From the IMG/VR virus record IMGVR_UViG_3300025769_000149, positions 1-54,765 of that record: a DNA stretch of 54,765 bases. One strand, written 5' to 3'. The position numbers and the translations under genes were made by a program. The notes under the pieces are model-generated. The model was given only the letters and a program-made list of their open reading frames with translations. It was not told the DNA's origin and did no database searches. Source of the DNA: a virus. Its lineage: Duplodnaviria > Caudoviricetes. Positions 1 to 54,765 of this stretch are shown piece after piece (position 1 is the stretch's first letter; each line of letters starts with the position of its first letter).

Positions 1-31
<31 letters not shown>

Positions 32-68
32 CTACACTTTAGTTATATATACGCAACGTCCTTTTTTG

Positions 69-165
69 GAGGTACCTCTATATATGGGTACCCCTAAGGA
101 TATTAGTCCCTAATATCTAGGGTATGACATAAGGTATAAGGATTAATAGTAGCAGGCTAGTGTCA
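69..165. repeat. cluster of palindromes and inverted repeats, possibly a genome-terminus or packaging region
   Basis: GAGGTACCTC (69-78), GGGTACCC (86-93), hairpin GATATTAG-tcc-CTAATATC (99-117) extendable by CCCTA/TAGGG, and TGACA (125-129)...TGTCA (161-165). Confidence 0.5.
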
Positions 166-167
166 CA

Positions 168-200
168 AGTAAAAAGTTAATTAAGTGTGTAATACTATAT
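168..200 (+). promoter_or_regulatory. candidate phage promoter AGTAA-N14-GTGTRAY, copy 1
   Basis: AGTAA 168-172 and GTGTAAT 187-193; same spacing at 4805 and 29107; lies just upstream of the first + strand gene. Confidence 0.6.
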
Positions 201-203
201 TAT

Positions 204-614
204 ATGAGACGACACGGAATAACGCGAAGACGCAGAAAAAGAAAAAAGTGTACAGAGTGCTCTCCTATGGAGATGGCCTCTAGTTCTCCTATGAAGTACG
301 TTCAGGAGGACGGTAGCCCACTTGCTGGATCTGACGCTGCAAAACAACAAGATAAGGATAAAGCTCTTAGTACGTGGGGCGAAGCGCATGGAGGTTTGAC
401 CGGTGGTATCGCGAGATACGCGGCTGGCGATGATCTTGGAGACATCGTAAAAGACGAATTAAAAAATCACGCGTTAATGGCTCTTTCTGGAGGCTTATAC
501 AATCCAGTAACAAAAATGGCGATCGAGGGTGTAAAGCATCTTCAGGAAGTAAAGAAAAGAAAAATATTCGAATCAGGCTACGAAGAATCCAACGTCGGGG
601 CTATGGAAATATAA
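204..614 (+). CDS. hypothetical protein with Arg/Lys-rich N-terminus and SPM/SPL repeats
   Basis: 136-aa ORF after the promoter motif; RRRRKRKK, then SPME, SPMK, SPLA. Confidence 0.7.
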   Translation: MRRHGITRRRRKRKKCTECSPMEMASSSPMKYVQEDGSPLAGSDAAKQQDKDKALSTWGEAHGGLTGGIARYAAGDDLGDIVKDELKNHALMALSGGLYNPVTKMAIEGVKHLQEVKKRKIFESGYEESNVGAMEI

Positions 615-625
615 AGAATTAAACA

Positions 626-1033
626 ATGGCTATAACATTAACACCAACACTAACATTATCGAGCACTGGCGGATCAAGTGGAGTTAGCGAAGACGAAACT
701 CTAAGTCTAACCGTTACCGACACACTTTCTATTGGACAAGAGACACACGGTATATCTAGAACTACCGTGTCAACTACAGGCGCAAATAATATTGTACAGC
801 CTCGTACAGACGGTCAGACGTACTATATATACGTAAAGCACACTGGCACGTCTGATGGAACTAGTGCAACAACAGAAACTTTAAACGTAGAGCTAACAGG
901 TGACGTACCATTTGCAAAACTTGCTGCTGATGAGTTCTGTTTTCTGCCTTGTGGTGGCCATTCGTTAGGAGTACAACTACAAGCATCGTCTGGCTCTATT
1001 GTCGCAGAGTACGGATGGTGGGTGAAAGCATAA
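626..1033 (+). CDS. putative small beta-rich virion structural protein
   Basis: 135 aa, Thr/Ser/Gly-rich beta pattern; similar in character to 48558 and 49350. Confidence 0.65.
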   Translation: MAITLTPTLTLSSTGGSSGVSEDETLSLTVTDTLSIGQETHGISRTTVSTTGANNIVQPRTDGQTYYIYVKHTGTSDGTSATTETLNVELTGDVPFAKLAADEFCFLPCGGHSLGVQLQASSGSIVAEYGWWVKA

Positions 1034-1037
1034 TTAA

Positions 1038-1766
1038 ATGGCATTTAAACTAAAAGCCGGTAATTCAGGCAACCCAATACATAAAAATTTCTCAACGTCA
1101 TTTAAGCACGGCGGACATAACTTAGGAAAAGGCGTTCCTGAAGATACGCCTCACTATAACAAGGAGGGTGGAGCACACACAGGTGGTGACTTCTGGTTCG
1201 AGAAGCAAGGTGACGCATCTGGCTGGACGCAAAAAGGAGGTCGTGTAGAAACGACTGAAGTCCCGCATACACCAGAGGGAGATGCTTACTATGCTAGTTT
1301 ATCAGATGAGGAGAAAAAAGCTGCAGACGAAAGGCAAATAGCAAGATCCTCTCAATTCATACCGCTAGAGGACGCGGGTGGTGAAACAATAGAGCCTATA
1401 ACTCCACGAGTTGGGACTCTACCGTCTCCAGAAAGAGATTTTGAATTGAAACCCTCAACCTCTAGCATCAAAGAATACGCTGGTAAACAAGAAGAAGAAA
1501 AAGAAAGTAAAACTGGCGGTAATCTTAAGTACGAACTTAAGCAGGTAGGGAAAGGAATTAAACACGGGGCTAAGCAAATTGGCACTGATGTAGGGAAATT
1601 CATCAAAAACATTGGCAAAGGTGTTGGAAAATGGTGCGACGCATACGGCTGTTACGAAGGAGAGATGCCTCAAAGCACAACGGAAACAGGTGATGACCCC
1701 GCTTTTGCTAAAAAATACGGTAAATCTACAAAAGGACGTGGATATACTATGAAAAACTGTAAATAA
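1038..1766 (+). CDS. MAFK-leader family protein 1 (hypothetical)
   Basis: starts MAFKLKAGNSGNPIHKNF; 242 aa, hydrophilic, with a KxxGKG amphipathic repeat. Confidence 0.8.
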   Translation: MAFKLKAGNSGNPIHKNFSTSFKHGGHNLGKGVPEDTPHYNKEGGAHTGGDFWFEKQGDASGWTQKGGRVETTEVPHTPEGDAYYASLSDEEKKAADERQIARSSQFIPLEDAGGETIEPITPRVGTLPSPERDFELKPSTSSIKEYAGKQEEEKESKTGGNLKYELKQVGKGIKHGAKQIGTDVGKFIKNIGKGVGKWCDAYGCYEGEMPQSTTETGDDPAFAKKYGKSTKGRGYTMKNCK

Positions 1767-1806
1767 AGTAGGGAAAATCCCTATACCAAACATAAAACCA
1801 TAAATA

Positions 1807-2097
1807 ATGACCTATTTATACTACAAGACGTCGACTTCGACGCACACAATGAAGCCAAGTAAACAAGAAATTGAGCAATGGACGCACATGTCTGACAAAT
1901 CTAACTGGCGAATTACCCAATTACCTAACGGATACTACCAAACAGAGGTTTCTCACCCTGCAATTGACGATAATTGGCACTCTGTAACCCGTAGAGAGAC
2001 CATGGAAGGTGCAGAATCCGCGATTGACGGCAGTATCGACTACTTTTCTAAAAAATTAGAGGCTACAAAAGGGCCGAAAGTAGTAAAAACTTTTTAA
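1807..2097 (+). CDS. hypothetical phage protein
   Basis: 96-aa ORF with AT-rich upstream region; protein-like sequence (WRITQLPNGYYQTE). Confidence 0.75.
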   Translation: MTYLYYKTSTSTHTMKPSKQEIEQWTHMSDKSNWRITQLPNGYYQTEVSHPAIDDNWHSVTRRETMEGAESAIDGSIDYFSKKLEATKGPKVVKTF

Positions 2098-2107
2098 TAT
2101 AAGAAAT

Positions 2108-2401
2108 ATGGCATTTAAAATGAAAGGCAGCCCTATGCACCGTAACTTCGGTGTTGGCAGCGCAACAAAAAAGCGTGGCGAAGATATGGAAGAGATGGAG
2201 AAAATAGACGCTACCGCTGCGTTTGATCCAGAGGGAGACGGTACAGGGGGAAGTGGTAAGAACTGGCAAGCAGCAATTAGTCTACAGCAAGAGACTGATA
2301 CAACCATTGGCGCTGATAAAAGTCTTAAGACGGGCGGATCTACTGTAGCTGATACTGTAAGTACTGACAAAAAGAAAAAAAGAAAGAGAAAAAACAAGTA
2401 A
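2108..2401 (+). CDS. MAFK-leader family protein 2
   Basis: MAFKMKGSPMHRNF; poly-basic C-terminus KKKKRKRKNK. Confidence 0.8.
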   Translation: MAFKMKGSPMHRNFGVGSATKKRGEDMEEMEKIDATAAFDPEGDGTGGSGKNWQAAISLQQETDTTIGADKSLKTGGSTVADTVSTDKKKKRKRKNK

Positions 2402-2403
2402 TC

Positions 2404-2673
2404 ATGGCATTTAAAATGAAAGGCTTCCCAAAACAGTCAGGTGTAGGTGGCGTTGAGGCTGAAGAGCGTAAAATAGAAAACATACCGACTAGCGCCCCTG
2501 GCTCTCAAAACCCTAGTTTTCCTGAAGTTTTGTATACCACAGACGGTAAAGCTGTGAAAAGTCAGAGCTTAGACGAAGGGGAGATGCCACTTAAGCCTAG
2601 TTCAGACAAGAACGGTAAATATATAACTTATCCTGGTAGAGGAAGACTCTACTACAAAAATCCAACAAACTAA
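2404..2673 (+). CDS. MAFK-leader family protein 3
   Basis: MAFKMKGFPK; 2 nt after the previous stop. Confidence 0.8.
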   Translation: MAFKMKGFPKQSGVGGVEAEERKIENIPTSAPGSQNPSFPEVLYTTDGKAVKSQSLDEGEMPLKPSSDKNGKYITYPGRGRLYYKNPTN

Positions 2674-2674
2674 T

Positions 2675-2959
2675 ATGGCATTTAAAATGACAGGCTACTC
2701 AGCCTTTGATAAAGAAGACCCTAAAACTATGCGCGTAGAAGTTGATCGCGTAGGATCTGATGGTGGAACCTTATGGGTAAATACGAATGAAGGCCCGCGT
2801 AAAGTTAAAGGCGGCGCTGCAGGTATCGCTGAAATTCAAGCAGGCGACATGGTGACAGTTAACGTTGGAGGCGGTGGTATGCTAACATTAGACGCTAAGG
2901 CTGCTGACGACGACGCAACTCACGACTTGCGTAAAAAAAAGACTAAAGCTAGCGCATAA
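2675..2959 (+). CDS. MAFK-leader family protein 4
   Basis: MAFKMTGYSAF; small beta-rich body, basic tail. Confidence 0.8.
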   Translation: MAFKMTGYSAFDKEDPKTMRVEVDRVGSDGGTLWVNTNEGPRKVKGGAAGIAEIQAGDMVTVNVGGGGMLTLDAKAADDDATHDLRKKKTKASA

Positions 2960-2996
2960 GCTAACTACTATAATTTAATTTAATTTACTATAATTC

Positions 2997-4568
2997 ATGG
3001 AATACAACTTACCTAGTGAGTTGATCAAACGTTTAGACTTTGGTCAAACCGCTAAAGAAAAAGTAATAGCTGGCGTACATAAGCTAGCACAAGCCGTAAA
3101 GAGCACATTAGGCGCATCGGGTAAATGCGTAATATACGAGGATGCTCGCGGCCGACCGGTGATCACAAAAGACGGAGTAACCGTTGCCCAAAGCGTAGTC
3201 TTATATGATCCGGTTGAAAACATAGGTGCTACCCTTATTAAAGAAGCAGCTAACAATACAGTGAAAGAAGCAGGCGACGGTACCACTACGGCTACCGTCC
3301 TTGCTGAAGCACTACTTAAAGAGGTAAACAAAGAAAAATATGCTGATGAATCTATTAGAGAAATCAAAGCAGGTATTAGTTCAGGCTTGGAGAAAGTTGT
3401 TAAACATCTTGAAGACAGGGCTATTGAAGTTGAAGGGAGCATGCTTAGCGCTGTTAGCGCGATTAGTTGCAATAATGATAAAGCCCTTGGAAGCGTTATT
3501 GCAGAGGCTTACGAAAAAGTAGGTAAGCATGGTGTCGTACTTATGGAGGAAGGTGACACCGAAGACACGCATGTGGAGTTAGTTGACGGAGTGCAGGTTG
3601 ATTGCGGGCTTACGTCTCCGCACTTTGTCACTAACACTGATAAGCATTTAGCAGAACTAGATAATCCCTACGTATTAGTAGTATCTAGTTTAATACCTAA
3701 CGTACGCAAAATACAAAACGTGTTAGAGCATGTCATCAAGACTGGACGAGCTTTACTTATCATAGCTCCAGTAGATCAGCAAGTGAAAGCCGCGTTGATG
3801 ATGAACAAGGTTAAAGGCAATATCAAAGTTAATATTATTGACCTACCTGGCTTTGGACCTACTAGAAAAGATGCTACAGAAGATTTAGCTATATTAACAG
3901 GCGCTACTATTATTAACGAAGAACTAGGTGATGATCTAGATCTTATTAGTGTAGATCATTTAGGAGAAGTAGAATACGCCGTTACTAGCGATACTAATAC
4001 AGTTATAACATTAGATGGTGTAACTGAGGATATAGAAAATAGGATTAAAGAGGTTAATAACAAAATCGCTGAAGAGAAAAACGGTTTTATTAAGAAAAAG
4101 CTAGAACAACGTCTAGCGACTCTTTCAGGTTCAGTAGGTATTGTTAAAGTAGGTGCTGCTTCAAAAGTAGAGCTTAAGGAAAAGAAAGATAGAGTCGAAG
4201 ACGCTATATATGCTACAAAGGCCGCGCTGCGAGAAGGTATTATTCCTGGTGGAGGTTCGGCGTTATGGTGGGCTTCTAAAAAAATTAAACCCACTAACGT
4301 GGGTGAGGAGATTCTCCTTGAGGCTATTAAGTCTCCAATGCTGACTATCCTAGATAACGCAGGTCTTACTAATGCTAAGTGTGATGGTAAAGACTATTGC
4401 GGTATTGATGTTATATCTGGTAAATGTACAGATATGCTAGACGTAGGAATAGTAGATCCGGTTTTGGTAACAAAATCGGCGCTGAAAAATGCTGTATCAG
4501 TAGTATCAACTATTATATCAGCTGATTGTGTAATTTCAAACGCTAGAGCAGATGAGAGCAATCAATGA
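2997..4568 (+). CDS. groEL: chaperonin GroEL (Cpn60)
   Basis: ITKDGVTVA, AGDGTTTATVLAEA, GIIPGGG, GIVDPVLVTKSAL motifs; 523 aa; lacks the GGM tail. Confidence 0.97.
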   Translation: MEYNLPSELIKRLDFGQTAKEKVIAGVHKLAQAVKSTLGASGKCVIYEDARGRPVITKDGVTVAQSVVLYDPVENIGATLIKEAANNTVKEAGDGTTTATVLAEALLKEVNKEKYADESIREIKAGISSGLEKVVKHLEDRAIEVEGSMLSAVSAISCNNDKALGSVIAEAYEKVGKHGVVLMEEGDTEDTHVELVDGVQVDCGLTSPHFVTNTDKHLAELDNPYVLVVSSLIPNVRKIQNVLEHVIKTGRALLIIAPVDQQVKAALMMNKVKGNIKVNIIDLPGFGPTRKDATEDLAILTGATIINEELGDDLDLISVDHLGEVEYAVTSDTNTVITLDGVTEDIENRIKEVNNKIAEEKNGFIKKKLEQRLATLSGSVGIVKVGAASKVELKEKKDRVEDAIYATKAALREGIIPGGGSALWWASKKIKPTNVGEEILLEAIKSPMLTILDNAGLTNAKCDGKDYCGIDVISGKCTDMLDVGIVDPVLVTKSALKNAVSVVSTIISADCVISNARADESNQ

Positions 4569-4809
4569 TTATATAGTGGTAGATAAGCAGAAAGCAGGGC
4601 CTAAAAAGATTGGAGGTCTTATTCTCACTGAAGATCTAGATCAAGACAATAGATATGTTAAGGCTACAATTATATCTACAGGAAACTTAGTTGAAGGCTT
4701 AAAAGATAACGATGTTATATATTACGACAAACACGCTGGGCATGGTATAACCTGGGCAGATACAATGTACCATGTGATCCGAGCAAGAGATGTTGTGTTA
4801 GTGGAGTAA
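4552..4809 (+). CDS. groES: co-chaperonin GroES (Cpn10)
   Basis: INDYIVV, KKIGGLIL mobile loop, DVIYYDKHAG, VIRARDVV; overlaps groEL by 17 nt. Confidence 0.9.
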   Translation: MRAINDYIVVDKQKAGPKKIGGLILTEDLDQDNRYVKATIISTGNLVEGLKDNDVIYYDKHAGHGITWADTMYHVIRARDVVLVE

Positions 4810-4837
4810 CTACTTCGCTAAACGTGTGATATATATA
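4805..4837 (+). promoter_or_regulatory. candidate phage promoter AGTAA-N14-GTGTRAY, copy 2
   Basis: AGTAA 4805-4809 and GTGTGAT 4824-4830. Confidence 0.6.
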
Positions 4838-4842
4838 TTAGA

Positions 4843-4884
4843 CCTAAACCTTAAATCACAAACCCTAAACGGTAAATCTTAAAC
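4843..4884 (+). repeat. six tandem degenerate heptamers NNWAAAY in a 5' UTR
   Basis: cctaaac cttaaat cacaaac cctaaac ggtaaat cttaaac with exact 7-nt period. Confidence 0.75.
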
Positions 4885-4907
4885 AATTAATAAATAAAAA
4901 TTTAAAA

Positions 4908-5825
4908 ATGACAAACGGAAATTTTTTGTATTTTGCGGAATCAGACGTAGAGACTGGTGGCCACATTGATGGTGAGCCAGAAGCTATTTGTTTTCCTGCA
5001 AGCGCATACATTGGCACTTTCCCTAGAACTGCTACTTCAGTCCTTGTAAAAGCAGAGGCTGGCGGTTATCAGTACAGTTTAATCATGGGCACTAACACCG
5101 GTAAGAATAAAGAGGTTGTTAAGGCTATGGATTCGATCGTGTACGCTAACGCGTCTCAAGGAAAGATGATCACTGTGTATGATGCTGAGGCTGGTACAGT
5201 TAAAGAAGCTAGAATCAACAAAGCCCTACAAGGTCTTGTGACAAGCGTTGCTGGGTTTAGTTGTAGGGCTGTAGGTCCTATTGAAAACAAGGTGAGCACT
5301 ACTGCTAGTGATTTTGGAAACTACGGAGCCGGTGTAGTAGGCACTAGCGCTACTCAACCAACTCCGCTAAACTACACTTGGCGACATGGTTCTGGTTACA
5401 TAACAGAAACGTTTATTGATATAACGGGTCTTGGTAGTGCTAATGACGCTGGTGATGCGATTGGACTCGCTGCTGGTGGTAGAGCTTTTTTCTCAGTAGG
5501 TAAACCGCAAGCCGCGGCTGTAGTTCCATATAAAGTGGAAATGACTTGCCTTGTTGTTCCAACATCTGGATCTAACAACTTGACGGATATTGATCTTTAC
5601 GCTAACTCTTCTGCTGACATTGAGTATGACGGCGCTGTTGATGGCGGTGGTGGTGATCAACTAATTAACAGTGGAACTTGGACAAAAGGTAAGACTTTAG
5701 TTCAAGAAGACAATGTAAACGATACGGTTTTAAACAAACCTCTTTATCTAGCCGCAGGTGCGACTCACAGTGGCGCTAACACGTTTACGGCGGGTAAGTA
5801 TGTCGTAAGAGTATACTGGGTATAA
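4908..5825 (+). CDS. putative virion structural or decoration protein
   Basis: 305 aa, Gly/Ala/Thr-rich, beta-rich C-domain; N-domain resembles 5853. Confidence 0.7.
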   Translation: MTNGNFLYFAESDVETGGHIDGEPEAICFPASAYIGTFPRTATSVLVKAEAGGYQYSLIMGTNTGKNKEVVKAMDSIVYANASQGKMITVYDAEAGTVKEARINKALQGLVTSVAGFSCRAVGPIENKVSTTASDFGNYGAGVVGTSATQPTPLNYTWRHGSGYITETFIDITGLGSANDAGDAIGLAAGGRAFFSVGKPQAAAVVPYKVEMTCLVVPTSGSNNLTDIDLYANSSADIEYDGAVDGGGGDQLINSGTWTKGKTLVQEDNVNDTVLNKPLYLAAGATHSGANTFTAGKYVVRVYWV

Positions 5826-5852
5826 TAATAACATTTAAAAAATAAAGAAATT

Positions 5853-6239
5853 ATGGCAAGATTATTATTTGCAAGCGGCGCTGGAATTGACGCTACAGGA
5901 AGAACGATAGACGCATGCTCAGTAGATGGAAGTGAACTTATAGGTGTAATGCCAGTAAGCGCTACTACTACAGAGGCAATTTTTAGAACTGACAACGGTT
6001 ACGCACCTAACACTACAAGAGTCGTTTTTACTCACGACGATACGCACGCTGTAGAAAGTGGCGCGTCAGGTCATAGAGTTAGAGAAATTGCTGAGGTATT
6101 AACTAAAGCAGCTTCTGCTGGCCCACACTCAGTTGTGGTAGATGTACTTGATTTTGACAATAACGTTAAAACACCAGGTTTAAACTTTGTGACTGGAATT
6201 AGTATCGAAGCTATGTCTGGATACTTCTGGAACACGTAA
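5853..6239 (+). CDS. putative virion protein, paralogue of the 4908 N-domain
   Basis: LLFASG...IGVMPVSATTT aligns with FLYFAES...IGTFPRTATSV. Confidence 0.7.
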   Translation: MARLLFASGAGIDATGRTIDACSVDGSELIGVMPVSATTTEAIFRTDNGYAPNTTRVVFTHDDTHAVESGASGHRVREIAEVLTKAASAGPHSVVVDVLDFDNNVKTPGLNFVTGISIEAMSGYFWNT

Positions 6240-6240
6240 G

Positions 6241-6681
6241 ATGAGACTGACAGCGCAAGATTTGCGTGATATGAATATCCTTAAGTATTACAGGCTCACG
6301 CGTAAGTGGGCCTGTAAGACTTATGGATTAACTGATGCTGATCTAGAGTTACTTATATATCTAGATCACAAGGGTAGATTTACCCGCAACGAATTTATCG
6401 AGGGTGCTTACACATATTCTTGGGATAAGAAAAGGTGGGAGAAACTTCGATCAGCTGGCTGGATAGAAGTTTGGCGACATAGAAATAGAACGAGTATTAA
6501 ATACTCTGTATTTAAAACGTCGTTTAAATGCTCACAGCTAGTAACACGAATATATCGCATATTACTAGGCGAAGAAGATATGCCAACTTCTGAACGTAGT
6601 ATTTTTTACAACAATAAATCGTATACAGATAAAGTCTATAACAAAGCTATAGACGATATGATACGAGATAAAGACAGATAA
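6241..6681 (+). CDS. winged-helix (MarR-like) DNA-binding protein
   Basis: YGLTDADLELLIYLDHKGRFTRNEF...WEKLRSAGWIEV pattern. Confidence 0.6.
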   Translation: MRLTAQDLRDMNILKYYRLTRKWACKTYGLTDADLELLIYLDHKGRFTRNEFIEGAYTYSWDKKRWEKLRSAGWIEVWRHRNRTSIKYSVFKTSFKCSQLVTRIYRILLGEEDMPTSERSIFYNNKSYTDKVYNKAIDDMIRDKDR

Positions 6682-6682
6682 C

Positions 6683-6853
6683 ATGGCTTTTAAAATGAAA
6701 GGGCCTTACCACAAGGCTTTTAAAAACGTTGGTAAATCAGGTATGAATGAAGAACCTTATAAAAAAGTTAAGCATAAGTCCAAAGAAAACGAAGGATGGA
6801 GTATGACTATTGAAAAAGGAGGTTCTTCAAAAGAGAAAACAGTCGTAAAGTAA
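6683..6853 (+). CDS. MAFK-leader family protein 5 (56 aa, absent from the ORF track)
   Basis: hand translation MAFKMKGPYHKAFKNVGKSGMNEEPYKKVKHKSKENEGWSMTIEKGGSSKEKTVVK; fills the gap; TAATG coupling to the next gene. Confidence 0.8.
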   Translation: MAFKMKGPYHKAFKNVGKSGMNEEPYKKVKHKSKENEGWSMTIEKGGSSKEKTVVK

Positions 6854-7227
6854 TGGCTTTTAAACTCGGTCGTAAACCTTTACCTGGCATTGCTCACAAC
6901 GGTCAACTAAATAAGAAACTTAACATTAAGCACAAAGATCTTGAAGAAGGCACTGTAGCAGAGGCTGTTAATGGCAACGAAATGGTAATAGACAAAGACG
7001 TACCTAAAGACAGTAGATTATACAAAGAAGCCGTAGCTCATGAGGCTGTTCATTGTAAAGAAATGGCTGAGGGCAGAATAGCTTATGGAAAAGACTGGGT
7101 TAGATCAGACGGTAAGACTTACCCTAGAAAAGACGGTAAGATAAAGTATAACGGCGAGTGGCACGAAGAGGGAAGCGAAGTATTTCCTTGGGAGCAACGA
7201 GCTATGAACGCAGAAAAATATGTCTAA
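6853..7227 (+). CDS. MAFK-leader family protein 6: zincin-like metallopeptidase
   Basis: MAFKLG start; AVAHEAVH (HExxH) with a downstream PWEQRA Glu. Confidence 0.75.
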   Translation: MAFKLGRKPLPGIAHNGQLNKKLNIKHKDLEEGTVAEAVNGNEMVIDKDVPKDSRLYKEAVAHEAVHCKEMAEGRIAYGKDWVRSDGKTYPRKDGKIKYNGEWHEEGSEVFPWEQRAMNAEKYV

Positions 7228-7366
7228 ATTCGCAAAAAGATTTTGTAAAAAATCACCGTTTAAACACGCGGTTACAGCTAGTGGGCACAAGCACGTTGAT
7301 GCTAAAGCGCCAAAAAAACCTGCGCCAGCTGGCGAGGTTGATAAATCAAAGTTAGAATTATTATAG
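7220..7366 (+). CDS. small basic protein (48 aa, absent from the ORF track)
   Basis: MSKFAKRFCKKSPFKHAVTASGHKHVDAKAPKKPAPAGEVDKSKLELL; fills the gap with an 8-nt overlap. Confidence 0.6.
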   Translation: MSKFAKRFCKKSPFKHAVTASGHKHVDAKAPKKPAPAGEVDKSKLELL

Positions 7367-7367
7367 T

Positions 7368-7580
7368 ATGTTTGAAATATTTAAAGACAATAACGAATGG
7401 AACGAAAAAGCAATAGTGGGCTTTGTAGCCTTTGCCCTTATGGTGGTGGTGATGCTTGTGGATACTGTATCTGGGGCCGTAGGTAAAGATTTAATAATTA
7501 ACGAATTTGTATACAACTCTTTTGTGTGGGTGGTTTTGGGATCGTTTGGAATTAGTGGTGTAGAAAAGTTTGCAAAGTAA
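7368..7580 (+). CDS. two-TM membrane protein (holin or antiholin candidate)
   Basis: two hydrophobic helices, AIVGFVAFALMVVVMLV and SFVWVVLGSFGISGV. Confidence 0.65.
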   Translation: MFEIFKDNNEWNEKAIVGFVAFALMVVVMLVDTVSGAVGKDLIINEFVYNSFVWVVLGSFGISGVEKFAK

Positions 7581-7810
7581 TGGATTTTATTGATAGAAAC
7601 TGGGTGTTATTTGAAGCTAACGAGATTAGCTCTATAATGTATAATAAGATGCACGAAAACTCTGCGGATGATCTTATATATAACGCAGACAGATCTAAAG
7701 CGTTTGGATCATTTTCTACATGCTCTGGTTGTAAGACACCTACATTTTTATCAGGTAAAACTATATACAGTTTCGAGGAGTTTGCGAATACACTTAACAC
7801 ATCTTGGTAA
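7580..7810 (+). CDS. hypothetical protein
   Basis: 76 aa, TAATG-coupled at both ends. Confidence 0.65.
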   Translation: MDFIDRNWVLFEANEISSIMYNKMHENSADDLIYNADRSKAFGSFSTCSGCKTPTFLSGKTIYSFEEFANTLNTSW

Positions 7811-8202
7811 TGAACTTTTTAACTAATTTATTTTCCGCTGGAGCTACTGAACTGGTTAAAGGTGTAGGTGGTGTATTAGATAACCTCACTACTTCTAAAG
7901 AAGAAAAGCTTGAAGCAGAACAAAAGATAAAAGAATTAGTAGCCAACTACGAAGTTGAGATGGAAAAGAATATTACATCTCGATGGGAGGCGGATGCAAA
8001 ATCTGACTCATGGCTTTCAAAGAACGTAAGGCCTATGGTTCTTATATTCTTAATAGTATGCACGATGCTATTGATATTCATTGATGCTGGTGCAATCAAT
8101 TTTAACGTGAAGGATTCTTACGTGGACCTTCTTCAATTAGTATTAATAACAGTGATCGGTGCATACTTCGGTGGTAGATCACTAGAAAAAGTAAAAAAAT
8201 AA
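7810..8202 (+). CDS. holin of the GTA 3TM-holin type
   Basis: SDSWLSKNVRP followed by TM helices and GAYFGGRS; ATG at 7810 preferred (TAATG coupling). Confidence 0.75.
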   Translation: MNFLTNLFSAGATELVKGVGGVLDNLTTSKEEKLEAEQKIKELVANYEVEMEKNITSRWEADAKSDSWLSKNVRPMVLIFLIVCTMLLIFIDAGAINFNVKDSYVDLLQLVLITVIGAYFGGRSLEKVKK

Positions 8203-8204
8203 TT

Positions 8205-8984
8205 ATGAGTAAATTTTTTCAAGCAGTAGTTAGGCCTGAAATGACTGTTACGGCTTTAAACGCTGGCAACATAACCGCTGGACAAATTCTATTTGACTTC
8301 GCTCAGTTTGATATACCTAATGGATCTGCTAGATTTTTAGGTGGTCACTGTTTGTATAGAGGTAAAAACGGAGCAGATTACACTCCAGTTGATTTTGAAG
8401 TATATTTTGCAAAGTCAGACAAAAATGGAACAGCTCCATTTCTTTCGGCTGATAGACGTGGTAGTGTAGATTCAACCTTAACTCAATGCGGTGCTGCGGA
8501 TTTAATTCAAAGTAGAACTTACGTTGACGCAAGCGTGGCTAGTAATGGCACTAGTTTAATATATGGCAACACAATTTTGATAGAGGCCTCTGGTGGTGCT
8601 TCTACATCTTCAACAATGCAAGATCTAGTAGTTACACCTATTTTCCAGGGAGTACCTAACACAGGTTCAGGCACGGGTTACACCAGTTTATACATGGCTG
8701 GTATATCTAAGGGTAATCATAACTGGGGACCTTCAACAATGACTGTTGATGGCACGATGTCTACAGATAGTCCAATACTTACTGTTGCTGATCTAGACGC
8801 AACAATAGCTTTAGCGCCTGGTGATATTTTAAGAGACGAAGATGACAATTTACTTGGTACGGTTAAACGTGTGGATAGCGCTACTCAAATAACGTTAGAA
8901 GATAATTTAGCCAACGCAAGCGCAGACGATAAGCTGGTTTTCAATACGACTCCTCTTACATTCGTGCTTGGATTTGAGCAATAA
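8205..8984 (+). CDS. putative virion structural protein
   Basis: 259 aa, beta-rich; GDILRDEDDNLLGTV module resembles the C-terminal region of the 2815-aa tail protein. Confidence 0.65.
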   Translation: MSKFFQAVVRPEMTVTALNAGNITAGQILFDFAQFDIPNGSARFLGGHCLYRGKNGADYTPVDFEVYFAKSDKNGTAPFLSADRRGSVDSTLTQCGAADLIQSRTYVDASVASNGTSLIYGNTILIEASGGASTSSTMQDLVVTPIFQGVPNTGSGTGYTSLYMAGISKGNHNWGPSTMTVDGTMSTDSPILTVADLDATIALAPGDILRDEDDNLLGTVKRVDSATQITLEDNLANASADDKLVFNTTPLTFVLGFEQ

Positions 8985-9018
8985 ACAATAAACAATTTTA
9001 ATTTAATACAATTTAATT

Positions 9019-9297
9019 ATGGGAAAAAAGAAAGAAAAGGTCATTGACCTAAAGCCAGAGAAGATCTCTGAAGAAGAGCTTAAAGAATTACAGCAAGTTG
9101 TAGCTGCTATTAATAAGTTGCAGTTTGATATTGGAACAATGGAAGTTCAAAAGCATAACGCTTTACACGCGTTGTTTCAAGGTAATGATAAGCTAAATGC
9201 AATGCAAGATAAATTTAATGAAGAGTACGGTACTGGTGATGTGAATATTCAGGATGGTACTATAAATTACAAAGAAGATGAGCCATCTGATTCGTAA
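9019..9297 (+). CDS. coiled-coil hypothetical protein
   Basis: KISEEELKELQ heptads, EEYGTGDVNIQDG. Confidence 0.75.
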   Translation: MGKKKEKVIDLKPEKISEEELKELQQVVAAINKLQFDIGTMEVQKHNALHALFQGNDKLNAMQDKFNEEYGTGDVNIQDGTINYKEDEPSDS

Positions 9298-9499
9298 GAT
9301 AACGATAGGTAAAGATTATAAAAATGATGCCATGCACTATTCTGTTGGACAGGAAGTGTATGGTGGTCATACCATTTGTGATATACTAGAGGAAAAAGAA
9401 AAATACTCAGTATATATTAGAAAGGGTGAAGCTGTAATTCCGTGGAAAGACTTTAATAAGAACATGGCTATATCAGTTGAGTATAATCTTGAGTATTAA
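9278..9499 (+). CDS. hypothetical protein
   Basis: 73 aa, overlap-coupled to both neighbours. Confidence 0.75.
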   Translation: MSHLIRKITIGKDYKNDAMHYSVGQEVYGGHTICDILEEKEKYSVYIRKGEAVIPWKDFNKNMAISVEYNLEY

Positions 9500-10089
9500 T
9501 GCAAGCACTCTATAATTTTGTTGTAGAACCTATAGGTGAAAGATACAACAATAATAAAAAAGTAGGTGATAAAGAACTAATACTTAACACAGAAATATTT
9601 AACCATCAATATATAAATCGAGAGGCCGAAGTTAAAATAACACCTCGTATAGGCTGTAACGATATTGATGTTGGAGATAAAGTTATATTGCACCATAACG
9701 TCTTTAGACGATGGCACAATATAAAAAGCAAAGAAAAGAACAGTAGATCTTACTTTAAGGAAAATCAATACTTTGTAGCTCCAGATCAAATATTTTTGTA
9801 TAAAAAAGATAAAGACTGGATTTGTCCTAATGGTTATTGTTTCATACAACCTATAAAAAGTAATGACAACTTTGACGTAGAAACTGAGAGACCGCTAATA
9901 GGTGTTGTTAAGTATTCTGACGGAACTGTTAACGTTGGGGATCTAGTTGGTTTTAACCCTAGCAGTGAATTTGAATTCGTTGTTGATGGGCAAAGAATGT
10001 ACAGAGTGTTATCTAAATATATTACAATTAAATATGAATATCAAGGAGACGAAGAAGAGTATAATCCAAGCTGGGCACAGAGCAGTTGA
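9499..10089 (+). CDS. tandem GroES-like domain protein
   Basis: two GroES-like halves: NFVVEP...IDVGDKVILHH and YCFIQP...GVVKY...VNVGDLVGF...DGQRMYRV. Confidence 0.65.
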   Translation: MQALYNFVVEPIGERYNNNKKVGDKELILNTEIFNHQYINREAEVKITPRIGCNDIDVGDKVILHHNVFRRWHNIKSKEKNSRSYFKENQYFVAPDQIFLYKKDKDWICPNGYCFIQPIKSNDNFDVETERPLIGVVKYSDGTVNVGDLVGFNPSSEFEFVVDGQRMYRVLSKYITIKYEYQGDEEEYNPSWAQSS

Positions 10090-10309
10090 AGAGTTGATCA
10101 AGGTAGCTAAAGAAGCTATTGTTGATTCAGACGATGATATATCAGCTGACAGACTTAAAAACGCCGCTGCCACAAAGAAGCTTGCTATCTTCGACGCCTT
10201 CGAGATATTAAACAGAATCCAAGAAGAAGAAAATCTTTTAGAAGGTAAAGCACCTGAAGAAAAGAAAGAGAGAGTATTTAAGGGTTTTGCTGAGGGTAGA
10301 TCTAAATAA
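10034..10309 (+). CDS. putative terminase small subunit
   Basis: helical 91-aa protein from ATG 10034 (MNIKETKK), TAATG-coupled to terL; call is mainly positional. Confidence 0.5.
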   Translation: MNIKETKKSIIQAGHRAVEELIKVAKEAIVDSDDDISADRLKNAAATKKLAIFDAFEILNRIQEEENLLEGKAPEEKKERVFKGFAEGRSK

Positions 10310-12525
10310 TGTACGAGCAGACTTTATATAAGATAATAGAACCTATAAAGAAAACAACTCTTACTAGATTAAATAGAGGTAAGAAGTGGAAGTACGGTTA
10401 TAACAAAGAGCACGACTTAGTAGTTCTTGCAAATAACGGGGTTATAGGTGATATATACGAAATACAAGGATTAAAGATAGCTTTGCCCAAAGCACCAAAA
10501 AACGTATTTAAACACGAGAAAAATAAGTGGGTTAAACAAGAGTATCCTAAAGAGCTATCTCGTATTAAAAATATATTCGACTGGAGAAACTATCCAGACG
10601 AGCAGAAAGAAAACTGGCACGACTATATTGACGAAGAATTTAGACGTAGAGAAGAAGGGTTCTGGTTCACTAATAACGGAGTGCCAACATACATAACGGG
10701 TACACACTATATGTACCTACAATGGAGTAAGATTGACGTTGGAGCTCCAGACTTTAGAGAGGCGAACAGACTATTCTTTATATTTTGGGAAGCCTGTAAA
10801 GCTGACAAGAGATGCTATGGGATGTGCTACCTTAAAAACCGTCGTTCAGGTTTCTCGTTTATGTCATCAGCTGAAACAGTTAACTTAGCCACTATATCAA
10901 GTGATAGTAGATATGGGATCCTTTCTAAGTCTGGTGCCGATGCAAAGAAGATGTTTACTGATAAAGTAGTACCTATATCAATAAATTACCCATTCTTCTT
11001 TAAACCTATACAAGATGGTATGGATCGTCCAAAATCCGAACTTGCGTATAGAGTTCCAGCTAGTAAATTTACTCGTAAAAAAATACAAGTAAACGAACAG
11101 CTCGAGGAGATAGCGGGTCTTGATACTACAATTGACTGGAAGAACACGGGTGATAATAGCTATGATGGTGAAAAGCTAAATTTGCTAGTACATGATGAGA
11201 GTGGTAAGTGGGAGAGACCTGATAACATATTAAACAACTGGCGAGTTACTAAGACCTGTCTAAGGTTAGGTAGTAGAATCGTCGGTAAGTGCATGATGGG
11301 TAGTACCAGCAACGCGCTTGATAAAGGTGGGGATAACTTTAAAAAACTGTACAATGATTCTGACGTATCAAGACGAAATGCTAATGGACAAACGAAGTCT
11401 GGCCTTTATTCTCTCTTTATCCCAATGGAATGGAACTATGAAGGATTTATTGACGAGTACGGACTTCCAGTCTTTGATAATCCAGGTGATGATGTACGAT
11501 ATGGACCAGACGGTGAATTAATAGACGTAGGTGTAATAACAAGTTGGGAAAACGAAGCGGAAGGTTTAAAAGATGATCAAGACGCGTTAAATGAGTTTTA
11601 TCGTCAATTTCCTAGAACTGAAGAGCATGCGTTTAGAGATGAGACTAAAAACAGTATATTTAATTTAATTAAAATATACGAGCAAATAGATTTTAACGAA
11701 GCTAGCAGACATAGCGCTCATGTTACTACTGGTAGTTTTGGTTGGGTAAATGGGGTAAGAGACACACAAGTTGTTTTCCACCCTGATCCATCAGGTAGAT
11801 TTAAAGTGAGCTGGGTTCCTCCAGGTCATTTACAAAATAAACAGATTGTAAAAAATGGAGTTAGATACCCTGCAAATGAGCATATCGGAGCCTTTGGCTG
11901 TGATAGTTACGACATTAGTGGTACTGTTGACGGTCGTGGTTCGAAAGGCGCATTACACGGACTAACAAAGTTTTCTTTAGAAGAAGCGCCATCAAGCACT
12001 TTTTTCTTAGAGTATATAGCTAGACCACAAACCGCAGAGATGTTCTTTGAAGATGTTTTAATGGCACTAGTGTTTTACGGTATGCCGCTACTCGCAGAGA
12101 ACAATAAACCTAGACTACTATACTATCTACGCCGCAGAGGCTATAGAGGATACAGTATGAACAGACCAGACAAAACTTTGAGAAAGTTATCTGTAGCCGA
12201 ACGAGAGGTTGGAGGTATACCAAACTCAAGTGAAGATATTAAACAGGCTCACGCAGCCGCTATTGAAATGTACATACAGAACTATGTAGGACATTTAGGG
12301 GACGGTGATTTTGGCACGATGTATTTTAATGATACATTACTGGATTGGAGCAGGTTTGATATAAACAAAAGAACAAAGTTTGATGCGTCTATAAGTTCTG
12401 GCTTAGCCATCATGGCTTGCAATAGACATTTATACGCACCAAACGCTAAGACTCAAAAAACACCTTTGAATTTGAATATAGCAAAATATGACAATGAGGG
12501 ATTTATGTCTCAAATAATTAAATAG
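10309..12525 (+). CDS. terL: terminase large subunit
   Basis: Walker A-like LKNRRSGFS, Walker B LLVHDESGK, motif III GSTSN, nuclease FGCDSYD and FDASISSGLA. Confidence 0.92.
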   Translation: MYEQTLYKIIEPIKKTTLTRLNRGKKWKYGYNKEHDLVVLANNGVIGDIYEIQGLKIALPKAPKNVFKHEKNKWVKQEYPKELSRIKNIFDWRNYPDEQKENWHDYIDEEFRRREEGFWFTNNGVPTYITGTHYMYLQWSKIDVGAPDFREANRLFFIFWEACKADKRCYGMCYLKNRRSGFSFMSSAETVNLATISSDSRYGILSKSGADAKKMFTDKVVPISINYPFFFKPIQDGMDRPKSELAYRVPASKFTRKKIQVNEQLEEIAGLDTTIDWKNTGDNSYDGEKLNLLVHDESGKWERPDNILNNWRVTKTCLRLGSRIVGKCMMGSTSNALDKGGDNFKKLYNDSDVSRRNANGQTKSGLYSLFIPMEWNYEGFIDEYGLPVFDNPGDDVRYGPDGELIDVGVITSWENEAEGLKDDQDALNEFYRQFPRTEEHAFRDETKNSIFNLIKIYEQIDFNEASRHSAHVTTGSFGWVNGVRDTQVVFHPDPSGRFKVSWVPPGHLQNKQIVKNGVRYPANEHIGAFGCDSYDISGTVDGRGSKGALHGLTKFSLEEAPSSTFFLEYIARPQTAEMFFEDVLMALVFYGMPLLAENNKPRLLYYLRRRGYRGYSMNRPDKTLRKLSVAEREVGGIPNSSEDIKQAHAAAIEMYIQNYVGHLGDGDFGTMYFNDTLLDWSRFDINKRTKFDASISSGLAIMACNRHLYAPNAKTQKTPLNLNIAKYDNEGFMSQIIK

Positions 12526-12527
12526 AT

Positions 12528-14903
12528 ATGGCGGAAAACGTACACGTTAACTTTCCTTCTCAAGCAGTACCTGACCTAGAAAAGATGACGCCTGAGTATG
12601 GGCTTAAGGTAGCGAAAGCAATTGAACAAGAGTGGTTCACAGACGCCAACTCTAATAGATATATGGATACTAAAAATAGTTTCCATAGATTAAGACTGTA
12701 TGCTAGAGGAGAACAATCTATTCAAAAATATAAAGATGAGTTATCTATTAACGGTGATTTATCTTATCTTAATTTAGATTGGAAGCCAGTACCAATTATA
12801 CCTAAATTTGTGGATATCGTAGTTAACGGTATGGCTAATAGAATGTTTACCATTAAAGCTTATTCACAAGATCAATACGGTGTAAGTAAGCGTACTGAGT
12901 ACATGGATTCTCTTTTATTTGACATGAAGTCTAGAGAGTTCAACGATCAGGCACAAGAGATGTTTCAAATCGATTTATATAAAAACGATAAAGAACAACT
13001 ACCAGACACCGAAGAAGAACTAGCATTACACATGCAGCTCAATTATAAGCAAGCTGTAGAGTTAGCTGAAGAACAGGCTATAAATGTGTTGCTTGAAGGT
13101 AGCAACTATAATAACATTAGACAGAGGTTTTTATATGATCTTACTGTTCTTGGTATTGGTTGTATAAAAACAACTTTTAACTGGAGTGATGGCGCAAAAG
13201 TAGAATACGTAGATCCAGCTAACATTGTTTACTCTTATACTGATTCACCTTATTTTGAAGATATATACTATATTGGTGAAGTAAAAACAATACCTATTAA
13301 TGAGTTGGCTAGAGAGTTTGATCACTTAACTGAACTAGATTTAGAAGAGATACACGAAAGCTCAAGCAATAGATATATAGGGGCTAGGCGTATACATGAG
13401 TCTGATAAAAACAAAGTTCAAGTTCTATACTTTAACTATAGAACACACATGAACGAGGTTTATAAAATTAAAGAAACTACTACCGGAGGTTATAAAGCTA
13501 TAGAAAAAAGCGACTCATTTAACCCTCCTGCTCAAGTAGTAGGTAACTACTCTAAAGTACAAAGAGCCGTAGAATGTGTTTTTGAGGGCGCTGTCGTTTT
13601 AGGTACAGATAAATTACTAAAGTGGAACAAGGCTGAAAACATGATGCGAGCAAAGAGTGATTTTAACAAAGTTAAAATGAACTACTCTTTAGTTGCACCA
13701 AGGATGTACAATGGTAAAATAGAATCTTTAGTTAGTAGAATTACGGGGTTTGCTGATATGATTCAGCTTACACACTTAAAGCTGCAGCAAGTGATGTCGC
13801 GCATGGTACCGGATGGAGTATACCTTGATGCTGACGGACTTGCTGAAGTAGATTTAGGTAACGGCACAAACTATAATCCACAGGAGGCACTTAATATGTT
13901 CTTCCAAACTGGTAGTGTAATTGGTAGATCGTTTACACAAGACGGCGATCCAAACCCTGGTAAAATACCTATTCAACAGATATCCAACGGTCAAGGGGCT
14001 GGAGCTAAGCTACAAGCTTTAATTGGTAATTACAATTATTACTTACAAATGATCCGTGATGTAACGGGTTTAAATGAGGCTAGAGACGGTAGTATGCCAG
14101 ATGAAAGGTCTTTAGTTGGCGTTCAAAAATTAGCAGCAGCAAACTCTAATGTTGCAACGCGCCATATATTACTAGGATCAATGTTCTTAACTACCGAGGC
14201 GGCTGAAGCTTTATCTCTTAGAATATCTGATATACTAGAATACTCGCCAACGGCCGATGCATTTGTGCAAGCTATAGGTGCTCACAACGTAGCTACATTA
14301 AAAGATATGGCGGAGCTATACTTGTATGATTTCGGTATATTTATTGAGCTTGAACCTGACGAAGAAGATAAACAGCTATTAGAAAACAACATACAAACAG
14401 CTCTTGCACAACAGTTAATAGATTTAGACGATGCTATAGATATACGTGAAATAAGAAACATTAAGTTAGCAAATCAACTATTAAAAGTAAAGCGTAAGAA
14501 AAAACAAGAGCGTGATCAGAAAATTCAAGAGCAGAACATGCAAGCGCAAGCACAAGCAAATGCGCAAACTCAACAAGCCGCTGCTCAAGCTGAGATACAA
14601 AAAAATCAGGCAAAAACTCAAGCGGACATCCAAATAGAAACTCTTAAGTCTCAAAACAAGATAGCTCATCTTCAAGAGGAAGTTAAACTAAAGAAAGAGT
14701 TAATGGCTTACGAGTTCCAACTTAACAATCAGATAAGAGAACAAGAGCGAGCTTCCAACGAAAGAATGGAGACAATGAAGGAGCAGGGTAAAGATAAGCG
14801 AGAAAAAGCGAAAGCAACTGCTAAAAGATTTGAATCTTCAGGTAATGATGTATTAGGAGGCGGAATGGGTTTAGATAAGTTTACCCCACAAATAGGTAAT
14901 TAA
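12528..14903 (+). CDS. portal protein
   Basis: 791 aa after terL; PIIPKFVDIVV, IRDVTGLNEARDG, Gln-rich coiled-coil C-terminal barrel. Confidence 0.88.
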   Translation: MAENVHVNFPSQAVPDLEKMTPEYGLKVAKAIEQEWFTDANSNRYMDTKNSFHRLRLYARGEQSIQKYKDELSINGDLSYLNLDWKPVPIIPKFVDIVVNGMANRMFTIKAYSQDQYGVSKRTEYMDSLLFDMKSREFNDQAQEMFQIDLYKNDKEQLPDTEEELALHMQLNYKQAVELAEEQAINVLLEGSNYNNIRQRFLYDLTVLGIGCIKTTFNWSDGAKVEYVDPANIVYSYTDSPYFEDIYYIGEVKTIPINELAREFDHLTELDLEEIHESSSNRYIGARRIHESDKNKVQVLYFNYRTHMNEVYKIKETTTGGYKAIEKSDSFNPPAQVVGNYSKVQRAVECVFEGAVVLGTDKLLKWNKAENMMRAKSDFNKVKMNYSLVAPRMYNGKIESLVSRITGFADMIQLTHLKLQQVMSRMVPDGVYLDADGLAEVDLGNGTNYNPQEALNMFFQTGSVIGRSFTQDGDPNPGKIPIQQISNGQGAGAKLQALIGNYNYYLQMIRDVTGLNEARDGSMPDERSLVGVQKLAAANSNVATRHILLGSMFLTTEAAEALSLRISDILEYSPTADAFVQAIGAHNVATLKDMAELYLYDFGIFIELEPDEEDKQLLENNIQTALAQQLIDLDDAIDIREIRNIKLANQLLKVKRKKKQERDQKIQEQNMQAQAQANAQTQQAAAQAEIQKNQAKTQADIQIETLKSQNKIAHLQEEVKLKKELMAYEFQLNNQIREQERASNERMETMKEQGKDKREKAKATAKRFESSGNDVLGGGMGLDKFTPQIGN

Positions 14904-14920
14904 TTATATAATATTTTATT

Positions 14921-16120
14921 ATGGAACAAAATAATCAAACAGATCTTGAGGAGGTGATCCAAGAGGTCGAAAACGAAACACCACAAGAAGAGGCTGTAGA
15001 ACAAACGCCTGAACTTGATTTAGAAAAATTTGACAGCAAAGATGACCCAGATGTTATTAAAGTTGATTTAAGCAAACCACCAACCAATGAAACTAAAGAA
15101 AGTAACCCTGACGACTCAGGAGTGGCTGGAGTCGATGAAAGTCCCGAGCCCACACAAGAACAAGAAGAAGTACAACCGCAAGGAGAAGTACAAGGAGAAG
15201 TACCAGTACTAGAGGAAGTAACAGAGGAAGAAGTTGAAGAGTTTAAAGAAGAGGTTAGCGAAGCTATAGATGAAGCCAAAGCTTCTGGCGAGCCACTTCC
15301 AGAAAACGTTCAAAAGCTTATTGACTTTATGGCTGATACTGGAGGAGATCTCGAAGATTACGTTAGGTTAAATAGGAATGTCGAGGATATTGATGATCAA
15401 GACGCTCTTAGAGAATACTATAAAGTTACTAAACCTCATTTATCTACTGAAGAAGTAGAGTTTTTATTAGAAGATAAATTCTCTTATGATGAAGACGTAG
15501 ATGGCGAGAGAGATATTAAAAGAAAGAAGTTAGCCAGAAAAGAGCAAGTTGCAGAGGCTAAAGCCTACTTAGACGGGCAAAAGTCTAAATATTACGAAGA
15601 AATTAAAGCTGGAAGTAAGTTGACAGAAGATCAACAGAAGGCAATTGATTTTTTCAACAGATACAATAAAGAGTCAGAGCAGACTCGTAAGATAGCTGAA
15701 AAAGGTAAATCTATTTTTAAACAAAAAACCGATCAGGTTTTTAATGACAAGTTCAAAGGTTTTGAATATAACGTCGGAGATAAAAAATATAGATTTAACG
15801 TTAAAGACGCGGATAGGGTAAAGGAATCACAAAGTGATATGAATAATTTCATCGGAAAGTTTCTTGATGAAAATCAAAACATGAGTGATGCTAAAGGTTA
15901 CCATAAAGGTTTGTTTACAGCCATGAATCCGGATGTCGTAGCTCAGCATTTTTATGAACAAGGAAAAGCGGATGCTATTAAAGAAAGTATGGCAAAAGCA
16001 AAAAACATTAACACGTCAGCAAGATCAACTCATAACGAGGCTCAAACTAGCGGGTTAAAGTTTAGAGTTCTAGGTGATGATTCTGATTCTTTAAAGTTCA
16101 AAATTAAAAGAAAAAAATAA
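14921..16120 (+). CDS. capsid scaffolding protein
   Basis: very acidic disordered N-half and helical C-half; lies between portal and capsid. Confidence 0.7.
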   Translation: MEQNNQTDLEEVIQEVENETPQEEAVEQTPELDLEKFDSKDDPDVIKVDLSKPPTNETKESNPDDSGVAGVDESPEPTQEQEEVQPQGEVQGEVPVLEEVTEEEVEEFKEEVSEAIDEAKASGEPLPENVQKLIDFMADTGGDLEDYVRLNRNVEDIDDQDALREYYKVTKPHLSTEEVEFLLEDKFSYDEDVDGERDIKRKKLARKEQVAEAKAYLDGQKSKYYEEIKAGSKLTEDQQKAIDFFNRYNKESEQTRKIAEKGKSIFKQKTDQVFNDKFKGFEYNVGDKKYRFNVKDADRVKESQSDMNNFIGKFLDENQNMSDAKGYHKGLFTAMNPDVVAQHFYEQGKADAIKESMAKAKNINTSARSTHNEAQTSGLKFRVLGDDSDSLKFKIKRKK

Positions 16121-16139
16121 CAATTAAAAATTACTTAAA

Positions 16140-17621
16140 ATGTCTATTACAGCAGGAGGTAGTTTAAACAGCGTAGCTTTACCAAACAAAGTAGCTACAG
16201 CTCAAAACTACCTAGATTTTACAACAGCAAACGACGGTTGGGCTAAACAATACCTACCGGAAGTTATGGAAAAGGAAGCTGAGGTGTTCGGTAACAGAAC
16301 AATCGCAGGATTCCTTTCGCAAGTAGGCGCAGAAGAGGCAATGATGTCTGACCAAGTTATTTGGTCTGAGCAGGGTCGTTTGCACCTATGTTTTACAGGT
16401 ACTATTAACACCCAAAGTTCGGTTATTCATATCAATAATGATATTGATGGAACTGGTGATCCAGCAGCTAACCAACCTATCCGTGTTAACGATCAGGTTC
16501 TAGTTGCGATCGATGATTCAGGTGTTACTAATACTTTAATGTGTCACGTACAGTACGTAGACGGCGATGATATCACAGCAACTCCTTACGGATACGAAAA
16601 CTGGGATGATCACACTTCTATTGCTACTGAAACTGGTACTGGTACAACTTGTACAGTTCTAGTTGTTGGTTCTGAATACGGAAAAGGTACTGATGGACCA
16701 GCTTCTTCAAACTCTCCAGCGCACAAGACGTTTACTCAAAAGCCTATTATCCTTAAGGATAAGTACACGGTTAACGGATCTGACACAGCTCAGATTGGTT
16801 GGGTAGAAGTTTCTGGAGAAGATGGAACTGGAGGTTACCTATGGTACCTTAAGGCAGAAGGTGAAACTCGTATGCGTTTCACAGATTACTTAGAAATGGC
16901 TATGCTTGAGTCTGTTCTTCCTGATTCAACTAACTCTCACGTTATTGACGCAGGAGCTGCTAGCTCTGTAGCTGATTCTCTTGGTACTAACTCTGGTCAC
17001 GAAGGTCTATGGGCTGCTATCACTTCTCGTGGTAACGTGTCTACTGGTATCGACGGCGTTAACGCTGCTACTGACTTAGCTGAATTCGATTTAATTCTAG
17101 CTGAGTTTGATAAGCAAGGCGCTATTGAGGAGAACATGCTATTCTGCAACAGAAGCGTTTCTCTAGCGGTAGATGATATGCTTGCATCAATGAACTCTTA
17201 CGGTTCAGGTGGAAGTTCTTACGGAGTGTTTGATAATGACGAAGATATGGCTCTTAACCTAGGATTCTCTGGATTCCGCCGTGGGTCATACGACTTCTAC
17301 AAGTCAGACATGAAGTACTTGAACGACCGTGGAACTAGAGGAGCTATCAACGAGAAAGATCCTACTAATGCAATTCGCGGATGTTTCATTCCAGCAGGAG
17401 TGTCTTCAGTATACGATCAAATGTTAGGTAGAAACCTTAAGCGTCCGTTCTTACACGTACGTTACAGAGCTTCTCAAACTGATAACCGTCGTTTCAAGAC
17501 TTGGGTTACTGGTTCTGTAGGAGCTGCTACATCTGATCTTGACGCTATGACAATTAACTACCTATCTGAAAGGTGCTTAATTACTCAAGGCGCTAATAAC
17601 TTTATGCTACTTAAAGGGTAA
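16140..17621 (+). CDS. major capsid protein
   Basis: 493 aa after the scaffold; highly-expressed codon bias; followed by a terminator; WSEQGRL and LGFSGFRRG. Confidence 0.85.
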   Translation: MSITAGGSLNSVALPNKVATAQNYLDFTTANDGWAKQYLPEVMEKEAEVFGNRTIAGFLSQVGAEEAMMSDQVIWSEQGRLHLCFTGTINTQSSVIHINNDIDGTGDPAANQPIRVNDQVLVAIDDSGVTNTLMCHVQYVDGDDITATPYGYENWDDHTSIATETGTGTTCTVLVVGSEYGKGTDGPASSNSPAHKTFTQKPIILKDKYTVNGSDTAQIGWVEVSGEDGTGGYLWYLKAEGETRMRFTDYLEMAMLESVLPDSTNSHVIDAGAASSVADSLGTNSGHEGLWAAITSRGNVSTGIDGVNAATDLAEFDLILAEFDKQGAIEENMLFCNRSVSLAVDDMLASMNSYGSGGSSYGVFDNDEDMALNLGFSGFRRGSYDFYKSDMKYLNDRGTRGAINEKDPTNAIRGCFIPAGVSSVYDQMLGRNLKRPFLHVRYRASQTDNRRFKTWVTGSVGAATSDLDAMTINYLSERCLITQGANNFMLLKG

Positions 17622-17640
17622 CATGTATATTTCGTAAAGA

Positions 17641-17685
17641 GCTGGGGCGCTAACGCGTCCCGGCCCTTTATATTATTTTTTATTT
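17641..17685 (+). terminator. intrinsic terminator after the major capsid gene
   Basis: GCTGGGGCGC-taac-GCGTCCCGGC stem (2 G-U pairs) followed by a T-rich tract. Confidence 0.7.
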
Positions 17686-17694
17686 TATTATATT

Positions 17695-18537
17695 ATGGCA
17701 AAGAAAAAACCAACACCAGCTGTTGCACAAGAAACTGTGGCAGCTATGGAACAGTCGTTTGAAAATGAAGTTAAAGTAGCTTCTACTCCAAAAGACTCTA
17801 AACCCGATGTTAACAAGAAGTGGGAAATTAAAGATAGAGATTACTATCTTGTAGGTAAAGCAAAACCCTTAACGTATTCGATTAAATCATCTAACATATA
17901 TTACTTTGACGAGGAGTTGGGATATGAAAGAGAGTTAAAGAATACTTCCAATCAACGAACTTGTTTTGTTGATGAAATGAAAGGTGACCAAAGATTAGAG
18001 CATATTGTTTTTAGAAACGGTGTTCTACGTGTACCTAGAAATAAAGTAGCTTTACAAAAATTACTTTCTTTATACCATCCATGGAAGGGCAACGTATATG
18101 ACGAATACAATCCAGTTAGCGTAGCAGTAGACCAGGTTGCAAGTATAGAGCTAGAAATCGAAGCGCTTAATACCGCTCAACAGCTAGATATTGACTTGGC
18201 AGAGGCTGTATTACGTGTAGAGATTGGTTCTAGAGTATCAGAGATGAGTTCTAAGGAACTTAAACGTGATTTACTACTATACGCTAAGAGAAACCCTGGT
18301 TTGTTCTTAGAATTAGTTAATGATGATAACGTTCAGTTAAGAAACGTTGGTATCAGAGCTACGGAAAGAGGGCTTATTAAGTTATCTTCCGATCAAAGAA
18401 CGTTTAAGTGGGCTTCTAACGATAGAAAGTTAATAACAGTTCCTTTTGACGAACACCCTTACTCAGCGCTTGCCGCCTGGTTTAAGACTGACGAAGGTAT
18501 GGAGGTATTTAAGAATATCGAAAAACGATTACAATAA
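17695..18537 (+). CDS. hypothetical head-associated protein
   Basis: 280 aa in the structural operon directly after the capsid gene. Confidence 0.75.
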   Translation: MAKKKPTPAVAQETVAAMEQSFENEVKVASTPKDSKPDVNKKWEIKDRDYYLVGKAKPLTYSIKSSNIYYFDEELGYERELKNTSNQRTCFVDEMKGDQRLEHIVFRNGVLRVPRNKVALQKLLSLYHPWKGNVYDEYNPVSVAVDQVASIELEIEALNTAQQLDIDLAEAVLRVEIGSRVSEMSSKELKRDLLLYAKRNPGLFLELVNDDNVQLRNVGIRATERGLIKLSSDQRTFKWASNDRKLITVPFDEHPYSALAAWFKTDEGMEVFKNIEKRLQ

Positions 18538-18545
18538 TAATCACT

Positions 18546-18583
18546 TAGTTGGGTGGCCACCCTTCGGGGTGGTCACTAAACTA
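18546..18583 (+). promoter_or_regulatory. stable cUUCGg intergenic hairpin
   Basis: GTGGCCACCC-TTCG-GGGTGGTCAC with outer TAGTT/AACTA; followed by an A-run, not a U-run. Confidence 0.7.
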
Positions 18584-18596
18584 TAAAAAACGAATT

Positions 18597-19328
18597 ATGG
18601 CAGTAAGTGTAGATACAGTTTATCAAAGAGTTTTAGCTCTTGCTAATAAAGAGCAAAGAGGTTATATTACTCCGCAAGAATTTAACTTGCTAGCCAATCA
18701 GGCTCAATTAAGTATATTTGAGTCTTACTTTTACTCAAGAAACCAAAGAGATAGATTAGAGCCGGACGTTGGTATTGAAACTGACGAGACGGATATATCT
18801 GAACTAATAAGCAAAAAGCTAGGGCCGTTTGTGTCTTTTGAAAACGTAGGTAGTGGTCACACGTATCCTACAGATATAGTCGTAGACGGTGCTTCATATC
18901 CAATTTATCAAACGGGTAGGGTTTTTTATGGTAATGAACTATGTCAGAGAATAAATATAGGTGAAGCAAGAAGATATATAAACTCTACGAGGCATATGCT
19001 AGCGCCATCCACTGCTCCTATATATACAGACAATATAGTTAGTGGTAGAGATATACTAGTATACGCAGGAAGCTCCACGGCACAAACCTCAATGGTAACT
19101 GTTGAGTGTTTTAGAAAACCTGTGACTGTAGAGTGGGCGTATGTAGTAGTTAACGGTAAGGCACTTTACAACGCAAACTTAGCTGTTGATTTCGAATTAC
19201 ACCCGGCTGAAGAGGACACTTTAGTTAACTTGATATTAGAAATGGCAGGTATAATAATTAACAAAGCAGGCATAGCAAACATCGCCAAAGGATTAAAAGG
19301 TGAGGAGCTAGGTCTTCAAGCAGTATAA
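18597..19328 (+). CDS. tail adaptor/ring protein
   Basis: true start ATG 18597 (MAVSVDTVYQRVLALANKEQRGYITPQEFN); adaptor-like helical termini. Confidence 0.7.
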   Translation: MAVSVDTVYQRVLALANKEQRGYITPQEFNLLANQAQLSIFESYFYSRNQRDRLEPDVGIETDETDISELISKKLGPFVSFENVGSGHTYPTDIVVDGASYPIYQTGRVFYGNELCQRINIGEARRYINSTRHMLAPSTAPIYTDNIVSGRDILVYAGSSTAQTSMVTVECFRKPVTVEWAYVVVNGKALYNANLAVDFELHPAEEDTLVNLILEMAGIIINKAGIANIAKGLKGEELGLQAV

Positions 19329-19331
19329 TAA

Positions 19332-20276
19332 ATGGGAATACAAAGAGCAAATCCGTTTACGTATTATGACAACTCAGGGCCAGACTTTGGGAGTTATAGG
19401 TACATACCGTTGAGTGAAATAATAGATTCTTTTTCCGCAACTTATGTGGGTAAAAACAAGATATGTGAAAATGTATCTGCTAATGATATAACATTTCACG
19501 CTATTAGAGCGTTGCAAGAGTTGAGTTATGATACTCTGCGTTGTACAAAAGATTGGGAGGTTGAGATTCCTAGCTCTTTAGTTTTAGTTATGCCCGTAGA
19601 TTACGTTAATTATGTTAAGGTTTCTTGGTCAGATAGTAACGGTATTGAAAGGATACTATATCCTGCACGCAAGACTTCTAACCCATTTGATGTTCAAGAG
19701 TCTGTAGAATCGTGGGGTGGTTTTACTACAGACGGTAGTGGCCAAGATTTAGACAGAACAGCAGCAGATGCTAATGGCAACTACACATCATCAACAGCAG
19801 CAAACTACAACGCACAAGCTACTAGCTCTGATCTAGGTTCTGTTGATTCAGACGATATGGATGATGAATATGGAGAGCTAGTGGGTGGTAGATACGGTAT
19901 CGATCCACAGCACTCACAAGGTAATGGTACTTTTTATATTGACGAAACCCAAGGTAAGTTTCACTTTAGCTCAAACATTAGCGGTAAAACGGTTGTATTA
20001 AGATACATAAGTGATGGTATAGGAACATCTAGCCCTGATTCTCAAACACCGAGTTTAGCTAACAGTATGGTACCTAAACTTGCTGAAGAAGCTATATACC
20101 AACATATACTATTAGGTATTCTGTCTGCAAGAAAAGATTCTCCAGGTCCTTTATTAGCAGAGGTTAAAAAGAGAAGGGCAGCAGAAACTAGAAAAGCTAA
20201 GCTTAGGCTTTCAAATATTAAGCTAGAAGAATTAACTCAAGTACTTAGAGGAGCCTCTAAAATAATTAAGCACTAA
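19332..20276 (+). CDS. tail ring/tubular protein
   Basis: AIRALQELSYD, MPVDYVNYVKV, VVLRYISDG; lies before the nozzle gene. Confidence 0.7.
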   Translation: MGIQRANPFTYYDNSGPDFGSYRYIPLSEIIDSFSATYVGKNKICENVSANDITFHAIRALQELSYDTLRCTKDWEVEIPSSLVLVMPVDYVNYVKVSWSDSNGIERILYPARKTSNPFDVQESVESWGGFTTDGSGQDLDRTAADANGNYTSSTAANYNAQATSSDLGSVDSDDMDDEYGELVGGRYGIDPQHSQGNGTFYIDETQGKFHFSSNISGKTVVLRYISDGIGTSSPDSQTPSLANSMVPKLAEEAIYQHILLGILSARKDSPGPLLAEVKKRRAAETRKAKLRLSNIKLEELTQVLRGASKIIKH

Positions 20277-20279
20277 CAC

Positions 20280-23200
20280 ATGGCAGAATTAAAACGCGGC
20301 TTTGCTGCGGGTAAGATGAACAAGGACTTCGATGAAAGACTTGTACCCGACGGGCAATATAGAGATGCTTTAAACATACAAATAAATACGTCAGATGGAT
20401 CTGATGTTGGTGCTGCTCAGACTTTACGTGGTAACACCAAGCACGACACTATGGTTAGTGGGTCTGGGTATTATGGTATACCTGATACTGCTACAGTGGT
20501 TGGCTCTATAGCTAACGCTGCTACCGATAAAGTATACTACTTTGTAACTGACGGTGCTACTGATATTAAGAAGGATTATATATTAGAGTATGACTTAGTA
20601 ACAGAAAAAATTAAATACGTATTTGTTGATATATGGAAGGTTACAGAGCAAACTGCCGCGGCTAGTTCTTCATCAGATAATTTCCTATATATACCCGTTT
20701 TAACTATTGCCGATGTAACTAGTAGTAATCAAAATATTACTGGTGTTAGGATAGGTATGAAAGTCACTTTCGACTCAGGTTCGTTATCATATAATTTAGA
20801 TGATGACGTACGCGTGTCGGATATTATATTTGACTCTGGTCAAAATAGATATAAAATATACTTAGAGCAAGACGGCGCTTCATTTACTCCTGCTAACGGA
20901 GTGGCTGAAAGCGCTCAAATTAACTTCTTTGGAGGTCAAGTGCTAAACTTTAGCTCTCACGAAGGCGAAAACATTAGCGCTATAAATATAGTTGACGATA
21001 TGATTTATTGGACTGACGGTAGATCAGAACCAAAGAAAATTAATATCACTAGATGTATACTAGGTACAGGAGGTACGGAGTACGCTGTCGGAGGTGGGGT
21101 TGATGGATGGAGCTCAACATCAACTGAAAACACGTGGCAGACATTTCAAGGAGATACTCCTTTTTTCCACACAAGGTTAGTTGAAAAGTTTAATAGCTTC
21201 AATTCCGTGGATGACGACACGAGTATGCCTGAGGACGGTATGTACAGAATAGCGTTCCAGCAAGATAGGAAGAGAGTTGTTTGGATGGACGAAAGTCACG
21301 TTACTGTTATTAAAAAAGCGCCTACCGAGCCATTAAGCCTGGATATGTACAGGTCCAAGGAAAATAGATCTTCTGGTGGTGAAGTTAACCCCGTGCACAC
21401 TGAGCACGATACTTTAAGCTTTATAAATGAAGACACAGAGGAACTGTACGTACCTGGCGATCCGATAGAAGATGTGTATTTCGATTCACCTGTAGACTTT
21501 AGAGAAGGTGACACAATATTATTTGCAAGACAAGAAGATGCGCCTAACGCAACCACATTTGAAGACTATAGCGTAAGATGTTTAGTTACATCAGACGGTG
21601 GCGCAGAGCCTTGGGATTTACAGACTGGACCATTTAATCTTGAAATTCTATCGATATCTTCAAGCTTACTTGCCTCTGACACTAAGTGGTACGTAAGGCT
21701 AGAGGAAGCTGAACCTCTATTTGAATTTAAGTTTCCAAGGTTTTCTTATAGATATAAATACGAAGATGGAGAATATTCTACATTTGCTCCGTGGTCTGAA
21801 ATAGCTTTTCTACCAGGTAGGTTTGAATATCAACCTAAGGAAGGATATAACATAGGTATGACAAATCAAATAAGAAAGCTAGTAATTCGCGATTATATAC
21901 CAGCTGACTTATATATGCCTGAGGATGTTGTAGCTGTAGATATACTTTATAAAGAAACTAACAATCCGACCGTATACAGTGTTAGAACTATAACGCCTGA
22001 AGACGCTGGGAAATTATGGCCAGTTGTTGAGGGTTACTATTACGATAATGACGAACGTGGAGAGTATGTTTTAGAAACTGATCTTATACACGCGGTATTA
22101 CCTTCTAATCAAATACTAAGACCCTGGGATAACGTACCTGTAAATGCTCTTGCGCAAGAAATAACCGCTAATAGACTTGTTTTTGGAAACTACAGATCTG
22201 GTTATGACGTGCGTAAAGAGCCACAGTTTACAGTTGGATATTCAAGTAAAGGTTTAGACAATGTTTATGACGGAGGTGGTAGGCAAATTGCTCGCGAAGA
22301 TTCTGTGGGCAGTGATTTTGCTTGGCCGTCAGTTAAAACAATGCGTACGTATCAAATTGGATTAGTGTGGAGTGATAGATATGGTAGAGAAACACCGGTA
22401 TTAACAGCGCATAAAGCGGGTGATGAGGACACTAACAGCTGGGCGTCAGTGCATGTACCTAAGGAGCATTCTCACTATTCGAATAGGCTTACAGTGCAAC
22501 TTAATTCTGGTAGCTCGTGGGATCCTCCAAACGGCTCAGAAATACCTAGTTGGGCGGAGTTTTACTCTTGGTATGTAAAAGAAACTACCACGGAGTACTA
22601 CAATATGGCTATGGACCGTTGGTACGATGCTGAAGACGGTAATGTGTGGATTTCATTTCCATCTTGTGAAAGAAATAAGATTGACGAAGAGTCTTATATC
22701 ACGCTGAAAAAAGCTCATGGTTCAGATAGAATAGTGCATGATAGAGCTAGATACAAAGTTATAGCTATAGAAAACGAAGCTCCTGATTTTATTAAAGAGC
22801 AAACTAAGAGCTTGGGTATAGTATGGAATAACGCTGATAAGACTGATATAGGTAACTCAACTAGAGGTTATCCATTACAAGATCACACATTCATACTGGT
22901 GGACAGCGGAGCTTTTGAAGACGCTTTTGGAGATACAGAAACGTGGATAAGTTATCCAGACAAAATGACCGTAAGATTACTAGGCGCGGGTCAAGTATCT
23001 GAAGAATACCTAGTAACTAATCTAGCAAAAATAGGTAGTGATTATAAAATAAAAATAGAAGGCAAGTTTGAGGACGACGCAGGATTCGCGTCTACAGACG
23101 ACACTTGGTCAGGTAGAATAGTTGGTTTAGGTGTTGAACTGTTGGAGAAAAAAATAGAAAATAAACCTGAGTATGTAGGTAGGTTTTTTGTTAAAATAAG

Positions 23201-26200
23201 AAGAGATCACGTTTTACAACAATACGTTTTATCAGCCAATCAAGAAGCGGACTATATAGTTAAAGCTAGCTGGCAACTTAGGTATCTTTGCAATAATGGA
23301 TATGGAAACGCATACTGGGCCGAAGATAGCCCAGGTTACCAACAAATTTACCCAATACCTGAAGACGCAAAAGAGTGGGGTTTTTCACCGTCTTACGCAA
23401 CTAACGCTCAACACGTTTACCACGACGACGGCGGGGACTTTAGAGTCTATGACTGGTGGTGTACAACCGGTGCTCAAGTAAGAGAGTTTGATAACGTGCT
23501 TGGGGAAAGCGCCGCTAAACACCCTACCCAATATTCTCATCATGGAAACTACTGGTGGGCTGATCAATCAGAAGGCAGCGTACCAGGAAATAACGCGCAC
23601 GGAGAACTCAAAAACAAGCACATGCACATGAGTCCAATATTATCAATAAATGATGGTAATGCTGATGGTGATCAAGCTGATGAGTTTTGGCTGCATATGG
23701 CAGGTAAGCAAGATTTCTTTATTGACGCTTGCACCGCTTTTTCATGGGAGGGTCATAAAACTCCTGGCGGTTATTTTGGAGGTAACATATTTGTAGATGG
23801 CGGAGGTAGTAACTATCCATCTACTTGGAGTAATGCCGACGTGGCTAACGACAAAGAGGAAGGCGCTCCGGACTGGGAGGGGCACGACACGTGTTTTGCA
23901 AATATGAAAAAAGACCATGGTATGCCTAGTAGAGGTATATGGAACGGTGGTAGTTGCATAGATATATCGTGGACTGGTATGGGTGAAGGTTATGACGGTA
24001 GTAATTGGAGTGACAAACCTTTCCCACAAAGACTTCAAGATGTTGGTGGGGATATATACGAAGCTGCTGCAAGGTTTATAGAGTTATTAGCTACACCAGG
24101 TACTATGTGGAGATTCCAAAAAGATCCTGACGAAGTAGTTTATACAAGCGAAGACTTTGCTAACTACCCTACTTTTGGATACCCTGCTCCTGGTACTGCT
24201 AATTCGTTTTTTAAATCAGGAACTAATTACTTAAGTGGCGCGTTTGGTATTCGTAATTGGAGTACTGCGGGTAGTGATAAAAAACAATATTACGGTCATA
24301 ATATAAGACAGCGTTGGACTATTATGGTTACACCGGAAATAGGTAGTGGTCCTAGTGGGTATATGCCTACTACGGGTACAAACGCCAATGCTGAGACTCA
24401 AGTACCAGCATTAAAGCACGATGCTTGGGACGCGGATGTTATAGAGATAGTAGAGAGGTATTATGATCCTGAGTCTGGTAAGCATTTCTCTAAAAACCCT
24501 GCTATATGGGAGACAGAGCCAAAAGAAGATGTAGAGTTAGACATATACTGGGAGGCTAGTCCAAAATGTCCTTTGTACCTAACACCAGAGACAAAAGAAA
24601 ACTTTGTACAGCGAGGAGATACATTTGTAAAGCACACGGACATAAACAATCCAGAAGCTCAAGTTTACAAGGTGTTAAGATGGAGTAATGGAAGCGCCGA
24701 CTCTCATACATTTGATTTTACAACAATAGAAAATTGGCCTAGTGGTCCAAGCTCGCAATATGGTTTAACCGAGGGAATGTCGAAAATAGCTCTTACTAGA
24801 AGAGGTAGGTACACGCGAATATTAGACATTAACACAGCTTCAGCGAATGATACGAGTATCACGCTACGCTCTACTGGCTCTACTTGGGACGATATACAAT
24901 ACAACCCTATATATAGTAAACAATATTTAGACTGGAGTAATTGTTGGAGCTTTGGTAATGGCGTAGAGTCGGACAGGATTAGAGATGATTTTAATCAGCC
25001 TCAATTAGACAATGGTGTTAAGGCCTCTGCCACTATAGCCGAACCTATTAGACGAGAAAATAAGAAAAACGGTTTAATATGGTCTGGTATGTATAACGAT
25101 ACAGCCAATGTAAACAACTTAAACCAGTTTATCGCAGGCGAGAACATAACGAAAGACTTGAACCCTGCACACGGTAGTATTCAGGCTCTTGTAAATAGAG
25201 AAACTCGCGTAGCTATATTCTGTGAAGACCGAGTACTTAGAGCAGAGACAAATAGAGACTTGTTGTATAATGCGGATGGTAATCCACAAGTCGTAGCAAG
25301 TAACGCGGTTATAGGTGATGTAGTTGCTTACCAAGGTAACTACGGTATATCTGATAATCCTGAATCGTTAGCCGTAACTCCATACAGGTGTTTTTTCACT
25401 GATAGACGCAGAGGAGTAGTATTACAACTCACAACAGAGGGTATAACGCCTATATCAAGCCAAGGTATGATAGATTATTTTGGTGATATATTTGACGAAG
25501 ATGTATATCAATGCTTAGGCTTATATGACGAAAATAAAAAAGAGTATAACCTATCTATAAAAAAGAAGTACTCAGGTTACAATCACCACCCGGGTACCAG
25601 TGCTTTTTCAAGCACTACATTAGCTTGGTCTGAAATGGCTAGTGGCTGGGCAAGTTTTAGATCGTATGTACCAGAAGACGGCGTAACTATAAACAATAAG
25701 TTCTTTACGTTTTACAATGGTCACGTATGGAAGCATCATGCTGAAACCGCTGAAGATAGTACTACTGTACCTAGAAATAATTTCTATGGAACTCAGTATA
25801 CTTCTAATATCACAATACCGTTTAACGCAGAGCCCGAGTCTGTTAAAGGGTTTACAGCCATAAACTATGAGGGTTCTATCGCGAAGATAACTAACTTTGA
25901 TACAGAAGATGCACATGCTGAAGGTACTACAAATGATAACTGGCTTACTGGAGTATATAGCTCTAACAATGGTATTGAAGCCGGCAGAACAGTTACTGAC
26001 GGTGAATACTATAATATAGAAGACACTGTAAATGGGTGGTATGTAGAAAGCATAAACACGAACTTACAAGAGTGCGGTACGATAGAGTTTAAAAACAAAG
26101 AGGGTAAATACTACGGTCAAATAGCTGGTGTTACAACTACTTTAGGTAATCTTGACGAAAGGGAGTTTAGCGTGCAAGGTTTAGGTAGCGCAACAATACT

Positions 26201-28727
26201 ACATAGCAACCCTAGTCTTGGAGCATCAGGTGCTATAACCGTTGCAAATAATACTTCTACCACATACGAAGGCTCTGACGGATCTGGAGGGGCGTGGGAT
26301 TCTACTGCGGATAGCGGTAACTGGACTGTAACTTCAAATACTTTTGACGCTACAATAGGTGTAGCAGAATCAGCTCAGCAAGTTGACTTAACGATAACAG
26401 GTTCTACTTCAGATGGAATACTTGTACAAGCAAGTAATTTTAAAATCGGTGGTGCTACTGAAAGCCCTACAAACACTTGGACTGGTGGCAATGTAGATTC
26501 ACCTATTGCTAAAGTCGTGTTTAGCGATAATGGAGATCCAGTTAACGACGCTCCGAATAACACTGTAAATGCTAAGGTTTATTTAGACGCGTACACACCT
26601 GCTAATTTAAACACACTTTACGTTGATATTGACGAAGGCACTAGACCACCTTCTGCTACAGAAGATAGAGTTGCTTGTTTTAAAGTTATTACTCCATATA
26701 CATATCACGATTCAATTAATTCTAATCAAACAATAACTGTTGAAAATATAACTGATCCAGTTATAACAGAAACTGTTCAGAACGATGGTACGGCAGCTAT
26801 ACAAGCAGGTCTTACGTCTGGAGGTCAAGGTCACTATATAACTGTTCACCAAAGTGAGGTTGTTCAAAGTGATACTACGAATTTGTTAGCTAAATATACA
26901 TTTACGGCAGCTACAAATTACTACTACAGTAATAACATGTCTGTAGATGATTATGTTTCCGCTAACTACAATCCGGGACAAGCCTTTCCTTATGACGAAT
27001 ATTATTCAACCGATATTGAAAAGACTTTTGACGCTGATGGTAATGTAAGTTCTTTTATCGTAAGAGTTTACTATCATCCGCCAAATATACCTGAGTTATA
27101 CCCAGATCCAGCTCTTAGTGATTTTTGTAAAATGAATCATCACTTTATTATTAACTACAATTTAAGAACTAAAGTAGGTTCGGTTGTAGTGGAAGAGGAA
27201 CCAACCTTACAGGGTGTTTCTATGCCGGTTTCTGCCCTGCCGTACAATGGAGGAGAGTATCCTATTATTGTTAAGGGAACTAAGGATACTGATTATAATA
27301 TACGTATTGTACAGACAACCAGCACTAGCAGTGGAATCCCAGCAACAAGTGGTTATTACGACTGGGTGGCTAAGCGTTTTACTACTGAAAAAACAAAAGA
27401 CGAAAATCTTCAGTCGAATAAGTTAGATAAAACTAGAAAAGCCATACACAGAGTTAGTTTTCCACAAGTAACTTCAGACACTAGATACGATATATATATT
27501 GAGAAAGTTAACTTAACAACTGGTAAGATTTCTAAGTTAAACTCAAGAGTACCTATTAAAGCGGGTGACTTAAGTATTACGCAATACGGTGTTAATACAC
27601 TTACGCTAGCATGTACACCACAAGCGCCGTCTAGTTCAGACTATACAACAGCTAACCTGTCAGATGGCTCGGCAACAAACAAAGTGGTAAAACGCCCTAA
27701 GAGGTTTGACGGCGATCTTTACACAAGCGTTAAATATAGGCAAATTGACGTAGCGACAGACGAGGCGTCTTCTAATTCAACCAGATTACTTTTAGAAAAG
27801 TCTAGACAGCTTAATTACATTAAAAGAGGTTATTACGCTATAGGAGAAGGTATACCTCATTTAACTAAAGTTGATAGCATAATAGATCGCGTTGTAACTC
27901 TTAGCGCCGCTGCTACTGTACCTATTTACACGGAGGTAAAGTTTGTAAAAGATTGTCCATCTATTATTCCTTTTGAGTTTAAGGTTACACCATCTAGTAA
28001 TGTACTGTTTGTAAAAGATAAAGAGCGTACAGTGAATCAAGCTAACGCAACTACAAACAAAATAATATTTGACCAAGAAAACTACGTTAGTGACTCTGAT
28101 CAAATACGTGTTGGCGACTTAGTACATGATAGCGACGGTACTCTACATGGTACTGTTACCGCTTTAAACCCTGATAGTGATAACACAAAAGAAATACAAA
28201 TTAGCGCTAGTGCAGCAATTACTAATAACGAAACACTTTACATAAGTACTAAAAACCGAATTGAGTGGCAAGACAGGTTTGTAGGGTTTTCAAAATGGGC
28301 GAGAGCGAAAGCTAATGGAGCTCACGTGTCGGCTGACGGTAATACACTAGACGTTGATAGCTCTAGAGGTGTTCAAATAGCTGATATACTAATAGACCCA
28401 GAAACAGTTGGTAGACCACTTACGACCACCGACGGCTCGCCTAAAATGGTACAATTAGGTCTAGTAACAGCGGTAACAGATACACAGATAACAGTATCTA
28501 ACTTAGGTACGGCTCTAAGTCAAGACGCATACCCAAGTTCTTCAATAGCCGATGATCAAGAGTTATTATTTTACCGAGCTTTAGCACAAACAAGCGCACG
28601 TCCTGTATACATGACGGCTGAAAAAGTAGGTAACGACATTATTATTTCAGGTTATTTACGAGTATCAGACGTAGATAAAACCAGTACAATTGGAGTTTAT
28701 ATAGACGATATAATTACAGCAGTTTAA
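20280..28727 (+). CDS. large tail nozzle/stabilisation (muzzle-like) protein with beta-rich insertions
   Basis: N-terminus GKMNKDFDERLVPDGQYRDALNI; FGNGVESDRIRDDFN, YGISDNPES, FKNKEGKYY; 2815 aa. Confidence 0.8.
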   Translation: MAELKRGFAAGKMNKDFDERLVPDGQYRDALNIQINTSDGSDVGAAQTLRGNTKHDTMVSGSGYYGIPDTATVVGSIANAATDKVYYFVTDGATDIKKDYILEYDLVTEKIKYVFVDIWKVTEQTAAASSSSDNFLYIPVLTIADVTSSNQNITGVRIGMKVTFDSGSLSYNLDDDVRVSDIIFDSGQNRYKIYLEQDGASFTPANGVAESAQINFFGGQVLNFSSHEGENISAINIVDDMIYWTDGRSEPKKINITRCILGTGGTEYAVGGGVDGWSSTSTENTWQTFQGDTPFFHTRLVEKFNSFNSVDDDTSMPEDGMYRIAFQQDRKRVVWMDESHVTVIKKAPTEPLSLDMYRSKENRSSGGEVNPVHTEHDTLSFINEDTEELYVPGDPIEDVYFDSPVDFREGDTILFARQEDAPNATTFEDYSVRCLVTSDGGAEPWDLQTGPFNLEILSISSSLLASDTKWYVRLEEAEPLFEFKFPRFSYRYKYEDGEYSTFAPWSEIAFLPGRFEYQPKEGYNIGMTNQIRKLVIRDYIPADLYMPEDVVAVDILYKETNNPTVYSVRTITPEDAGKLWPVVEGYYYDNDERGEYVLETDLIHAVLPSNQILRPWDNVPVNALAQEITANRLVFGNYRSGYDVRKEPQFTVGYSSKGLDNVYDGGGRQIAREDSVGSDFAWPSVKTMRTYQIGLVWSDRYGRETPVLTAHKAGDEDTNSWASVHVPKEHSHYSNRLTVQLNSGSSWDPPNGSEIPSWAEFYSWYVKETTTEYYNMAMDRWYDAEDGNVWISFPSCERNKIDEESYITLKKAHGSDRIVHDRARYKVIAIENEAPDFIKEQTKSLGIVWNNADKTDIGNSTRGYPLQDHTFILVDSGAFEDAFGDTETWISYPDKMTVRLLGAGQVSEEYLVTNLAKIGSDYKIKIEGKFEDDAGFASTDDTWSGRIVGLGVELLEKKIENKPEYVGRFFVKIRRDHVLQQYVLSANQEADYIVKASWQLRYLCNNGYGNAYWAEDSPGYQQIYPIPEDAKEWGFSPSYATNAQHVYHDDGGDFRVYDWWCTTGAQVREFDNVLGESAAKHPTQYSHHGNYWWADQSEGSVPGNNAHGELKNKHMHMSPILSINDGNADGDQADEFWLHMAGKQDFFIDACTAFSWEGHKTPGGYFGGNIFVDGGGSNYPSTWSNADVANDKEEGAPDWEGHDTCFANMKKDHGMPSRGIWNGGSCIDISWTGMGEGYDGSNWSDKPFPQRLQDVGGDIYEAAARFIELLATPGTMWRFQKDPDEVVYTSEDFANYPTFGYPAPGTANSFFKSGTNYLSGAFGIRNWSTAGSDKKQYYGHNIRQRWTIMVTPEIGSGPSGYMPTTGTNANAETQVPALKHDAWDADVIEIVERYYDPESGKHFSKNPAIWETEPKEDVELDIYWEASPKCPLYLTPETKENFVQRGDTFVKHTDINNPEAQVYKVLRWSNGSADSHTFDFTTIENWPSGPSSQYGLTEGMSKIALTRRGRYTRILDINTASANDTSITLRSTGSTWDDIQYNPIYSKQYLDWSNCWSFGNGVESDRIRDDFNQPQLDNGVKASATIAEPIRRENKKNGLIWSGMYNDTANVNNLNQFIAGENITKDLNPAHGSIQALVNRETRVAIFCEDRVLRAETNRDLLYNADGNPQVVASNAVIGDVVAYQGNYGISDNPESLAVTPYRCFFTDRRRGVVLQLTTEGITPISSQGMIDYFGDIFDEDVYQCLGLYDENKKEYNLSIKKKYSGYNHHPGTSAFSSTTLAWSEMASGWASFRSYVPEDGVTINNKFFTFYNGHVWKHHAETAEDSTTVPRNNFYGTQYTSNITIPFNAEPESVKGFTAINYEGSIAKITNFDTEDAHAEGTTNDNWLTGVYSSNNGIEAGRTVTDGEYYNIEDTVNGWYVESINTNLQECGTIEFKNKEGKYYGQIAGVTTTLGNLDEREFSVQGLGSATILHSNPSLGASGAITVANNTSTTYEGSDGSGGAWDSTADSGNWTVTSNTFDATIGVAESAQQVDLTITGSTSDGILVQASNFKIGGATESPTNTWTGGNVDSPIAKVVFSDNGDPVNDAPNNTVNAKVYLDAYTPANLNTLYVDIDEGTRPPSATEDRVACFKVITPYTYHDSINSNQTITVENITDPVITETVQNDGTAAIQAGLTSGGQGHYITVHQSEVVQSDTTNLLAKYTFTAATNYYYSNNMSVDDYVSANYNPGQAFPYDEYYSTDIEKTFDADGNVSSFIVRVYYHPPNIPELYPDPALSDFCKMNHHFIINYNLRTKVGSVVVEEEPTLQGVSMPVSALPYNGGEYPIIVKGTKDTDYNIRIVQTTSTSSGIPATSGYYDWVAKRFTTEKTKDENLQSNKLDKTRKAIHRVSFPQVTSDTRYDIYIEKVNLTTGKISKLNSRVPIKAGDLSITQYGVNTLTLACTPQAPSSSDYTTANLSDGSATNKVVKRPKRFDGDLYTSVKYRQIDVATDEASSNSTRLLLEKSRQLNYIKRGYYAIGEGIPHLTKVDSIIDRVVTLSAAATVPIYTEVKFVKDCPSIIPFEFKVTPSSNVLFVKDKERTVNQANATTNKIIFDQENYVSDSDQIRVGDLVHDSDGTLHGTVTALNPDSDNTKEIQISASAAITNNETLYISTKNRIEWQDRFVGFSKWARAKANGAHVSADGNTLDVDSSRGVQIADILIDPETVGRPLTTTDGSPKMVQLGLVTAVTDTQITVSNLGTALSQDAYPSSSIADDQELLFYRALAQTSARPVYMTAEKVGNDIIISGYLRVSDVDKTSTIGVYIDDIITAV

Positions 28728-28728
28728 C

Positions 28729-29103
28729 ATGCCATCAATAACACTAACATTCTCAGCACCATTAAATGTATCTTGCCAAGTAGGTGATACAGCATACTAT
28801 GTTGATACCACTGCAGACGGTGGGTTCACAAAGAACAGCGCGGCTGTGGTAGAAATAGGTCAAATAAGACAGATTACTAACGGGCAAAGTACTAGCCCTC
28901 AAGTTATATGTGAAACTACAGCTCCTGGATCTTTAAATGGTACTACTAAATTTATATTATTTAGTAAGGATAACAAAGCTAATCTAAGTTCTATATTAGG
29001 TTATTATGCAGACATTAAGATGGTAAATGACTCTACGACTGAAGCTGAGTTGTTTAGCACGGCTGTTGAAGTGTTTAGTAGCAGCGGTACGCCACCTATG
29101 TAA
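28729..29103 (+). CDS. tail protein resembling a nozzle C-terminal module
   Basis: FSKDNKANLSSILGYYA...AELFS; 1 nt after the nozzle stop. Confidence 0.65.
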   Translation: MPSITLTFSAPLNVSCQVGDTAYYVDTTADGGFTKNSAAVVEIGQIRQITNGQSTSPQVICETTAPGSLNGTTKFILFSKDNKANLSSILGYYADIKMVNDSTTEAELFSTAVEVFSSSGTPPM

Positions 29104-29106
29104 ACA

Positions 29107-29139
29107 AGTAAATAAACACTAAAAAGTGTAACTATACCT
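29107..29139 (+). promoter_or_regulatory. candidate phage promoter AGTAA-N14-GTGTRAY, copy 3
   Basis: AGTAA 29107-29111 and GTGTAAC 29126-29132, ahead of the ejection-protein operon. Confidence 0.6.
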
Positions 29140-29159
29140 ATGTAATATAATTAAATACA

Positions 29160-29726
29160 ATGGGTAAAGAAGTCGATAATAGTGCACGCAATCAATTACT
29201 TGCAAAGCAAAACTACACGTTAGAAGATATAAATAGGATCGAGGACTTTAGAGAATCACTATTAAATTTTGAGAAACAGCTAGTTAACGTTGAGGGTTCT
29301 TATGGTAAAGCATCAGAATCTGGCTCAAAAGCTGGTCTTGATGAAGTCGCAAATAAAACTAACCCATTAGTTCATACTTTTGGTGATGGTTTTTATATGA
29401 GAAATATATCAATGCCTAAAGGGCAATTAATTACAACTGGAATTCATAAAAAAGAGCATCCGTTCTTTGTAATGAAAGGAGATGTATCTGTGTTAACTGA
29501 AGATGGTGTGCATAGAATTAAAGCCCCTTATAACGGTATAACTCAACCCGGAACAAAAAGACTTATATACACACACGAAGATACAGTGTGGATAACCGTC
29601 CATATAACGGACGCTAAAACAATAGATGAAGTACACGACGACGTAATGGCTGAGGATTTTAATGATCCAGCTGTTAGTCTAGAAAAAGCTAAAGAAATGT
29701 TACAAATTAAATCAGATAAATCATGA
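29160..29726 (+). CDS. cupin-fold protein
   Basis: HTFGDGFYMRNISMPKG...GIHKKEHPFFVMKG...PGTKR cupin pattern. Confidence 0.65.
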   Translation: MGKEVDNSARNQLLAKQNYTLEDINRIEDFRESLLNFEKQLVNVEGSYGKASESGSKAGLDEVANKTNPLVHTFGDGFYMRNISMPKGQLITTGIHKKEHPFFVMKGDVSVLTEDGVHRIKAPYNGITQPGTKRLIYTHEDTVWITVHITDAKTIDEVHDDVMAEDFNDPAVSLEKAKEMLQIKSDKS

Positions 29727-30565
29727 GTTGGATAATGGCCGGAATTGCTGCGGTTGGTGCTGTGACGCAAGTTGTGCAAGCCGTAGACCAAGGTATAAAA
29801 TCAAAGGAAGCTAAAGAAAGAGCTGAAGCTGCGGAAGCGGAGCTAGACAGGCAAACAGAGATGCTGGATATGCTCGATACTAGTAACCCGTATATGAACA
29901 TGGAAAACGCTTTTGAAGATTTAACTGTTAACATGCAGCAGGCTGAGTTTGAGAGATCACAAGCTCTTCAGTCACAAGCTAATATTATGGATCAATTTAG
30001 AGAAGTAGCTGGAAGTTCTGGTATAGCATCGTTAGCACAGTCGCTAGCACAGCAAGGTCAACTCCAAGCGCAACAATCGGCCGCGTCTATTGGTCAGCAA
30101 GAAGCAAGAATAAACCAGCAAATCGCTGGCGAAGCCTCAAGAATACAGGACATGGAGCGTGAGGGAGACGTGATGTCTAGACAAATGGAGTTTGGTAAGC
30201 TAGAAACTAAAATAGGATTAACCGCAGAAGAAATAGCTAGAGAACGACAGCTACAATATGGCCATAGCGCTCAAGCAGCTGAATCAACTCAAGGTGCTGT
30301 TGAAGGTCTGGGTGACGCCGCGTCTGTGGCTGCTGCATCAGGAGCGTTTTCTGATAGAAAGTTAAAGACAGATATTGAGAAAATAGGTAGATCACCTAGC
30401 GGATTAACAATATACTCGTTTAAGTTTATAGACAAGTCTTTTGGAGAAGGTGTGTGGCAAGGCGTTATGTCAGATGAAGTACCTCAAGAACTTGTGACTA
30501 AACATTCTAATGGCTATGACATGGTTGACTATTCTAAACTAGACGTAGAATTTAAACAGATTTAA
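29723..30565 (+). CDS. internal virion/ejection protein with C-terminal peptidase S74 (intramolecular chaperone) domain
   Basis: hydrophobic N-terminus, Gln/Ala coiled coil, then FSDRKLKTDI...QGVMSDEV...GYDMVDY. Confidence 0.75.
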   Translation: MSWIMAGIAAVGAVTQVVQAVDQGIKSKEAKERAEAAEAELDRQTEMLDMLDTSNPYMNMENAFEDLTVNMQQAEFERSQALQSQANIMDQFREVAGSSGIASLAQSLAQQGQLQAQQSAASIGQQEARINQQIAGEASRIQDMEREGDVMSRQMEFGKLETKIGLTAEEIARERQLQYGHSAQAAESTQGAVEGLGDAASVAAASGAFSDRKLKTDIEKIGRSPSGLTIYSFKFIDKSFGEGVWQGVMSDEVPQELVTKHSNGYDMVDYSKLDVEFKQI

Positions 30566-30566
30566 C

Positions 30567-32072
30567 ATGGCTGAAACTACAAGAAGCGGTAACATATACA
30601 GCATGTCCTCTCACACGCTTGATAGGATAAGTAAAATAAGGGAGGCTGACGAGGCTTTGTTCGATGAGGATAGAGTTAGGCTTGGTGATATTGGTGAATC
30701 ATTTTCTGAAGCAGGAACTAATGTTATGAACGCCAAAAAGTTTACGGATGATATAAATTCTATAAACGAACGCGCTGGATCTATGTTAACAACAGAAGAT
30801 CATGATGCCCTACGTATCCAGTTGGAGGATATGAAAAATCAAAATTTAGAGGGAATATTAAGCGGCGATAAAGGCACACAGCAAACACAAAGAAACGCTT
30901 TAAATACTGTACAAACGGACATTATGGGTTGGCAGGAAATGGGTAAGAACTTACCGGAAATACAGAAAACCGGTTGGTCAATGAGCATGAGCGAAGATGA
31001 GCGACATGTCATAGGCCAAATGGCAGCTGGCAAAGGTAGGATGAAGCTTGGTGAAGGTGGTAAAGTCACGTTTGAAGTAACAATGCCTGATGGTAATACG
31101 ATTGAGTTAGATAGAACTGCGTTTGATAATATAGTTACCGAAAATGTTAAACCCTCAGAATTTATAAATAACAGAGCGAAGTTTAGTCAAAGTGTAGAAA
31201 ACTCTGGATATGAGGGAGGCGAGTTTGATCAAGAAGAAAGATTAAGTAGTAATTTAGAAACTATACAAGGTCCTAACGCGCCCAGGTTAAGCTCTTTAAT
31301 GAAAGATAAAAACATTATATACGGAACTAACAAGAGCGTTGTAGACATGCTACCTGAATCACCTTGGCTACAGTCACTTAATATACCTGTTGACAAAGAT
31401 AATGCTTATGATGAAAATGGAGATGGTGTATTAACTATAGAGGATTTCCAAGGCGAAGATATTAACAATCTAGTCGACTTATTAGAGCAACCAGAAAACC
31501 AAGATTTAGCATATCAAGTTATTGCTGAGATGATGACATTAAATGATAAGGGTAATTGGCAAAAAGGTAAAGACAGAAAAGCAGCGGAAGAAGAAAAAGC
31601 TGGTATAGAATCTAATGAGCCTGTGGTAGAAGAAGGAGACACTTCAAGCCAAACTACAGAAGCAGCTGATTTAATTAACGAAGCTTTAGGTGGAAATACA
31701 ACGCAGACTGATACAACATTACCTGATGCGGTATCACCTGACGATACCTTTATTTCAGAGGGTACAATAGCCACGGAAAGTGGTGGTAAAATAGTAGCTA
31801 CGACGCAACCTATTAAACCAACGTTTGAAGAAAGTTTAAAAAAGCTAGAGGGTACAGTTTACGAAGGCGATGATATTACTCAACTACAAAGACGATTTGA
31901 AAGACAAGCTAGAAGCAATGGCATGTCGCAGGTTGATATAGACAAACTGTTTAAAGGTGGTGGTCCAGCCATAATAACTAAATTACCAAACGGTAAATAC
32001 ACAGTTAGACTAAGAACTGATGCTGACGCAAATTTACCTCGCCAACGTCCAACAGGAGAACCAGTAGAATAG
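30567..32072 (+). CDS. internal virion/ejection protein
   Basis: 501 aa, helical and acidic, between ejection genes; EF-hand-like DENGDGVLTIEDF. Confidence 0.65.
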   Translation: MAETTRSGNIYSMSSHTLDRISKIREADEALFDEDRVRLGDIGESFSEAGTNVMNAKKFTDDINSINERAGSMLTTEDHDALRIQLEDMKNQNLEGILSGDKGTQQTQRNALNTVQTDIMGWQEMGKNLPEIQKTGWSMSMSEDERHVIGQMAAGKGRMKLGEGGKVTFEVTMPDGNTIELDRTAFDNIVTENVKPSEFINNRAKFSQSVENSGYEGGEFDQEERLSSNLETIQGPNAPRLSSLMKDKNIIYGTNKSVVDMLPESPWLQSLNIPVDKDNAYDENGDGVLTIEDFQGEDINNLVDLLEQPENQDLAYQVIAEMMTLNDKGNWQKGKDRKAAEEEKAGIESNEPVVEEGDTSSQTTEAADLINEALGGNTTQTDTTLPDAVSPDDTFISEGTIATESGGKIVATTQPIKPTFEESLKKLEGTVYEGDDITQLQRRFERQARSNGMSQVDIDKLFKGGGPAIITKLPNGKYTVRLRTDADANLPRQRPTGEPVE

Positions 32073-32088
32073 AATAAAATAAAGCAAT

Positions 32089-35000
32089 ATGAATCCAGAA
32101 CTAGAACGTCTTGTTCAAGAAAAGATTGATGCCGCGAAAGCTGCTAATGAGGGTGTGTTAAGCGAAGAAGCTAAAGCTGACATAATGAAATTCGTACAGC
32201 AGTACAAAGAGGACGAGCAGATAAAAAAAGATCAAGACTCTCAGCCAGGCCCAGGCGGGGAGTCAACGACTTCAGGGCAACCAGACGCTTCACAGTCTAC
32301 TACGGAAGTGAGTACAGACGACTCTTCATTGGAGCAAGAAGATGAGGATCAAGTAGTTGTAGATGGTGATAGTGAAGAAGAAGTTATAATTGAAGACCAA
32401 AACCAAGAGGAGGAGGTTGTAGTTGAAGAGCAACAAGATCCACCTAAAATTATTTCAGATAGAGGAGATGGATGGGAGTATAAAAGAGAAAACGGCATAT
32501 ACTACACTAAAAAAGCAGGTGCGTCAAGTTGGACGAAAACTTCAGGAGATGTAGCTAATACAATAGCCAAGGAGATGTTCCCTGAGTACGGAGAATTTGT
32601 AGACAAAGTTGATGCTGATTATGTTGAAGGCGATGGTGCGGATCAGCCGGGTATATTTGAGGGTATTGAGGATAAATTCACTCAAGACCTTAAAACTAAT
32701 ATTAAACGAGAGTATGAAGGTGAATCTAACTACTCTTCTTCTACTGTAGCTGGAGATTTTAAGGGCACCGCAGCTTTTCCTAACTTACAAGCAAGTCACA
32801 GCAACGATAATAGATATTACGTCGAACACGCTGCTGTGTTTAGACCAGACGGTGGATATTTAACAATATCGGACGATGATGAAACAGGTATAGATCGCAC
32901 TGTAGATAATGTTACAGAATGGTATAATACTGGCGATAACAGTCAAATAGCGTCTAATCCTATATGGTCTTTGTTTGAAAGGAAAGATAATGGTAACGCA
33001 GACCCAGCATTTGGTGGTTCTGAAGCTATATTTGGCATGGCTAAAAATAAGGCGGGCGAAGAATACGGCTATCAATTTAATGATGTTGAAGGTATGAACG
33101 AGGCACTTAGTGTTTCTGGATATACTATTGAACCAATTTATCCCGTGCAATATATGAGCAAAAACATACACGGTGAATATATGCTTGATCAATGGTCTAC
33201 TAATAATAGATACAACCAACAAAAAGGAAGACATGGAGTAGTTATAAGAGGATATAGAGTATTAAAAGACGGCGAAGTTGTTTTAGGAGAAGCTCCTGAA
33301 GGTTTTGAAGGCTACAATCCTAACCCTTTAGGTGAAGATGAAGCTAATGAAATTGGTGGTACGATGAACAATAATTACGCTGGCGTAAGTAGTGCTGAAG
33401 TACAAAACTATTTTTGGAACTTAGCGAAAGATTTTCATGAAGAAAATGGATTTGGCTATGATGATGAAGGTAATCCTACCGTAAACTTTCTGCAAAAGTC
33501 AAGAGAGTATATGGTTGGAAGAGAAGCTGAAGTACTTAGTGGCATTGATGCTGAGCTGTCTGACTTTGAAGATAAATACATTATCACTCGTGATGATCCA
33601 TCAACGCTTGACATAGATGAAACAGAATACAGCGACACTGCTACTAGGTTAGCTTTTAAAAACAACGACATTCTAACGAAGGATGTGGTTGGTGTTATAC
33701 TAGAAGGCTCAGACTTACCACAAGAAGAAGTAGATTTAATAAGCAATTATTTTAACGAACCTATATACTACACAACAAAGACAGAGAAGAATATAAAGGG
33801 AAGGACGTTCGTCGAAACTAAAGAAACACTAGCTTCAGATTGGCAAAAGCAAAGGCTTGACAACGTGCTTGAGTCTGACATGTATAAGAGCTTATCGCCT
33901 GAAGGTCAAGAGGTAGTTAGAAATTCATTGACAGCAGGATCTGAGATGATAGACATCATGGTAGGCGCTGCTGTAGACGAACAGGTTGCTAGACGTAAAA
34001 GTATATTGCTTGAAAGAGAAATAGCAAACTCTCCTGACGCTAATATAGTAAGAGGTGTTATAGACGAAAAAACAGCGCCTCACAATATACAAGCTAAGAT
34101 CAATGCTTTTAGTGCGAGACAATCTACTATTGAAAACCATTTAAAGCAAAAGAGTGACACTTTAGCCACAACTATCAATGGCGCTTTAGCTGATGTTGCT
34201 GAAGCAGGATATGGATATCATTCTGAGGGTAATGTTGAAGATGGTACATTTAGGCTTATAGTAGATATGCCTGAAGATGGTAGCGAAGAGGATCGCAAGG
34301 TGTTTCAGAAGAGAATTGACGACTTATATGGTCAATACGAGACTATAAATTCAGACTATATGAATGGTCTTAGAGGTGAAATGCTTAGCTACTTGGAGTT
34401 TGTTAATGAAACTCAAGACAATGCGGCAACGCTTGCTACTGTTTCAAAAGAATTTGATGAGCGCGACGTTCAGTGGAAAGACTGGATGGACGCTTGGAAG
34501 GGTATGTGGTGGGGTACTACGGCTTTTTTTGGTAGCGAAGAAGGTATGGCGGGCTTGCAAAGAATAGATGACAGAGGCGAGGTATATAGAACCATGCTTA
34601 CTGGTAGTGAGGCTTGGGCTATTGGTCAGAAAGGTGAGTATGCGTCTAGAACTTTCACACAGCAATTACCAAACCTACTTGTAGCTGTCGGTACAGGTGG
34701 TGTAACTTCTACTGGGTTGAAAGCGCTTGGAGCTTCAGCTAATGTTATAAAATACGGAAGCTCAGCAACCACTGGTTTTGGTGTATTTGGAACTGGATCT
34801 GCAGGCCAAAAGAAAAAGCAGATATACGACATGCGTACTGCTGGAGAAGAGGCTCAAAAGCAACTTACTAATTTAGAAGCGCAATATAAAAACGGCGATG
34901 TCTCAACAGCTGAATATTTAGTACAAAAGGGGCAGTTAGAAAAAACTATTGCTCTTGGAGATATAGATGATACAGAACTGTATACAGCTATGGCTTCAGC

Positions 35001-38000
35001 TCTTGTTATTGAAGGTGGTGTAACTACGTTCTTTGGTACAGCTATAAACTCTCAAAAGTTATTAAAAGCTTTTGGAGGTGAAGTTGATGACGTACTTAGA
35101 ACAGCAACTAATACGTGGTATCAAAACGTAGGTAGAGGTATTTTTGCTACTGCTAAGGAAACAGGTAGTGAAGTTATTGAGGAAAGCTTAATATTCTTTG
35201 GAGATCAAATGGCAGGTAGTTTAATACTAGGCCAAGACGCGGATTACTCTGGAGCTCTTGACGTAGTTATGTCTTCTATTATATCAGCTGGCCCAACTCA
35301 AGGTTCAGGTAACGTGTATAACGCGTTTACGTCTACAATGGCAACTAGTGATACTAGAGCTGTCTATAATGACGTAATGACGAACCTAGACATGATTACC
35401 GCCAGCATGGAAAGAGCCGCAACACCAGCTGAGAAAGCAGCTCTTAAAGTAGATTATCTTCAAGAGGTAGGTAGACTATCTAACCTGCAAGCCGGTTTAG
35501 AGCTTGACGTTTTGGTTGGTGGTTCAAAGACCTTGAAAACCACACTGGAAGCTAATAAAGCTTTATTAAAAATACATCAAGAAGCTGGTATTAAAGGATC
35601 TGATTCGCAAGCTACAATAGATAAAAAACTAAAGGCGTATAGAGCTACACTAAGCGGTGGTGATTTAAAGTCTTTTGATCAAAGATTATCTAGCGCTCAA
35701 AATAGAATTAGCCAAACACATGCCGAGGTTGCTCAGGCGTACGAAGACGGTAATGTGGTAGAAGATGTATATGGCGAAGAAGGATTAAAGGTACAAGAAA
35801 GATTATCTAAAAAACCTGGTTGGGAGCAGTTGTCTAACAGAGAAAAAGCTGTTGCTGTTCATACTGAAATGCAGCGTAAAGCTAGAAACAATAGAATCAA
35901 CTCACATCGTAAAGATGAGAAGTTAATGGACTACGTAGAGCTGCAAGTTTATGGAGGTAAGTTTAGCGAAAGCGGTAGAAAAAACAGAAACCGTAAAGCA
36001 GAAGATGCTATAATAGACAGGTACGCTACTGATCTTCAAGTTCGTAAAGGTTGGACTACTATGCAAGCTCGTGAGGGTAACGTATCTTTAGAATCTATAT
36101 TAGCTGACCCAAGCGTCGCTGGTAACTTTGAGGTAATACAAGCGGACTCTAACGAGGACTTAATGGCAAAGCTTAAGCAAGAGTTTGATAATGGTAATAT
36201 TACTGAAGACGAGTATAACGCGCTTAGAGATGATATGCAAGACATGTTTAAGTCTTCTACTAAGGATGGTGTTGAGTTTGGTGCTATTGTAGGTGGTAAG
36301 TATATAACTATGGCTGATACACAGCAGGTCCAAGACGCGTTAGATAACGGGGAAATGCTTCAGGGTACAGTAGCTCTTCACGAGGGTACTCACGCTATAG
36401 ATGTATTAAGCGGTATGAACGCTGAGGGTCAGATGGAAAACTTTGCCGTAAATTTACAGCAAGGTTTAGCTGCCGATGAAAATCTTAGATGGGTGGATCA
36501 ATCTGCTAGAGATAGAGTTAATGCGTTAAATCTTGAACCTGGTAGTCAAGAGTATTACGACGAGTACACAAAGTCTGTTCAAGATATACTTGGTAATAAG
36601 TACTACAAAAGTGAGTTTAACGCTGCTAAAAAAGCTGCTGGTAGAACTAGTTTACGCAACTGGTACAGAATGTCTACAGGTAAAGGCTTTACAATAAAGA
36701 CTGGCAAGGACGCACTTAATTTTATGGTAAGTAATATTGAAGCGTTTAGAAACGGCGAGGTTTCGAAGCTTACAAAAAGTAGAATTGAGGGCACGCTTGA
36801 TGGAGAGACTAGTAAAAAGAGATTTTCAAGATCTGGGCAAGAGGCATCTGAACGTGTGCAAGCTCTATACGAAGATCAAGGCGTAGGTGCTGCTATGGAT
36901 ATTATAGATGAGTTTGGTGCTAGAGTGAACAAGCTAGTTAATAAGTACCAAGATGTACCTGGCTTTGATAGGCAGTTACTGACAGATGAAATCAACACTG
37001 GTAGAAGAGGTATACTTGATATGATATTAGAGTACGATCAAGACGCAAATCCTGGAGTACCTGTTGCTGCTTATATCAATAAGTTCTTAGACAGAAGAGC
37101 TATTGAAGCTGCTAATAGAATACTTAAAACAGATTTTGAATCTGATGTTACTGAAGCTAGAGGCATAGCTGCTGAAGAAACAGCTGACGTAGATATACAA
37201 ACAAGAACTAGAGAGGGTATAAGGTTAGGTGATAGATTTGGAGAGAGAGGGCAAAGTATGCACGACAGCGTTGTTGAACGTGTTAAGAATGGAGACATCG
37301 ATACTGATGGTAAATCTTATAAAACATTAGGTAATGCTTTAGTAGACGAGACACAAGTCATGTTTGGTGTATCGCCTAAGCCTGGTAACCTTACTAAAGG
37401 TGATGTAGCTAACGCTCAAAACTTTATTCTCAAGCATGCCGATACGTTATTAGCGATGCTTCCAGAAGGAACAGATAGCTCTGGTAAATCAACAGGTGTT
37501 AATAAAGTTTTATTAGAATCTTTATATACTAAAGGCTCTAGAGTTTCCGCCTCAAAGACTGGGAGCAAAGCTGGTCTAGCAGCTCAAGTAAAACGAGGCG
37601 ATATAACAAAGCAAGAATTTTTAGAGATATTTGGTATTACACCGGCTGGTACGCCTAATGTAAGTGATCGTAACACTAGCGCTAGAGTAAAAGCGTTAAT
37701 AGATCAAACAGGCAAGGCAATAACTAATCAAGCCGCTAAAGAAGCTTTAATACAAAATGGTGAGGAAGGTGCTTTTGCGTTTGAAGACGGTAAATCAAAA
37801 GTGCTTTATTCTAAGACGCTGTTAGACACTTCAACAAAGTACCCTAAAATAGCTCAAGCAGTACTTAATAGATTGCATAGACCTGAAGGTTTAGATATAA
37901 TTAAAAGCTTGTCAGGCAATGTTAAGGGAGCTTTCAATAGCTTGTTTACAGAAGATGATATAAAAGCAATGGCTATGGACCAGTTTGGAAAAGCTGGTAA

Positions 38001-41000
38001 TAGAGAAATTAAACTAGTTACAGAAAGGCTAAACAAAATAGGTACGGAAATACAGGCTCTACACGATCAGTATAGCAAGTATCTTGATATTCAAGATCAG
38101 ACAGACTTTGTCATGATTGATACGCCTATTGAAGAAGTAATTCTCGGTCACGTAATTAATGATTCAACTGAACATAGACAGTATTACAAAACTATAATAG
38201 GCGCAGAAAACGAGCTGGATATGAGAAATCCAGAGCACAGAGACTTAGCTAGAAACGCTACTGGAAAACTGGCTGCCAAGTTTAGCCCTGAGTTTAATGA
38301 AAGGTTTTTAGTACCAGGTTTATCAGCTGCTACAAATCCTAAGCGAGGGTATTTCGTAGACGGTGTAGATGATACTAGGCTTTTAGTTGGTTCTAAAAAA
38401 GGTGAGACTGGTAAATACTCTAAGCCACCTTCAGGCTATATGAAGGGAAAGCTTGATAACGATGGCGTAAACAAAATAAAAAACAATAAAGCCGTAGTTA
38501 AAGCCCAGCAAGAAAACAATCAAGCGTTTAGACAGGTTGTTGAGGAGTTGAGGAATATGGTAGCCAATGGTGAAATAACTTTAGGTCAAGCAACAGCTAT
38601 ACTTCAGGTTATGAACGCAAACCAAAAAGGTTTAACTAGAGCTTCTGCTATATTAGACTTTGTTCCTTCAAAAAAGTTTAAAGGTCCAGCTACACTTGAG
38701 CATATGACACCAGCGCTGCAAGTAAACTTACAAGCGTTAAGATATATAGCAACTGGTGACGTTGATCAGAAAACAATGTTTGATCAAACTATGGATAACT
38801 ATAGGTTAGCTTATCTACCTGAAAAGTATGACAAGATTGTAAACTTATTCTACAAGTCAACCGTTCCTTACTGGCAGACGCCAGACATGTCTCCACTTGG
38901 TAGATACTACGGACCACAACTTCTTGCTGCTGGTTTTGATTTAGAGCTAGACATGATGTCAACTGGCGTTACGGTCGGTGGCGATGCTGGTATAGATATT
39001 AAAAACTGGAGAAAAGCTAACACTGGTAGAAAGAAAGCGCTAGGTAATTTAGCTGCTAACACTGATATAGCTACTGATCAAAAAACAGTTAATGACGCTA
39101 GACAAGCCGTTAAGTTTTCTAGATCTGGTAAAGTAAAAGGTATGACCGCGTGGGATTTTGACGACACGTTGGCTACTACGAAGTCTAATGTTATATTTAA
39201 TAAGGATGGTGAAACAAAAATAGTAAGCGCTGAAGACTTTGCAAAAGAAGGCGCTGGCTTAGTGGCTGACGGTTGGATACCGGACTTCTCTGAGTTTAAC
39301 AAGGTGACAGGTGGTAAACCTGGACCTATGTTTGATAAAGCTATGAGGCGTGCTAAAAAGTATGGTACAGAAGATACATACATACTTACCGCGAGAGCGC
39401 CTGAGGCTGCGCCTGCTATTAAACAGTTCTTAGACGCGCTAGGTTTAAATATACCACTTAAAAATATTACAGGATTAGGTAACTCTACTGGCGAGGCAAA
39501 AGCTAGATGGCTGTTAGATAAACACGCACAGGGATATAACGACATCGCGTTTGTTGATGACGCTATGCAAAACATTGATGCCGTAAACAAAGTGTTTAAT
39601 CAGTTTGATATTAAAGGTAAAGTTGAATTAGCTAAAACTAAGTTTAGTAGATCTGCGCCAACTGAGTTTAGTAAAATATTAAGTGAAGGCGAAAAAGATT
39701 TAAACGACGACTTTAATATTGTACTAGAAGAGTCTAAAGACGTAGGTAAAGAAAAAACTTTTTCTACTGCTAAAGCTAAACAACGCGGTAAAGGCAAAGG
39801 TAAGTTTAAATTTTTCTTGCCTCCATCTGCAGAAGACTTTAAGGGTTTAATATATCCTTTCTTAGGTAAAGGTAAGGTTGGTGAGCAGCACCATAAGTGG
39901 TTCAAAGAAAATTTATTTGACCCTTATTCTAAGGGTATGAAAAGAGTTAACGCTATTAAGCAAGAGGTTTCTTCGGATGTTAGAGCTTTAAAGCGTAATA
40001 ACAAAGATGTTACCAAAAAACTAAAGAAAAAAGTACCTGGCACAGACTTTACGTACGAGCAAGCTATAAGAGTGTACAACTGGAACAAAGCTGGTTTAGA
40101 CGTACCGGGTTTATCTAACGCTGATCTTAAAGCTTTAAACAAAGCTGTAAATGATAACCCTACTATAAAGCTTTTTGCAGAAGGTTTAGCGCAAATACAG
40201 AGCAAACCAGGCGCGGACGTCGATGTCAAGGAAGACTGGTTAGCGGGTACAATCACGTCTGACATGGTTGAGCTTATAGATCAGTCGAGAGACATGTTAC
40301 TTCAAGAGTTTAACGACAACGCTGATGTTGTGTTTAGTGAGCAGAACTTAAATAAAATAGAAGCTGTGTTTGGTTCGCGACATAGAGAGGCTATAGAAGA
40401 TATACTGTACCGCATGAAGACTGGTAGTACTAGAAACTTTGGCTCTAACAGAATACTCAATGACTTTATGAATTGGGTTAACGGTTCTGTTGGTACTACA
40501 ATGTTCTTTAACGCTAGATCAGCTGTGTTGCAGATGATCTCTAACGTCAACTTTATAAACTGGCACGATAACAACCCGCTAAAAGCCGCTAAAGCCTTTG
40601 CCAACCAAAAGCAATATTGGGGTGACGTAGCTATGATATTTAATTCACCTACGTTAAAACAAAGACGTGGTGGTATCGGCACTGACTTAAACGCGGCTGA
40701 GCTTCTTAAAGACTTAGAAAAGTCTGACAATAAGATGAAGGTAGTTACAAGCCATTTACTTCAGCTTGGTTTTACACCAACGCAGATAGCGGATAGTTTG
40801 GCTATTGCTACAGGTGGTGCTACAATGTACAGGAATAGAATCCAAACGTATTTGGATGAAGGTATGAGTCAGAACGAGGCTGAGTCTAAAGCTTTTGAAG
40901 ATATGATGGACATAGCTGAAGAAACTCAGCAGTCTACTAGACCAGATAAAATATCTCAACAACAAGCCTCTCCACTTGGTAAGTTAATACTTGCTTTCCA

Positions 41001-42033
41001 AAATACACCAATGCAATACAACAGAATCATGAAGCGCGCTGCGCAAGACATGGTTAATGGTAGAGGTGATCCAAAAGAACATATTTCAAAAATTATCTAC
41101 TACGGTGCTGTACAAAGCATGATATTCTATGGTCTTCAAACAGCGCTATTTAGTGTTATGTTTGGTGATGACGAGGAAGAAGACGATTTAGATACTAAAA
41201 AGGAAAGAGTAGTTAACGGTATGTTAGATAGCATACTGCGTGGAGCAGGTATTGCAGGCGCTGTAGTATCTACAATAAAGAACACTATACTAGAGCATCT
41301 TGATCAAAAGGCAAAAGAAGACGATGATATATACTTTACAGAGTATAATGAAGCTGACGTACTTATAGAAGCCCTTAATCTCTCGCCACCAATAGGTATT
41401 AAAGCTAGAAAGTTAGTTAGTGGTATGCGTACTTGGGAGTACAATCAGGACGTAATAGATCACATGTCTAAAACTGATATCGACAATCCTATTTACGACG
41501 CTTCATTCTCTGTAACAGAGGCTGTAACTAACATACCCTTAAGTAGACTTCACAGCAAATTTGAGAATCTTAGAGAAGCTATGGACTCTGATAACGAAAC
41601 CTGGAAACGTGTTGCCATGTTCTTAGGTTGGAACAAGTGGAGTTTTGGTATTAAAAACCAAGATGTGGTAGATGCCAAGGGTGAAATTAAAGCAATCAAA
41701 GACGTAGAGAAGGAAGAAAGAAGAGAGCAGAAGAAAGTAGAAAGAGAAATAGAAAAAGCTGCTGAAGAAGAAGCTGAGATAGAAGATAACATGCTTGATC
41801 AGGACGAGCAGAGAGAAGAGGGTGCTGAAGAAGTTCAGTGCGCGGCTGTTAGTGGATCTGGCAAACGTTGCTCTAACATGGCTTTACCTGGTAAAAACTT
41901 TTGCACTATACACGAGCAGGTTGAACAACGTGAAGACGGTAAAGAAGTTCAGTGCTCACATATAAAATCAAACGGCGAGCGCTGTAAAATGAAAACAAAA
42001 AATAACTCAGGAAAATGTTACTACCACGATTAA
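32089..42033 (+). CDS. giant multidomain internal virion (polyvalent-type) protein
   Basis: 3314 aa; Gly/Ala membrane-like segments, HEGTH zincin, sigma-region-2-like segment, HAD domain (DFDDTL, LTAR, FVDD), two C-terminal Cys3His Zn fingers. Confidence 0.8.
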   Translation: MNPELERLVQEKIDAAKAANEGVLSEEAKADIMKFVQQYKEDEQIKKDQDSQPGPGGESTTSGQPDASQSTTEVSTDDSSLEQEDEDQVVVDGDSEEEVIIEDQNQEEEVVVEEQQDPPKIISDRGDGWEYKRENGIYYTKKAGASSWTKTSGDVANTIAKEMFPEYGEFVDKVDADYVEGDGADQPGIFEGIEDKFTQDLKTNIKREYEGESNYSSSTVAGDFKGTAAFPNLQASHSNDNRYYVEHAAVFRPDGGYLTISDDDETGIDRTVDNVTEWYNTGDNSQIASNPIWSLFERKDNGNADPAFGGSEAIFGMAKNKAGEEYGYQFNDVEGMNEALSVSGYTIEPIYPVQYMSKNIHGEYMLDQWSTNNRYNQQKGRHGVVIRGYRVLKDGEVVLGEAPEGFEGYNPNPLGEDEANEIGGTMNNNYAGVSSAEVQNYFWNLAKDFHEENGFGYDDEGNPTVNFLQKSREYMVGREAEVLSGIDAELSDFEDKYIITRDDPSTLDIDETEYSDTATRLAFKNNDILTKDVVGVILEGSDLPQEEVDLISNYFNEPIYYTTKTEKNIKGRTFVETKETLASDWQKQRLDNVLESDMYKSLSPEGQEVVRNSLTAGSEMIDIMVGAAVDEQVARRKSILLEREIANSPDANIVRGVIDEKTAPHNIQAKINAFSARQSTIENHLKQKSDTLATTINGALADVAEAGYGYHSEGNVEDGTFRLIVDMPEDGSEEDRKVFQKRIDDLYGQYETINSDYMNGLRGEMLSYLEFVNETQDNAATLATVSKEFDERDVQWKDWMDAWKGMWWGTTAFFGSEEGMAGLQRIDDRGEVYRTMLTGSEAWAIGQKGEYASRTFTQQLPNLLVAVGTGGVTSTGLKALGASANVIKYGSSATTGFGVFGTGSAGQKKKQIYDMRTAGEEAQKQLTNLEAQYKNGDVSTAEYLVQKGQLEKTIALGDIDDTELYTAMASALVIEGGVTTFFGTAINSQKLLKAFGGEVDDVLRTATNTWYQNVGRGIFATAKETGSEVIEESLIFFGDQMAGSLILGQDADYSGALDVVMSSIISAGPTQGSGNVYNAFTSTMATSDTRAVYNDVMTNLDMITASMERAATPAEKAALKVDYLQEVGRLSNLQAGLELDVLVGGSKTLKTTLEANKALLKIHQEAGIKGSDSQATIDKKLKAYRATLSGGDLKSFDQRLSSAQNRISQTHAEVAQAYEDGNVVEDVYGEEGLKVQERLSKKPGWEQLSNREKAVAVHTEMQRKARNNRINSHRKDEKLMDYVELQVYGGKFSESGRKNRNRKAEDAIIDRYATDLQVRKGWTTMQAREGNVSLESILADPSVAGNFEVIQADSNEDLMAKLKQEFDNGNITEDEYNALRDDMQDMFKSSTKDGVEFGAIVGGKYITMADTQQVQDALDNGEMLQGTVALHEGTHAIDVLSGMNAEGQMENFAVNLQQGLAADENLRWVDQSARDRVNALNLEPGSQEYYDEYTKSVQDILGNKYYKSEFNAAKKAAGRTSLRNWYRMSTGKGFTIKTGKDALNFMVSNIEAFRNGEVSKLTKSRIEGTLDGETSKKRFSRSGQEASERVQALYEDQGVGAAMDIIDEFGARVNKLVNKYQDVPGFDRQLLTDEINTGRRGILDMILEYDQDANPGVPVAAYINKFLDRRAIEAANRILKTDFESDVTEARGIAAEETADVDIQTRTREGIRLGDRFGERGQSMHDSVVERVKNGDIDTDGKSYKTLGNALVDETQVMFGVSPKPGNLTKGDVANAQNFILKHADTLLAMLPEGTDSSGKSTGVNKVLLESLYTKGSRVSASKTGSKAGLAAQVKRGDITKQEFLEIFGITPAGTPNVSDRNTSARVKALIDQTGKAITNQAAKEALIQNGEEGAFAFEDGKSKVLYSKTLLDTSTKYPKIAQAVLNRLHRPEGLDIIKSLSGNVKGAFNSLFTEDDIKAMAMDQFGKAGNREIKLVTERLNKIGTEIQALHDQYSKYLDIQDQTDFVMIDTPIEEVILGHVINDSTEHRQYYKTIIGAENELDMRNPEHRDLARNATGKLAAKFSPEFNERFLVPGLSAATNPKRGYFVDGVDDTRLLVGSKKGETGKYSKPPSGYMKGKLDNDGVNKIKNNKAVVKAQQENNQAFRQVVEELRNMVANGEITLGQATAILQVMNANQKGLTRASAILDFVPSKKFKGPATLEHMTPALQVNLQALRYIATGDVDQKTMFDQTMDNYRLAYLPEKYDKIVNLFYKSTVPYWQTPDMSPLGRYYGPQLLAAGFDLELDMMSTGVTVGGDAGIDIKNWRKANTGRKKALGNLAANTDIATDQKTVNDARQAVKFSRSGKVKGMTAWDFDDTLATTKSNVIFNKDGETKIVSAEDFAKEGAGLVADGWIPDFSEFNKVTGGKPGPMFDKAMRRAKKYGTEDTYILTARAPEAAPAIKQFLDALGLNIPLKNITGLGNSTGEAKARWLLDKHAQGYNDIAFVDDAMQNIDAVNKVFNQFDIKGKVELAKTKFSRSAPTEFSKILSEGEKDLNDDFNIVLEESKDVGKEKTFSTAKAKQRGKGKGKFKFFLPPSAEDFKGLIYPFLGKGKVGEQHHKWFKENLFDPYSKGMKRVNAIKQEVSSDVRALKRNNKDVTKKLKKKVPGTDFTYEQAIRVYNWNKAGLDVPGLSNADLKALNKAVNDNPTIKLFAEGLAQIQSKPGADVDVKEDWLAGTITSDMVELIDQSRDMLLQEFNDNADVVFSEQNLNKIEAVFGSRHREAIEDILYRMKTGSTRNFGSNRILNDFMNWVNGSVGTTMFFNARSAVLQMISNVNFINWHDNNPLKAAKAFANQKQYWGDVAMIFNSPTLKQRRGGIGTDLNAAELLKDLEKSDNKMKVVTSHLLQLGFTPTQIADSLAIATGGATMYRNRIQTYLDEGMSQNEAESKAFEDMMDIAEETQQSTRPDKISQQQASPLGKLILAFQNTPMQYNRIMKRAAQDMVNGRGDPKEHISKIIYYGAVQSMIFYGLQTALFSVMFGDDEEEDDLDTKKERVVNGMLDSILRGAGIAGAVVSTIKNTILEHLDQKAKEDDDIYFTEYNEADVLIEALNLSPPIGIKARKLVSGMRTWEYNQDVIDHMSKTDIDNPIYDASFSVTEAVTNIPLSRLHSKFENLREAMDSDNETWKRVAMFLGWNKWSFGIKNQDVVDAKGEIKAIKDVEKEERREQKKVEREIEKAAEEEAEIEDNMLDQDEQREEGAEEVQCAAVSGSGKRCSNMALPGKNFCTIHEQVEQREDGKEVQCSHIKSNGERCKMKTKNNSGKCYYHD

Positions 42034-43058
42034 GTTTATTATTAACCTTACTATTTAGCTGTACACTACTACAAGCTCAAGAACTAAAGAAAGCATTTAA
42101 GTTTTCTACGTTCTACGCAGCTGTTAACGGAGGTAACTCCGTGTCGGATCAGACTATATACTCTGTTACTGATGGATTAACTCAAGAGACTATAGCGACT
42201 CCATTTGACTACAGTTTGTCTATGGGTGTACGTAAAATCGCTAGGTTTGGATACGAGAATAGAGCTAACGCTTTCTACGATGGAACAGAAACATCTTACT
42301 CTGCTGATGCTAATATAGGTAAGCGCAACGGTATAGAGTTTCTTGGAGAGGTTACATACGAAAGACAGCAAGGCCGGGAGTTCTTCAACCAGCACCACTT
42401 TTTTCGTTACATTGGAGATAAAGTTATGGCAAAAGTTGAATACCTTGAAGACGGGTTTGCAGACATCGAGTACTTCGAGGCCTCTCAAAGATATAGACTT
42501 AAGCTCGGTAAGAAGTTTTCTATCCACGCAGGAGTTGCTCAACGTATCTCAGAGCCCTATGGATATGATCCACTCGCTGAATGGAAACTTGCAAACGGAG
42601 ATATTCACTACACTTACCTCGCGCTTCAAGAAGGATATACTCACAACCTTACAACTGGAGAATATATGGCTCCAGACGGAACAGTTGTCGCTTCAAACAC
42701 TGAGGTCTGGGAAGCAGTCACTATCCCTGAAGTCTTATCTGAATACTCTGCTAGAAAAAGAAATGAACTTGCTCGCCAGTGGAATTACTCGGTGGTTGCC
42801 GGGTTCGACTTCTATCACTTTACAGAGGACTTCTGGTTCCACACTTGGGGAAATGTTATGCCCTACCATTACGACACAGGTGGGGAATATATGTATCACA
42901 ACACAGTGGACGGCCAGTGGCTTGACTACTCGGGCGGACTTATTTTCGGACACAGATTCAACAAACACATTGGAGTTTTTCTTGAAGGTAGATATAACAA
43001 ATACTGGAATAGGGAATGGTATAACTTTAAGTGTGGTGCAAACTATGTAATCTTTTAA
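42015..43058 (+). CDS. putative outer-membrane beta-barrel protein
   Basis: Sec signal (LLLTLLFSCTLLQA), aromatic-rich alternating strands, C-terminal ANYVIF with terminal Phe (BAM signal). Confidence 0.7.
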   Translation: MLLPRLSLLLTLLFSCTLLQAQELKKAFKFSTFYAAVNGGNSVSDQTIYSVTDGLTQETIATPFDYSLSMGVRKIARFGYENRANAFYDGTETSYSADANIGKRNGIEFLGEVTYERQQGREFFNQHHFFRYIGDKVMAKVEYLEDGFADIEYFEASQRYRLKLGKKFSIHAGVAQRISEPYGYDPLAEWKLANGDIHYTYLALQEGYTHNLTTGEYMAPDGTVVASNTEVWEAVTIPEVLSEYSARKRNELARQWNYSVVAGFDFYHFTEDFWFHTWGNVMPYHYDTGGEYMYHNTVDGQWLDYSGGLIFGHRFNKHIGVFLEGRYNKYWNREWYNFKCGANYVIF

Positions 43059-43061
43059 GAT

Positions 43062-43346
43062 ATGGCTACTGATCAATATAATAAAGGTCCGCTAAGAATA
43101 ACAGAAGAGGCCTATGAAAGACGCAATAAAAAAATGCGCAAAGATAACCCTGGTATGGGTAAGAGACTTACCAAAGGTAAAAACAAACGAAGAATAAGCT
43201 TTGCTTGTAGATTTGGTGCACAGAACCACCCTATGAAGAATAAGAAAGGAGAGCCTACGGCTTATGCTAAAGCTTTAAAAAAGTGGGGTTTTAGTAGCGC
43301 TGCTGAAGCTAGAAAATTTTGTAACGCAAATAAAGAAAAGAAATAA
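43062..43346 (+). CDS. small basic hypothetical phage protein
   Basis: RRISFACRF...KALKKWG; highly Lys/Arg-rich. Confidence 0.7.
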   Translation: MATDQYNKGPLRITEEAYERRNKKMRKDNPGMGKRLTKGKNKRRISFACRFGAQNHPMKNKKGEPTAYAKALKKWGFSSAAEARKFCNANKEKK

Positions 43347-43516
43347 TGGCATTTAAAATGAAATCACCGCTTGCAAAAAAGAAATGCGGTCCTTATAGAA
43401 AGAAAAACGCTCAAGGCAAAGAACAAGGCGTGGACGGTATGGCTTGTTGGGAAGGCTATAGATATGCTGGAACAGAAGACGGTTCAGATAAGTGTGTACC
43501 AATAGGAAGAAAATAA
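43346..43516 (+). CDS. MAFK-leader family protein 7 (56 aa, absent from the ORF track)
   Basis: MAFKMKSPLAKKKCGPYRKKNAQGKEQGVDGMACWEGYRYAGTEDGSDKCVPIGRK; TAATG-coupled; fills the gap. Confidence 0.8.
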   Translation: MAFKMKSPLAKKKCGPYRKKNAQGKEQGVDGMACWEGYRYAGTEDGSDKCVPIGRK

Positions 43517-43517
43517 A

Positions 43518-43799
43518 ATGGCAAAGCAAATAGGTGAGGATACTAAAGTAACATTAGACCTCAAGACAATAGGTATGGCATCAGCAGGTTTGGCTGCTTT
43601 AATTGGTATGTACTTTACACTACAAGCTGATATAGCTTTAGCAAAGGAATTACCTGAACCGCTACCTGCAGAAGTTACTCGTATGGAGTTTGATATGAAA
43701 GATCAATTGATTCGTCAAACTATTATGACCACACAAGAAGACGTGACTGAGATTAAGGACGACATGAAACGTATCGAAGAGAAAATAGATAACCTGTAA
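43518..43799 (+). CDS. single-TM membrane protein with C-terminal coiled coil
   Basis: TM IGMASAGLAALIGMYFTL, then heptads VTEIKDDMKRIEEKIDNL. Confidence 0.75.
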   Translation: MAKQIGEDTKVTLDLKTIGMASAGLAALIGMYFTLQADIALAKELPEPLPAEVTRMEFDMKDQLIRQTIMTTQEDVTEIKDDMKRIEEKIDNL

Positions 43800-43803
43800 T
43801 GAT

Positions 43804-44175
43804 ATGGAAACAGATACAATGAACTTTGGAACAGTGATTGCATACATATTCTTAATGTTATGTATGTTCGCAGCTGGTACAGCGCTTGGGCAGAACATGT
43901 GTAATAGTGATATTTGTGTTGTGCAGTTTAACGCTAGTTGGAACGAGAGCAATAGTGTAGATTATCTTGATGAACTCACTGATTGCAACGTTATGAACGT
44001 CAACATAGATGAAGGTACTTATCAATCTGATTACAAGATAGTTGTAGTGCCTACGATTATAGTATTTAACGGAGAAGAGGTTGAGAGGTTTCAAGCTAAT
44101 ATTATGATGCAAATGGATGCTACTAGGAAAGACGTGCAGAGTGTTGTCGATGAAATAATCTATAGCGATTTTTAA
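43804..44175 (+). CDS. exported thioredoxin-fold protein lacking CxxC
   Basis: signal peptide; VVQFNASWN in place of FxAxWCxxC; cis-Pro loop VVPTIIVFNGEEVERF. Confidence 0.7.
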   Translation: METDTMNFGTVIAYIFLMLCMFAAGTALGQNMCNSDICVVQFNASWNESNSVDYLDELTDCNVMNVNIDEGTYQSDYKIVVVPTIIVFNGEEVERFQANIMMQMDATRKDVQSVVDEIIYSDF

Positions 44176-44588
44176 TGGAGAAGTATATATACAAAGCTAA
44201 ACTAGAAAGAGTCGTTGACGGTGATACTATTGACGCTCTAATAGATTTAGGGTTTGATACGTGGGTGAAGAAGAGGATTAGATACAAAGGTATTGATACA
44301 TGGGAGTCGCGAACGAAAGATTTAGACGAAAAAAAATTAGGTCTCGCCGCAAAGGATCGCAACAAAGAGCTTTTGGAGTCAGTAAGTTCCAAACCAGGTT
44401 GCTTCAGATTAAGAAGTCACGGCGTAGGAAAGTACGGTAGAGTACTTGGTGAGATCTTTGTTAAAGATATAGAAGGAATAGAATATAATGTTAACCAAAC
44501 ATTGATAGACGAAGGCCATGCGTATGTTTACGATGGTGGTAAAAAGAAAATGTTTGTCAATAAAGAAAGTAAAAAGAACGTATTATGA
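44175..44588 (+). CDS. thermonuclease (SNase-family) nuclease
   Basis: RVVDGDTID, IRYKGIDTWE, GKYGRVLG, LIDEGHA. Confidence 0.88.
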   Translation: MEKYIYKAKLERVVDGDTIDALIDLGFDTWVKKRIRYKGIDTWESRTKDLDEKKLGLAAKDRNKELLESVSSKPGCFRLRSHGVGKYGRVLGEIFVKDIEGIEYNVNQTLIDEGHAYVYDGGKKKMFVNKESKKNVL

Positions 44589-44734
44589 TTGATTGGATTA
44601 ATGGCTTTGATGCCGGAAACAAAAAGGAAAAGTATTTTTTAGAATTTAGATTAGGAACCCTAACTCTATTAGAGATTAAGTGGGAAGCTAAGAAGTTTAG
44701 GTTTATGATATTCAACTTAGGATTTGAAGTATGA
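44585..44734 (+). CDS. small hypothetical protein (49 aa, absent from the ORF track)
   Basis: MIDWINGFDAGNKKEKYFLEFRLGTLTLLEIKWEAKKFRFMIFNLGFEV; ATGA overlaps at both ends. Confidence 0.65.
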   Translation: MIDWINGFDAGNKKEKYFLEFRLGTLTLLEIKWEAKKFRFMIFNLGFEV

Positions 44735-47028
44735 AAAAGCTAGGTTACTTATTTGTAATACTATTTTGGTTATTAGCTAGTTCAGTATTAGGACAAGGTA
44801 GTTGGCTGGACATTACTGTACAGACAGATAACTATGCGGCTGAAACATCATGGGAGATATTAAACGAAGACGAAGAAGTTGTTGCTGTTAATCCTCCATA
44901 CCAGGACAATAGCTTATTAACTATAACAAAGTTTTTACCTGCTGGTGATTACCAGTTTGTAATGATGGACTCTTTTGGTGATGGTATATGCTGTGGCTTT
45001 GGCGAAGGTTTTTATAGACTGCACAACGCTTGCGGTTTAGATACAGCTAACTATGAGTTTGCTACCGCCGTTGACACTATAGACTTTACACTTAACCCTT
45101 GCTTACCGCTAGTACCAGGTTGCACTAATGATCTAGCGAACAACTATAACCCATGGGCCACTGTTGAAGATGGCACGTGTAACGTAATCGAGTGTGACTC
45201 AGCTGAGACGCTGGTGTCTATGGAGTTAACGTTAGACACTTGGCCTAACGAAACTGGTTTTACATTAGTTGATTTAGCTGTTGGTCAGTTTTACGAACAG
45301 GTGTTTCCTGGTGAGTACAATTTCGGTGACCAGCTCGTTACGTATACATACGACTTTTGTGTATCACTAGGTTTTGAGTTGATACTAGTAGATACGTTTG
45401 GTGATGGACTAAATGGTTCAGCATCAGGTGGTGAAGACGGAGCGTGTGTTATTACAGCTTGTGATAGTGTTATATGGGAGCTAGAAGATTTAGCGTTTGA
45501 AGAGTTTGACGGTGGCACAATGTACTCTGGTGCTATATTTACTGAGCCGTGTCCACCTGCACCTGATGTGCCTGGTTGCATGGACGACGATTATGTAGAT
45601 TATAACCCATTAGCTACAGTGCAAGACACCTGCGAAACTTTACACGTATGGGGTTGCACAAACCCTGAGGCATTTAACTACGATAGCTTAGCTACTATAT
45701 CAGATAACAATAGCCCTTGTGCTATTAACGTTACTATTGAAGACGATGGCGGTGATGGTTGGGGTAACTCAAAGCTAGGTATGATACAAGGTGATCAACA
45801 GTGGTTGTTTACTATGGGCCCTGGTTCGTTTGAGCAGTCATGGACTATCGACTTAGACTCTGACGCAGAGGTAAAGCTTTATTACTTTCAACAAGGTAAT
45901 GCTCAGCAATCAGCTCAAGAGTTAGCGTTCCAGACTCTACATAACTCTGTATTGATTACTAACGAAGCTGGTGATACATTATTATCTGAGGGTACAAACC
46001 CTTTCTTTGATAACGGACAGGGTGCGTTACAACCGTTTGACGAACCTAACTGGACTACATATAGCTTTGTACCTTACTGTGGTGATAGCTGTGAGCCTTT
46101 TAGCTACGGATGTACAGATATGATGGCGCAGAATTACAATGCTGATGTAAACACGGAGGATGGTAGCTGCTACTATCAAGCTGGTTGTACTCAAGCAGGT
46201 TACTTAGAATATTATACACAAGGATATGAAGCTGACTTTGATAACGGTAGTTGTAATACTCTCGCGGTATTTGGCTGCATGGATAGCGAGGCTTTTAACT
46301 ACAACCCAGAGGCAAATGTAGATAACGAAGGTTGTATACCTGTAGTACTAGGCTGCACGAACCCACTTGCCTTTAACTATAACTCGGCTGCTAATACCGA
46401 TGATGATAGCTGTATACCCTTCATCTACGGTTGCACAGACGCAATGATGTTTAACTATGATCCAGAAGCTAACGCTGAAGATGGTAGCTGTATTCCTTAC
46501 ATTTATGGTTGTACTGATGTGTACGCCTTTAATTATGATCCGTTGGCTAATACTGACAATGGCTCGTGCGAGGAAGTGGTGGTCGACTGTATGGACCCGC
46601 TAGCCTACAACTACAACGAACTTGCAAACGAACCTGCAGACAATTGTTTATACGACGCTGGTTGTGTAACAGGACCTGGTGAACCTTACTGGTTAAACGA
46701 TATGTGTTATGCTTGGGTTATTCAAGCGGATCCATTCTGCTGTGATGAAGCGTGGGATGCTACGTGTCAAGATACATATAACTACTGTTCATCTACAGGT
46801 ATAGAATCCATATTAGCTGGTGAAGACTTAGTTGTCTACCCAAACCCAGTTGGTAACGTGTTAAACATAAATCAAAAAGTTGACATAGACGTGATCGATT
46901 CAAACGGACGTATCATAGTATCTAAAACAAATACGAACGCGATAGACGCGTCCCTATGGCCTCCAGGAATGTATATGGTACGCATTGTTTGGAACGGTCG
47001 CGTTGTTGTCAAGAAGATTATCAAATGA
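44731..47028 (+). CDS. T9SS (Por secretion) cargo protein with Cys-rich repeats and a type A C-terminal sorting domain
   Basis: signal peptide; about 10 GC[TM]xxxAxNYxxxAxxDxGSC-type repeats; CTD VYPNPV...IDSNGR...PGMYMVRI...KKIIK. Confidence 0.88.
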   Translation: MKKLGYLFVILFWLLASSVLGQGSWLDITVQTDNYAAETSWEILNEDEEVVAVNPPYQDNSLLTITKFLPAGDYQFVMMDSFGDGICCGFGEGFYRLHNACGLDTANYEFATAVDTIDFTLNPCLPLVPGCTNDLANNYNPWATVEDGTCNVIECDSAETLVSMELTLDTWPNETGFTLVDLAVGQFYEQVFPGEYNFGDQLVTYTYDFCVSLGFELILVDTFGDGLNGSASGGEDGACVITACDSVIWELEDLAFEEFDGGTMYSGAIFTEPCPPAPDVPGCMDDDYVDYNPLATVQDTCETLHVWGCTNPEAFNYDSLATISDNNSPCAINVTIEDDGGDGWGNSKLGMIQGDQQWLFTMGPGSFEQSWTIDLDSDAEVKLYYFQQGNAQQSAQELAFQTLHNSVLITNEAGDTLLSEGTNPFFDNGQGALQPFDEPNWTTYSFVPYCGDSCEPFSYGCTDMMAQNYNADVNTEDGSCYYQAGCTQAGYLEYYTQGYEADFDNGSCNTLAVFGCMDSEAFNYNPEANVDNEGCIPVVLGCTNPLAFNYNSAANTDDDSCIPFIYGCTDAMMFNYDPEANAEDGSCIPYIYGCTDVYAFNYDPLANTDNGSCEEVVVDCMDPLAYNYNELANEPADNCLYDAGCVTGPGEPYWLNDMCYAWVIQADPFCCDEAWDATCQDTYNYCSSTGIESILAGEDLVVYPNPVGNVLNINQKVDIDVIDSNGRIIVSKTNTNAIDASLWPPGMYMVRIVWNGRVVVKKIIK

Positions 47029-47939
47029 TTAAGTGGATAGGTCAACATATATTTGACTTCATAGCTAGGTTTCGTAGTGATGTATATATTGAAAGTGACA
47101 TATATATTGAAAGTAATCTTAGAATAGATAACGCAACTATAGGCAGCGTACAAACATCTTTAGAATCATTTGCAGATAACGACACTAGCTTAATGACGTC
47201 AGCTGCTATTGACGATCGTATTAATGCTGCTGGTGGTGGCGTAAGCGTATCTGATAGCACCGCTAATACAGACTTTCCCGTAGTGTTTCACGACGAGTCA
47301 AACAATCTACACGATGACACAGCTGCGTTTACATATAATCCTAGTACTGGTAACGCAGTTATCCCTAAGATACAGACAGCTGGAAACATAGAACTAGGTC
47401 ACGCGTCAGATACTACTATAGCTAGATCTGCGGCTGGTAGAGTTACTATTGAAGGAGAAGAAATAGTTACTACTAGAACACCAGGTTTAACCAGTGCCGC
47501 AGCTGGTATACCATGCGCGATAATGCAGGTTAGAAGAACTATAACACAGGCTGAAGCTAACTCTATGCATTCAACACCTATTGAAATAGTTCCAGCTCAA
47601 GGAGCCAATACTGTCATTATACCTTTAGGAGGTATGGTAAGGATAGATAGAGCTACTACTCAAAGTAATAGTGCTACTGACTGGAACATGCACTACGCTG
47701 ATCAGGAACCAGGTGCTTACCTTACCACGTCAATTCATCACATAAGAAGATTTATGTACAACGAAGCTGGTGATAGAATATATCACATAACACCTGGTCT
47801 TGCGTCCACAGAAGTAGCTCAAAATTTAACTGACGACGTTAACAAAGCTGTAGAGGTTAGCTTTGATTCAGCGGCAACAACAAATGCTTTTACAAGCGTG
47901 GATGTGTATTTAACTTATTACGTAATATCAATAGCATAA
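47025..47939 (+). CDS. tail-fibre-like virion protein
   Basis: true start ATG 47025 (MIKWIGQHIFDF, ATGA overlap); DNDTSLMTSAAIDD, FTYNPSTG, LGHASDTTIARS fibre-type motifs. Confidence 0.65.
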   Translation: MIKWIGQHIFDFIARFRSDVYIESDIYIESNLRIDNATIGSVQTSLESFADNDTSLMTSAAIDDRINAAGGGVSVSDSTANTDFPVVFHDESNNLHDDTAAFTYNPSTGNAVIPKIQTAGNIELGHASDTTIARSAAGRVTIEGEEIVTTRTPGLTSAAAGIPCAIMQVRRTITQAEANSMHSTPIEIVPAQGANTVIIPLGGMVRIDRATTQSNSATDWNMHYADQEPGAYLTTSIHHIRRFMYNEAGDRIYHITPGLASTEVAQNLTDDVNKAVEVSFDSAATTNAFTSVDVYLTYYVISIA

Positions 47940-48556
47940 TGGCACTATCATCAGCAAAACACGAAAGTTTTTATGTGACTTCAGGAGGAGGAGCAGACGA
48001 AGTATCTGCAAAAAACTTAACTAACGCAACGAATGGTTGGGCTGCAGAAAAAGCCGAGGGATGCACTAAATATATAAGTGATCCTATATTAGGTCCGTTA
48101 ATATATCAGCTTCAGCAAATGCAAGATGAGATTGATTATCTTAGAACAGAGATTAGTGCTAATAAAGATAAGACTGGTATAACTACAAGTCAAGCAAACG
48201 CTATTACAGCCAACACAGCTAAGACTTCTTTTCCAGGTTTAGGCACGTCTAGCACAACAGCATTAGCGGGTGATACTACAACTATATCAGGAGCTCAAGC
48301 TAGCGCTATCACGGCTAACACAGCTAAGACAAGCATGACTTTAGGAACTAGCGGATCTACGGCTTTAGCGGGTGATACTAAAATAGTTGGTTATGTAGGT
48401 AGTAGTGATACGAATATAACTATAGGTAACATGGCTTCTGCTACGGCGAAAGGGCAAACTACTTATACACTGCCTATAACAGTAACACAAAGTGGTACAG
48501 ATAAACTCGGAAACCCTACGACACTAACTAAAACAGCGACACTAACACTAACGTAA
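47939..48556 (+). CDS. fibre-like virion protein with internal duplication
   Basis: coiled coil plus two copies of QAxAITANTAKTS..LGTSxxTALAGDT. Confidence 0.65.
   Translation: MALSSAKHESFYVTSGGGADEVSAKNLTNATNGWAAEKAEGCTKYISDPILGPLIYQLQQMQDEIDYLRTEISANKDKTGITTSQANAITANTAKTSFPGLGTSSTTALAGDTTTISGAQASAITANTAKTSMTLGTSGSTALAGDTKIVGYVGSSDTNITIGNMASATAKGQTTYTLPITVTQSGTDKLGNPTTLTKTATLTLT
48191..48380 (+). repeat. imperfect ~85-nt coding direct repeat
   Basis: 48191-48278 vs 48296-48380 share aacacagctaagac and ttagcgggtgatacta. Confidence 0.8.
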
Positions 48557-48557
48557 A

Positions 48558-48881
48558 ATGGCATTAACAAATCCGTATACAGGTATTTATGATATAGACA
48601 GCGTCTCAAGCGGTGTCACAATGATTAATAAGTTTTCAAATAAAGGTAACTTAAACTCCATTAGTATATGTAATCAACACGCGTCAACTACCGCTGTTGT
48701 TACGTTGTATCTTGACGATGGTCTTGGCAACGATAATTCTGATGTCCACATAATTAACGCTGTGTCGATACCAGCTGGAACAACATTGGTGCTTGACGGT
48801 AACGTTAACTTTAACAACGACACGTACGATTTAAAAATAACTAATACAGGTGGTGTACCGCTTTCTATAATAACAAGGTAA
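48558..48881 (+). CDS. small beta-rich virion protein
   Basis: SISICNQH...VSIPAGTTLVLD. Confidence 0.65.
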   Translation: MALTNPYTGIYDIDSVSSGVTMINKFSNKGNLNSISICNQHASTTAVVTLYLDDGLGNDNSDVHIINAVSIPAGTTLVLDGNVNFNNDTYDLKITNTGGVPLSIITR

Positions 48882-49342
48882 TGGAAAACATAAGTAAACA
48901 CATAAGCTATAAAGAAGCTACTCGTAGCAACACGGCTCTGCGTAGGGGTATAGAAAATATACCAGACGTAGAAGAGTTAGAGAACATGAAAGTTATAGCT
49001 GAAAAAGTATTTGAACCGCTAAGGAAATGGGTTGGAGGTCCGATTAAAATAAATAGTTTCTATAGATCGCCTGAGTTAAACGTGGCGATTGGAGGTAGTA
49101 AAAAATCCCAGCACTGCCACGGTCAAGCAATGGATATCGATGATACATATGGGCATAGAAGTAACGCTTCAATGTTTCACCACGTAAGATACAACATGGA
49201 TTATGATCAGATTATTTGGGAATTTGGTGATGATAAAAACCCAGCGTGGATTCATATAAGCTATGTATCAGAAGAAGAAAATAGACACAGGTGTCTTAAA
49301 GCTGTAAAGAAAAACGGTAAGACACATTACGAATTAATGTAA
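48881..49342 (+). CDS. endolysin, peptidase M15 family
   Basis: INSFYRS..LN..IGG...SQHCHGQAMDID...WIHISY Zn-ligand pattern. Confidence 0.85.
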   Translation: MENISKHISYKEATRSNTALRRGIENIPDVEELENMKVIAEKVFEPLRKWVGGPIKINSFYRSPELNVAIGGSKKSQHCHGQAMDIDDTYGHRSNASMFHHVRYNMDYDQIIWEFGDDKNPAWIHISYVSEEENRHRCLKAVKKNGKTHYELM

Positions 49343-49349
49343 AGAAATA

Positions 49350-49796
49350 ATGGCAGATTTAAAAGTAACAATTACCGAAGATATATCCTTAAACAATAAG
49401 TCTAGAGGATCGACAAACAGTTTAACTATTACAGGGATTAACCACACTGTGGATAGAATAGTAACATGCCCAGCGAGTCAAACAACTACTATAGCCACGT
49501 TCAACGCTAATGTGTACGGCGCGGCTAACGCTGTTGACTTAGAGGATACAAAGTATATTCGAATCACTAACTTAGATAGTTCTAACGCTATTGAGTTAGC
49601 TGTGGTTGGAGCCGCTACGTTGTATCAAGTCAGTGTAGCCGCTGGTCACTCACATATATTAGGACCTCCAGATGATTGTATGTTAGCAGAGGCAGATACA
49701 TCACCTTCGTTTGGAACTATGGCTGACTTAGCGAGCATACAGGTTAACCCGGGAAGCAACGCTGTTAAAGTTGAAATGTTTATAGCAGGCGCGTAA
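49350..49796 (+). CDS. small beta-rich virion protein
   Basis: KYIRITNLDSSN; last gene of the + strand arm. Confidence 0.65.
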   Translation: MADLKVTITEDISLNNKSRGSTNSLTITGINHTVDRIVTCPASQTTTIATFNANVYGAANAVDLEDTKYIRITNLDSSNAIELAVVGAATLYQVSVAAGHSHILGPPDDCMLAEADTSPSFGTMADLASIQVNPGSNAVKVEMFIAGA

Positions 49797-49809
49797 GTAC
49801 TGCTACAAT

Positions 49810-49843
49810 AAAAAAAAGGGGAGCCTTTCGGTTCCCCTTTTTT
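49810..49843. terminator. bidirectional intrinsic terminator between the convergent arms
   Basis: A8-GGGGAGCC-tttc-GGTTCCCC-T6. Confidence 0.9.
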
Positions 49844-49860
49844 GTATCCGGTGGTTTAGG

Positions 49861-51726
49861 TTATGTAACCTCACACGATCCACCTGAGCAAGCTAGCTCA
49901 CCAGAAAGATCTGTATTATCCTCGGTCTCCATTACATTTGATAAGTCAACAGTATCTAGTGACTTAACCATTTCATTAAATTTAGTTTTAGTAATGTCCT
50001 CAAATGGAGCTTGAGTATATGTACCACCGTTGTATGGTAGAACAGATAAACCGTTATAGTATTCTCTGTTCTTCCACATCCACTCACCAGCCTCATCCCA
50101 CTCGTTAGCTTTTAAACTAATTGTGGCAGAAACATTGTGGGTGTTTGAACCAGCCCTATGACCAGGCGATACCCAGTCGGTTGATACTTTCTTTACTCTC
50201 TCAAGTAAATCAAACGCAGACTCAGTTCTTACAATACAACCATCAGGTGCCGCTTGCGGTACACTGATCACAGCTGTATCATGAGGTCTGAAGTATTCGT
50301 CTTCAATCAACTCAGGGTGGTTCTTAACTAGATAAGAATAAATAGCTTCGTTCTTGCCAACTCGTAGTCTACGCACGTAGTGCTTGTTGTGCCAAGCGTG
50401 TATACCAGATGATGTACCTAGTACTAGCGATGTGGTGCCTGCTGGTTTAACACACGTTGTACGCGCTGCCTTGTTGATACCAATAAGCTTAGCAACTCTA
50501 GTGTTTTCACGCTTAACTATATCAGCAGCTTTTTTCATATCAAGATTCATAACCTTGTTAGAGCCGATGCCTGTCATTGATACACCAATCAAAGCGTCTT
50601 TCTCAGTTGTATCTTTCCACACCTCACGTAGATAGTGGAAGTCTGTGTAACCTGCTTGTAGCGTACCTATGAAGGCAGCAACTTTAACTCTGGCATTTAA
50701 ATCATCTTGATCAACTATATCTGATACGTTAACCTCACATAGGTTACAGAACTGATAAGGACGAAGAGCAATCTCGCAACACGGGTTTGTTCCCCAGTCC
50801 TTATCATTGTTTAGATATATACCAGGCTCGCCAGCTCCTGATGCTTCAACTCTTTTCCACAGATCCATAAAGAAGTTCTTCTTAACTTTATGTCTCATCA
50901 ACACAGCGGAGTTATTAGCTCTACCACGTTGCGGGTTAAGTTCCCACCAGTTACCTGACTTACATGATATCATTTCTTCATCTGTAGCACTAAATAAAGA
51001 TATAAGTGCTGCACGCCTAATACCACCAGCAAGCACAGCGTCTGCAATATGGCAAATAATGTCATGAACTTCGAGGCTAGTGAGTTGCGTTCCATCTTCT
51101 TTGTTATCTAATATACCTTGAACTTTAACTAAGCATTCTTTGAGTGGCTGTGGGCCAGGAGCTTTACCTCCTGACGTCACTAGCCTTGCGCCTTTAGGTC
51201 TAATGTCTGAGTAATCAAATTTTACTTTAGAACATCTGCGACCACCAAGGTACGATTCAATAAGCACTTTAACGGCATCTGCCCAACCTTCAATGCTATC
51301 ACCAATTACAAAACGCCTGTGTCGCTTTTCAAACGGTTTAATGATGTGTGGTAGTCTTCCAACGTGGTGCTGCTGCACTGAATAACCCACCCCACAGCCT
51401 GAAAGAAGTAAGAACATAGTCTCGCTAAAGCTATCAATGTGGTCAATAGGTAGGTAACTACAGTTATACAACCTGTTCGGAGATATTTCAATGGGCTTGC
51501 CACTAAACTGGAGTGAACGCATTGACGGTAAAACTTTTTTATCATATACATATTTATAAGCTTCGTTTATTTGATCTACTAGTTCAGGATATTTCTTAAC
51601 GTGCATCTCTAAGTTACGCGTAACTAACTCCTCCCATGTCTCTCTTCTGTTAAGCTCAGGTATATACTTCGCATACTTCATATGCACTGTAATATCTGAT
51701 AAAATATCTCTGCTAATCTGACTCAT
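49861..51726 (-). CDS. nrdJ: class II (adenosylcobalamin-dependent) ribonucleotide reductase
   Basis: LPSMRSLQF, TNPCCEI, KPAGTTS, C-terminal ACSGGSCEV; no beta subunit adjacent. Confidence 0.92.
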   Translation of the reverse strand: MSQISRDILSDITVHMKYAKYIPELNRRETWEELVTRNLEMHVKKYPELVDQINEAYKYVYDKKVLPSMRSLQFSGKPIEISPNRLYNCSYLPIDHIDSFSETMFLLLSGCGVGYSVQQHHVGRLPHIIKPFEKRHRRFVIGDSIEGWADAVKVLIESYLGGRRCSKVKFDYSDIRPKGARLVTSGGKAPGPQPLKECLVKVQGILDNKEDGTQLTSLEVHDIICHIADAVLAGGIRRAALISLFSATDEEMISCKSGNWWELNPQRGRANNSAVLMRHKVKKNFFMDLWKRVEASGAGEPGIYLNNDKDWGTNPCCEIALRPYQFCNLCEVNVSDIVDQDDLNARVKVAAFIGTLQAGYTDFHYLREVWKDTTEKDALIGVSMTGIGSNKVMNLDMKKAADIVKRENTRVAKLIGINKAARTTCVKPAGTTSLVLGTSSGIHAWHNKHYVRRLRVGKNEAIYSYLVKNHPELIEDEYFRPHDTAVISVPQAAPDGCIVRTESAFDLLERVKKVSTDWVSPGHRAGSNTHNVSATISLKANEWDEAGEWMWKNREYYNGLSVLPYNGGTYTQAPFEDITKTKFNEMVKSLDTVDLSNVMETEDNTDLSGELACSGGSCEVT

Positions 51727-51862
51727 TAATTCCTTTTAAAACTGTTAAACATATATCTATAAACGGTAGGTATAACACGTGGTTATTCCTATCCTCTTGT
51801 TCGTAAGACCTAAATCCTACTATTATACCTGGGTAAAACCCAATACTTAATTCCCAATTCAT
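51713..51862 (-). CDS. small hypothetical protein (49 aa, absent from the ORF track)
   Basis: MNWELSIGFYPGIIVGFRSYEQEDRNNHVLYLPFIDICLTVLKGINESD; fills the gap with overlaps. Confidence 0.6.
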   Translation of the reverse strand: MNWELSIGFYPGIIVGFRSYEQEDRNNHVLYLPFIDICLTVLKGINESD

Positions 51863-52317
51863 TGTTTGCTTTTTATTAGTTCTACAACTTTATCGCATTC
51901 CTTCTGATTCTGGGGTTTATATAAAGTCACAGGCATATTGTGTTTATTAATGTATTTCTTAAACATTTTCCAACGCATAGGAAAACTTTCATTTGCCCTG
52001 CCCTTTGTTTCAATTATAAAACCCTCACCGATGAAATCAGGAGTGTATTTGATAGGTAATATTTTCTTTTCTCCGCGATTTACCATATCGCCTTTACCGT
52101 TGCTCTGGCGTTCGTAACATTGTATCTCACACATAAATCCTTCTTGAAGAACAAATGTCTCCGGCTCGTACTCGGCTTTGATCTTAGCTTTCTTTAGTGC
52201 TTGATACATATAACGCTCAAGACCCGAGGCGAAGGTTATACCGTCATAGGTAACCTTCTTTGACCTTACTGGACCTCGTTTCCTGCTTTTCGTTTTATGA
52301 GTTTTTGAACGGCCCAA
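51859..52317 (-). CDS. PD-(D/E)xK endonuclease, T7 endonuclease I-like
   Basis: FASGLE, YTPDF, IIETKG. Confidence 0.8.
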   Translation of the reverse strand: MGRSKTHKTKSRKRGPVRSKKVTYDGITFASGLERYMYQALKKAKIKAEYEPETFVLQEGFMCEIQCYERQSNGKGDMVNRGEKKILPIKYTPDFIGEGFIIETKGRANESFPMRWKMFKKYINKHNMPVTLYKPQNQKECDKVVELIKSKQ

Positions 52318-52576
52318 CGATTTCGTCTATTAATTCACGAGCTGTTTGTATATATAGTATTGCATCCATAAGTTCCTCTTGAACATCGTTAAGATAACCG
52401 TCAAGATGTTTGTGTCCACCGCGCATTTCAGCATCTAATGTACGACCATACTTTTTAAAACCTTCATCAGATCGCTGCATAAACTTTTCACATACGCGTT
52501 GTACCACTGGATCGCGAAACGTCATAATTACTTTTTTATTAGACGACTTTGAGTTCATTATTTCTCTATCACTCAT
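52295..52576 (-). CDS. all-alpha NTP-pyrophosphatase-like small protein
   Basis: GFKKYGRTL...VQEELMDAILY (EExxD). Confidence 0.55.
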   Translation of the reverse strand: MSDREIMNSKSSNKKVIMTFRDPVVQRVCEKFMQRSDEGFKKYGRTLDAEMRGGHKHLDGYLNDVQEELMDAILYIQTARELIDEIVGPFKNS

Positions 52577-53391
52577 AACGTATCTTTTACAAATGTCCCG
52601 TTAATCATCTTACCCGTGCGCTTACTGATAACGTCGTATGCTTGATCAATACAAAGCTCAATCGACGTGTCACCTAATCTAGCTAAGTTTGTAAGCACAA
52701 CAACCATATCACCAATAGCGTCTATAAACTCAGCTTCATCTTGCTTTAATATAGCTCTGCCAAGCTCACCAGCTTCTTCCATGAGTTTTAAGTATTGAGT
52801 TTTAGTATCACCTTTGTCATACAAACCTCGTTCATCTGCCCACGTTCTGATTAAATCAAAACGACTATGAAGATGCTCACGTTTATGGCCACTCATGTTT
52901 AACGCGCCCGTAGTTGTTCTACAGCATTCGTTGTTATCAAAGTACCTAGCAAACGCCTTATTATATACGTAGCACCTATCGTTATTATACATAGATGTTT
53001 TTACGTTTTCCATAATCCACCTAATAGAGTCAGGGTCAATACAGCACCTACCGTGATCTGTCTCCCAACTCATACCGATCTCATCCATAAGCCTACCTTT
53101 AAGCTTATTTACTGGGCATGGAAATGTAGTTGTTTGTTCTGTTATGTTTATATTCATTGAATTTAATTCTTGTTTTATAGGGTTTAAATCTTTATACAGT
53201 TTACGATCTACTTTGTAGCCATATTCTTTTTGTAGCTCTATCTCCTTGTGAGATATATAACAAATGTCGTCGGACATGTCTAGTATTTCATATTCATCTT
53301 CTGTATAACCTTGCTGACGTGTAACTCTTTCCTCCAGGTTATTTGTTACACCAATCTTTTTACCTGGTATGTGGTATATACAATATGTCAT
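52573..53391 (-). CDS. mazG: MazG-like NTP pyrophosphohydrolase with a GIY-YIG-like N-terminal domain
   Basis: C-terminal KLMEEAGEL...DAIGDMVVVL; N-terminal YCIYHIPGKKIGVTNNLEERV. Confidence 0.75.
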   Translation of the reverse strand: MTYCIYHIPGKKIGVTNNLEERVTRQQGYTEDEYEILDMSDDICYISHKEIELQKEYGYKVDRKLYKDLNPIKQELNSMNINITEQTTTFPCPVNKLKGRLMDEIGMSWETDHGRCCIDPDSIRWIMENVKTSMYNNDRCYVYNKAFARYFDNNECCRTTTGALNMSGHKREHLHSRFDLIRTWADERGLYDKGDTKTQYLKLMEEAGELGRAILKQDEAEFIDAIGDMVVVLTNLARLGDTSIELCIDQAYDVISKRTGKMINGTFVKDTL

Positions 53392-53687
53392 TTTGCTTTA
53401 CTAATAGATATAACATCTACCGACTTCATGTTGACACTACAAACCTTATTGTTTTTTGTAGGAAACGTGTGGTGCATATGGCTACCGTCCTTAAAAAAAA
53501 CCGTAACGTCTCTAGTTTTTTCTACACCGTCAAGAAAGTGTAAGCAAACAGCATTATTACCCTCTGGTTTTACAAAGGTTTTTTCATCCGCTAGTGTTAT
53601 ACTGACGTGAGTAGTATCCTGCGCTAAACAACAGCTCACTGTAATCCAGAATAAAACAACGAATATGTATGTTAGTTTATTTTTCAT
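53388..53687 (-). CDS. exported hypothetical protein
   Basis: MKNK followed by hydrophobic signal LTYIFVVLFWITVSCCLA-Q. Confidence 0.65.
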   Translation of the reverse strand: MKNKLTYIFVVLFWITVSCCLAQDTTHVSITLADEKTFVKPEGNNAVCLHFLDGVEKTRDVTVFFKDGSHMHHTFPTKNNKVCSVNMKSVDVISISKAK

Positions 53688-54343
53688 AGTTTATTATTAT
53701 ATAAGTGTAAATTATGTGCGTAATGGTAATACTCACCTACGTCAATACCAAGCTCGTATGCTACAAGCATTTGTAAGTTAGCAAAACAATACTGATCGTT
53801 ACAGAAGCCAAACCATAAATCGTTTGATCGCATAACTACAGCCATGTTAAGCTTATTAGTTTTAGGCATTATCGTAAACTGTACAGCGTAAGTACATGGC
53901 GTATCGTTATCGTATGCGTGTATTTCCTTACCATCATATATCGATATAGCAGCTTGTCTAGTAGATTGTAGATGGTGCAACTCGTTAGATAACATGGTTA
54001 TAACTTTCTCAAGCTGATCGTTACGGTTCCATTGCCAGCCATAGTTAGAGTTAACGTTACCATCTTCATCGGCCATACGTTTCCATATTGGTGGTACTTT
54101 ACCATACAAATCACCTAGCTTATGTATACTGCGATCGCCCGATAAATACCACTGCCATTCAGCTTCGGCATATTCTCTGTTCCACTCACGCTCTTTGTTT
54201 AGTATAAATATATCACGCGGTTGTTCCATGGTAAAGCCTACATTGAATAAAGCTTTAGTATCACCAAACTCTATACCATTACATCTGATTTCGTTTAGGA
54301 AATAAGTAAAAGCAGAGTCCGCATTGTAAAATCTATTTTTCAT
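53684..54343 (-). CDS. thymidylate-synthase-family enzyme, probably a dCMP hydroxymethylase or methylase
   Basis: ATG 54343 (MKNRFYN); NYG, RQA, catalytic TPC, MRSNDLWFGFCND, HNLHLY. Confidence 0.8.
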   Translation of the reverse strand: MKNRFYNADSAFTYFLNEIRCNGIEFGDTKALFNVGFTMEQPRDIFILNKEREWNREYAEAEWQWYLSGDRSIHKLGDLYGKVPPIWKRMADEDGNVNSNYGWQWNRNDQLEKVITMLSNELHHLQSTRQAAISIYDGKEIHAYDNDTPCTYAVQFTIMPKTNKLNMAVVMRSNDLWFGFCNDQYCFANLQMLVAYELGIDVGEYYHYAHNLHLYNNKL

Positions 54344-54611
54344 ATTTATCGTAGTAGTATTTATAGTATTCGTAAACTTTAGCCATAACTTCTTCTCCTG
54401 TGTATGTGTTAGGATCAACGCTTGATTTGTTGTTGATTTTTATATCAATAGTCCAATCATCTTCTGAATCCCATATAGGAGAAAAACCAACGACTATACT
54501 GTTGTTCATACACCAAGCAACGTGCTTCATGTTATCATCAGTATAAGGTATTGATTCGGGTGCTCTACCTAAACCTTTTTTCTTTTTCTTTTTCTTATCG
54601 TTTATTCCCAT
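54333..54611 (-). CDS. hypothetical protein with poly-Lys N-terminus
   Basis: 92 aa overlapping both neighbours. Confidence 0.65.
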   Translation of the reverse strand: MGINDKKKKKKKGLGRAPESIPYTDDNMKHVAWCMNNSIVVGFSPIWDSEDDWTIDIKINNKSSVDPNTYTGEEVMAKVYEYYKYYYDKYEK

Positions 54612-54765
54612 GGCATAGCTTCTTGTTCAGCAACGTCCGCCATCATAGGTACAAAACTACCAGATCTAGGTTCCCACGTAAAATGAGCTTCAGCTCCGTT
54701 CTCACCTAGGTTTTGGAATTTAACCTTGAGTACCTTCGCTTTAACCGTTTTATTTTCGTAGTCAC
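54602..54765 (-). CDS. C-terminal fragment of a DnaB/Twinkle-like primase-helicase (truncated by window edge)
   Basis: hand translation ...DYENKTVKAKVLKVKFQNLGENGAEAHFTWEPRSG...MPWE*; KVKF..LG resembles SF4 motif H4. Confidence 0.6.
   Translation of the reverse strand, partial: DYENKTVKAKVLKVKFQNLGENGAEAHFTWEPRSGSFVPMMADVAEQEAMPWE

Follow-up and report, generated by a model that had tools for sequence, protein, structure and literature searches.

An N-terminal MAFK(M/L) tag shared by unrelated small proteins and a putative zincin-like protein in a clade of uncultured Bacteroidota podoviruses

Seven open reading frames of the phage DNA analysed here (54,765 nucleotides, referred to throughout as the window) begin with the same short tag, and we regard it as very probable that this is a clade-specific N-terminal element which is selected as a peptide and is carried by about 100 otherwise unrelated small proteins together with a zincin-like protein. 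An earlier note on this DNA had described a MAFK(M/L) leader on seven + strand ORFs, and all seven are present at the positions given for them (Table 1). MAFK is the most frequent N-terminal 4-mer among window ATG ORFs of at least 30 aa (7 copies, the runner-up having 3), and none of the window structural genes in this comparison carries the tag. The 12-nt pattern ATGGCNTTYAAR has 8 matches in the window where 0.22 are expected, and shuffled windows gave a maximum of 1 match (0 of 100 shuffles gave 8). The eighth match, at 8010, is out of frame within the holin-like gene and is a chance match outside the tagged set. Scanned by strand, the tag pattern has 7 forward, 0 reverse and 0 control matches.

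Table 1. Tagged genes of the window and the conserved genes that border the slots in which they lie; locus counts are among the 120 related loci listed.
Coordinates	Strand	Feature	N-terminus	Remarks
1038..1766	+	Tagged cassette protein, 242 aa	MAFKLKAG..NPIHKNF	Body without homologue among the loci listed
1807..2097	+	Conserved anchor gene, left edge of slot 1		Up to 88% identity; homologue in 38/120 loci
2108..2401	+	Tagged cassette protein, 97 aa	MAFKMKGSPMHRNFGVG (MAFKMKG type)	Recurrence limited to first 20-40 residues, 10 loci
2404..2673	+	Tagged cassette protein, 89 aa	MAFKMKG	Body family in 7 loci, its conserved C-terminal part joined to the tag by a variable linker
2675..2959	+	Tagged cassette protein, 94 aa	MAFKMTGYSAF	Body is a singleton
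2997..4809	+	Phage GroEL (2997-4568) then GroES (4552-4809), right edge of slot 1
6241..6681	+	Highly conserved anchor, 146 aa, phrog_17028, left edge of slot 2		Identity up to 100%; homologue in 63 loci
6683..6853	+	Tagged cassette protein, 56 aa, net charge +8	MAFKMKG	Body is a singleton; stop codon overlaps start of 6853-7227
6853..7227	+	Conserved zincin-like protein, 124 aa	MAFKLG (zincin type)
7220..7366	+	Possible degenerate member, 48 aa, judged by eye	MSKFAKRFCKKSPFK	SP-hydrophobic-K element present, canonical tag missing
7804..8202	+	Holin, right edge of slot 2		Pfam GTA_holin_3TM, 25.6 bits (cut-off 24.8)
43346..43516	+	Tagged cassette protein, 56 aa, net charge +7	MAFKMKSPLAKK (MAFKMKS)	In third slot, downstream of giant gene (3314 aa)

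The tag occurs as two subtypes, a cassette type (M-A-F-K-M-K-G/N) and a zincin type (M-(G/A)-F-K-L-G, or M[AG]FKLG). Its information content is 3-4.3 bits per position over residues 1-7 and less than 1.2 beyond, and its substitutions are conservative (A/G/S, F/Y, K/R and M/L/I). In a sample gathered through the zincin rather than through the tag (62 distinct zincins and 92 distinct cassette proteins), 60 of the zincins begin with M[AGS][FY][KR][LMI] and 56 contain KLG, a motif found in 1 of the cassette proteins, 62 of which contain [FY]KMK; since the two subtypes stay distinct, they have not been homogenised by gene conversion. The synonymous differences to which the earlier note drew attention (GCA/GCT, CTA/CTC and GGC/GGG) are present in the window, where they are too few to carry the point alone, and the proof comes from relatives: among 145 distinct MAFKMKG starts the Gly7 codon is GGT in 55, GGC in 34, GGG in 29 and GGA in 27. 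The motif is also found displaced by up to about 8 residues, as in MSKKGKRGFKMKG, MAYKPFKMKG and MSEYTPFKMKGH, and tag-like repeats occur internally (46 in 12 proteins, compared with 1.1 expected). The free third base of Gly7, the conservative substitutions and the displaced and repeated copies together indicate selection on the peptide and not on the DNA. The second element proposed in the same note, (S/N)P followed by a hydrophobic residue, is likewise real: 62 copies of SP[AMLIVF][KRQH] were counted in 186 tagged proteins, composition shuffles giving 5.5 +/- 2.3; 29 of these copies begin at residues 11-20, and the ORFs at 204 and 7220 contain SPM, SPL or SPF.

Behind the tag the bodies are unrelated, as had been claimed. 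All-against-all blastp places the seven window ORFs in seven different clusters, and when 245 unique tagged proteins are compared from residue 13 to the end (E<=1e-5) they fall into 101 body clusters, of which 78 have a single member. The bodies are mostly small and Lys-rich and many are of low complexity. Their description as often basic is half true in the window, where the six non-zincin tagged proteins have net charges of +1, +5, +3, 0, +8 and +7, and holds among relatives, 81% of which are net positive (n=186; Lys 16.3%). One cassette protein (L061) joins the tag to a module shared with the N-terminus of gp040 of Cellulophaga phage phi4:1, whose annotation as a virion structural protein derives from MS/MS, and to a module of pelagiphage and cyanophage proteins; the three homologues of these modules that were fetched and translated begin MAIRKK, MTIRKT and MKGCGI, all without the tag, and the tag has thus been joined to imported modules.

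The tagged cassettes occupy two or three hypervariable slots among conserved genes. Of 34 loci, 20 have nothing in slot 1, between the 1807-2097 anchor and GroEL, and the other 14 have 1-5 ORFs each there, about 32 of these 36 ORFs being tagged as read from the listing. Slot 2, between the 6241-6681 anchor and the holin gene, nearly always contains the zincin together with 0-4 tagged genes (43 loci). In both slots tagged genes vary by presence or absence and by replacement between flanks that are up to 100% identical. The view of the leader as a modular, peptide-selected element on unrelated bodies with fast turnover is borne out by the free Gly7 base, the subtypes, the 101 clusters and the slots.

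The tag belongs to a single uncultured clade and is not general to marine Bacteroidota phages. At least 120 IMG/VR contigs match a 20-nt tag pattern. Of the 120 loci listed, 118 contain homologues of one or more non-tag window genes (TerL in 65, the zincin in 63 and GroEL in 51). No ORF-start match is present in five GenBank relatives (0/5); the closest tagless relative, MW202828.1, whose TerL is 64% identical, has 1 reverse match to the tag pattern, equal to its control. Neither the tag nor the zincin is present in MW202828.1 or in any of the GenBank phages searched, these searches returned no cultured phage with either, and 596 Gb of prokaryote genomes gave 74 matches with no credible N-terminal leader among them. 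We found no account of this tag in print. The clade consists of abundant, uncultured Bacteroidota podoviruses with GroEL followed by GroES, and the assignment of the window phage to a Bacteroidota-type podovirus is upheld by its TerL relatives, which infect Flavobacteriia, and by domain matches that include a T9SS C-terminal sorting domain on one phage protein and, on a 2815-aa protein, the C-terminal domain of a crassvirus muzzle, whose score of 27.3 bits is right at the cut-off of 27.

One of the seven ORFs, 6853-7227, is not variable cargo, a point that the earlier note missed, and is on its sequence predicted to be a conserved small HExxH...E zincin-like protein with its own tag subtype, described here for the first time. 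HEAVH occupies residues 63-67, and in all 54 zincin-family sequences compared H63, E64, H67 and E114 are unchanged, with F3 conserved to 90% or more; HExxH is present in 61/62 and 119/120 family members in two samples. E114, a candidate third metal ligand (Glu, as in gluzincins), sits in an invariant PWE motif. A family search in a library clustered at 90% identity gave 7993 matches among 8000 candidates scored. The AF2 model of the body has pLDDT of 76-93 and its best structural matches are nearly all zincins (PprI, Z 5.8; SPRTN, 5.3; VgrG2b effector domain, 5.2; ERAP1, 5.0), the comparison being weak (Z <=5.8, rmsd 4.2, 90 residues aligned), as are the best Foldseek matches, to minigluzincins (E 0.13-0.9). 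Sub-threshold Pfam matches among the 54 members are to M91 (15), M90 (13) and eCIS_core (12; best E 0.0046), and no member reaches the curated threshold for M91, M90, eCIS_core or M78; the window's own protein matches 0 Pfam families at E<=1, eCIS_core included. The zincin is tagged in 6/6 clade genomes examined and is the sole tagged ORF in two complete genomes (G002 and G004).

As to function, we tentatively favour the reading that the tag is an address resembling the capsid-targeting sequence (CTS) of T4 and would, by way of a conserved partner encoded by the phage, commit all of its bearers to the same fate. That fate would most likely be entry into the procapsid or virion followed by co-injection as cargo, and the zincin may be an enzyme carried along under the same address to recognise or trim the tag. 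The alternating hydrophobic and Lys residues (M-a-F-k-M-k) are predicted to suit binding as an added beta-strand. The fuller version, a plug-and-play system in which the MAFKMKG label, with or without the SP-hydrophobic-K element, would load any protein into the particle for co-injection and be recognised or trimmed by the zincin, is possible but doubtful; the slots could then hold a rapidly swapped stock of effectors for injection, for instance proteins that coat DNA or counter host defence. The predicted crassvirus-muzzle-like architecture of the phage allows for cargo, and the module common to the L061 protein and phi4:1 gp040 is the sole hint of a virion location. Against cargo loading stands the position of the tagged genes, upstream of TerL next to the chaperonin and holin genes and outside the portal-to-tail module. 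Tagless MW202828.1, moreover, has homologues of the portal (51%), the scaffold-like protein (39%) and the major structural protein (46%), which leaves the capsid side without an evident receptor for the tag. Scans of the proteins of a subset of window ORFs showed no prohead protease family.

Tagging of the zincin alone in two genomes fits a zincin-centred function equally well as it fits cargo loading, and the alternative that survives best, an unlikely one in our judgement, is that the tag is a site which the zincin recognises or cleaves within infected cells, by which accessory proteins would be activated, released or destroyed at set times, with no packaging. The zincin and the tag co-occur and are absent together, the zincin is the universal bearer and in places the only one, and the hydrophobic/Lys alternation would suit strand-like binding in its cleft. 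When the zincin body was paired with the first 40 residues of tagged proteins, complex prediction gave a score of 0.43 compared with 0.01 for the best of 3 controls (contact agreement between runs >=52%, partner pLDDT >=41). The mark used is reached by 58/80 solved complexes and 2/110 mismatched pairs; at scores of <=0.60 it is reached by 7/80 solved complexes and by both of the passing mismatches, and by the calibration of the tool a pass of this kind tends to be false unless there was good prior reason to expect the pairing. The result lends weak support both to this reading and to the address reading. Against such a site, the zincin's own KLG differs consistently from the cassette KMKG, the tag is disordered (residues 1-21 in one AF2 model and 1-6 in the other) and undocked from the cleft in cis in both (which weighs on the address reading too), the zincin activity is putative and its sequence falls below every Pfam curated threshold, and why so many unrelated proteins should need one protease is left unexplained.

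That the tag addresses a host component, as a motif for membrane association or host-protein binding or as an N-terminal stability signal that would bring accessory or anti-defence proteins to one site, we consider distinctly improbable. Phe or Met with Lys and then Gly does recall short membrane-targeting sequences, the bodies are hypervariable as host-interaction genes are, and the host is a member of the Bacteroidota, as the TerL relatives and the T9SS domain suggest. However, near-invariant residues across about 100 families exceed what lipid binding usually needs, no host protein with such an N-terminus was found in the 596 Gb of genomes, and sister phages on the same host class do without the tag.

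Very little probability attaches to a nucleotide-level element, either a translation-start cassette tuned to initiation without a Shine-Dalgarno sequence in Bacteroidota or a short homology block for recombination of gene cassettes into the slots. The 20-nt core is A/T-rich, cassettes shuffle among fixed slots, and some nucleotide-level preference is seen at Ala2 (GCA in 103/145, against a background of 0.27), with AAA and TTT slightly over-used. But GCA is also the most frequent second codon of untagged window genes (7/49), which share the A-rich upstream context, and there is no conservation upstream of the tagged genes; the structural genes, which are presumably highly expressed, have no tag. 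The freedom of the Gly7 third base with changes conservative at the protein level, the displaced and internal copies, and the persistence of separate zincin and cassette subtypes likewise argue against such an element.

To the same slight degree we entertain the absence of any tag function, with the bearers forming one paralogous family that arose by serial duplication and kept its N-terminus by chance or under weak constraint while the bodies diverged. The genes are tandem and adjacent, many bodies are of low complexity, and some members share longer N-terminal stretches, for example MAFKMKGSPMxRNFG. The number of body clusters and the sharp fall in information content after residue 7 do not suit such a family, nor does the tagging of a folded zincin family, nor a body whose modules are homologous to those of pelagiphages, cyanophages and a Cellulophaga myovirus, the three translated being tagless. 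Least credible is the earlier note's alternative of routing to the phage GroEL/GroES chaperonin, which is disfavoured: slot 1 adjoins GroEL, and GroEL lies within the fetched flank in 51/120 loci listed, but tagless MW202828.1 also encodes GroEL and GroES, and the bearers, which mostly look disordered and Lys-rich, would be poor chaperonin clients.

Phages bearing the tag are widespread in aquatic metagenomes. A motif of seven residues that recurs on so many unrelated proteins within a single virus clade makes a short linear motif system open to direct testing, whatever the fate of its bearers. Should it prove to be an address label, the tag would be the second natural very short signal for capsid or particle loading after the T4 CTS. 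About 100 families of viral 'dark matter' proteins would then be assigned to a functional class, and a handle of seven residues would be at hand with which to bring foreign proteins into the particles of Bacteroidota phages. The zincin-like proteins, if truly such, would be a new family of small viral metallopeptidases.

The closest parallel is with phage T4, in which the CTS takes polymorphic internal proteins into the procapsid and virion as co-injected cargo, and in which leaders of this type are cleaved off by the prohead serine protease at maturation. The T-even internal proteins are diverse and have the conserved CTS as their only common feature, according to a review, and the likeness to T4 raised earlier stands at the genetic level: there as here a short conserved N-terminal leader is found on diverse small proteins (101 body clusters here), the bearers of which lie in loci polymorphic between related phages (two slots here) (PMC3012670). 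This likeness is one of genetic pattern. The differences are that the phage is a Bacteroidota podovirus with a muzzle-like giant protein, that a zincin-like tag bearer is present and no serine prohead protease was identified among the proteins scanned, and that there are about 100 body families as against a handful in T-even phages. In the phage-derived PVC/Afp particles (eCIS), N-terminal peptides load unrelated effectors, as described in two reports (PMC11495950; bioRxiv 10.1101/2023.11.13.566157); there loading is into the tail tube and is aided by the AAA ATPase Pvc15, and the likeness here extends to the sub-threshold eCIS_core match in 12/54 zincin members, the window's own excluded. Phage crAss001 is, like the window phage, a Bacteroidota podovirus, and its capsid and tail accommodate about 5.5 MDa of virus-encoded cargo protein, with a muzzle as gatekeeper, the window muzzle domain being at threshold; the available part of its description mentions no common cargo leader and does not contain 'cleav' or 'proteolytic' (PMC10172136). 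The crAss001 cargo is large and conserved, whereas the tagged cassette proteins are small and hypervariable. The top structural groups for 6853-7227 are minimal zincins (the minigluzincins selecase, jannalysin and abylysin; IrrE/PprI; Wss1/SPRTN), with which it shares a small beta-sheet before the HExxH helix and a total of about 100 residues; it differs in that the matches are weak (Foldseek E>=0.13, Z<=5.8) and in its beta-rich C-terminal half, its invariant PWE motif and its N-terminal tag. Lastly, in encapsulins, which are nanocompartments of cells, a short terminal peptide, in most cases C-terminal, directs unrelated cargo into an HK97-fold shell.

Seven plus-strand ORFs of the window begin with MAFK(M/L), at exactly the positions that the earlier note had reported. 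No other N-terminal tetrapeptide is nearly as common among the window ORFs as MAFK (7 copies, the runner-up having 3), and ATGGCNTTYAAR has 8 matches in the window versus 0.22 expected, with none of 100 shuffles giving more than 1. The eighth match is not a member of the tag system, as ATGGCTTTCAAA lies off-frame within a holin gene; conservation of the holin accounts for the reappearance of this 24-codon ORF (MAFKERKA...) in relatives (L065, L068 and L099). Alignment of 70 nt either side of the starts reveals ATGGC.TT.AAA and a few following bases as the sole conserved block, and conservation falls steeply past residue 7 of the proteins. The bodies that follow the leader form seven separate blastp clusters and are unrelated, as that note had claimed, and the second motif that it described is borne out, with SP-hydrophobic-K/R/Q/H enriched about 11-fold (62 versus 5.5 +/- 2.3) and concentrated at residues 11–20. 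The leader is a modular, clade-specific N-terminal tag, conserved at the peptide level, on approximately 100 unrelated, variable cassette proteins and on one conserved zincin-like protein (the zincin). We propose that it would serve as an address label that some conserved component of the phage recognises, and we tentatively rank first a reading in which the tagged proteins are virion cargo and the zincin is the recognising or processing enzyme.

In each of the six genomes examined (the window and five near-complete relatives, G001–G005) the zincin carries the tag, and in two of them it is the sole tagged ORF. Its family is large, with 7993 matches at E≤0.001 among 8000 candidates scored in a profile search; no source gives it a name, and searches with two zincins found no match in GenBank phages. 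Residues H63, E64, H67, E114, A38, R92 and G107 are invariant, and conservation at F3, within the tag, is 90% or higher. All Pfam matches are sub-threshold and all are to metallopeptidase families (M91, M90, eCIS_core, DUF6782 and M78). The structural neighbours are weak, yet almost all are zincins: Foldseek returns minigluzincins (E 0.13–0.9), and VIA-align returns PprI (Z 5.8), SPRTN (5.3), the VgrG2b effector domain (5.2) and ERAP1 (5.0). In Protein Atlas scores of 0.9 or above are confined to the viral clusters of the protein itself, and the named zincin clusters (SprT-like, M78 and DUF3920), at 0.85–0.87, are leads only. Eight of the best 120 family members seemed to be leaderless (MG[RK]ER), but their DNA reads MSYKMGKERR, an internal Met having been picked by gene callers. 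One 218-aa member (P0001, on an 827-bp contig) has the zincin N-terminal half in tandem duplicate, with two HExxH motifs.

In an AF2 model of the zincin (54 sequences) the body has pLDDT 76–93 and residues 1–21 are disordered; a model of a short-linker family member has the same outcome, with residues 1–6 disordered, and a tag docked in cis is not seen in either of the two monomer models. Complex prediction between the zincin body (residues 22–124, 54-row alignment) and the N-terminal 40 residues of tagged proteins (100-row alignment) scored 0.43, with the best of three controls at 0.01, at least 52% contact agreement among runs and partner pLDDT of at least 41, giving a verdict of 'weak support'. 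Of 80 solved complexes 58 reach the mark, as do 2 of 110 mismatched pairs, and at scores of 0.60 or less it is reached by just 7 of the 80 and by both passing mismatches; by the method's own calibration a pass at this level is wrong more often than it is right, except where the guess was likely beforehand, and the prediction gives a small push towards a zincin–tag contact. The strongest alternative to virion cargo, in which the zincin is the centre of a processing system within the cell, is one that we consider unlikely.

The tag belongs to a single uncultured clade. A 20-nt MAFKMKG pattern matches at least 120 IMG/VR contigs, and in 118 of 120 loci fetched among the matches listed one or more non-tag window genes have a homologue (TerL in 65, at identities reaching 93%, GroEL in 51 and ORF 6241 in 63); the remaining two are an 11-codon ORF and one 50-aa ORF. 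Tagged ORFs in G001–G005 number 6, 1, 10 credible (11 listed), 1 and 2, with 0, 0, 0, 1 and 0 in reversed-sequence controls. A general trait of the phage lineage is ruled out, as none of five GenBank relatives has an ORF-start match. The closest by TerL, uncultured podovirus MW202828.1 (64%), has the virion module, GroEL/GroES and ORF 6241 in common with the window, but it lacks tagged genes and shows no further recurrent N-terminus; tblastn with the 3314-aa giant protein finds no match in this genome, which has its own 11.6-kb giant CDS. Further TerL relatives are in Flavobacterium Elemoviruses (47%), Maribacter phage Panino (42%), Cellulophaga podoviruses phi18:3 and phi38:1 (37–38%) and Tenacibaculum phage Gundel_1 (30%); neither window 1–12000 (megablast) nor ORF 4908–5825 has a match in GenBank phages.

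Features of the window, a 54,765-bp record with an estimated completeness of 94% (IMG/VR)
Feature	Position	Strand	Remarks
Tagged ORFs (starts)	1038, 2108, 2404, 2675, 6683, 6853, 43346	+	MAFK(M/L)
GroEL and GroES	2997–4809	+	17-nt gene overlap (4552–4568)
Zincin	6853–7227	+	124 aa; HExxH
Holin gene	7804–8202		Pfam
Off-frame tag match	8010–8021	+	Within holin gene
Conserved protein	9019–9297		In all six tagged genomes; missing from MW202828.1
Scaffold-position protein	14921–16120	+	Between portal and major structural protein
Giant ORF, 2815 aa	20280–28727	+	C-terminal crassvirus muzzle domain, just at the threshold (27.3 vs 27 bits)
Giant ORF, 3314 aa	32089–42033	+	In all six tagged genomes
Untagged ORF	43062–43346	+	Start MATDQY; directly upstream of tagged 43346
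765-aa protein	44731–47028	+	C-terminal type IX secretion sorting domain (Pfam Por_Secre_tail, E 1.5e-11)
Class II-like ribonucleotide reductase, DUF1064 protein, MazG-domain protein	49861–54611	-	Only minus-strand block
TerL			phrog_6681
Portal			phrog_6547
Virion structural protein			phrog_13704

The host is very probably a member of the Bacteroidota, given the TerL relatives, the muzzle domain, the type IX secretion (T9SS) domain and the gene starts, which have A-rich upstream contexts and lack a Shine-Dalgarno block. The sorting domain suggests that the 765-aa product is a phage protein exported via the host's T9SS, which backs this assignment. The minus-strand block is probably an early or nucleotide-metabolism module. 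An origin of the tag in the host is ruled out: prokaryote genomes totalling 596 Gb contain 74 matches to the pattern, roughly the chance level, and no match is a credible N-terminal leader. Twenty-two fall within a conserved cellular enzyme, whose internal MAFKMKGRVGDSPIIG stretch lies, where measurable, 208 or more codons past the nearest in-frame stop, and the others are short, off-frame or high-GC chance ORFs. This enzyme with internal MAFKMKGRVGDSPIIGAG (for example at L153, L155, L165 and L192) is mostly from Bacteroidota MAGs and presumably resembles an asparaginase-type Ntn hydrolase; its match to the phage tag may be coincidental. That the tag is a motif directed at the host is a reading that we regard as distinctly improbable.

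The codons of the tag bear on whether peptide or nucleotide is conserved. Across 145 distinct starts with MAFKMKG, the Gly7 codons are spread almost evenly over the four third bases (T 55, C 34, G 29, A 27), and the Phe and Lys codons are near genome usage. Ala2 has the only skewed codon (GCA in 103 of the 145), and because GCA is also the top second codon among untagged window genes this looks like a general start-context preference. Among 80 loci located through the zincin, a sample chosen without regard to the tag, 60 of the 62 distinct zincins begin M[AGS][FY][KR][LMI], and the substitutions (A/G/S, F/Y, K/R, M/L/I) are conservative in protein and not in DNA. The tag also occurs shifted by a few residues (MSKKGKRGFKMKG, MAYKPFKMKG, MSEYTPFKMKGH), and A-M-K-M-K-type internal repeats are present in 46 copies in 12 proteins versus 1.1 expected. 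KLG is found in 56 of the 62 zincins and in one of 92 cassette proteins, 62 of which have [FY]KMK; the two subtypes are kept apart and therefore are not homogenised by recombination. These sequence patterns point to selection on the peptide, and a start or recombination cassette maintained at the nucleotide level is very unlikely. Genome-specific tag variants co-varying with a receptor were not seen, F/Y and K/Q variants being mixed within single genomes.

Plain paralogy, in which the tagged genes would simply be related copies, is just as hard to credit, the 245 unique tagged proteins of the window and 120 loci falling into 101 body clusters, 78 of them singletons. The 186 non-zincin proteins have a median length of 120 aa and 16.3% Lys, and 81% are net positive. 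Pfam searches with 100 cluster representatives found only DUF6321 (2 members) and single weak matches, PHROGs searches with the body clusters found unknown-function families and one 'virion structural protein' family (E 1.2e-6), and six tagged proteins of the window match neither database; the bodies thus appear to have essentially no known functions by Pfam and PHROGs. In the scaffold-position protein the N-terminal half is extremely acidic and the C-terminus is rich in Lys, and we speculate that this protein could pair electrostatically with the Lys-rich tagged proteins. A protein at locus L061 consists of the tag, a module like the N-terminus of gp040 of Cellulophaga phage phi4:1 (a virion structural protein, MS/MS-annotated) and a module like small pelagiphage and cyanophage proteins; three translated homologues of these modules have different N-termini, and the tag has therefore been joined to imported modules. 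The untagged ORF upstream of tagged 43346 contains NPG..K...RRISFACR, by eye like an 'NPGSK...RRKSFCARS' module of tagged, pelagiphage and cyanophage proteins.

The slot between ORF 1807 and GroEL is empty in 20 of 34 loci and holds 1–5 ORFs in each of the other 14, about 32 of the 36 being tagged by reading of the listing; the slot bounded by ORF 6241 and the holin, in 43 loci, nearly always holds the zincin and 0–4 tagged genes. The slot flanks are up to 100% identical and the inserts are without homologues. GroEL precedes GroES, opposite to the cellular order, and the window matches the 'GroEL>GroES' virioplankton contigs, as described in the available part of Marine et al. 2017 (PMC5649160), in gene order and Cellulophaga podovirus similarity. 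Routing of the tagged proteins to this chaperonin is the least probable reading, and scarcely to be entertained.

Several points speak against the virion-cargo reading: the portal-to-tail module does not include the tagged genes, homologous capsid-module proteins are present in the sister phage that has no leader, and two genomes tag nothing besides the zincin. We rank it first because phages of this build are able to store much protein cargo, according to the available part of PMC10172136, and because of its likeness to the T-even internal proteins, whose capsid targeting sequence (CTS) is, in the accessible portion of PMC3012670, a conserved short leader on diverse bodies encoded at polymorphic loci. 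A search of the phage literature, supplements aside, found no published description of a MAFKMKG-type motif, and the available parts of the chaperonin paper (PMC5649160) and the crassvirus paper (PMC10172136) make no mention of a shared leader. The genetic picture is the same as that of the CTS, a short leader with small, often basic, diverse bodies at polymorphic loci, and relative to CTS-like address tags the sequence is new, the phage group is new, the set of bearers is far larger, and a new zincin family is associated with it.

Follow-up and report, generated by a model that had tools for sequence, protein, structure and literature searches.

Few unexplained phage proteins are as large or as common as the polyvalent proteins. 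To our knowledge, no site has been mapped for the cutting of such proteins by zincins since that idea was put forward in 2017. Protease-site codes of other viral systems include the picornavirus 3C sites, L/I-x-E for T4 gp21 and S/A/G-x-E for phiKZ gp175. Zincin autoprocessing of polyvalent proteins, which are encoded by phages and conjugative elements and have a zincin-like MPTase hub, was predicted by Iyer et al. 2017 (PMC5512222), whose main text gives no site motif. According to the same source, the zincin-bearing virion RNA polymerase of phage N4 is packaged unprocessed, so that a zincin alone is not proof of processing. The N4 enzyme (vRNAP) is an ejected virion protein of ~3500 aa in which an HExxH subdomain, C1, is followed by a helical part, C2, without structural relatives in the part of the account consulted (PMC13434306); the available portion of the 2026 N4 structure paper mentions the HExxH subdomain and contains no mention of proteolysis. 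Finally, the crassvirus cargo proteins encoded downstream of the muzzle gene are large, stored in the virion and ejected ahead of the DNA (Bayfield et al. 2023, PMC10172136), and words beginning with 'proteoly-' or 'cleav-' occur 0 times in the body of that paper, as distinct from its extended mass-spectrometry tables.

We compared these systems with P0001, a giant protein of an uncultured marine phage encoded in the IMG/VR record IMGVR_UViG_3300025769_000149, the whole 54,765-nt stretch of which we call the window. Like polyvalent proteins, P0001 is a giant polypeptide of phage origin, presumed to be delivered together with the DNA, which combines many unrelated enzyme-like domains with an HExxH domain and has a predicted HAD and C-terminal structure matching annotated polyvalent proteins in BFVD; unlike them, it has no Pfam polyvalent-protein or MPTase family at E ≤ 1. 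Its several unrelated domains, and the domains that its structural model shares with annotated members, agree with that class. P0001 resembles N4 vRNAP in its giant size and in the large, mainly helical domain that comes after an HExxH domain. Searches with the whole protein found no Pfam family above cut-off and 0 PHROGs, and there is therefore no RNA-polymerase family as in N4, nor was any sequence or fold match to N4 seen. The gene lies directly downstream of a muzzle-like giant gene, as do the genes for crassvirus cargo, and yet P0001 and the crAss001 cargo proteins have no sequence family in common (0 PHROG families), and the genome, unlike that of a crassvirus, is just 54.8 kb, with a terminase whose closest counterparts are found in Flavobacterium and Cellulophaga phages. 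As in viral polyproteins and phage head proteins, one short word stands at each junction, in a flexible linker, and varies between lineages alongside the protease; unlike in those systems, the candidate protease is a zincin within the substrate chain, the word is [FY]-S-[KR]-[ST], and cutting is a prediction.

Architecture and relatives of P0001

The gene for P0001 follows a 2815-aa ORF with a match to Pfam crAss_MUZ_C (muzzle-like) and lies in a cluster of structural genes that includes terminase, portal and capsid-like ones, in a phage record that CheckV puts at ~94% complete. The family is large: at least 1155 relatives at E ≤ 0.001 were found among 8000 scored candidates, and 469 loci were confirmed in IMG/VR; marine samples of the Tara type are rich in relatives. 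When aa 1301-3314 and aa 2342-3204 were searched by tblastn against 50,697 phage records, no cultured relative was detected, with one weak match that was confined to the HAD region. Against PDB sequences, phmmer with P0001 and profiles built from alignments A2, A3 and A4 returned nothing informative beyond sub-threshold thermolysin-family matches (A4), and Foldseek searches of PDB with both multi-domain AF2 models returned helical-repeat noise and weak HAD matches only.

P0001 falls into at least five modules, each with a conservation pattern and an AF2 domain of its own (Table 1), which supports the view, drawn from its sequence, of a modular chain that bears a conserved zincin signature. The motifs on which an earlier note on this DNA had built its case, namely HEGTH, RFSRS, YSK, LEHMTP and both copies of KFSRS, are all present as described and in the frame of P0001. 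The N-terminal region was aligned by BLASTP in just 4-28 of the 120 listed homologues, and [FY]S[KR][ST] is absent from it.

Table 1. Features of P0001, with positions in the protein and in the window
Feature	Residues (aa)	Nucleotides	Strand	Basis or remark
Giant ORF P0001	1-3314	32089..42033	+	3314 aa; probable polyvalent-type virion cargo protein; ORF list, translation
N-terminal region	1-1385	32089..36243	+	Acidic start, then mostly lineage-specific
Zincin-like domain (gluzincin signature)	1386-1576	36244..36816	+	HEGTH and candidate third ligand Glu1492
HEGTH	1431	36379-36393	+	In frame of P0001
Glu1492	1492	36562-36564	+	Third-ligand candidate, downstream of HExxH
J1, RFSRS	1578-1582	36820..36834	+	Zincin/module B border; AGATTTTCAAGATCT
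Module B	1583-1906	36835..37806	+	'Sigma-like' module of the earlier note
J2, LYSKT	1906-1910	37804..37818	+	Module B end; YSK at 37807-37815
Module C	1911-2341	37819..39111	+	LEHMTP at 38695-38712
J3, KFSRS	2342-2346	39112..39126	+	5 residues upstream of first HAD strand; AAGTTTTCTAGATCT
HAD phosphatase-type cassette	2347-2517	39127..39639	+	Motifs, AF2
J4, KFSRS	2518-2522	39640..39654	+	Downstream of HAD cassette; AAGTTTAGTAGATCT
C-terminal helical domain	2523-3230	39655..41778	+	Hydrophobic helices; best-conserved part of family
Two Cys3-His zinc-ribbon-like units	3251-3275 and 3289-3313	41839..42027	+	C-x9-C-x..-C-x2-H pattern search

The zincin-like domain and its companion modules

Residues H1431, E1432, H1435 and E1492 are invariant in all rows of two alignments (36/36 in A2 and 46/46 in A4), and each of the 120 listed homologues has exactly one HExxH. 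Among 80 IMG/VR loci the motif was found in 73; the other seven comprise four ORFs truncated at the 5' end of their locus, one (L075) that starts within the domain, and two (L016 and L071) that read HHDxxH. In the AF2 model, HExxH (model residues 101-105) lies in helix 98-111 and Glu1492 (model residue 162) in helix 157-172, within a block of pLDDT 81-94, so that the predicted structure has the HExxH helix and the Glu in a later helix by which gluzincins are recognised. Profile searches of PDB with this region gave aureolysin (E 0.11) and thermolysin (E ~0.55-0.6), both sub-threshold, and Pfam scans of the members gave Peptidase_M78 in 5/46 (best E 0.0034), M4 in 2/46 and Tox-MPTase3 in 2/46, all below cut-off; P0001 itself has no Pfam peptidase family at E ≤ 1. 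Neither PDB profiles nor Pfam nor Foldseek, where the multi-domain model produced noise only, linked the domain to any known zincin at a significant level of sequence or fold similarity. We assign the domain to the zincins by its motifs and the modelled placement of its helices, which suggest a putative peptidase. A complex prediction that combined the zincin alignment A4 with the J3 linker alignment A5 scored 0.00 and gave no answer.

Module B aligns in 94-118 of the 120 listed homologues, with a mean column identity of 64% in alignment A3. Its description as 'sigma-like' in the earlier note drew no backing from Pfam or PDB and stands as a weak embedding lead: in the Atlas embedding, Sigma70_r2 clusters make up 5/30 feature matches (score 0.92, 108 shared features), PF04542 (Sigma70_r2) is absent from P0001, from the whole record and, at E ≤ 10, from 14 module B sequences, and sigma factors are absent among the PDB profile matches of the module at E ≤ 10. 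Module C was found in just ~29-73 of the 120 listed homologues. It has an invariant H2205 and a nearly invariant E2204 in alignment A2, and the Atlas search assigned no family to it (top score 0.83).

All motifs of the HAD cassette, DFDDT at aa 2356, LTAR at 2433, GEAKA at 2468 and FVDD at 2488, fall between aa 2342 and aa 2518, confirming that the two KFSRS copies bracket it. The DFDDT, T-A-R, K and DD positions are invariant in 40/40 rows of alignment A1, and the AF2 model alternates strands and helices at pLDDT ~70-87; motifs I-IV on a predicted Rossmann-like fold are consistent with membership of the HAD phosphatase superfamily. Matches of the cassette to HAD structures in Foldseek are weak (4fyp_B, probability 0.90, E 1.1), and Pfam gives DUF2608 only, at E 0.0046, below cut-off. 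In some homologues, Zeta_toxin/AAA_33 kinase domains are present as well.

The C-terminal domain aligns in 116-120 of the 120 listed homologues. AF2 models it as all-alpha, in line with the helical domain that had been noticed behind the HAD cassette, and Foldseek found no PDB fold match for it. When the model of the HAD cassette and this domain was searched against BFVD, Foldseek returned 37 matches to parts of viral proteins at E ≤ 0.001 and probability 0.99-1.00, with annotations that include PolyVal ADP-ribosyltransferase, ART-PolyVal-like, MuF C-terminal and large polyvalent protein associated domain; one match is annotated as 'Structural protein' of Tenacibaculum phage Gundel_1. The Zn fingers seen earlier correspond to the two zinc-ribbon-like units that close P0001, which were found in ~48-54 of the 120 listed homologues. 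This region has a weak Pfam match to DUF5763 (E 0.17), and PF19067 is among the precomputed assignments of several homologues.

Junction words and their co-variation

The earlier note had taken (K/R)FSRS to delimit the domains. The position at boundaries and the wide conservation were borne out, in a looser form of the word. The relatives have [FLMY]-S-[KRT]-x-A-S at J1, G-K-S-x-x-M-F-S-[KR] at the end of module B, x-F-S-[KR]-[ST] in the linker ahead of HAD and Q-Q-A-K-V-K-F-S-K at the HAD terminus, and further cassettes terminate in F-D-I-I-Q-F-S-K. At J4, an alignment of 120 rows has F in 112, S in 119 and K/R in 99. Among 146 representatives, FSK occurs 368 times, where composition predicts 104.5, and the 40 residues ahead of the HAD motif contain 90 occurrences of [FY]S[KR]. 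BLASTP HSPs break at the same places, with 77 ends at aa 1900-1919 (J2) and 41 starts at aa 2310-2339 (J3). The comparison of motif with domain boundary in homologues that had been suggested for this protein thus came out in favour of the word, in that unrelated modules end in it and HSP boundaries coincide with J2 and J3. As read from the alignments, the family as a whole shares the word hydrophobic-[FY]-S-[KR]-[ST], which takes on dialects in single lineages, and the strict (K/R)FSRS is confined to the closest relatives.

The words were also expected to lie outside folded domains. This holds for J1, within residues 240-254 of AF2 model mcc572f6c5400, a low-confidence segment (pLDDT <50), for J2, which overlaps the low-confidence segment 561-578 (pLDDT <50), and for J4, in a stretch of pLDDT 51-62 at the border of the HAD and helical domains. 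J3 also has pLDDT <50, but it is the end of both AF2 models, and its low value is partly an artefact because both models were cut there. The expectation fails for the bare FS[KR], which is found within folded domains too, as DFSEFSKV in HAD and IFSKENLNK in the C-terminal domain, so that the 3-mer is not specific. A single word at the junctions, in linkers predicted to be exposed, is what would be expected of a polyprotein.

We then compared the words within and between proteins. For windows ahead of and behind HAD (n=125), the mean best 5-mer score was 15.53 in the same protein and 13.58 in different proteins, an excess reached in 0/5000 and 0/3000 permutations, and four control windows showed no same-protein excess (z 0.1-1.2). 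Words that match within one protein include FSQ/FSQ, YSQDT/FSQDV, FSRKA/FSRKA, SENPT/SENPS, RSIEY/KSIEY and KNSKD/KNSKD. Dialects also extend over several junctions, with FSE three times in L016 and ESK four times in the L071 group, where the ESK lineage counts as one event (three sequences, 94-96% identical). L048 and L057 are counterexamples, with FSR ahead of HAD and FSN behind it. In sequence comparison, then, the word varies by lineage in concert across junctions, as the cut sites of a polyprotein would.

The words may also be linked to the zincin. In both HHDxxH lineages, L016 (HHDAFH) and the L071 group (HHDGLH), every junction examined carries an altered word. Similarity at J4 tracks zincin identity in a partial Mantel test that controls for identity of the HAD-to-C-terminal block and is not independent of phylogeny (r 0.169, 0/2000 permutations, n=231); in a comparison of pairs, which are likewise not independent of phylogeny, mean zincin identity was 0.30 vs 0.25, a small effect. 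The link between zincin and motif is loose, because many HExxH proteins carry non-canonical words.

Gene fission at the junctions was considered and rejected, as 17/17 checked IMG/VR relatives are fused. Short database proteins do begin with M-S-K-x-A-S at J1 (P0128, P0166) or just upstream of HAD (P0198, P0225), and an internal M-S-K is present at J1 in 3 of the 17 IMG/VR relatives (L099, L133, L158). Given the fused relatives and the internal M-S-K, the starts of the short proteins may therefore be gene-calling artefacts. Six IMG/VR ORFs have fewer than 700 residues ahead of HAD, and 6/6 are truncated at the 5' end of the locus.

A search of the literature, together with term searches in the text of Iyer et al. 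2017 (PMC5512222) as distinct from its supplements, did not find the junction motif in print. In that text 'linker' occurs 0 times and 'cleavage site' appears in the reference list only; because the term searches found none, we take the junction word and its co-variation to be absent from it.

Possible processing and competing readings

We propose that P0001 would be a polyvalent protein carried as cargo in the virion of a crass-related phage of marine Bacteroidota. In it, a lineage-specific N-terminal part and a gluzincin-type domain are followed by three apparently swappable cassettes (B, C and HAD), a helical C-terminal domain and zinc ribbons. Each module terminates in a flexible linker with a word, RFSRS, LYSKT, KFSRS and KFSRS in turn, that would serve as a processing signal for one co-evolving factor, most likely a protease, for which the cis-encoded zincin would be the first candidate. 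In the other ORFs of the window, no match to a canonical prohead protease or to any further endopeptidase family came up. Cutting, which we infer would take place either in the head or after ejection, is predicted to give ~5 pieces of about 1580, 328, 436, 176 and 794 residues, with F|S and x|F as candidate scissile bonds. We regard the proposal as a whole, namely polyvalent cargo whose processing code differs by lineage and whose chain would be cut at the words with the cis zincin as first candidate, as evenly poised between right and wrong. More tentatively, and in our view less likely than not, junction word and cis zincin might form a co-evolving 'cutting code' with its own dialect in each lineage, by which any cassette that acquires the word would become a free factor inside the host cell, and specificity would have switched naturally in the two HHDxxH lineages.

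The P0001 family provides defined junction peptides, natural dialects, two active-site variants and predicted fragment sizes. If the cutting code were true, exact cut sites could be read from sequence for thousands of proteins from uncultured marine phages, and there would be a rule for the recruitment of new injected effectors. Were cutting demonstrated, it would show which modules (the HAD phosphatase, the possible sigma-like module, the EH-motif module) act free early in the infection of marine Bacteroidota.

The word could instead be a cleavage site for a protease acting in trans, such as an unrecognised head-maturation protease, a host protease or a second, small HExxH protein encoded in the window at 6853-7227, to which just two PHROGs of unknown function are assigned. 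The cis zincin would then have another job, for example on a host target, or in encapsidation, the role suggested for the C-terminal domain of N4. The many HExxH relatives with non-canonical words imply that the motif is not bound to change with the cis zincin, and other roles for MPTase domains are given in the main text of Iyer et al. 2017 (PMC5512222). We nevertheless consider a trans protease distinctly unlikely, since FS[KR][ST] occurs, among the coding frames of the window, in P0001 alone and is missing even from the ORFs for capsid, portal and candidate scaffold, which would be the expected targets of a general maturation protease (one extra + strand match, at 20138, is out of frame with the ORF at 19332-20276), and since the window has no recognised prohead protease family, the cis zincin is the sole element that always accompanies the motif, and the motif is changed in the HHDxxH lineages. 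Nor need the word be cut: in a single working chain it could be a repeated docking point or hinge, by which P0001 packs against the portal or the inside of the capsid, is bound by the phage chaperonin or unfolds in order at ejection. N4 vRNAP, with its zincin-type subdomain and large helical C-terminal domain, is not known to be processed in the accounts consulted, crassvirus gp45 is described as contacting portal and tail barrel via short segments of one chain (PMC10172136), the phage encodes GroEL, and any shared binding partner would also yield concerted evolution. A docking signal, however, needs no place at every module boundary, least of all at the ends of cassettes that vary among relatives, and the flanks are predicted to be low-confidence linkers rather than interfaces; we judge this reading to be unlikely.

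At the other extreme, FS[KR] might be a frequent structural cap at domain ends, with no common function, that repeats by chance. In shuffles of P0001, some 4-mer occurred at least three times in 1651/2000, so that a threefold 4-mer is expected by chance, and FS[KR] is present inside domains as well; the real protein has five such 4-mers, and the pre-specified [KR]FSRS appeared at least once in just 7/2000 shuffles. The repeat statistic within the protein, taken alone, is not clearly beyond chance, and the signal is comparative. There, the word is common to unrelated module types, dialects shift in parallel at two to four junctions per protein with differing codons, and the same-protein excess is missing in the control windows. 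These comparative sequence data indicate that the junction words are non-random, and make the absence of a common function already unlikely, indeed highly improbable. The junctions might also be DNA-level recombination joints for cassette swaps, the peptide being a by-product of a conserved joint, and in L037 the two junctions that flank HAD do share 25/33 nt. The codons speak against this. The first Ser of KFSRS in P0001 is TCT in one copy and AGT in the other, a difference in Ser codons that had been pointed out before and that proved correct, and of 10 junction pairs that share the Ser, 8 pair a TCN codon with an AGY codon. The codon class also differs systematically by position, with AGY in 39/43 behind HAD and TCN in 34/47 ahead of it, and nucleotide identity of the junctions with 9-nt flanks is low outside L037 (12-19 of 33 or 36 nt in 10 pairs). 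These patterns support selection on the junction words at the protein level, and words of 4-5 codons would be poor substrates for recombination. We therefore find recombination joints very unlikely as the explanation of the word, while noting that they may hold alongside cleavage: the family is highly mosaic, with C-terminal blocks 95% identical and zincin regions only 16-18% identical in the pairs L048/L049 and L126/L128.

Setting of the giant gene and its family

The record, about 94% complete according to CheckV, contains a structural block in which several further ORFs match PHROG ‘virion structural’ proteins, and the giant gene lies inside it (see table). In crAss001 the muzzle gene is followed by genes for cargo proteins, which the virion stores and then ejects (PMC10172136), and the giant ORF occupies the same position, after a muzzle-like gene. 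Judged by this muzzle match, the phage would be a small (54.8 kb genome) marine relative with a crass-like tail architecture. Its terminase has its nearest counterparts in phages of Flavobacterium, Cellulophaga and Tenacibaculum (87 records), which, together with the T9SS sorting domain of a late gene, suggests that the host is probably a marine Bacteroidota.

Features of the window and of the giant protein; fractions give the listed homologues in which BLASTP aligns a region
Feature	Window position	Strand	Residues	Remark
GroEL-type chaperonin	2997-4568			PHROG, E 7e-135
Terminase large subunit	10309-12525			structural block
Portal	12528-14903			structural block
Capsid-like ‘virion structural protein’	16140-17621			structural block
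2815-aa ORF	20280-28727	+		Pfam crassvirus muzzle C-terminal domain, E 5e-06, 27.3 bits (cut-off 27); PHROG virion structural protein
Giant ORF	32089-42033	+		3314 residues; ORF list and translation
SNase-type nuclease	44175-44588
765-aa late-gene protein	44731-47028			T9SS C-terminal sorting domain
M15 peptidase	48881-49342
Ribonucleotide reductase	49861-51726
HEGTH			1431	giant protein
RFSRS (J1)			1578	giant protein
YSK, within LYSKT (J2)			1907	giant protein
LEHMTP	38695-38712		2203	giant protein
KFSRS, first copy (J3)			2342	giant protein
KFSRS, second copy (J4)			2518	giant protein
DFDDT, LTAR, GEAKA, FVDD			2356, 2433, 2468, 2488	HAD motifs between the KFSRS copies
N-terminal part			before ~1400	4-28/120
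Module B			1550-1900	94-118/120
Module C			1910-2340	29-73/120
C-terminal core (HAD and helical domain)			2350-3200	116-120/120

None of the 50,697 records of the phage collection has a relative of the giant protein. A search with residues 1380-2700 returned at least 1155 proteins at E<=0.001 from 8000 candidates scored, and an IMG/VR scan confirmed 469 loci with relatives. The zincin-like region has diverged too far for BLASTP alignment; a single HExxH nevertheless occurs in each of the 120 homologues listed, some 800-1130 residues upstream of the HAD motif, and in two alignments every row (36/36 and 46/46) has H1431, E1432, H1435 and E1492. HExxH is also present in 73 of 80 IMG/VR loci. Of the other seven, four are truncated by the end of the locus and L075 begins within the domain; in L016 and L071 the corresponding position has HHDxxH. 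The replacement, HHD(A/G)(F/L)H with the downstream Glu retained, recurs in L135 and L153, and may be an active-site variant, rare but natural, or belong to a domain that has lost its activity. AlphaFold2 places HExxH and E1492 within confident helices (residues 1331-2354, mean pLDDT 72.5). Since all matches to known peptidases are sub-threshold (aureolysin, E 0.11; Peptidase_M78 in 5 of 46 members), we call the domain a gluzincin signature and treat it as a candidate peptidase, not a proven one.

All four HAD motifs are invariant in 40 of 40 rows, and the fold is plausible by AlphaFold2 and Foldseek. In some relatives (P0073, P0131, P0208, P0214, P0216, P0231, P0234 and P0237-P0239) precomputed annotations show a chain that carries, alongside the HAD cassette, Zeta_toxin (PF06414) and AAA_33 (PF13671) kinase domains, a layout that we take to resemble kinase-phosphatase end-repair enzymes and that hints at the function of the cassette. 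The model of the HAD and helical C-terminal domains found no PDB match with Foldseek. Against BFVD it gave 37 matches at E<=0.001 to parts of viral proteins, among them PolyVal ADP-ribosyltransferase, MuF C-terminal domain and large polyvalent protein associated domain, which links the giant protein to the polyvalent class described by Iyer et al. (2017). Module B had been described as sigma-like, for which Pfam and PDB searches gave no support; the sole lead is that 5 of its 30 Atlas feature matches are Sigma70_r2 clusters. Module C (37819-39111) matches no family in Pfam, PDB or Atlas, and looks like an uncharacterised enzyme-like cassette in which, among aligned relatives possessing it, the E of LEHMTP is nearly invariant and the H invariant.

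A shared word at module ends

The motifs listed in the earlier note are all present and in frame. The KFSRS pair does flank the HAD cassette, with different codons for the first Ser (TCT and AGT), and a pattern search places the zinc fingers, two Cys3-His units, at the C-terminal end. FS[KR][ST] is absent from the other coding frames of the window. Repetition within a single protein is weak evidence: of 2000 shuffled versions, 1651 show some 4-mer at least three times, and the real protein has five such 4-mers. Only 7 of the 2000 have the pre-specified [KR]FSRS.

Across relatives, modules end in a shared word, hydrophobic-[FY]-S-[KR]-[ST], the strict (K/R)FSRS delimiter first proposed being confined to the closest relatives. 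After the HAD cassette it reads Q-Q-A-K-V-K-F-S-K (F in 112, S in 119 and K/R in 99 of 120 rows), at the end of other cassette types F-D-I-I-Q-F-S-K, and at J1 [FLMY]-S-K-x-A-S. In the 40 residues of linker before the HAD cassette, 146 representatives together have 90 copies of [FY]S[KR]. Module B ends in G-K-S-x-x-M-F-S-[KR] in relatives and in LYSKT in the giant protein, so that the YSK of the earlier note is a true fourth copy. Composition predicts 104.5 occurrences of FSK, and 368 are counted; the 3-mer alone is not specific, because some copies sit within folded domains. Homology breakpoints cluster at two junctions, with 77 HSPs ending at residues 1900-1919 and 41 starting at 2310-2339. 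AlphaFold2 gives pLDDT <50 to internal segments of which one contains J1 and another overlaps J2, and J4 falls within a stretch at 51-62. J3 also has low pLDDT, but it falls at the ends of the two models, a placement that would in any case reduce confidence.

Concerted change of junction words

The main new result is that the junction words change in concert: lineages that leave FS[KR] do so at several junctions together. Homologues P0007 and P0008 read FSQ/FSQ, P0025 YSQDT/FSQDV and P0064 FSRKA/FSRKA; among the loci, L012 reads SENPT/SENPS, L021 RSIEY/KSIEY, L074 KNSKD/KNSKD and L027 KSSNR/KASNR, with FSE at three junctions in L016 and ESK at four in L071, L135 and L153. Scored as the best ungapped 5-mer match between pre-HAD and post-HAD windows, same-protein pairs average 15.53 and shuffled pairings 13.58 (n=125), the observed mean being reached by none of 5000 and none of 3000 permutations. 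In four control windows taken from other parts of these proteins the excess is absent (z 0.1-1.2).

Gene conversion as the source of the matching words is ruled out by the Ser codons and low nucleotide identity. In eight of 10 Ser-sharing lineage pairs one junction has a TCN codon where its partner has AGY; in the family at large the post-HAD Ser is mostly AGY (39 of 43 sites) and the pre-HAD Ser mostly TCN (34 of 47), and 10 pairs other than L037 share 12-19 of 33 or 36 nucleotides across junction and flanks. The word is thus both maintained and altered by selection on the protein, which points to a single reader of all junctions.

Two extra F-S copies lie within 45 residues downstream of J4 (39655-39800, residues 2523-2570): EFSK at 2526-2529 and KTFSTAKAK at about 2557-2565. 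The latter is nearly invariant across the family as K-R-F-S-x-x-K-A, and is probably structural, since it stayed unchanged in the ESK lineage (KRFGAAKA in L071) while the junction words changed.

Readings of the word

The giant protein is most likely a polyvalent cargo protein with a processing word, specific to each lineage, in its linkers. It seems highly probable that one factor reads this word as a functional signal; that the word is a cleavage site is an even call. The earlier note had the zincin cutting these linkers after injection and freeing several host-takeover factors; that the zincin, acting in cis, would be the protease is somewhat less likely than not, and any cutting might take place in the head or after ejection. 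Autoprocessing of polyvalent proteins by zincins was already proposed by Iyer et al. (2017, PMC5512222), whose main text contains ‘linker’ nowhere and ‘cleavage site’ in its reference list only; other literature searches likewise yielded no junction motif. What the present work contributes is a large marine family that has a junction dialect of its own, a codon-level case against gene conversion, a set of control windows, and two active-site variants whose words are altered.

The evidence that ties the word to the zincin is suggestive and falls short of decisive. HHDxxH in place of HExxH occurs in just two lineages, those with FSE (L016) and ESK (the L071 group, counted as one event because its three sequences are 94-96% identical). 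Where C-terminal blocks are 95% identical, the zincin regions of a pair can be as little as 16-18% identical, and the J4 words of such pairs differ. J4 similarity correlates with zincin identity when surrounding-block identity is controlled (partial Mantel r 0.169, reached by 0 of 2000 permutations, n=231), and at C-terminal block identity >=0.70 mean zincin identity is 0.30 in 2764 same-word pairs against 0.25 in 1311 different-word pairs, small effects in tests inflated by shared ancestry. Against a tight link, L048 and L057 read FSR before the HAD cassette and FSN after it, and unusual words occur in many HExxH proteins. A main rival is a protease in trans. Among the ORFs scanned, in the portal-capsid interval or elsewhere in the window, Pfam and PHROGs detect neither a canonical prohead protease nor a scaffold family, and no further endopeptidase family in the window. 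This leaves the cell-wall peptidase of the M15 family and a small protein with HExxH that matches just two function-unknown PHROGs, without a named family.

The other main rivals are an uncut docking or hinge peptide and a recombination joint. The former, to which a single reader would be no obstacle, has its model in the N4 virion RNA polymerase, which Iyer et al. (2017, PMC5512222) report to be packaged unprocessed. As for recombination, the gene is highly mosaic: in L048/L049 and L126/L128 the HAD and C-terminal block is 95% identical and the zincin regions 16-18%. The codon usage and low nucleotide identity at the junctions speak for selection on the word itself. The exception is L037, whose HAD-flanking junctions are identical at 25 of 33 nucleotides, same codons included, which may reflect a recent gain of the cassette or a conversion confined to that locus.

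Follow-up and report, generated by a model that had tools for sequence, protein, structure and literature searches.

A set of four genes, which we call A, D, E and G, encodes putative exported proteins at 42015-47028 of a crAss-like phage, and very probably acts as one co-functioning envelope unit that uses the Sec, BAM and type IX secretion (T9SS) machineries of the host. The unit lies in a window of 54,765 nucleotides (by the window we mean the whole stretch of DNA that was analysed), and this 54.8-kb window is a single phage record; the same four genes keep their synteny in well over 100 viral contigs, which were assembled independently from many metagenomes. It is quite possible, if short of probable, that the unit acts in egress, with D, E and A working on the outer membrane and G serving as a surface fibre, beside the holin and the endolysin.

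The phage appears to be an uncultured marine virus with a putative flavobacterial host. The cultured relatives of its large terminase, TerL (87 records), all infect Flavobacteriia, including 68 that infect Flavobacterium, 15 Cellulophaga, two Tenacibaculum and one Maribacter, and Flavobacteriia as a class possess a T9SS. Five ORFs of the original prediction (A, D, E, F and G) lie where it had placed them, all on the plus strand, and the genes of the module abut or overlap one another in the window (Table 1). The 142-nt space between F and G holds a putative 49-codon ORF.

Table 1. Module genes, variable inserts and lysis-related genes of the window, in window coordinates.
Feature	Position	Strand	Basis
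A, predicted exported outer-membrane beta-barrel, 347 aa	42015..43058	+	signal-like N-terminus, predicted fold
B (DUF6321, 94 aa) and C (56 aa), small basic accessory genes	43062..43516	+	insertion between A and D
D, predicted single-pass inner-membrane protein, 93 aa	43518..43799	+	hydrophobic segment at about residues 17-35
E, predicted exported thioredoxin fold lacking active-site cysteines, 123 aa	43804..44175	+	homologue profile
F, cytoplasmic SNase-family endonuclease, 137 aa	44175..44588	+	PF00565
G, predicted T9SS cargo, 765 aa	44731..47028	+	TIGR04183, PF18962
Type A T9SS C-terminal domain (CTD) of G, residues 702-765	46834-47025	+	profiles and fold
K, M15 peptidase endolysin	48881..49342	+	Peptidase_M15_3, 54 bits; phrog_894, E 1.2e-27
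Holin-family homologue	7804..8202	+	GTA_holin_3TM, 25.6 bits (cut-off 24.8)

The exported proteins and the inserts between them

Gene A is predicted to encode a signal-peptide beta-barrel of the outer-membrane type, as had been proposed from its N-terminus and its final Phe. The protein ends in NYVIF, and 85 distinct homologues end in Phe (56), Leu (21), Ile (four), Arg (three) or Tyr (one). A hydrophobic N-terminal region is kept in 84 of 86 distinct homologues despite sequence drift, the misses being miscalled starts; some homologues, the A of the window not among them, have lipobox-like N-termini (..SCAAPKKCCSQ). The AF2 model, which is of moderate confidence (pLDDT 72.7, pTM 0.67), has about 12 long antiparallel strands and a conserved insertion at residues 181-251. 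Among the Foldseek matches to PDB listed at E<=1e-3, all are membrane beta-barrels, NanC included (E 4e-5, target-normalised TM-score 0.55). The fold comparison with VIA gave OmpG (Z 10.6), Tsx (10.4), KdgM (10.2) and PorV (6h3i_F, 9.2), with autotransporter barrels and LpxR matched within the same range of Z 10.6-9.2. The PorV structure, 6H3I, stands below several unrelated barrels of 12-14 strands. Neither A nor any of 12 distant relatives matched a Pfam or NCBIfam family (at E<=0.1 for A), the PorP/SprF and PorV families included. The family comprises 3717 clusters at 90% identity, every one of them unnamed, and the one BFVD entry close to A (A0A516LKJ4; TM 0.65, 22% identity) is unnamed as well.

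Gene G carries a predicted Sec signal peptide and, to judge from its sequence, a bona fide type A CTD, so that secretion through the T9SS is predicted. Its layout is a signal peptide (MKK, a hydrophobic run and VLG/QG), three beta-sandwich domains, nine Cys repeats, a helical Cys module and the CTD. The acidic Cys-repeat protein of the original prediction is indeed there, with 119 acidic against 14 basic residues, but the canonical repeats, C-x-D..A.NY(N/D)..A..DGSC, number nine rather than about ten. The CTD exceeds the curated cut-offs of both TIGR04183 (47.3 bits against 23) and PF18962 (44.9 bits against 27), and the YPNP motif, at residues 703-706, starts at nucleotide 46837 as had been noted. 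The model of the domain (pLDDT 85-88) resembles the NucA CTD bound in the translocon (8glk_D; Foldseek, target-normalised TM 0.73, rmsd 2.7 A, 29% identity) and the RgpB CTD (7pq4, TM 0.57); in VIA it matched the CTDs of RemA, NucA and FspA at Z 8.5-8.8 over 65-67 residues, RgpB at Z 8.0 and mirolase at Z 7.9. When six G homologues were scanned for the domain, three passed at E<=0.01 and three failed, two with a shortened C-terminus being among the latter.

These features bear on a reading in which G is a virion protein, associated with the tail or the muzzle, whose CTD is a mere Ig-like decoration and whose signal peptides go unused. The location of the gene would suit it, between a virion-type giant of 3314 aa on one side and the fibre-like genes H-J on the other, and so would a protein found elsewhere (P0463) that joins a crAss muzzle C-terminal domain to Cys repeats of the G type, as well as the T9SS sorting-domain proteins reported near structural genes in gut crAss-like contigs (PMC6949934). 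We nevertheless consider it very improbable. A cleavable-type signal peptide region is found in 60 of 70 distinct G homologues, in drifting sequences and with miscalled starts behind the ten misses; the CTD matches those bound to the translocon; Cys makes up 4.8% of G (37/765) against 0.2-0.6% of the two giant virion-type proteins of the phage (18/2815 and 6/3314); and no PHROG structural family was matched by G.

The repeats of G are common to giant T9SS surface proteins of cells. They are shared by 970 longer proteins, one of which, 3612 aa long and encoded on a 1.2-Mb contig, has SprB repeats as well as a CTD and is 51% identical to G over 205 aa. The N-terminal 460 residues of G are matched by 1696 clusters, and the Atlas clusters nearest to G are 97-100% viral.

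Gene D has one hydrophobic segment, preceded by three Lys and followed by a net acidic stretch, which bears out the earlier description of a bitopic membrane protein. By the positive-inside rule its tail of about 58 residues, which is conserved and helical and includes the motifs LQADIA.AKELP and RMEFDMKD, probably lies in the periplasm. Against PHROGs it matched no family with a named function and, weakly, two whose function is unknown; no sequence similarity to spanins was found.

Gene E is, by sequence, a predicted secreted and redox-dead thioredoxin fold. The single sequence stays under the Pfam thioredoxin cut-off (15.5 bits against 23.5), and it is the profile built from 27 homologues that reaches thioredoxin in PDB (2vim_A, E 1.6e-9), with 208 distinct PDB sequences matched at E<=1. 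In place of W-C-G-P-C the protein has W-N-E-S-N, with N47 and N50 invariant in the 27 homologues, and it keeps the cis-Pro (P83-T84, likewise invariant), all of which agrees with the CxxC-less thioredoxin fold that had been proposed. A redox-active thioredoxin was considered and rejected, as the CxxC active site is absent and N47 and N50 are invariant there. That E is exported is suggested by a hydrophobic N-terminal region in 71 of 74 distinct homologues, whose sequences drift (the misses are miscalled starts). The further suggestion that E assists the Cys-rich cargo drew no support from gene order: the fixed neighbour of E is D, which it follows in all 77 loci with room for it, and not G.

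The remaining genes, B, C and F, are variable inserts outside the A-D-E-G set. B matches DUF6321 (33 bits, cut-off 28.5) and is missing from most related loci, and a joined form lacking both B and C (43061 to 43518) is present in contigs of all four sequencing runs examined. F is the SNase-family nuclease that it had been taken for (PF00565, 34 bits, cut-off 21; phrog_452, E 2.7e-37), but it does not belong to the exported set, since it has no signal peptide and is found in only two of 48 well-flanked loci, in varying positions.

Order, linkage and phage-only distribution

In 59 distinct loci that hold all four genes, only three orders were seen, ADEG in 30, GADE in 25 and DEGA in four, and these are rotations of one cyclic order. 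A second, independent sample, drawn by a motif of D, contains 48 loci flanked on either side by 1.8 kb or more; every one of them has E, 43 have G, 40 have A, and 37 have E, G and A together. The A family alone gave 438 matches in viral contigs. In 185,579 species genomes, by comparison, it occurs in five places only, all of them phage-type contigs in MAGs of discordant taxa, where it is accompanied by D, E and G and by the giant protein of the phage, the ribonucleotide reductase (RNR), or both.

It follows from this confinement to phage-type contigs that the region is not a host-derived insertion or an assembly chimera, an explanation to which the cellular type of the repeats and CTD, together with a slight rise in GC to 0.43 over G, might otherwise have pointed, and which we regard as ruled out. 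The same cyclic order recurs beside the same phage genes in the more than 100 contigs, the module stretch is present in sequencing runs from 13 studies, and contigs from four runs cover all 30 bins between 40000 and 50000 of the window. Two of the points on which the original prediction hinged, synteny of the four genes across phages and a non-chimeric origin, came out in its favour.

Whether the four genes form one unit or two is a separate matter. In five of the 48 well-flanked loci, with or without A, there is no G within 2 kb of D-E, as in one locus (L153) with the order D-E-endolysin, and therefore G may be separable. It could then be an unrelated accessory T9SS cargo that happens to adjoin a three-part, spanin-like disruptor of the outer membrane made of A, D and E, which would by themselves provide one component each for the inner membrane, the periplasm and the outer membrane. 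A locus with the order A-D-E-amidase-holin (L170) would fit such a division, though its contig ends 96 nt upstream of A, beyond which a G may lie. G is also far more variable than the other three, with mean pairwise identities of 0.49 (body) and 0.36 (CTD), compared with 0.65 in A and 0.69 in D. However, 43 of the 48 loci do have G within 2 kb of D-E, and the exclusive occurrence of rotations of one order would be unexpected of unlinked neighbours. The identity of the G body moreover tracks that of D and E (correlations of 0.53 and 0.56) about as A does (0.28 and 0.53); among A, D, E and G the correlations range over 0.28-0.59, which does not set the trio apart from G, and shared descent confounds them. 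Two independent adjacent units seem to us unlikely, and we favour the reading of one unit.

Lysis, the cell surface and the role of the unit

The case for a role in egress starts from the neighbourhood. In 28 of 80 loci there is a recognised endolysin or holin (M15, Amidase_2 and phrog_3000/33083 endolysins; phrog_3427 and Phage_holin_4_1/phrog_199 holins) within 2 kb of D-E, a recurrent position that the original prediction had not pointed out; the other 52 have no recognised lysis gene within that distance. In the window, K is 1.85 kb downstream of G with three unrelated genes between them, and in several relatives an M15 endolysin comes immediately after the module. Of 28 loci of the window type (ADEG), 17 have such an endolysin downstream, 16 of them at a distance of no more than 3.5 kb, but it follows in only three of 22 GADE loci with 10-kb flanks, many of which have small unknown genes and then a capsid-type structural gene downstream. 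The holin-family homologue of the window, which is 42% identical (E 2e-27) to a phrog_3427 holin-family gene, is about 41 kb away from K; in 12 loci the phrog_3427 gene lies within 2 kb of D-E, and ten of these have the M15 endolysin too.

In the explanation that we propose, the phage-specific unit would be made late and exported by the machinery of the host. All four proteins would be exported by Sec; A would be inserted into the outer membrane by BAM, D would remain anchored in the inner membrane, its conserved helix lying in the periplasm beside E, and G, folded and disulfide-bonded, would be taken to the cell surface by the host T9SS. There G may coat or mimic the cell surface, as suggested by its having the same Cys repeats as the giant surface proteins of the host type. 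At the end of infection D, E and A would together span the envelope and help to breach or release the outer membrane, a step for which the window has no recognisable spanin (no spanin-like lipoprotein pair was seen in it), and the G fibre, by occupying the host surface, would prevent the loss of progeny to debris or to cells that are infected already. It is worth pointing out that the tail of D, at about 58 residues, is short for bridging the periplasm and that there is no lipoprotein partner, both of which speak against egress; nor is a beta-barrel known to support spanin-type membrane fusion. In its fullest form the proposal amounts to a spanin-replacing egress machine of Bacteroidota phages, in which D, the adaptor E and A span the envelope, A docks the T9SS-delivered G, the outer membrane is opened, and the surface of the dying cell is re-dressed with a mimic of host adhesins that protects the progeny. 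That full form strikes us as doubtful.

The same parts could also be read as a module with no role in lysis that remodels the surface of the infected cell so as to exclude superinfection, mask receptors or mediate adhesion: A would anchor the T9SS-displayed G, and D and E would aid its folding or assembly. The adhesin-like architecture of G speaks for it, with repeats common to host-type surface proteins and beta-sandwich domains weakly similar to a calcium-dependent carbohydrate-binding module (VIA Z 6.5), as do the MAM or Laminin_G_3 domains of proteins in the G position of other loci, and the variability of G is what one would expect if its partner is itself variable. T9SS cargo proteins with a dedicated barrel are known from PorU-PorV, PorZ-PorQ and SprB-SprF, and here too a CTD protein adjoins a small outer-membrane barrel, A coming directly after G in the GADE order, with stop and start overlapping in several loci. 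Unlike those pairs, though, G and A are encoded by a phage and accompanied by D and E, and A has no sequence match to PorV, PorQ, PorP or SprF, its fold match to PorV being unspecific. The genes are situated in a late structural and lysis block, not among the early genes, and the high conservation of D and the fixed D-E pair would be left unexplained. Nor did A, D, E or G match any family of the PADLOC defence and exclusion models at E<=0.01 (F gave a weak SNc+LTD match only, E 6.8e-5). Of the cell-surface reading as first put forward, the export signals, the barrel, the CTD and the synteny have stood, while superinfection exclusion as its purpose found no backing among those models. Surface remodelling alone is possible but, in our judgement, on the unlikely side, and we place the egress proposal ahead of it.

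Known systems and the biology of Bacteroidota phages

Phages are known to place proteins in the outer membrane of their hosts, among them Lom of lambda and the receptor-masking lipoproteins Llp of T5 and Cor of lambdoid phages, the purpose of Llp being to shield progeny from debris and to exclude superinfection; BFVD, too, contains porin-like proteins of phages. The unit would share that destination, but Llp, Cor and Lom are single small proteins that come with neither a secretion-system cargo nor a periplasmic or inner-membrane partner.

The predicted topology of D invites a comparison with two-component spanins such as Rz/Rz1 of lambda (Kongari et al. 2018, PMC6139136). In these, phages of diderm hosts encode, next to holin and endolysin, an outer-membrane partner together with a protein that is anchored in the inner membrane by an N-terminal segment and has a helical portion in the periplasm; the unit would resemble them in all of this and in the lack of any other recognisable outer-membrane disruptor. 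The differences are considerable. The outer-membrane member is a 347-aa barrel and not a small lipobox lipoprotein, of which the module has none; there is a constant third member, globular and with a thioredoxin fold; the periplasmic part of D is short; and the order in which the module and the lysis genes are arranged varies. Another comparison for outer-membrane disruption is the phiKT disruptin, the subject of a preprint (10.1101/515445).

A phage-borne T9SS cargo as such has already been mentioned in passing in print (PMC7468147, PMC6949934). Bellas et al. (2020, Nat Commun, PMC7468147) described a Cryophage of a Bacteroidota-type host that encodes proteins with type A sorting domains, and proposed that it hijacks the host T9SS, possibly for superinfection exclusion. 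Its cargoes, in a freshwater and ice phage, are enzymes (endoglucanase, GH39) or a PA14 protein in variable islands, and differ between phage variants, an occurrence that was called unique; the account of these genes in that paper mentions no linked barrel, inner-membrane protein or dead thioredoxin. Here, by comparison, a non-enzymatic Cys-repeat cargo belongs to a set of four genes that is conserved and, in the ocean, abundant. De Jonge et al. (2019, Viruses, PMC6949934) noted ORFs with T9SS sorting domains beside crAss-BACON genes in crAss-like contigs from the gut. The repeats in those contigs are BACON domains and not the C-x-D..NYN..DGSC repeats seen here, and the passing mention that they receive in the paper names no partner genes and proposes no function.

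How the phages of Bacteroidota, the abundant marine flavobacterial and the crAss-like ones alike, pass the outer membrane is poorly understood, and so is their use, if any, of the T9SS. The module, which is very common in viral DNA of the ocean, has had neither an annotation nor a cultured carrier, and its parts are aimed at three pathways of the host: Sec, BAM and T9SS. If its role in lysis is true, it would be a third route of outer-membrane disruption beside spanins and disruptins. If instead it dresses the surface, it would mean a widespread, phage-directed change of the flavobacterial surface, with a bearing on particle attachment and on the dynamics of marine phages and their hosts.

One cyclic gene order in tailed phages

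The genes for four exported proteins, A (a barrel), D (a membrane helix), E (a thioredoxin fold) and G (a predicted type IX secretion system, or T9SS, cargo), are co-present wherever the flanks permit, as seen in a six-frame comparison of A and G loci. The A family gave 438 confirmed matches in viral contigs, and the context set was made of the best 80 of these 438 together with 57 G loci. After de-duplication, 59 loci carried all four genes, in the orders ADEG (30), GADE (25) and DEGA (4) and in no other; these are the only rotations of a single cycle that leave D-E unbroken. Since this set was picked by similarity to the window, a second sample was drawn with a back-translated D motif, which yielded at least 119 matches and 80 loci with 2 kb on each side (not de-replicated). 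Local profile searches in these 80 listed loci placed E directly after D in all 77 loci with room for it. Among the matches listed, 48 loci had flanks of 1.8 kb or more to either side, and G was found in 43 of them, A in 40, and A, E and G together in 37; five of the 48 had no G within 2 kb. Synteny across phages is found in both samples.

That 43 of the 48 listed loci have G close to D-E, and that the gene order varies by cyclic rotation alone, argues for one unit, and it is very likely, in our judgment, that A, D, E and G act together late in the envelope. The same two observations speak against a pair of independent neighbours, a spanin-like trio (D-E-A) and a separate cargo, which we regard as improbable. 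Correlations of pairwise identity among the four genes (0.28-0.59) do not set a trio apart from G, and common descent confounds them.

The distribution is confined to phages. In a collection of one genome per species (185,579 species), the A family occurred five times, in metagenome-assembled genomes of mutually inconsistent taxa, each time with a phage giant protein or ribonucleotide reductase adjoining and together with D, E and G. Sequencing runs from 13 studies contain this stretch, and each bin between 40000 and 50000 is covered by contigs from four of the runs; no RNA data set was listed among 21 runs. The five loci are all of phage type, and an assembly chimera of host origin, which the original prediction had allowed for, can be given practically no weight. 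Among 50,697 phage records, from which near-identical ones are possibly missing, blastn of the 5-kb region found no cultured carrier of the module, and tblastn of G (E ≤ 1e-5) and A (E ≤ 1e-3) gave zero matches.

The window is a tailed phage. It comprises the whole IMG/VR virus record (54,765 bases; completeness 94% by CheckV) and has genes for homologues of GroEL and GroES, for the large terminase, portal, capsid-type and further virion proteins, and for an M15 endolysin (K), ribonucleotide reductase, thymidylate synthase and MazG. Two of its proteins are giants, 2815 and 3314 aa long; the 2815-aa one only just scores as a crAss muzzle C-terminal domain in Pfam (27.3 bits, cut-off 27). The terminase matches 87 cultured phage records, the top one at 63.7% identity and the remainder below 60%. 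Every named host belongs to the Flavobacteriia (Flavobacterium 68, Cellulophaga 15, Tenacibaculum 2 and Maribacter 1), and the host of this phage is therefore very probably a flavobacterium. Flavobacteria are a class possessing the T9SS.

Coordinates of the block and of other features of the phage genome
Feature	Position	Strand	Remark
GroEL	2997-4568		phage-encoded; phrog_5725, E 7e-135
70-aa ORF, two hydrophobic segments	7368-7580		adjoins holin-family gene (GTA_holin_3TM 25.6 bits against 24.8)
Holin-family homologue	7804-8202
GroES-like co-chaperonin	9499-10089		phage-encoded
A, barrel	42015-43058	+	start overlaps final 19 nt of giant gene; ends in NYVIF
B and C, small basic genes	43062-43516	+	inside block
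D, membrane helix	43518-43799	+	one hydrophobic segment
E, thioredoxin fold	43804-44175	+
F, SNase-family endonuclease	44175-44588	+	no signal peptide
Candidate ORF, 49 codons	44586-44735		spans the block's sole intergenic gap (F-G); overlaps F stop and G start
G, T9SS cargo	44731-47028	+
I	47939-48556		internal repeat ANAITANTAKTS, two copies; grouped with H and J in the G-endolysin interval
K, M15 endolysin	48881-49342
99-aa ORF	53388-53687	-	early minus-strand gene set; signal peptide MKNKLTYIFVVLFWITVSCCLAQ

Proteins of the block and its insertions

The open reading frames lie where the original prediction placed them, close-packed and all on one strand. Its descriptions of the smaller members hold as well. 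A, taken to be a signal-peptide outer-membrane protein with a terminal Phe, has a signal-like N-terminus, the expected last residue and a model with a barrel fold, and D, with its single hydrophobic segment, would be bitopic; its helical tail is under strong conservation. E falls below single-sequence thioredoxin cut-offs; with 27 homologues combined in a profile, solved thioredoxins are matched at E 1.6e-9. Invariant Asn residues replace the CGPC site in these homologues while the cis-proline is retained, and the N-terminal hydrophobic region is kept, as anticipated for an exported thioredoxin fold without CxxC. Hydrophobic N-terminal regions persist in 84 of 86 homologues of A, 71 of 74 of E and 60 of 70 of G, the misses being miscalled starts. 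Since the sequences themselves drift, this is how working signal peptides would be expected to behave. PADLOC gave zero matches for A, D, E and G.

In the model of A (32 homologues; pLDDT 72.7, pTM 0.67), about twelve long strands run antiparallel, and strands 7 and 8 are separated by a conserved insertion of 70 residues. The Foldseek matches listed for it are all membrane beta-barrels, including NanC (E 4e-5), F. johnsoniae BamA, DcaP and porins, and an independent all-against-all structure search returned OmpG (Z 10.6), Tsx (10.4), KdgM (10.2), LpxR (10.0), autotransporter barrels (9.4-10.4) and PorV (9.2). The model thus suggests a generic outer-membrane barrel of 12-14 strands that belongs to no specific family. 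A viral structure library held a single close entry, unnamed (TM 0.65, 22% identity), and other phage "porins" in it were weak matches. The A profile had 0 matches among PDB sequences at E ≤ 10, and twelve distant full-length relatives had no Pfam family. Clustering of the whole family gives 3717 groups at 90% identity and 411 at the 50% level, every one of them metagenomic and with neither a Pfam family nor an informative name; for four distant relatives, locus recovery gave one locus for one of them and none for the other three. Some A homologues, at eight loci, have lipoprotein-like N-termini (SCAAPKKCCSQ), unlike the plain signal peptide of A in the window.

The nuclease F, which the original prediction noted in the same stretch, does not belong to the set. 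F is sporadic at related loci, as are B and C (six-frame comparison of the window proteins with A and G loci), and its position shifts: in the window and at five other loci it follows A, follows E or precedes D, as a mobile or selfish insert would. PADLOC gave it a weak SNc+LTD match (E 6.8e-5). A joined form, 43061->43518, that lacks B and C was found in all four sequencing runs with contigs here; B and C are therefore an insertion polymorphism. DUF6321 genes, the family of B, recur elsewhere around the module in related phages.

Between 41800 and 49900, promoter-like sites numbered 19 against 21.6 expected, with scan models that exclude Bacteroidota promoters, and terminator-like sites 6 against 4.7. 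Far from the block, the 99-aa ORF carries a signal peptide that closely resembles that of G, and so may be another exported phage protein; neither Pfam nor PADLOC placed it in a family.

G as a predicted T9SS cargo

G contains 37 Cys and nine canonical 20-residue Cys repeats, with 119 acidic against 14 basic residues; it is a Cys-repeat protein as described, with nine such repeats in place of about ten. The type A T9SS C-terminal domain (CTD) recognized at the outset is confirmed, since both curated cut-offs are passed (TIGR04183 47.3 against 23; PF18962 44.9 against 27) and the fold is that of solved cargo CTDs. The G model has a pLDDT of 70.3 and a pTM of 0.29, the latter in line with its beads-on-a-string architecture: a signal helix, beta-sandwich domains at 23-121, 160-270 and 330-446 with Cys repeats between them, a helical Cys-rich module at 658-695 and a confident sandwich at 702-764. 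This last sandwich superposes on cargo CTDs solved within the T9SS translocon. Foldseek aligned it with the NucA CTD (target-normalised TM 0.73, rmsd 2.7 A, 29% identity), and VIA gave Z 8.5-8.8 for the RemA, NucA and FspA CTDs, 8.0 for RgpB and 7.9 for mirolase. For the N-terminal sandwiches, a whole-model search gave weak matches to a calcium-dependent CBM (Z 6.5) and C2/PLAT-like domains (Z 6.4), a possible lead at the level of the model; the ferlin rows of Foldseek had TM < 0.1.

Residues 455-700, the half of G with the Cys repeats, have matches in 970 longer proteins (E ≤ 1e-3). Many of these are on chromosome-sized contigs and combine SprB repeats, MAM, FG-GAP, PKD or Fib_succ with a T9SS CTD; some bear names of surface proteins of Flavobacteriales, and haptophyte algae are the source of a few. 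One of 3612 aa, with SprB repeats and a CTD on a 1.2-Mb contig, shares 51% identity with G across 205 repeat residues. G is thus built from the same modules as the giant T9SS surface proteins of cells. The C-x-D..NY(N/D)..DGSC repeat, for which the Pfam copy searched held no model, is also present in four giant proteins attributed to marine algae, haptophytes among them, and in one protein with a crAss muzzle domain; it would therefore appear to be an extracellular module that is widespread in the sea. In the Atlas sequence search, the look-alike clusters of G were viral only.

G is the most variable of the four members, with a mean pairwise identity of 0.49 in its body and 0.36 in its CTD, against 0.65 for A, 0.69 for D and 0.58 for E. 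The G-position proteins of other phages start with MAM or Laminin_G_3 domains, and in a subset of phages the C-terminus is shortened and the CTD model fails. At six such loci a C-terminus of ~35 residues (ITDILGRP..KNK.LFFIYDDGTVEKKI) replaces the full CTD, and PF18962 was failed by two of these homologues; the short end could be a minimal or different sorting signal. Cys makes up 4.8% of G against 0.2-0.6% of the phage's own giant proteins, a composition that would fit folding outside the cytoplasm; that G is a virion protein appears very improbable. Weakening of the outer membrane by G through chelation of divalent cations was also considered, and would be implausible in seawater.

Lysis genes and the role of the unit

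Lysis genes are frequent but not constant neighbors of the unit. In the 80-locus D-motif sample, 47 representatives of 81 neighbor clusters of at least 90 aa were searched against Pfam, and selected ones also against PHROGs. Among the matches listed, endolysins near D-E were of the M15 type in 10 loci, phrog_3000/33083-type in 10 and Amidase_2 in 4, and holins were phrog_3427 in 12 and Phage_holin_4_1/phrog_199 in 8. Combined, 28 of these 80 listed loci have a recognised lysis gene within 2 kb of D-E; the 52 with none in their 2-kb flanks stand against a strict link to lysis. In all 10 listed loci with an M15 endolysin, the 2-kb flank that carries it also contains a phrog_3427 holin-family gene, the order G-A-D-E-endolysin occurs in 6 of the 48 well-flanked loci listed, and one locus reads A-D-E-amidase-holin.

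In ADEG loci with 10-kb flanks, an M15 gene lies downstream in 17 of 28 (adjacent in 6, within 3.5 kb in 16). Further points against a strict link come from the GADE loci with long flanks, where the M15 gene follows in only 3 of 22 and many run on into small genes of unknown function with a capsid-type gene behind them, and from the window. There G and the endolysin are set apart by three unrelated genes, H-J, which look fibre-like and had no family match in Pfam or PHROGs, and the holin-family homologue lies ~41 kb from the endolysin; it is 42% identical to a holin beside the module elsewhere. D itself was considered as a holin and rejected, as other loci carry a separate holin-family gene beside the module. 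No spanin-like lipoprotein pair was recognisable within the window.

A possible mechanism can be drawn from these features. Sec would export all four proteins, BAM would place A in the outer membrane, D would be anchored to the inner membrane and extend its tail into the periplasm, next to E, and the T9SS would carry folded G to the cell surface. We tentatively suggest that the unit serves egress: D-E-A could form an envelope-spanning set that aids the outer-membrane step of lysis, and G could be a host-like surface fibre that occupies the outside of the dying cell. Against egress stand the short tail of D and the missing lipoprotein, as read from the sequences. The original prediction had the proteins remodel the surface of the infected cell; that remodelling or exclusion is their only role is a doubtful proposition to us. 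What it saw is confirmed, and its interpretation finds partial support in the export signals, the synteny in phages and the non-chimeric origin; it missed that the nuclease stands outside the set.

It is worth considering what is already in print. The portion of the literature drawn on here offers thin precedent for the cargo component, in two notices of phage-borne T9SS cargo: a type A domain on three variable genes of Cryophage, termed there a unique occurrence (PMC7468147), and a passing mention of sorting-domain ORFs in gut crAss-like contigs (PMC6949934). For the whole set we found no precedent, as the full-text literature searched, a scope outside which most subscription journals and supplements fall, held no description of a barrel, membrane helix, dead thioredoxin and cargo together. 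What emerges is a real, abundant and unannotated phage module that is predicted to feed into three host export pathways, and whose function is directly testable.
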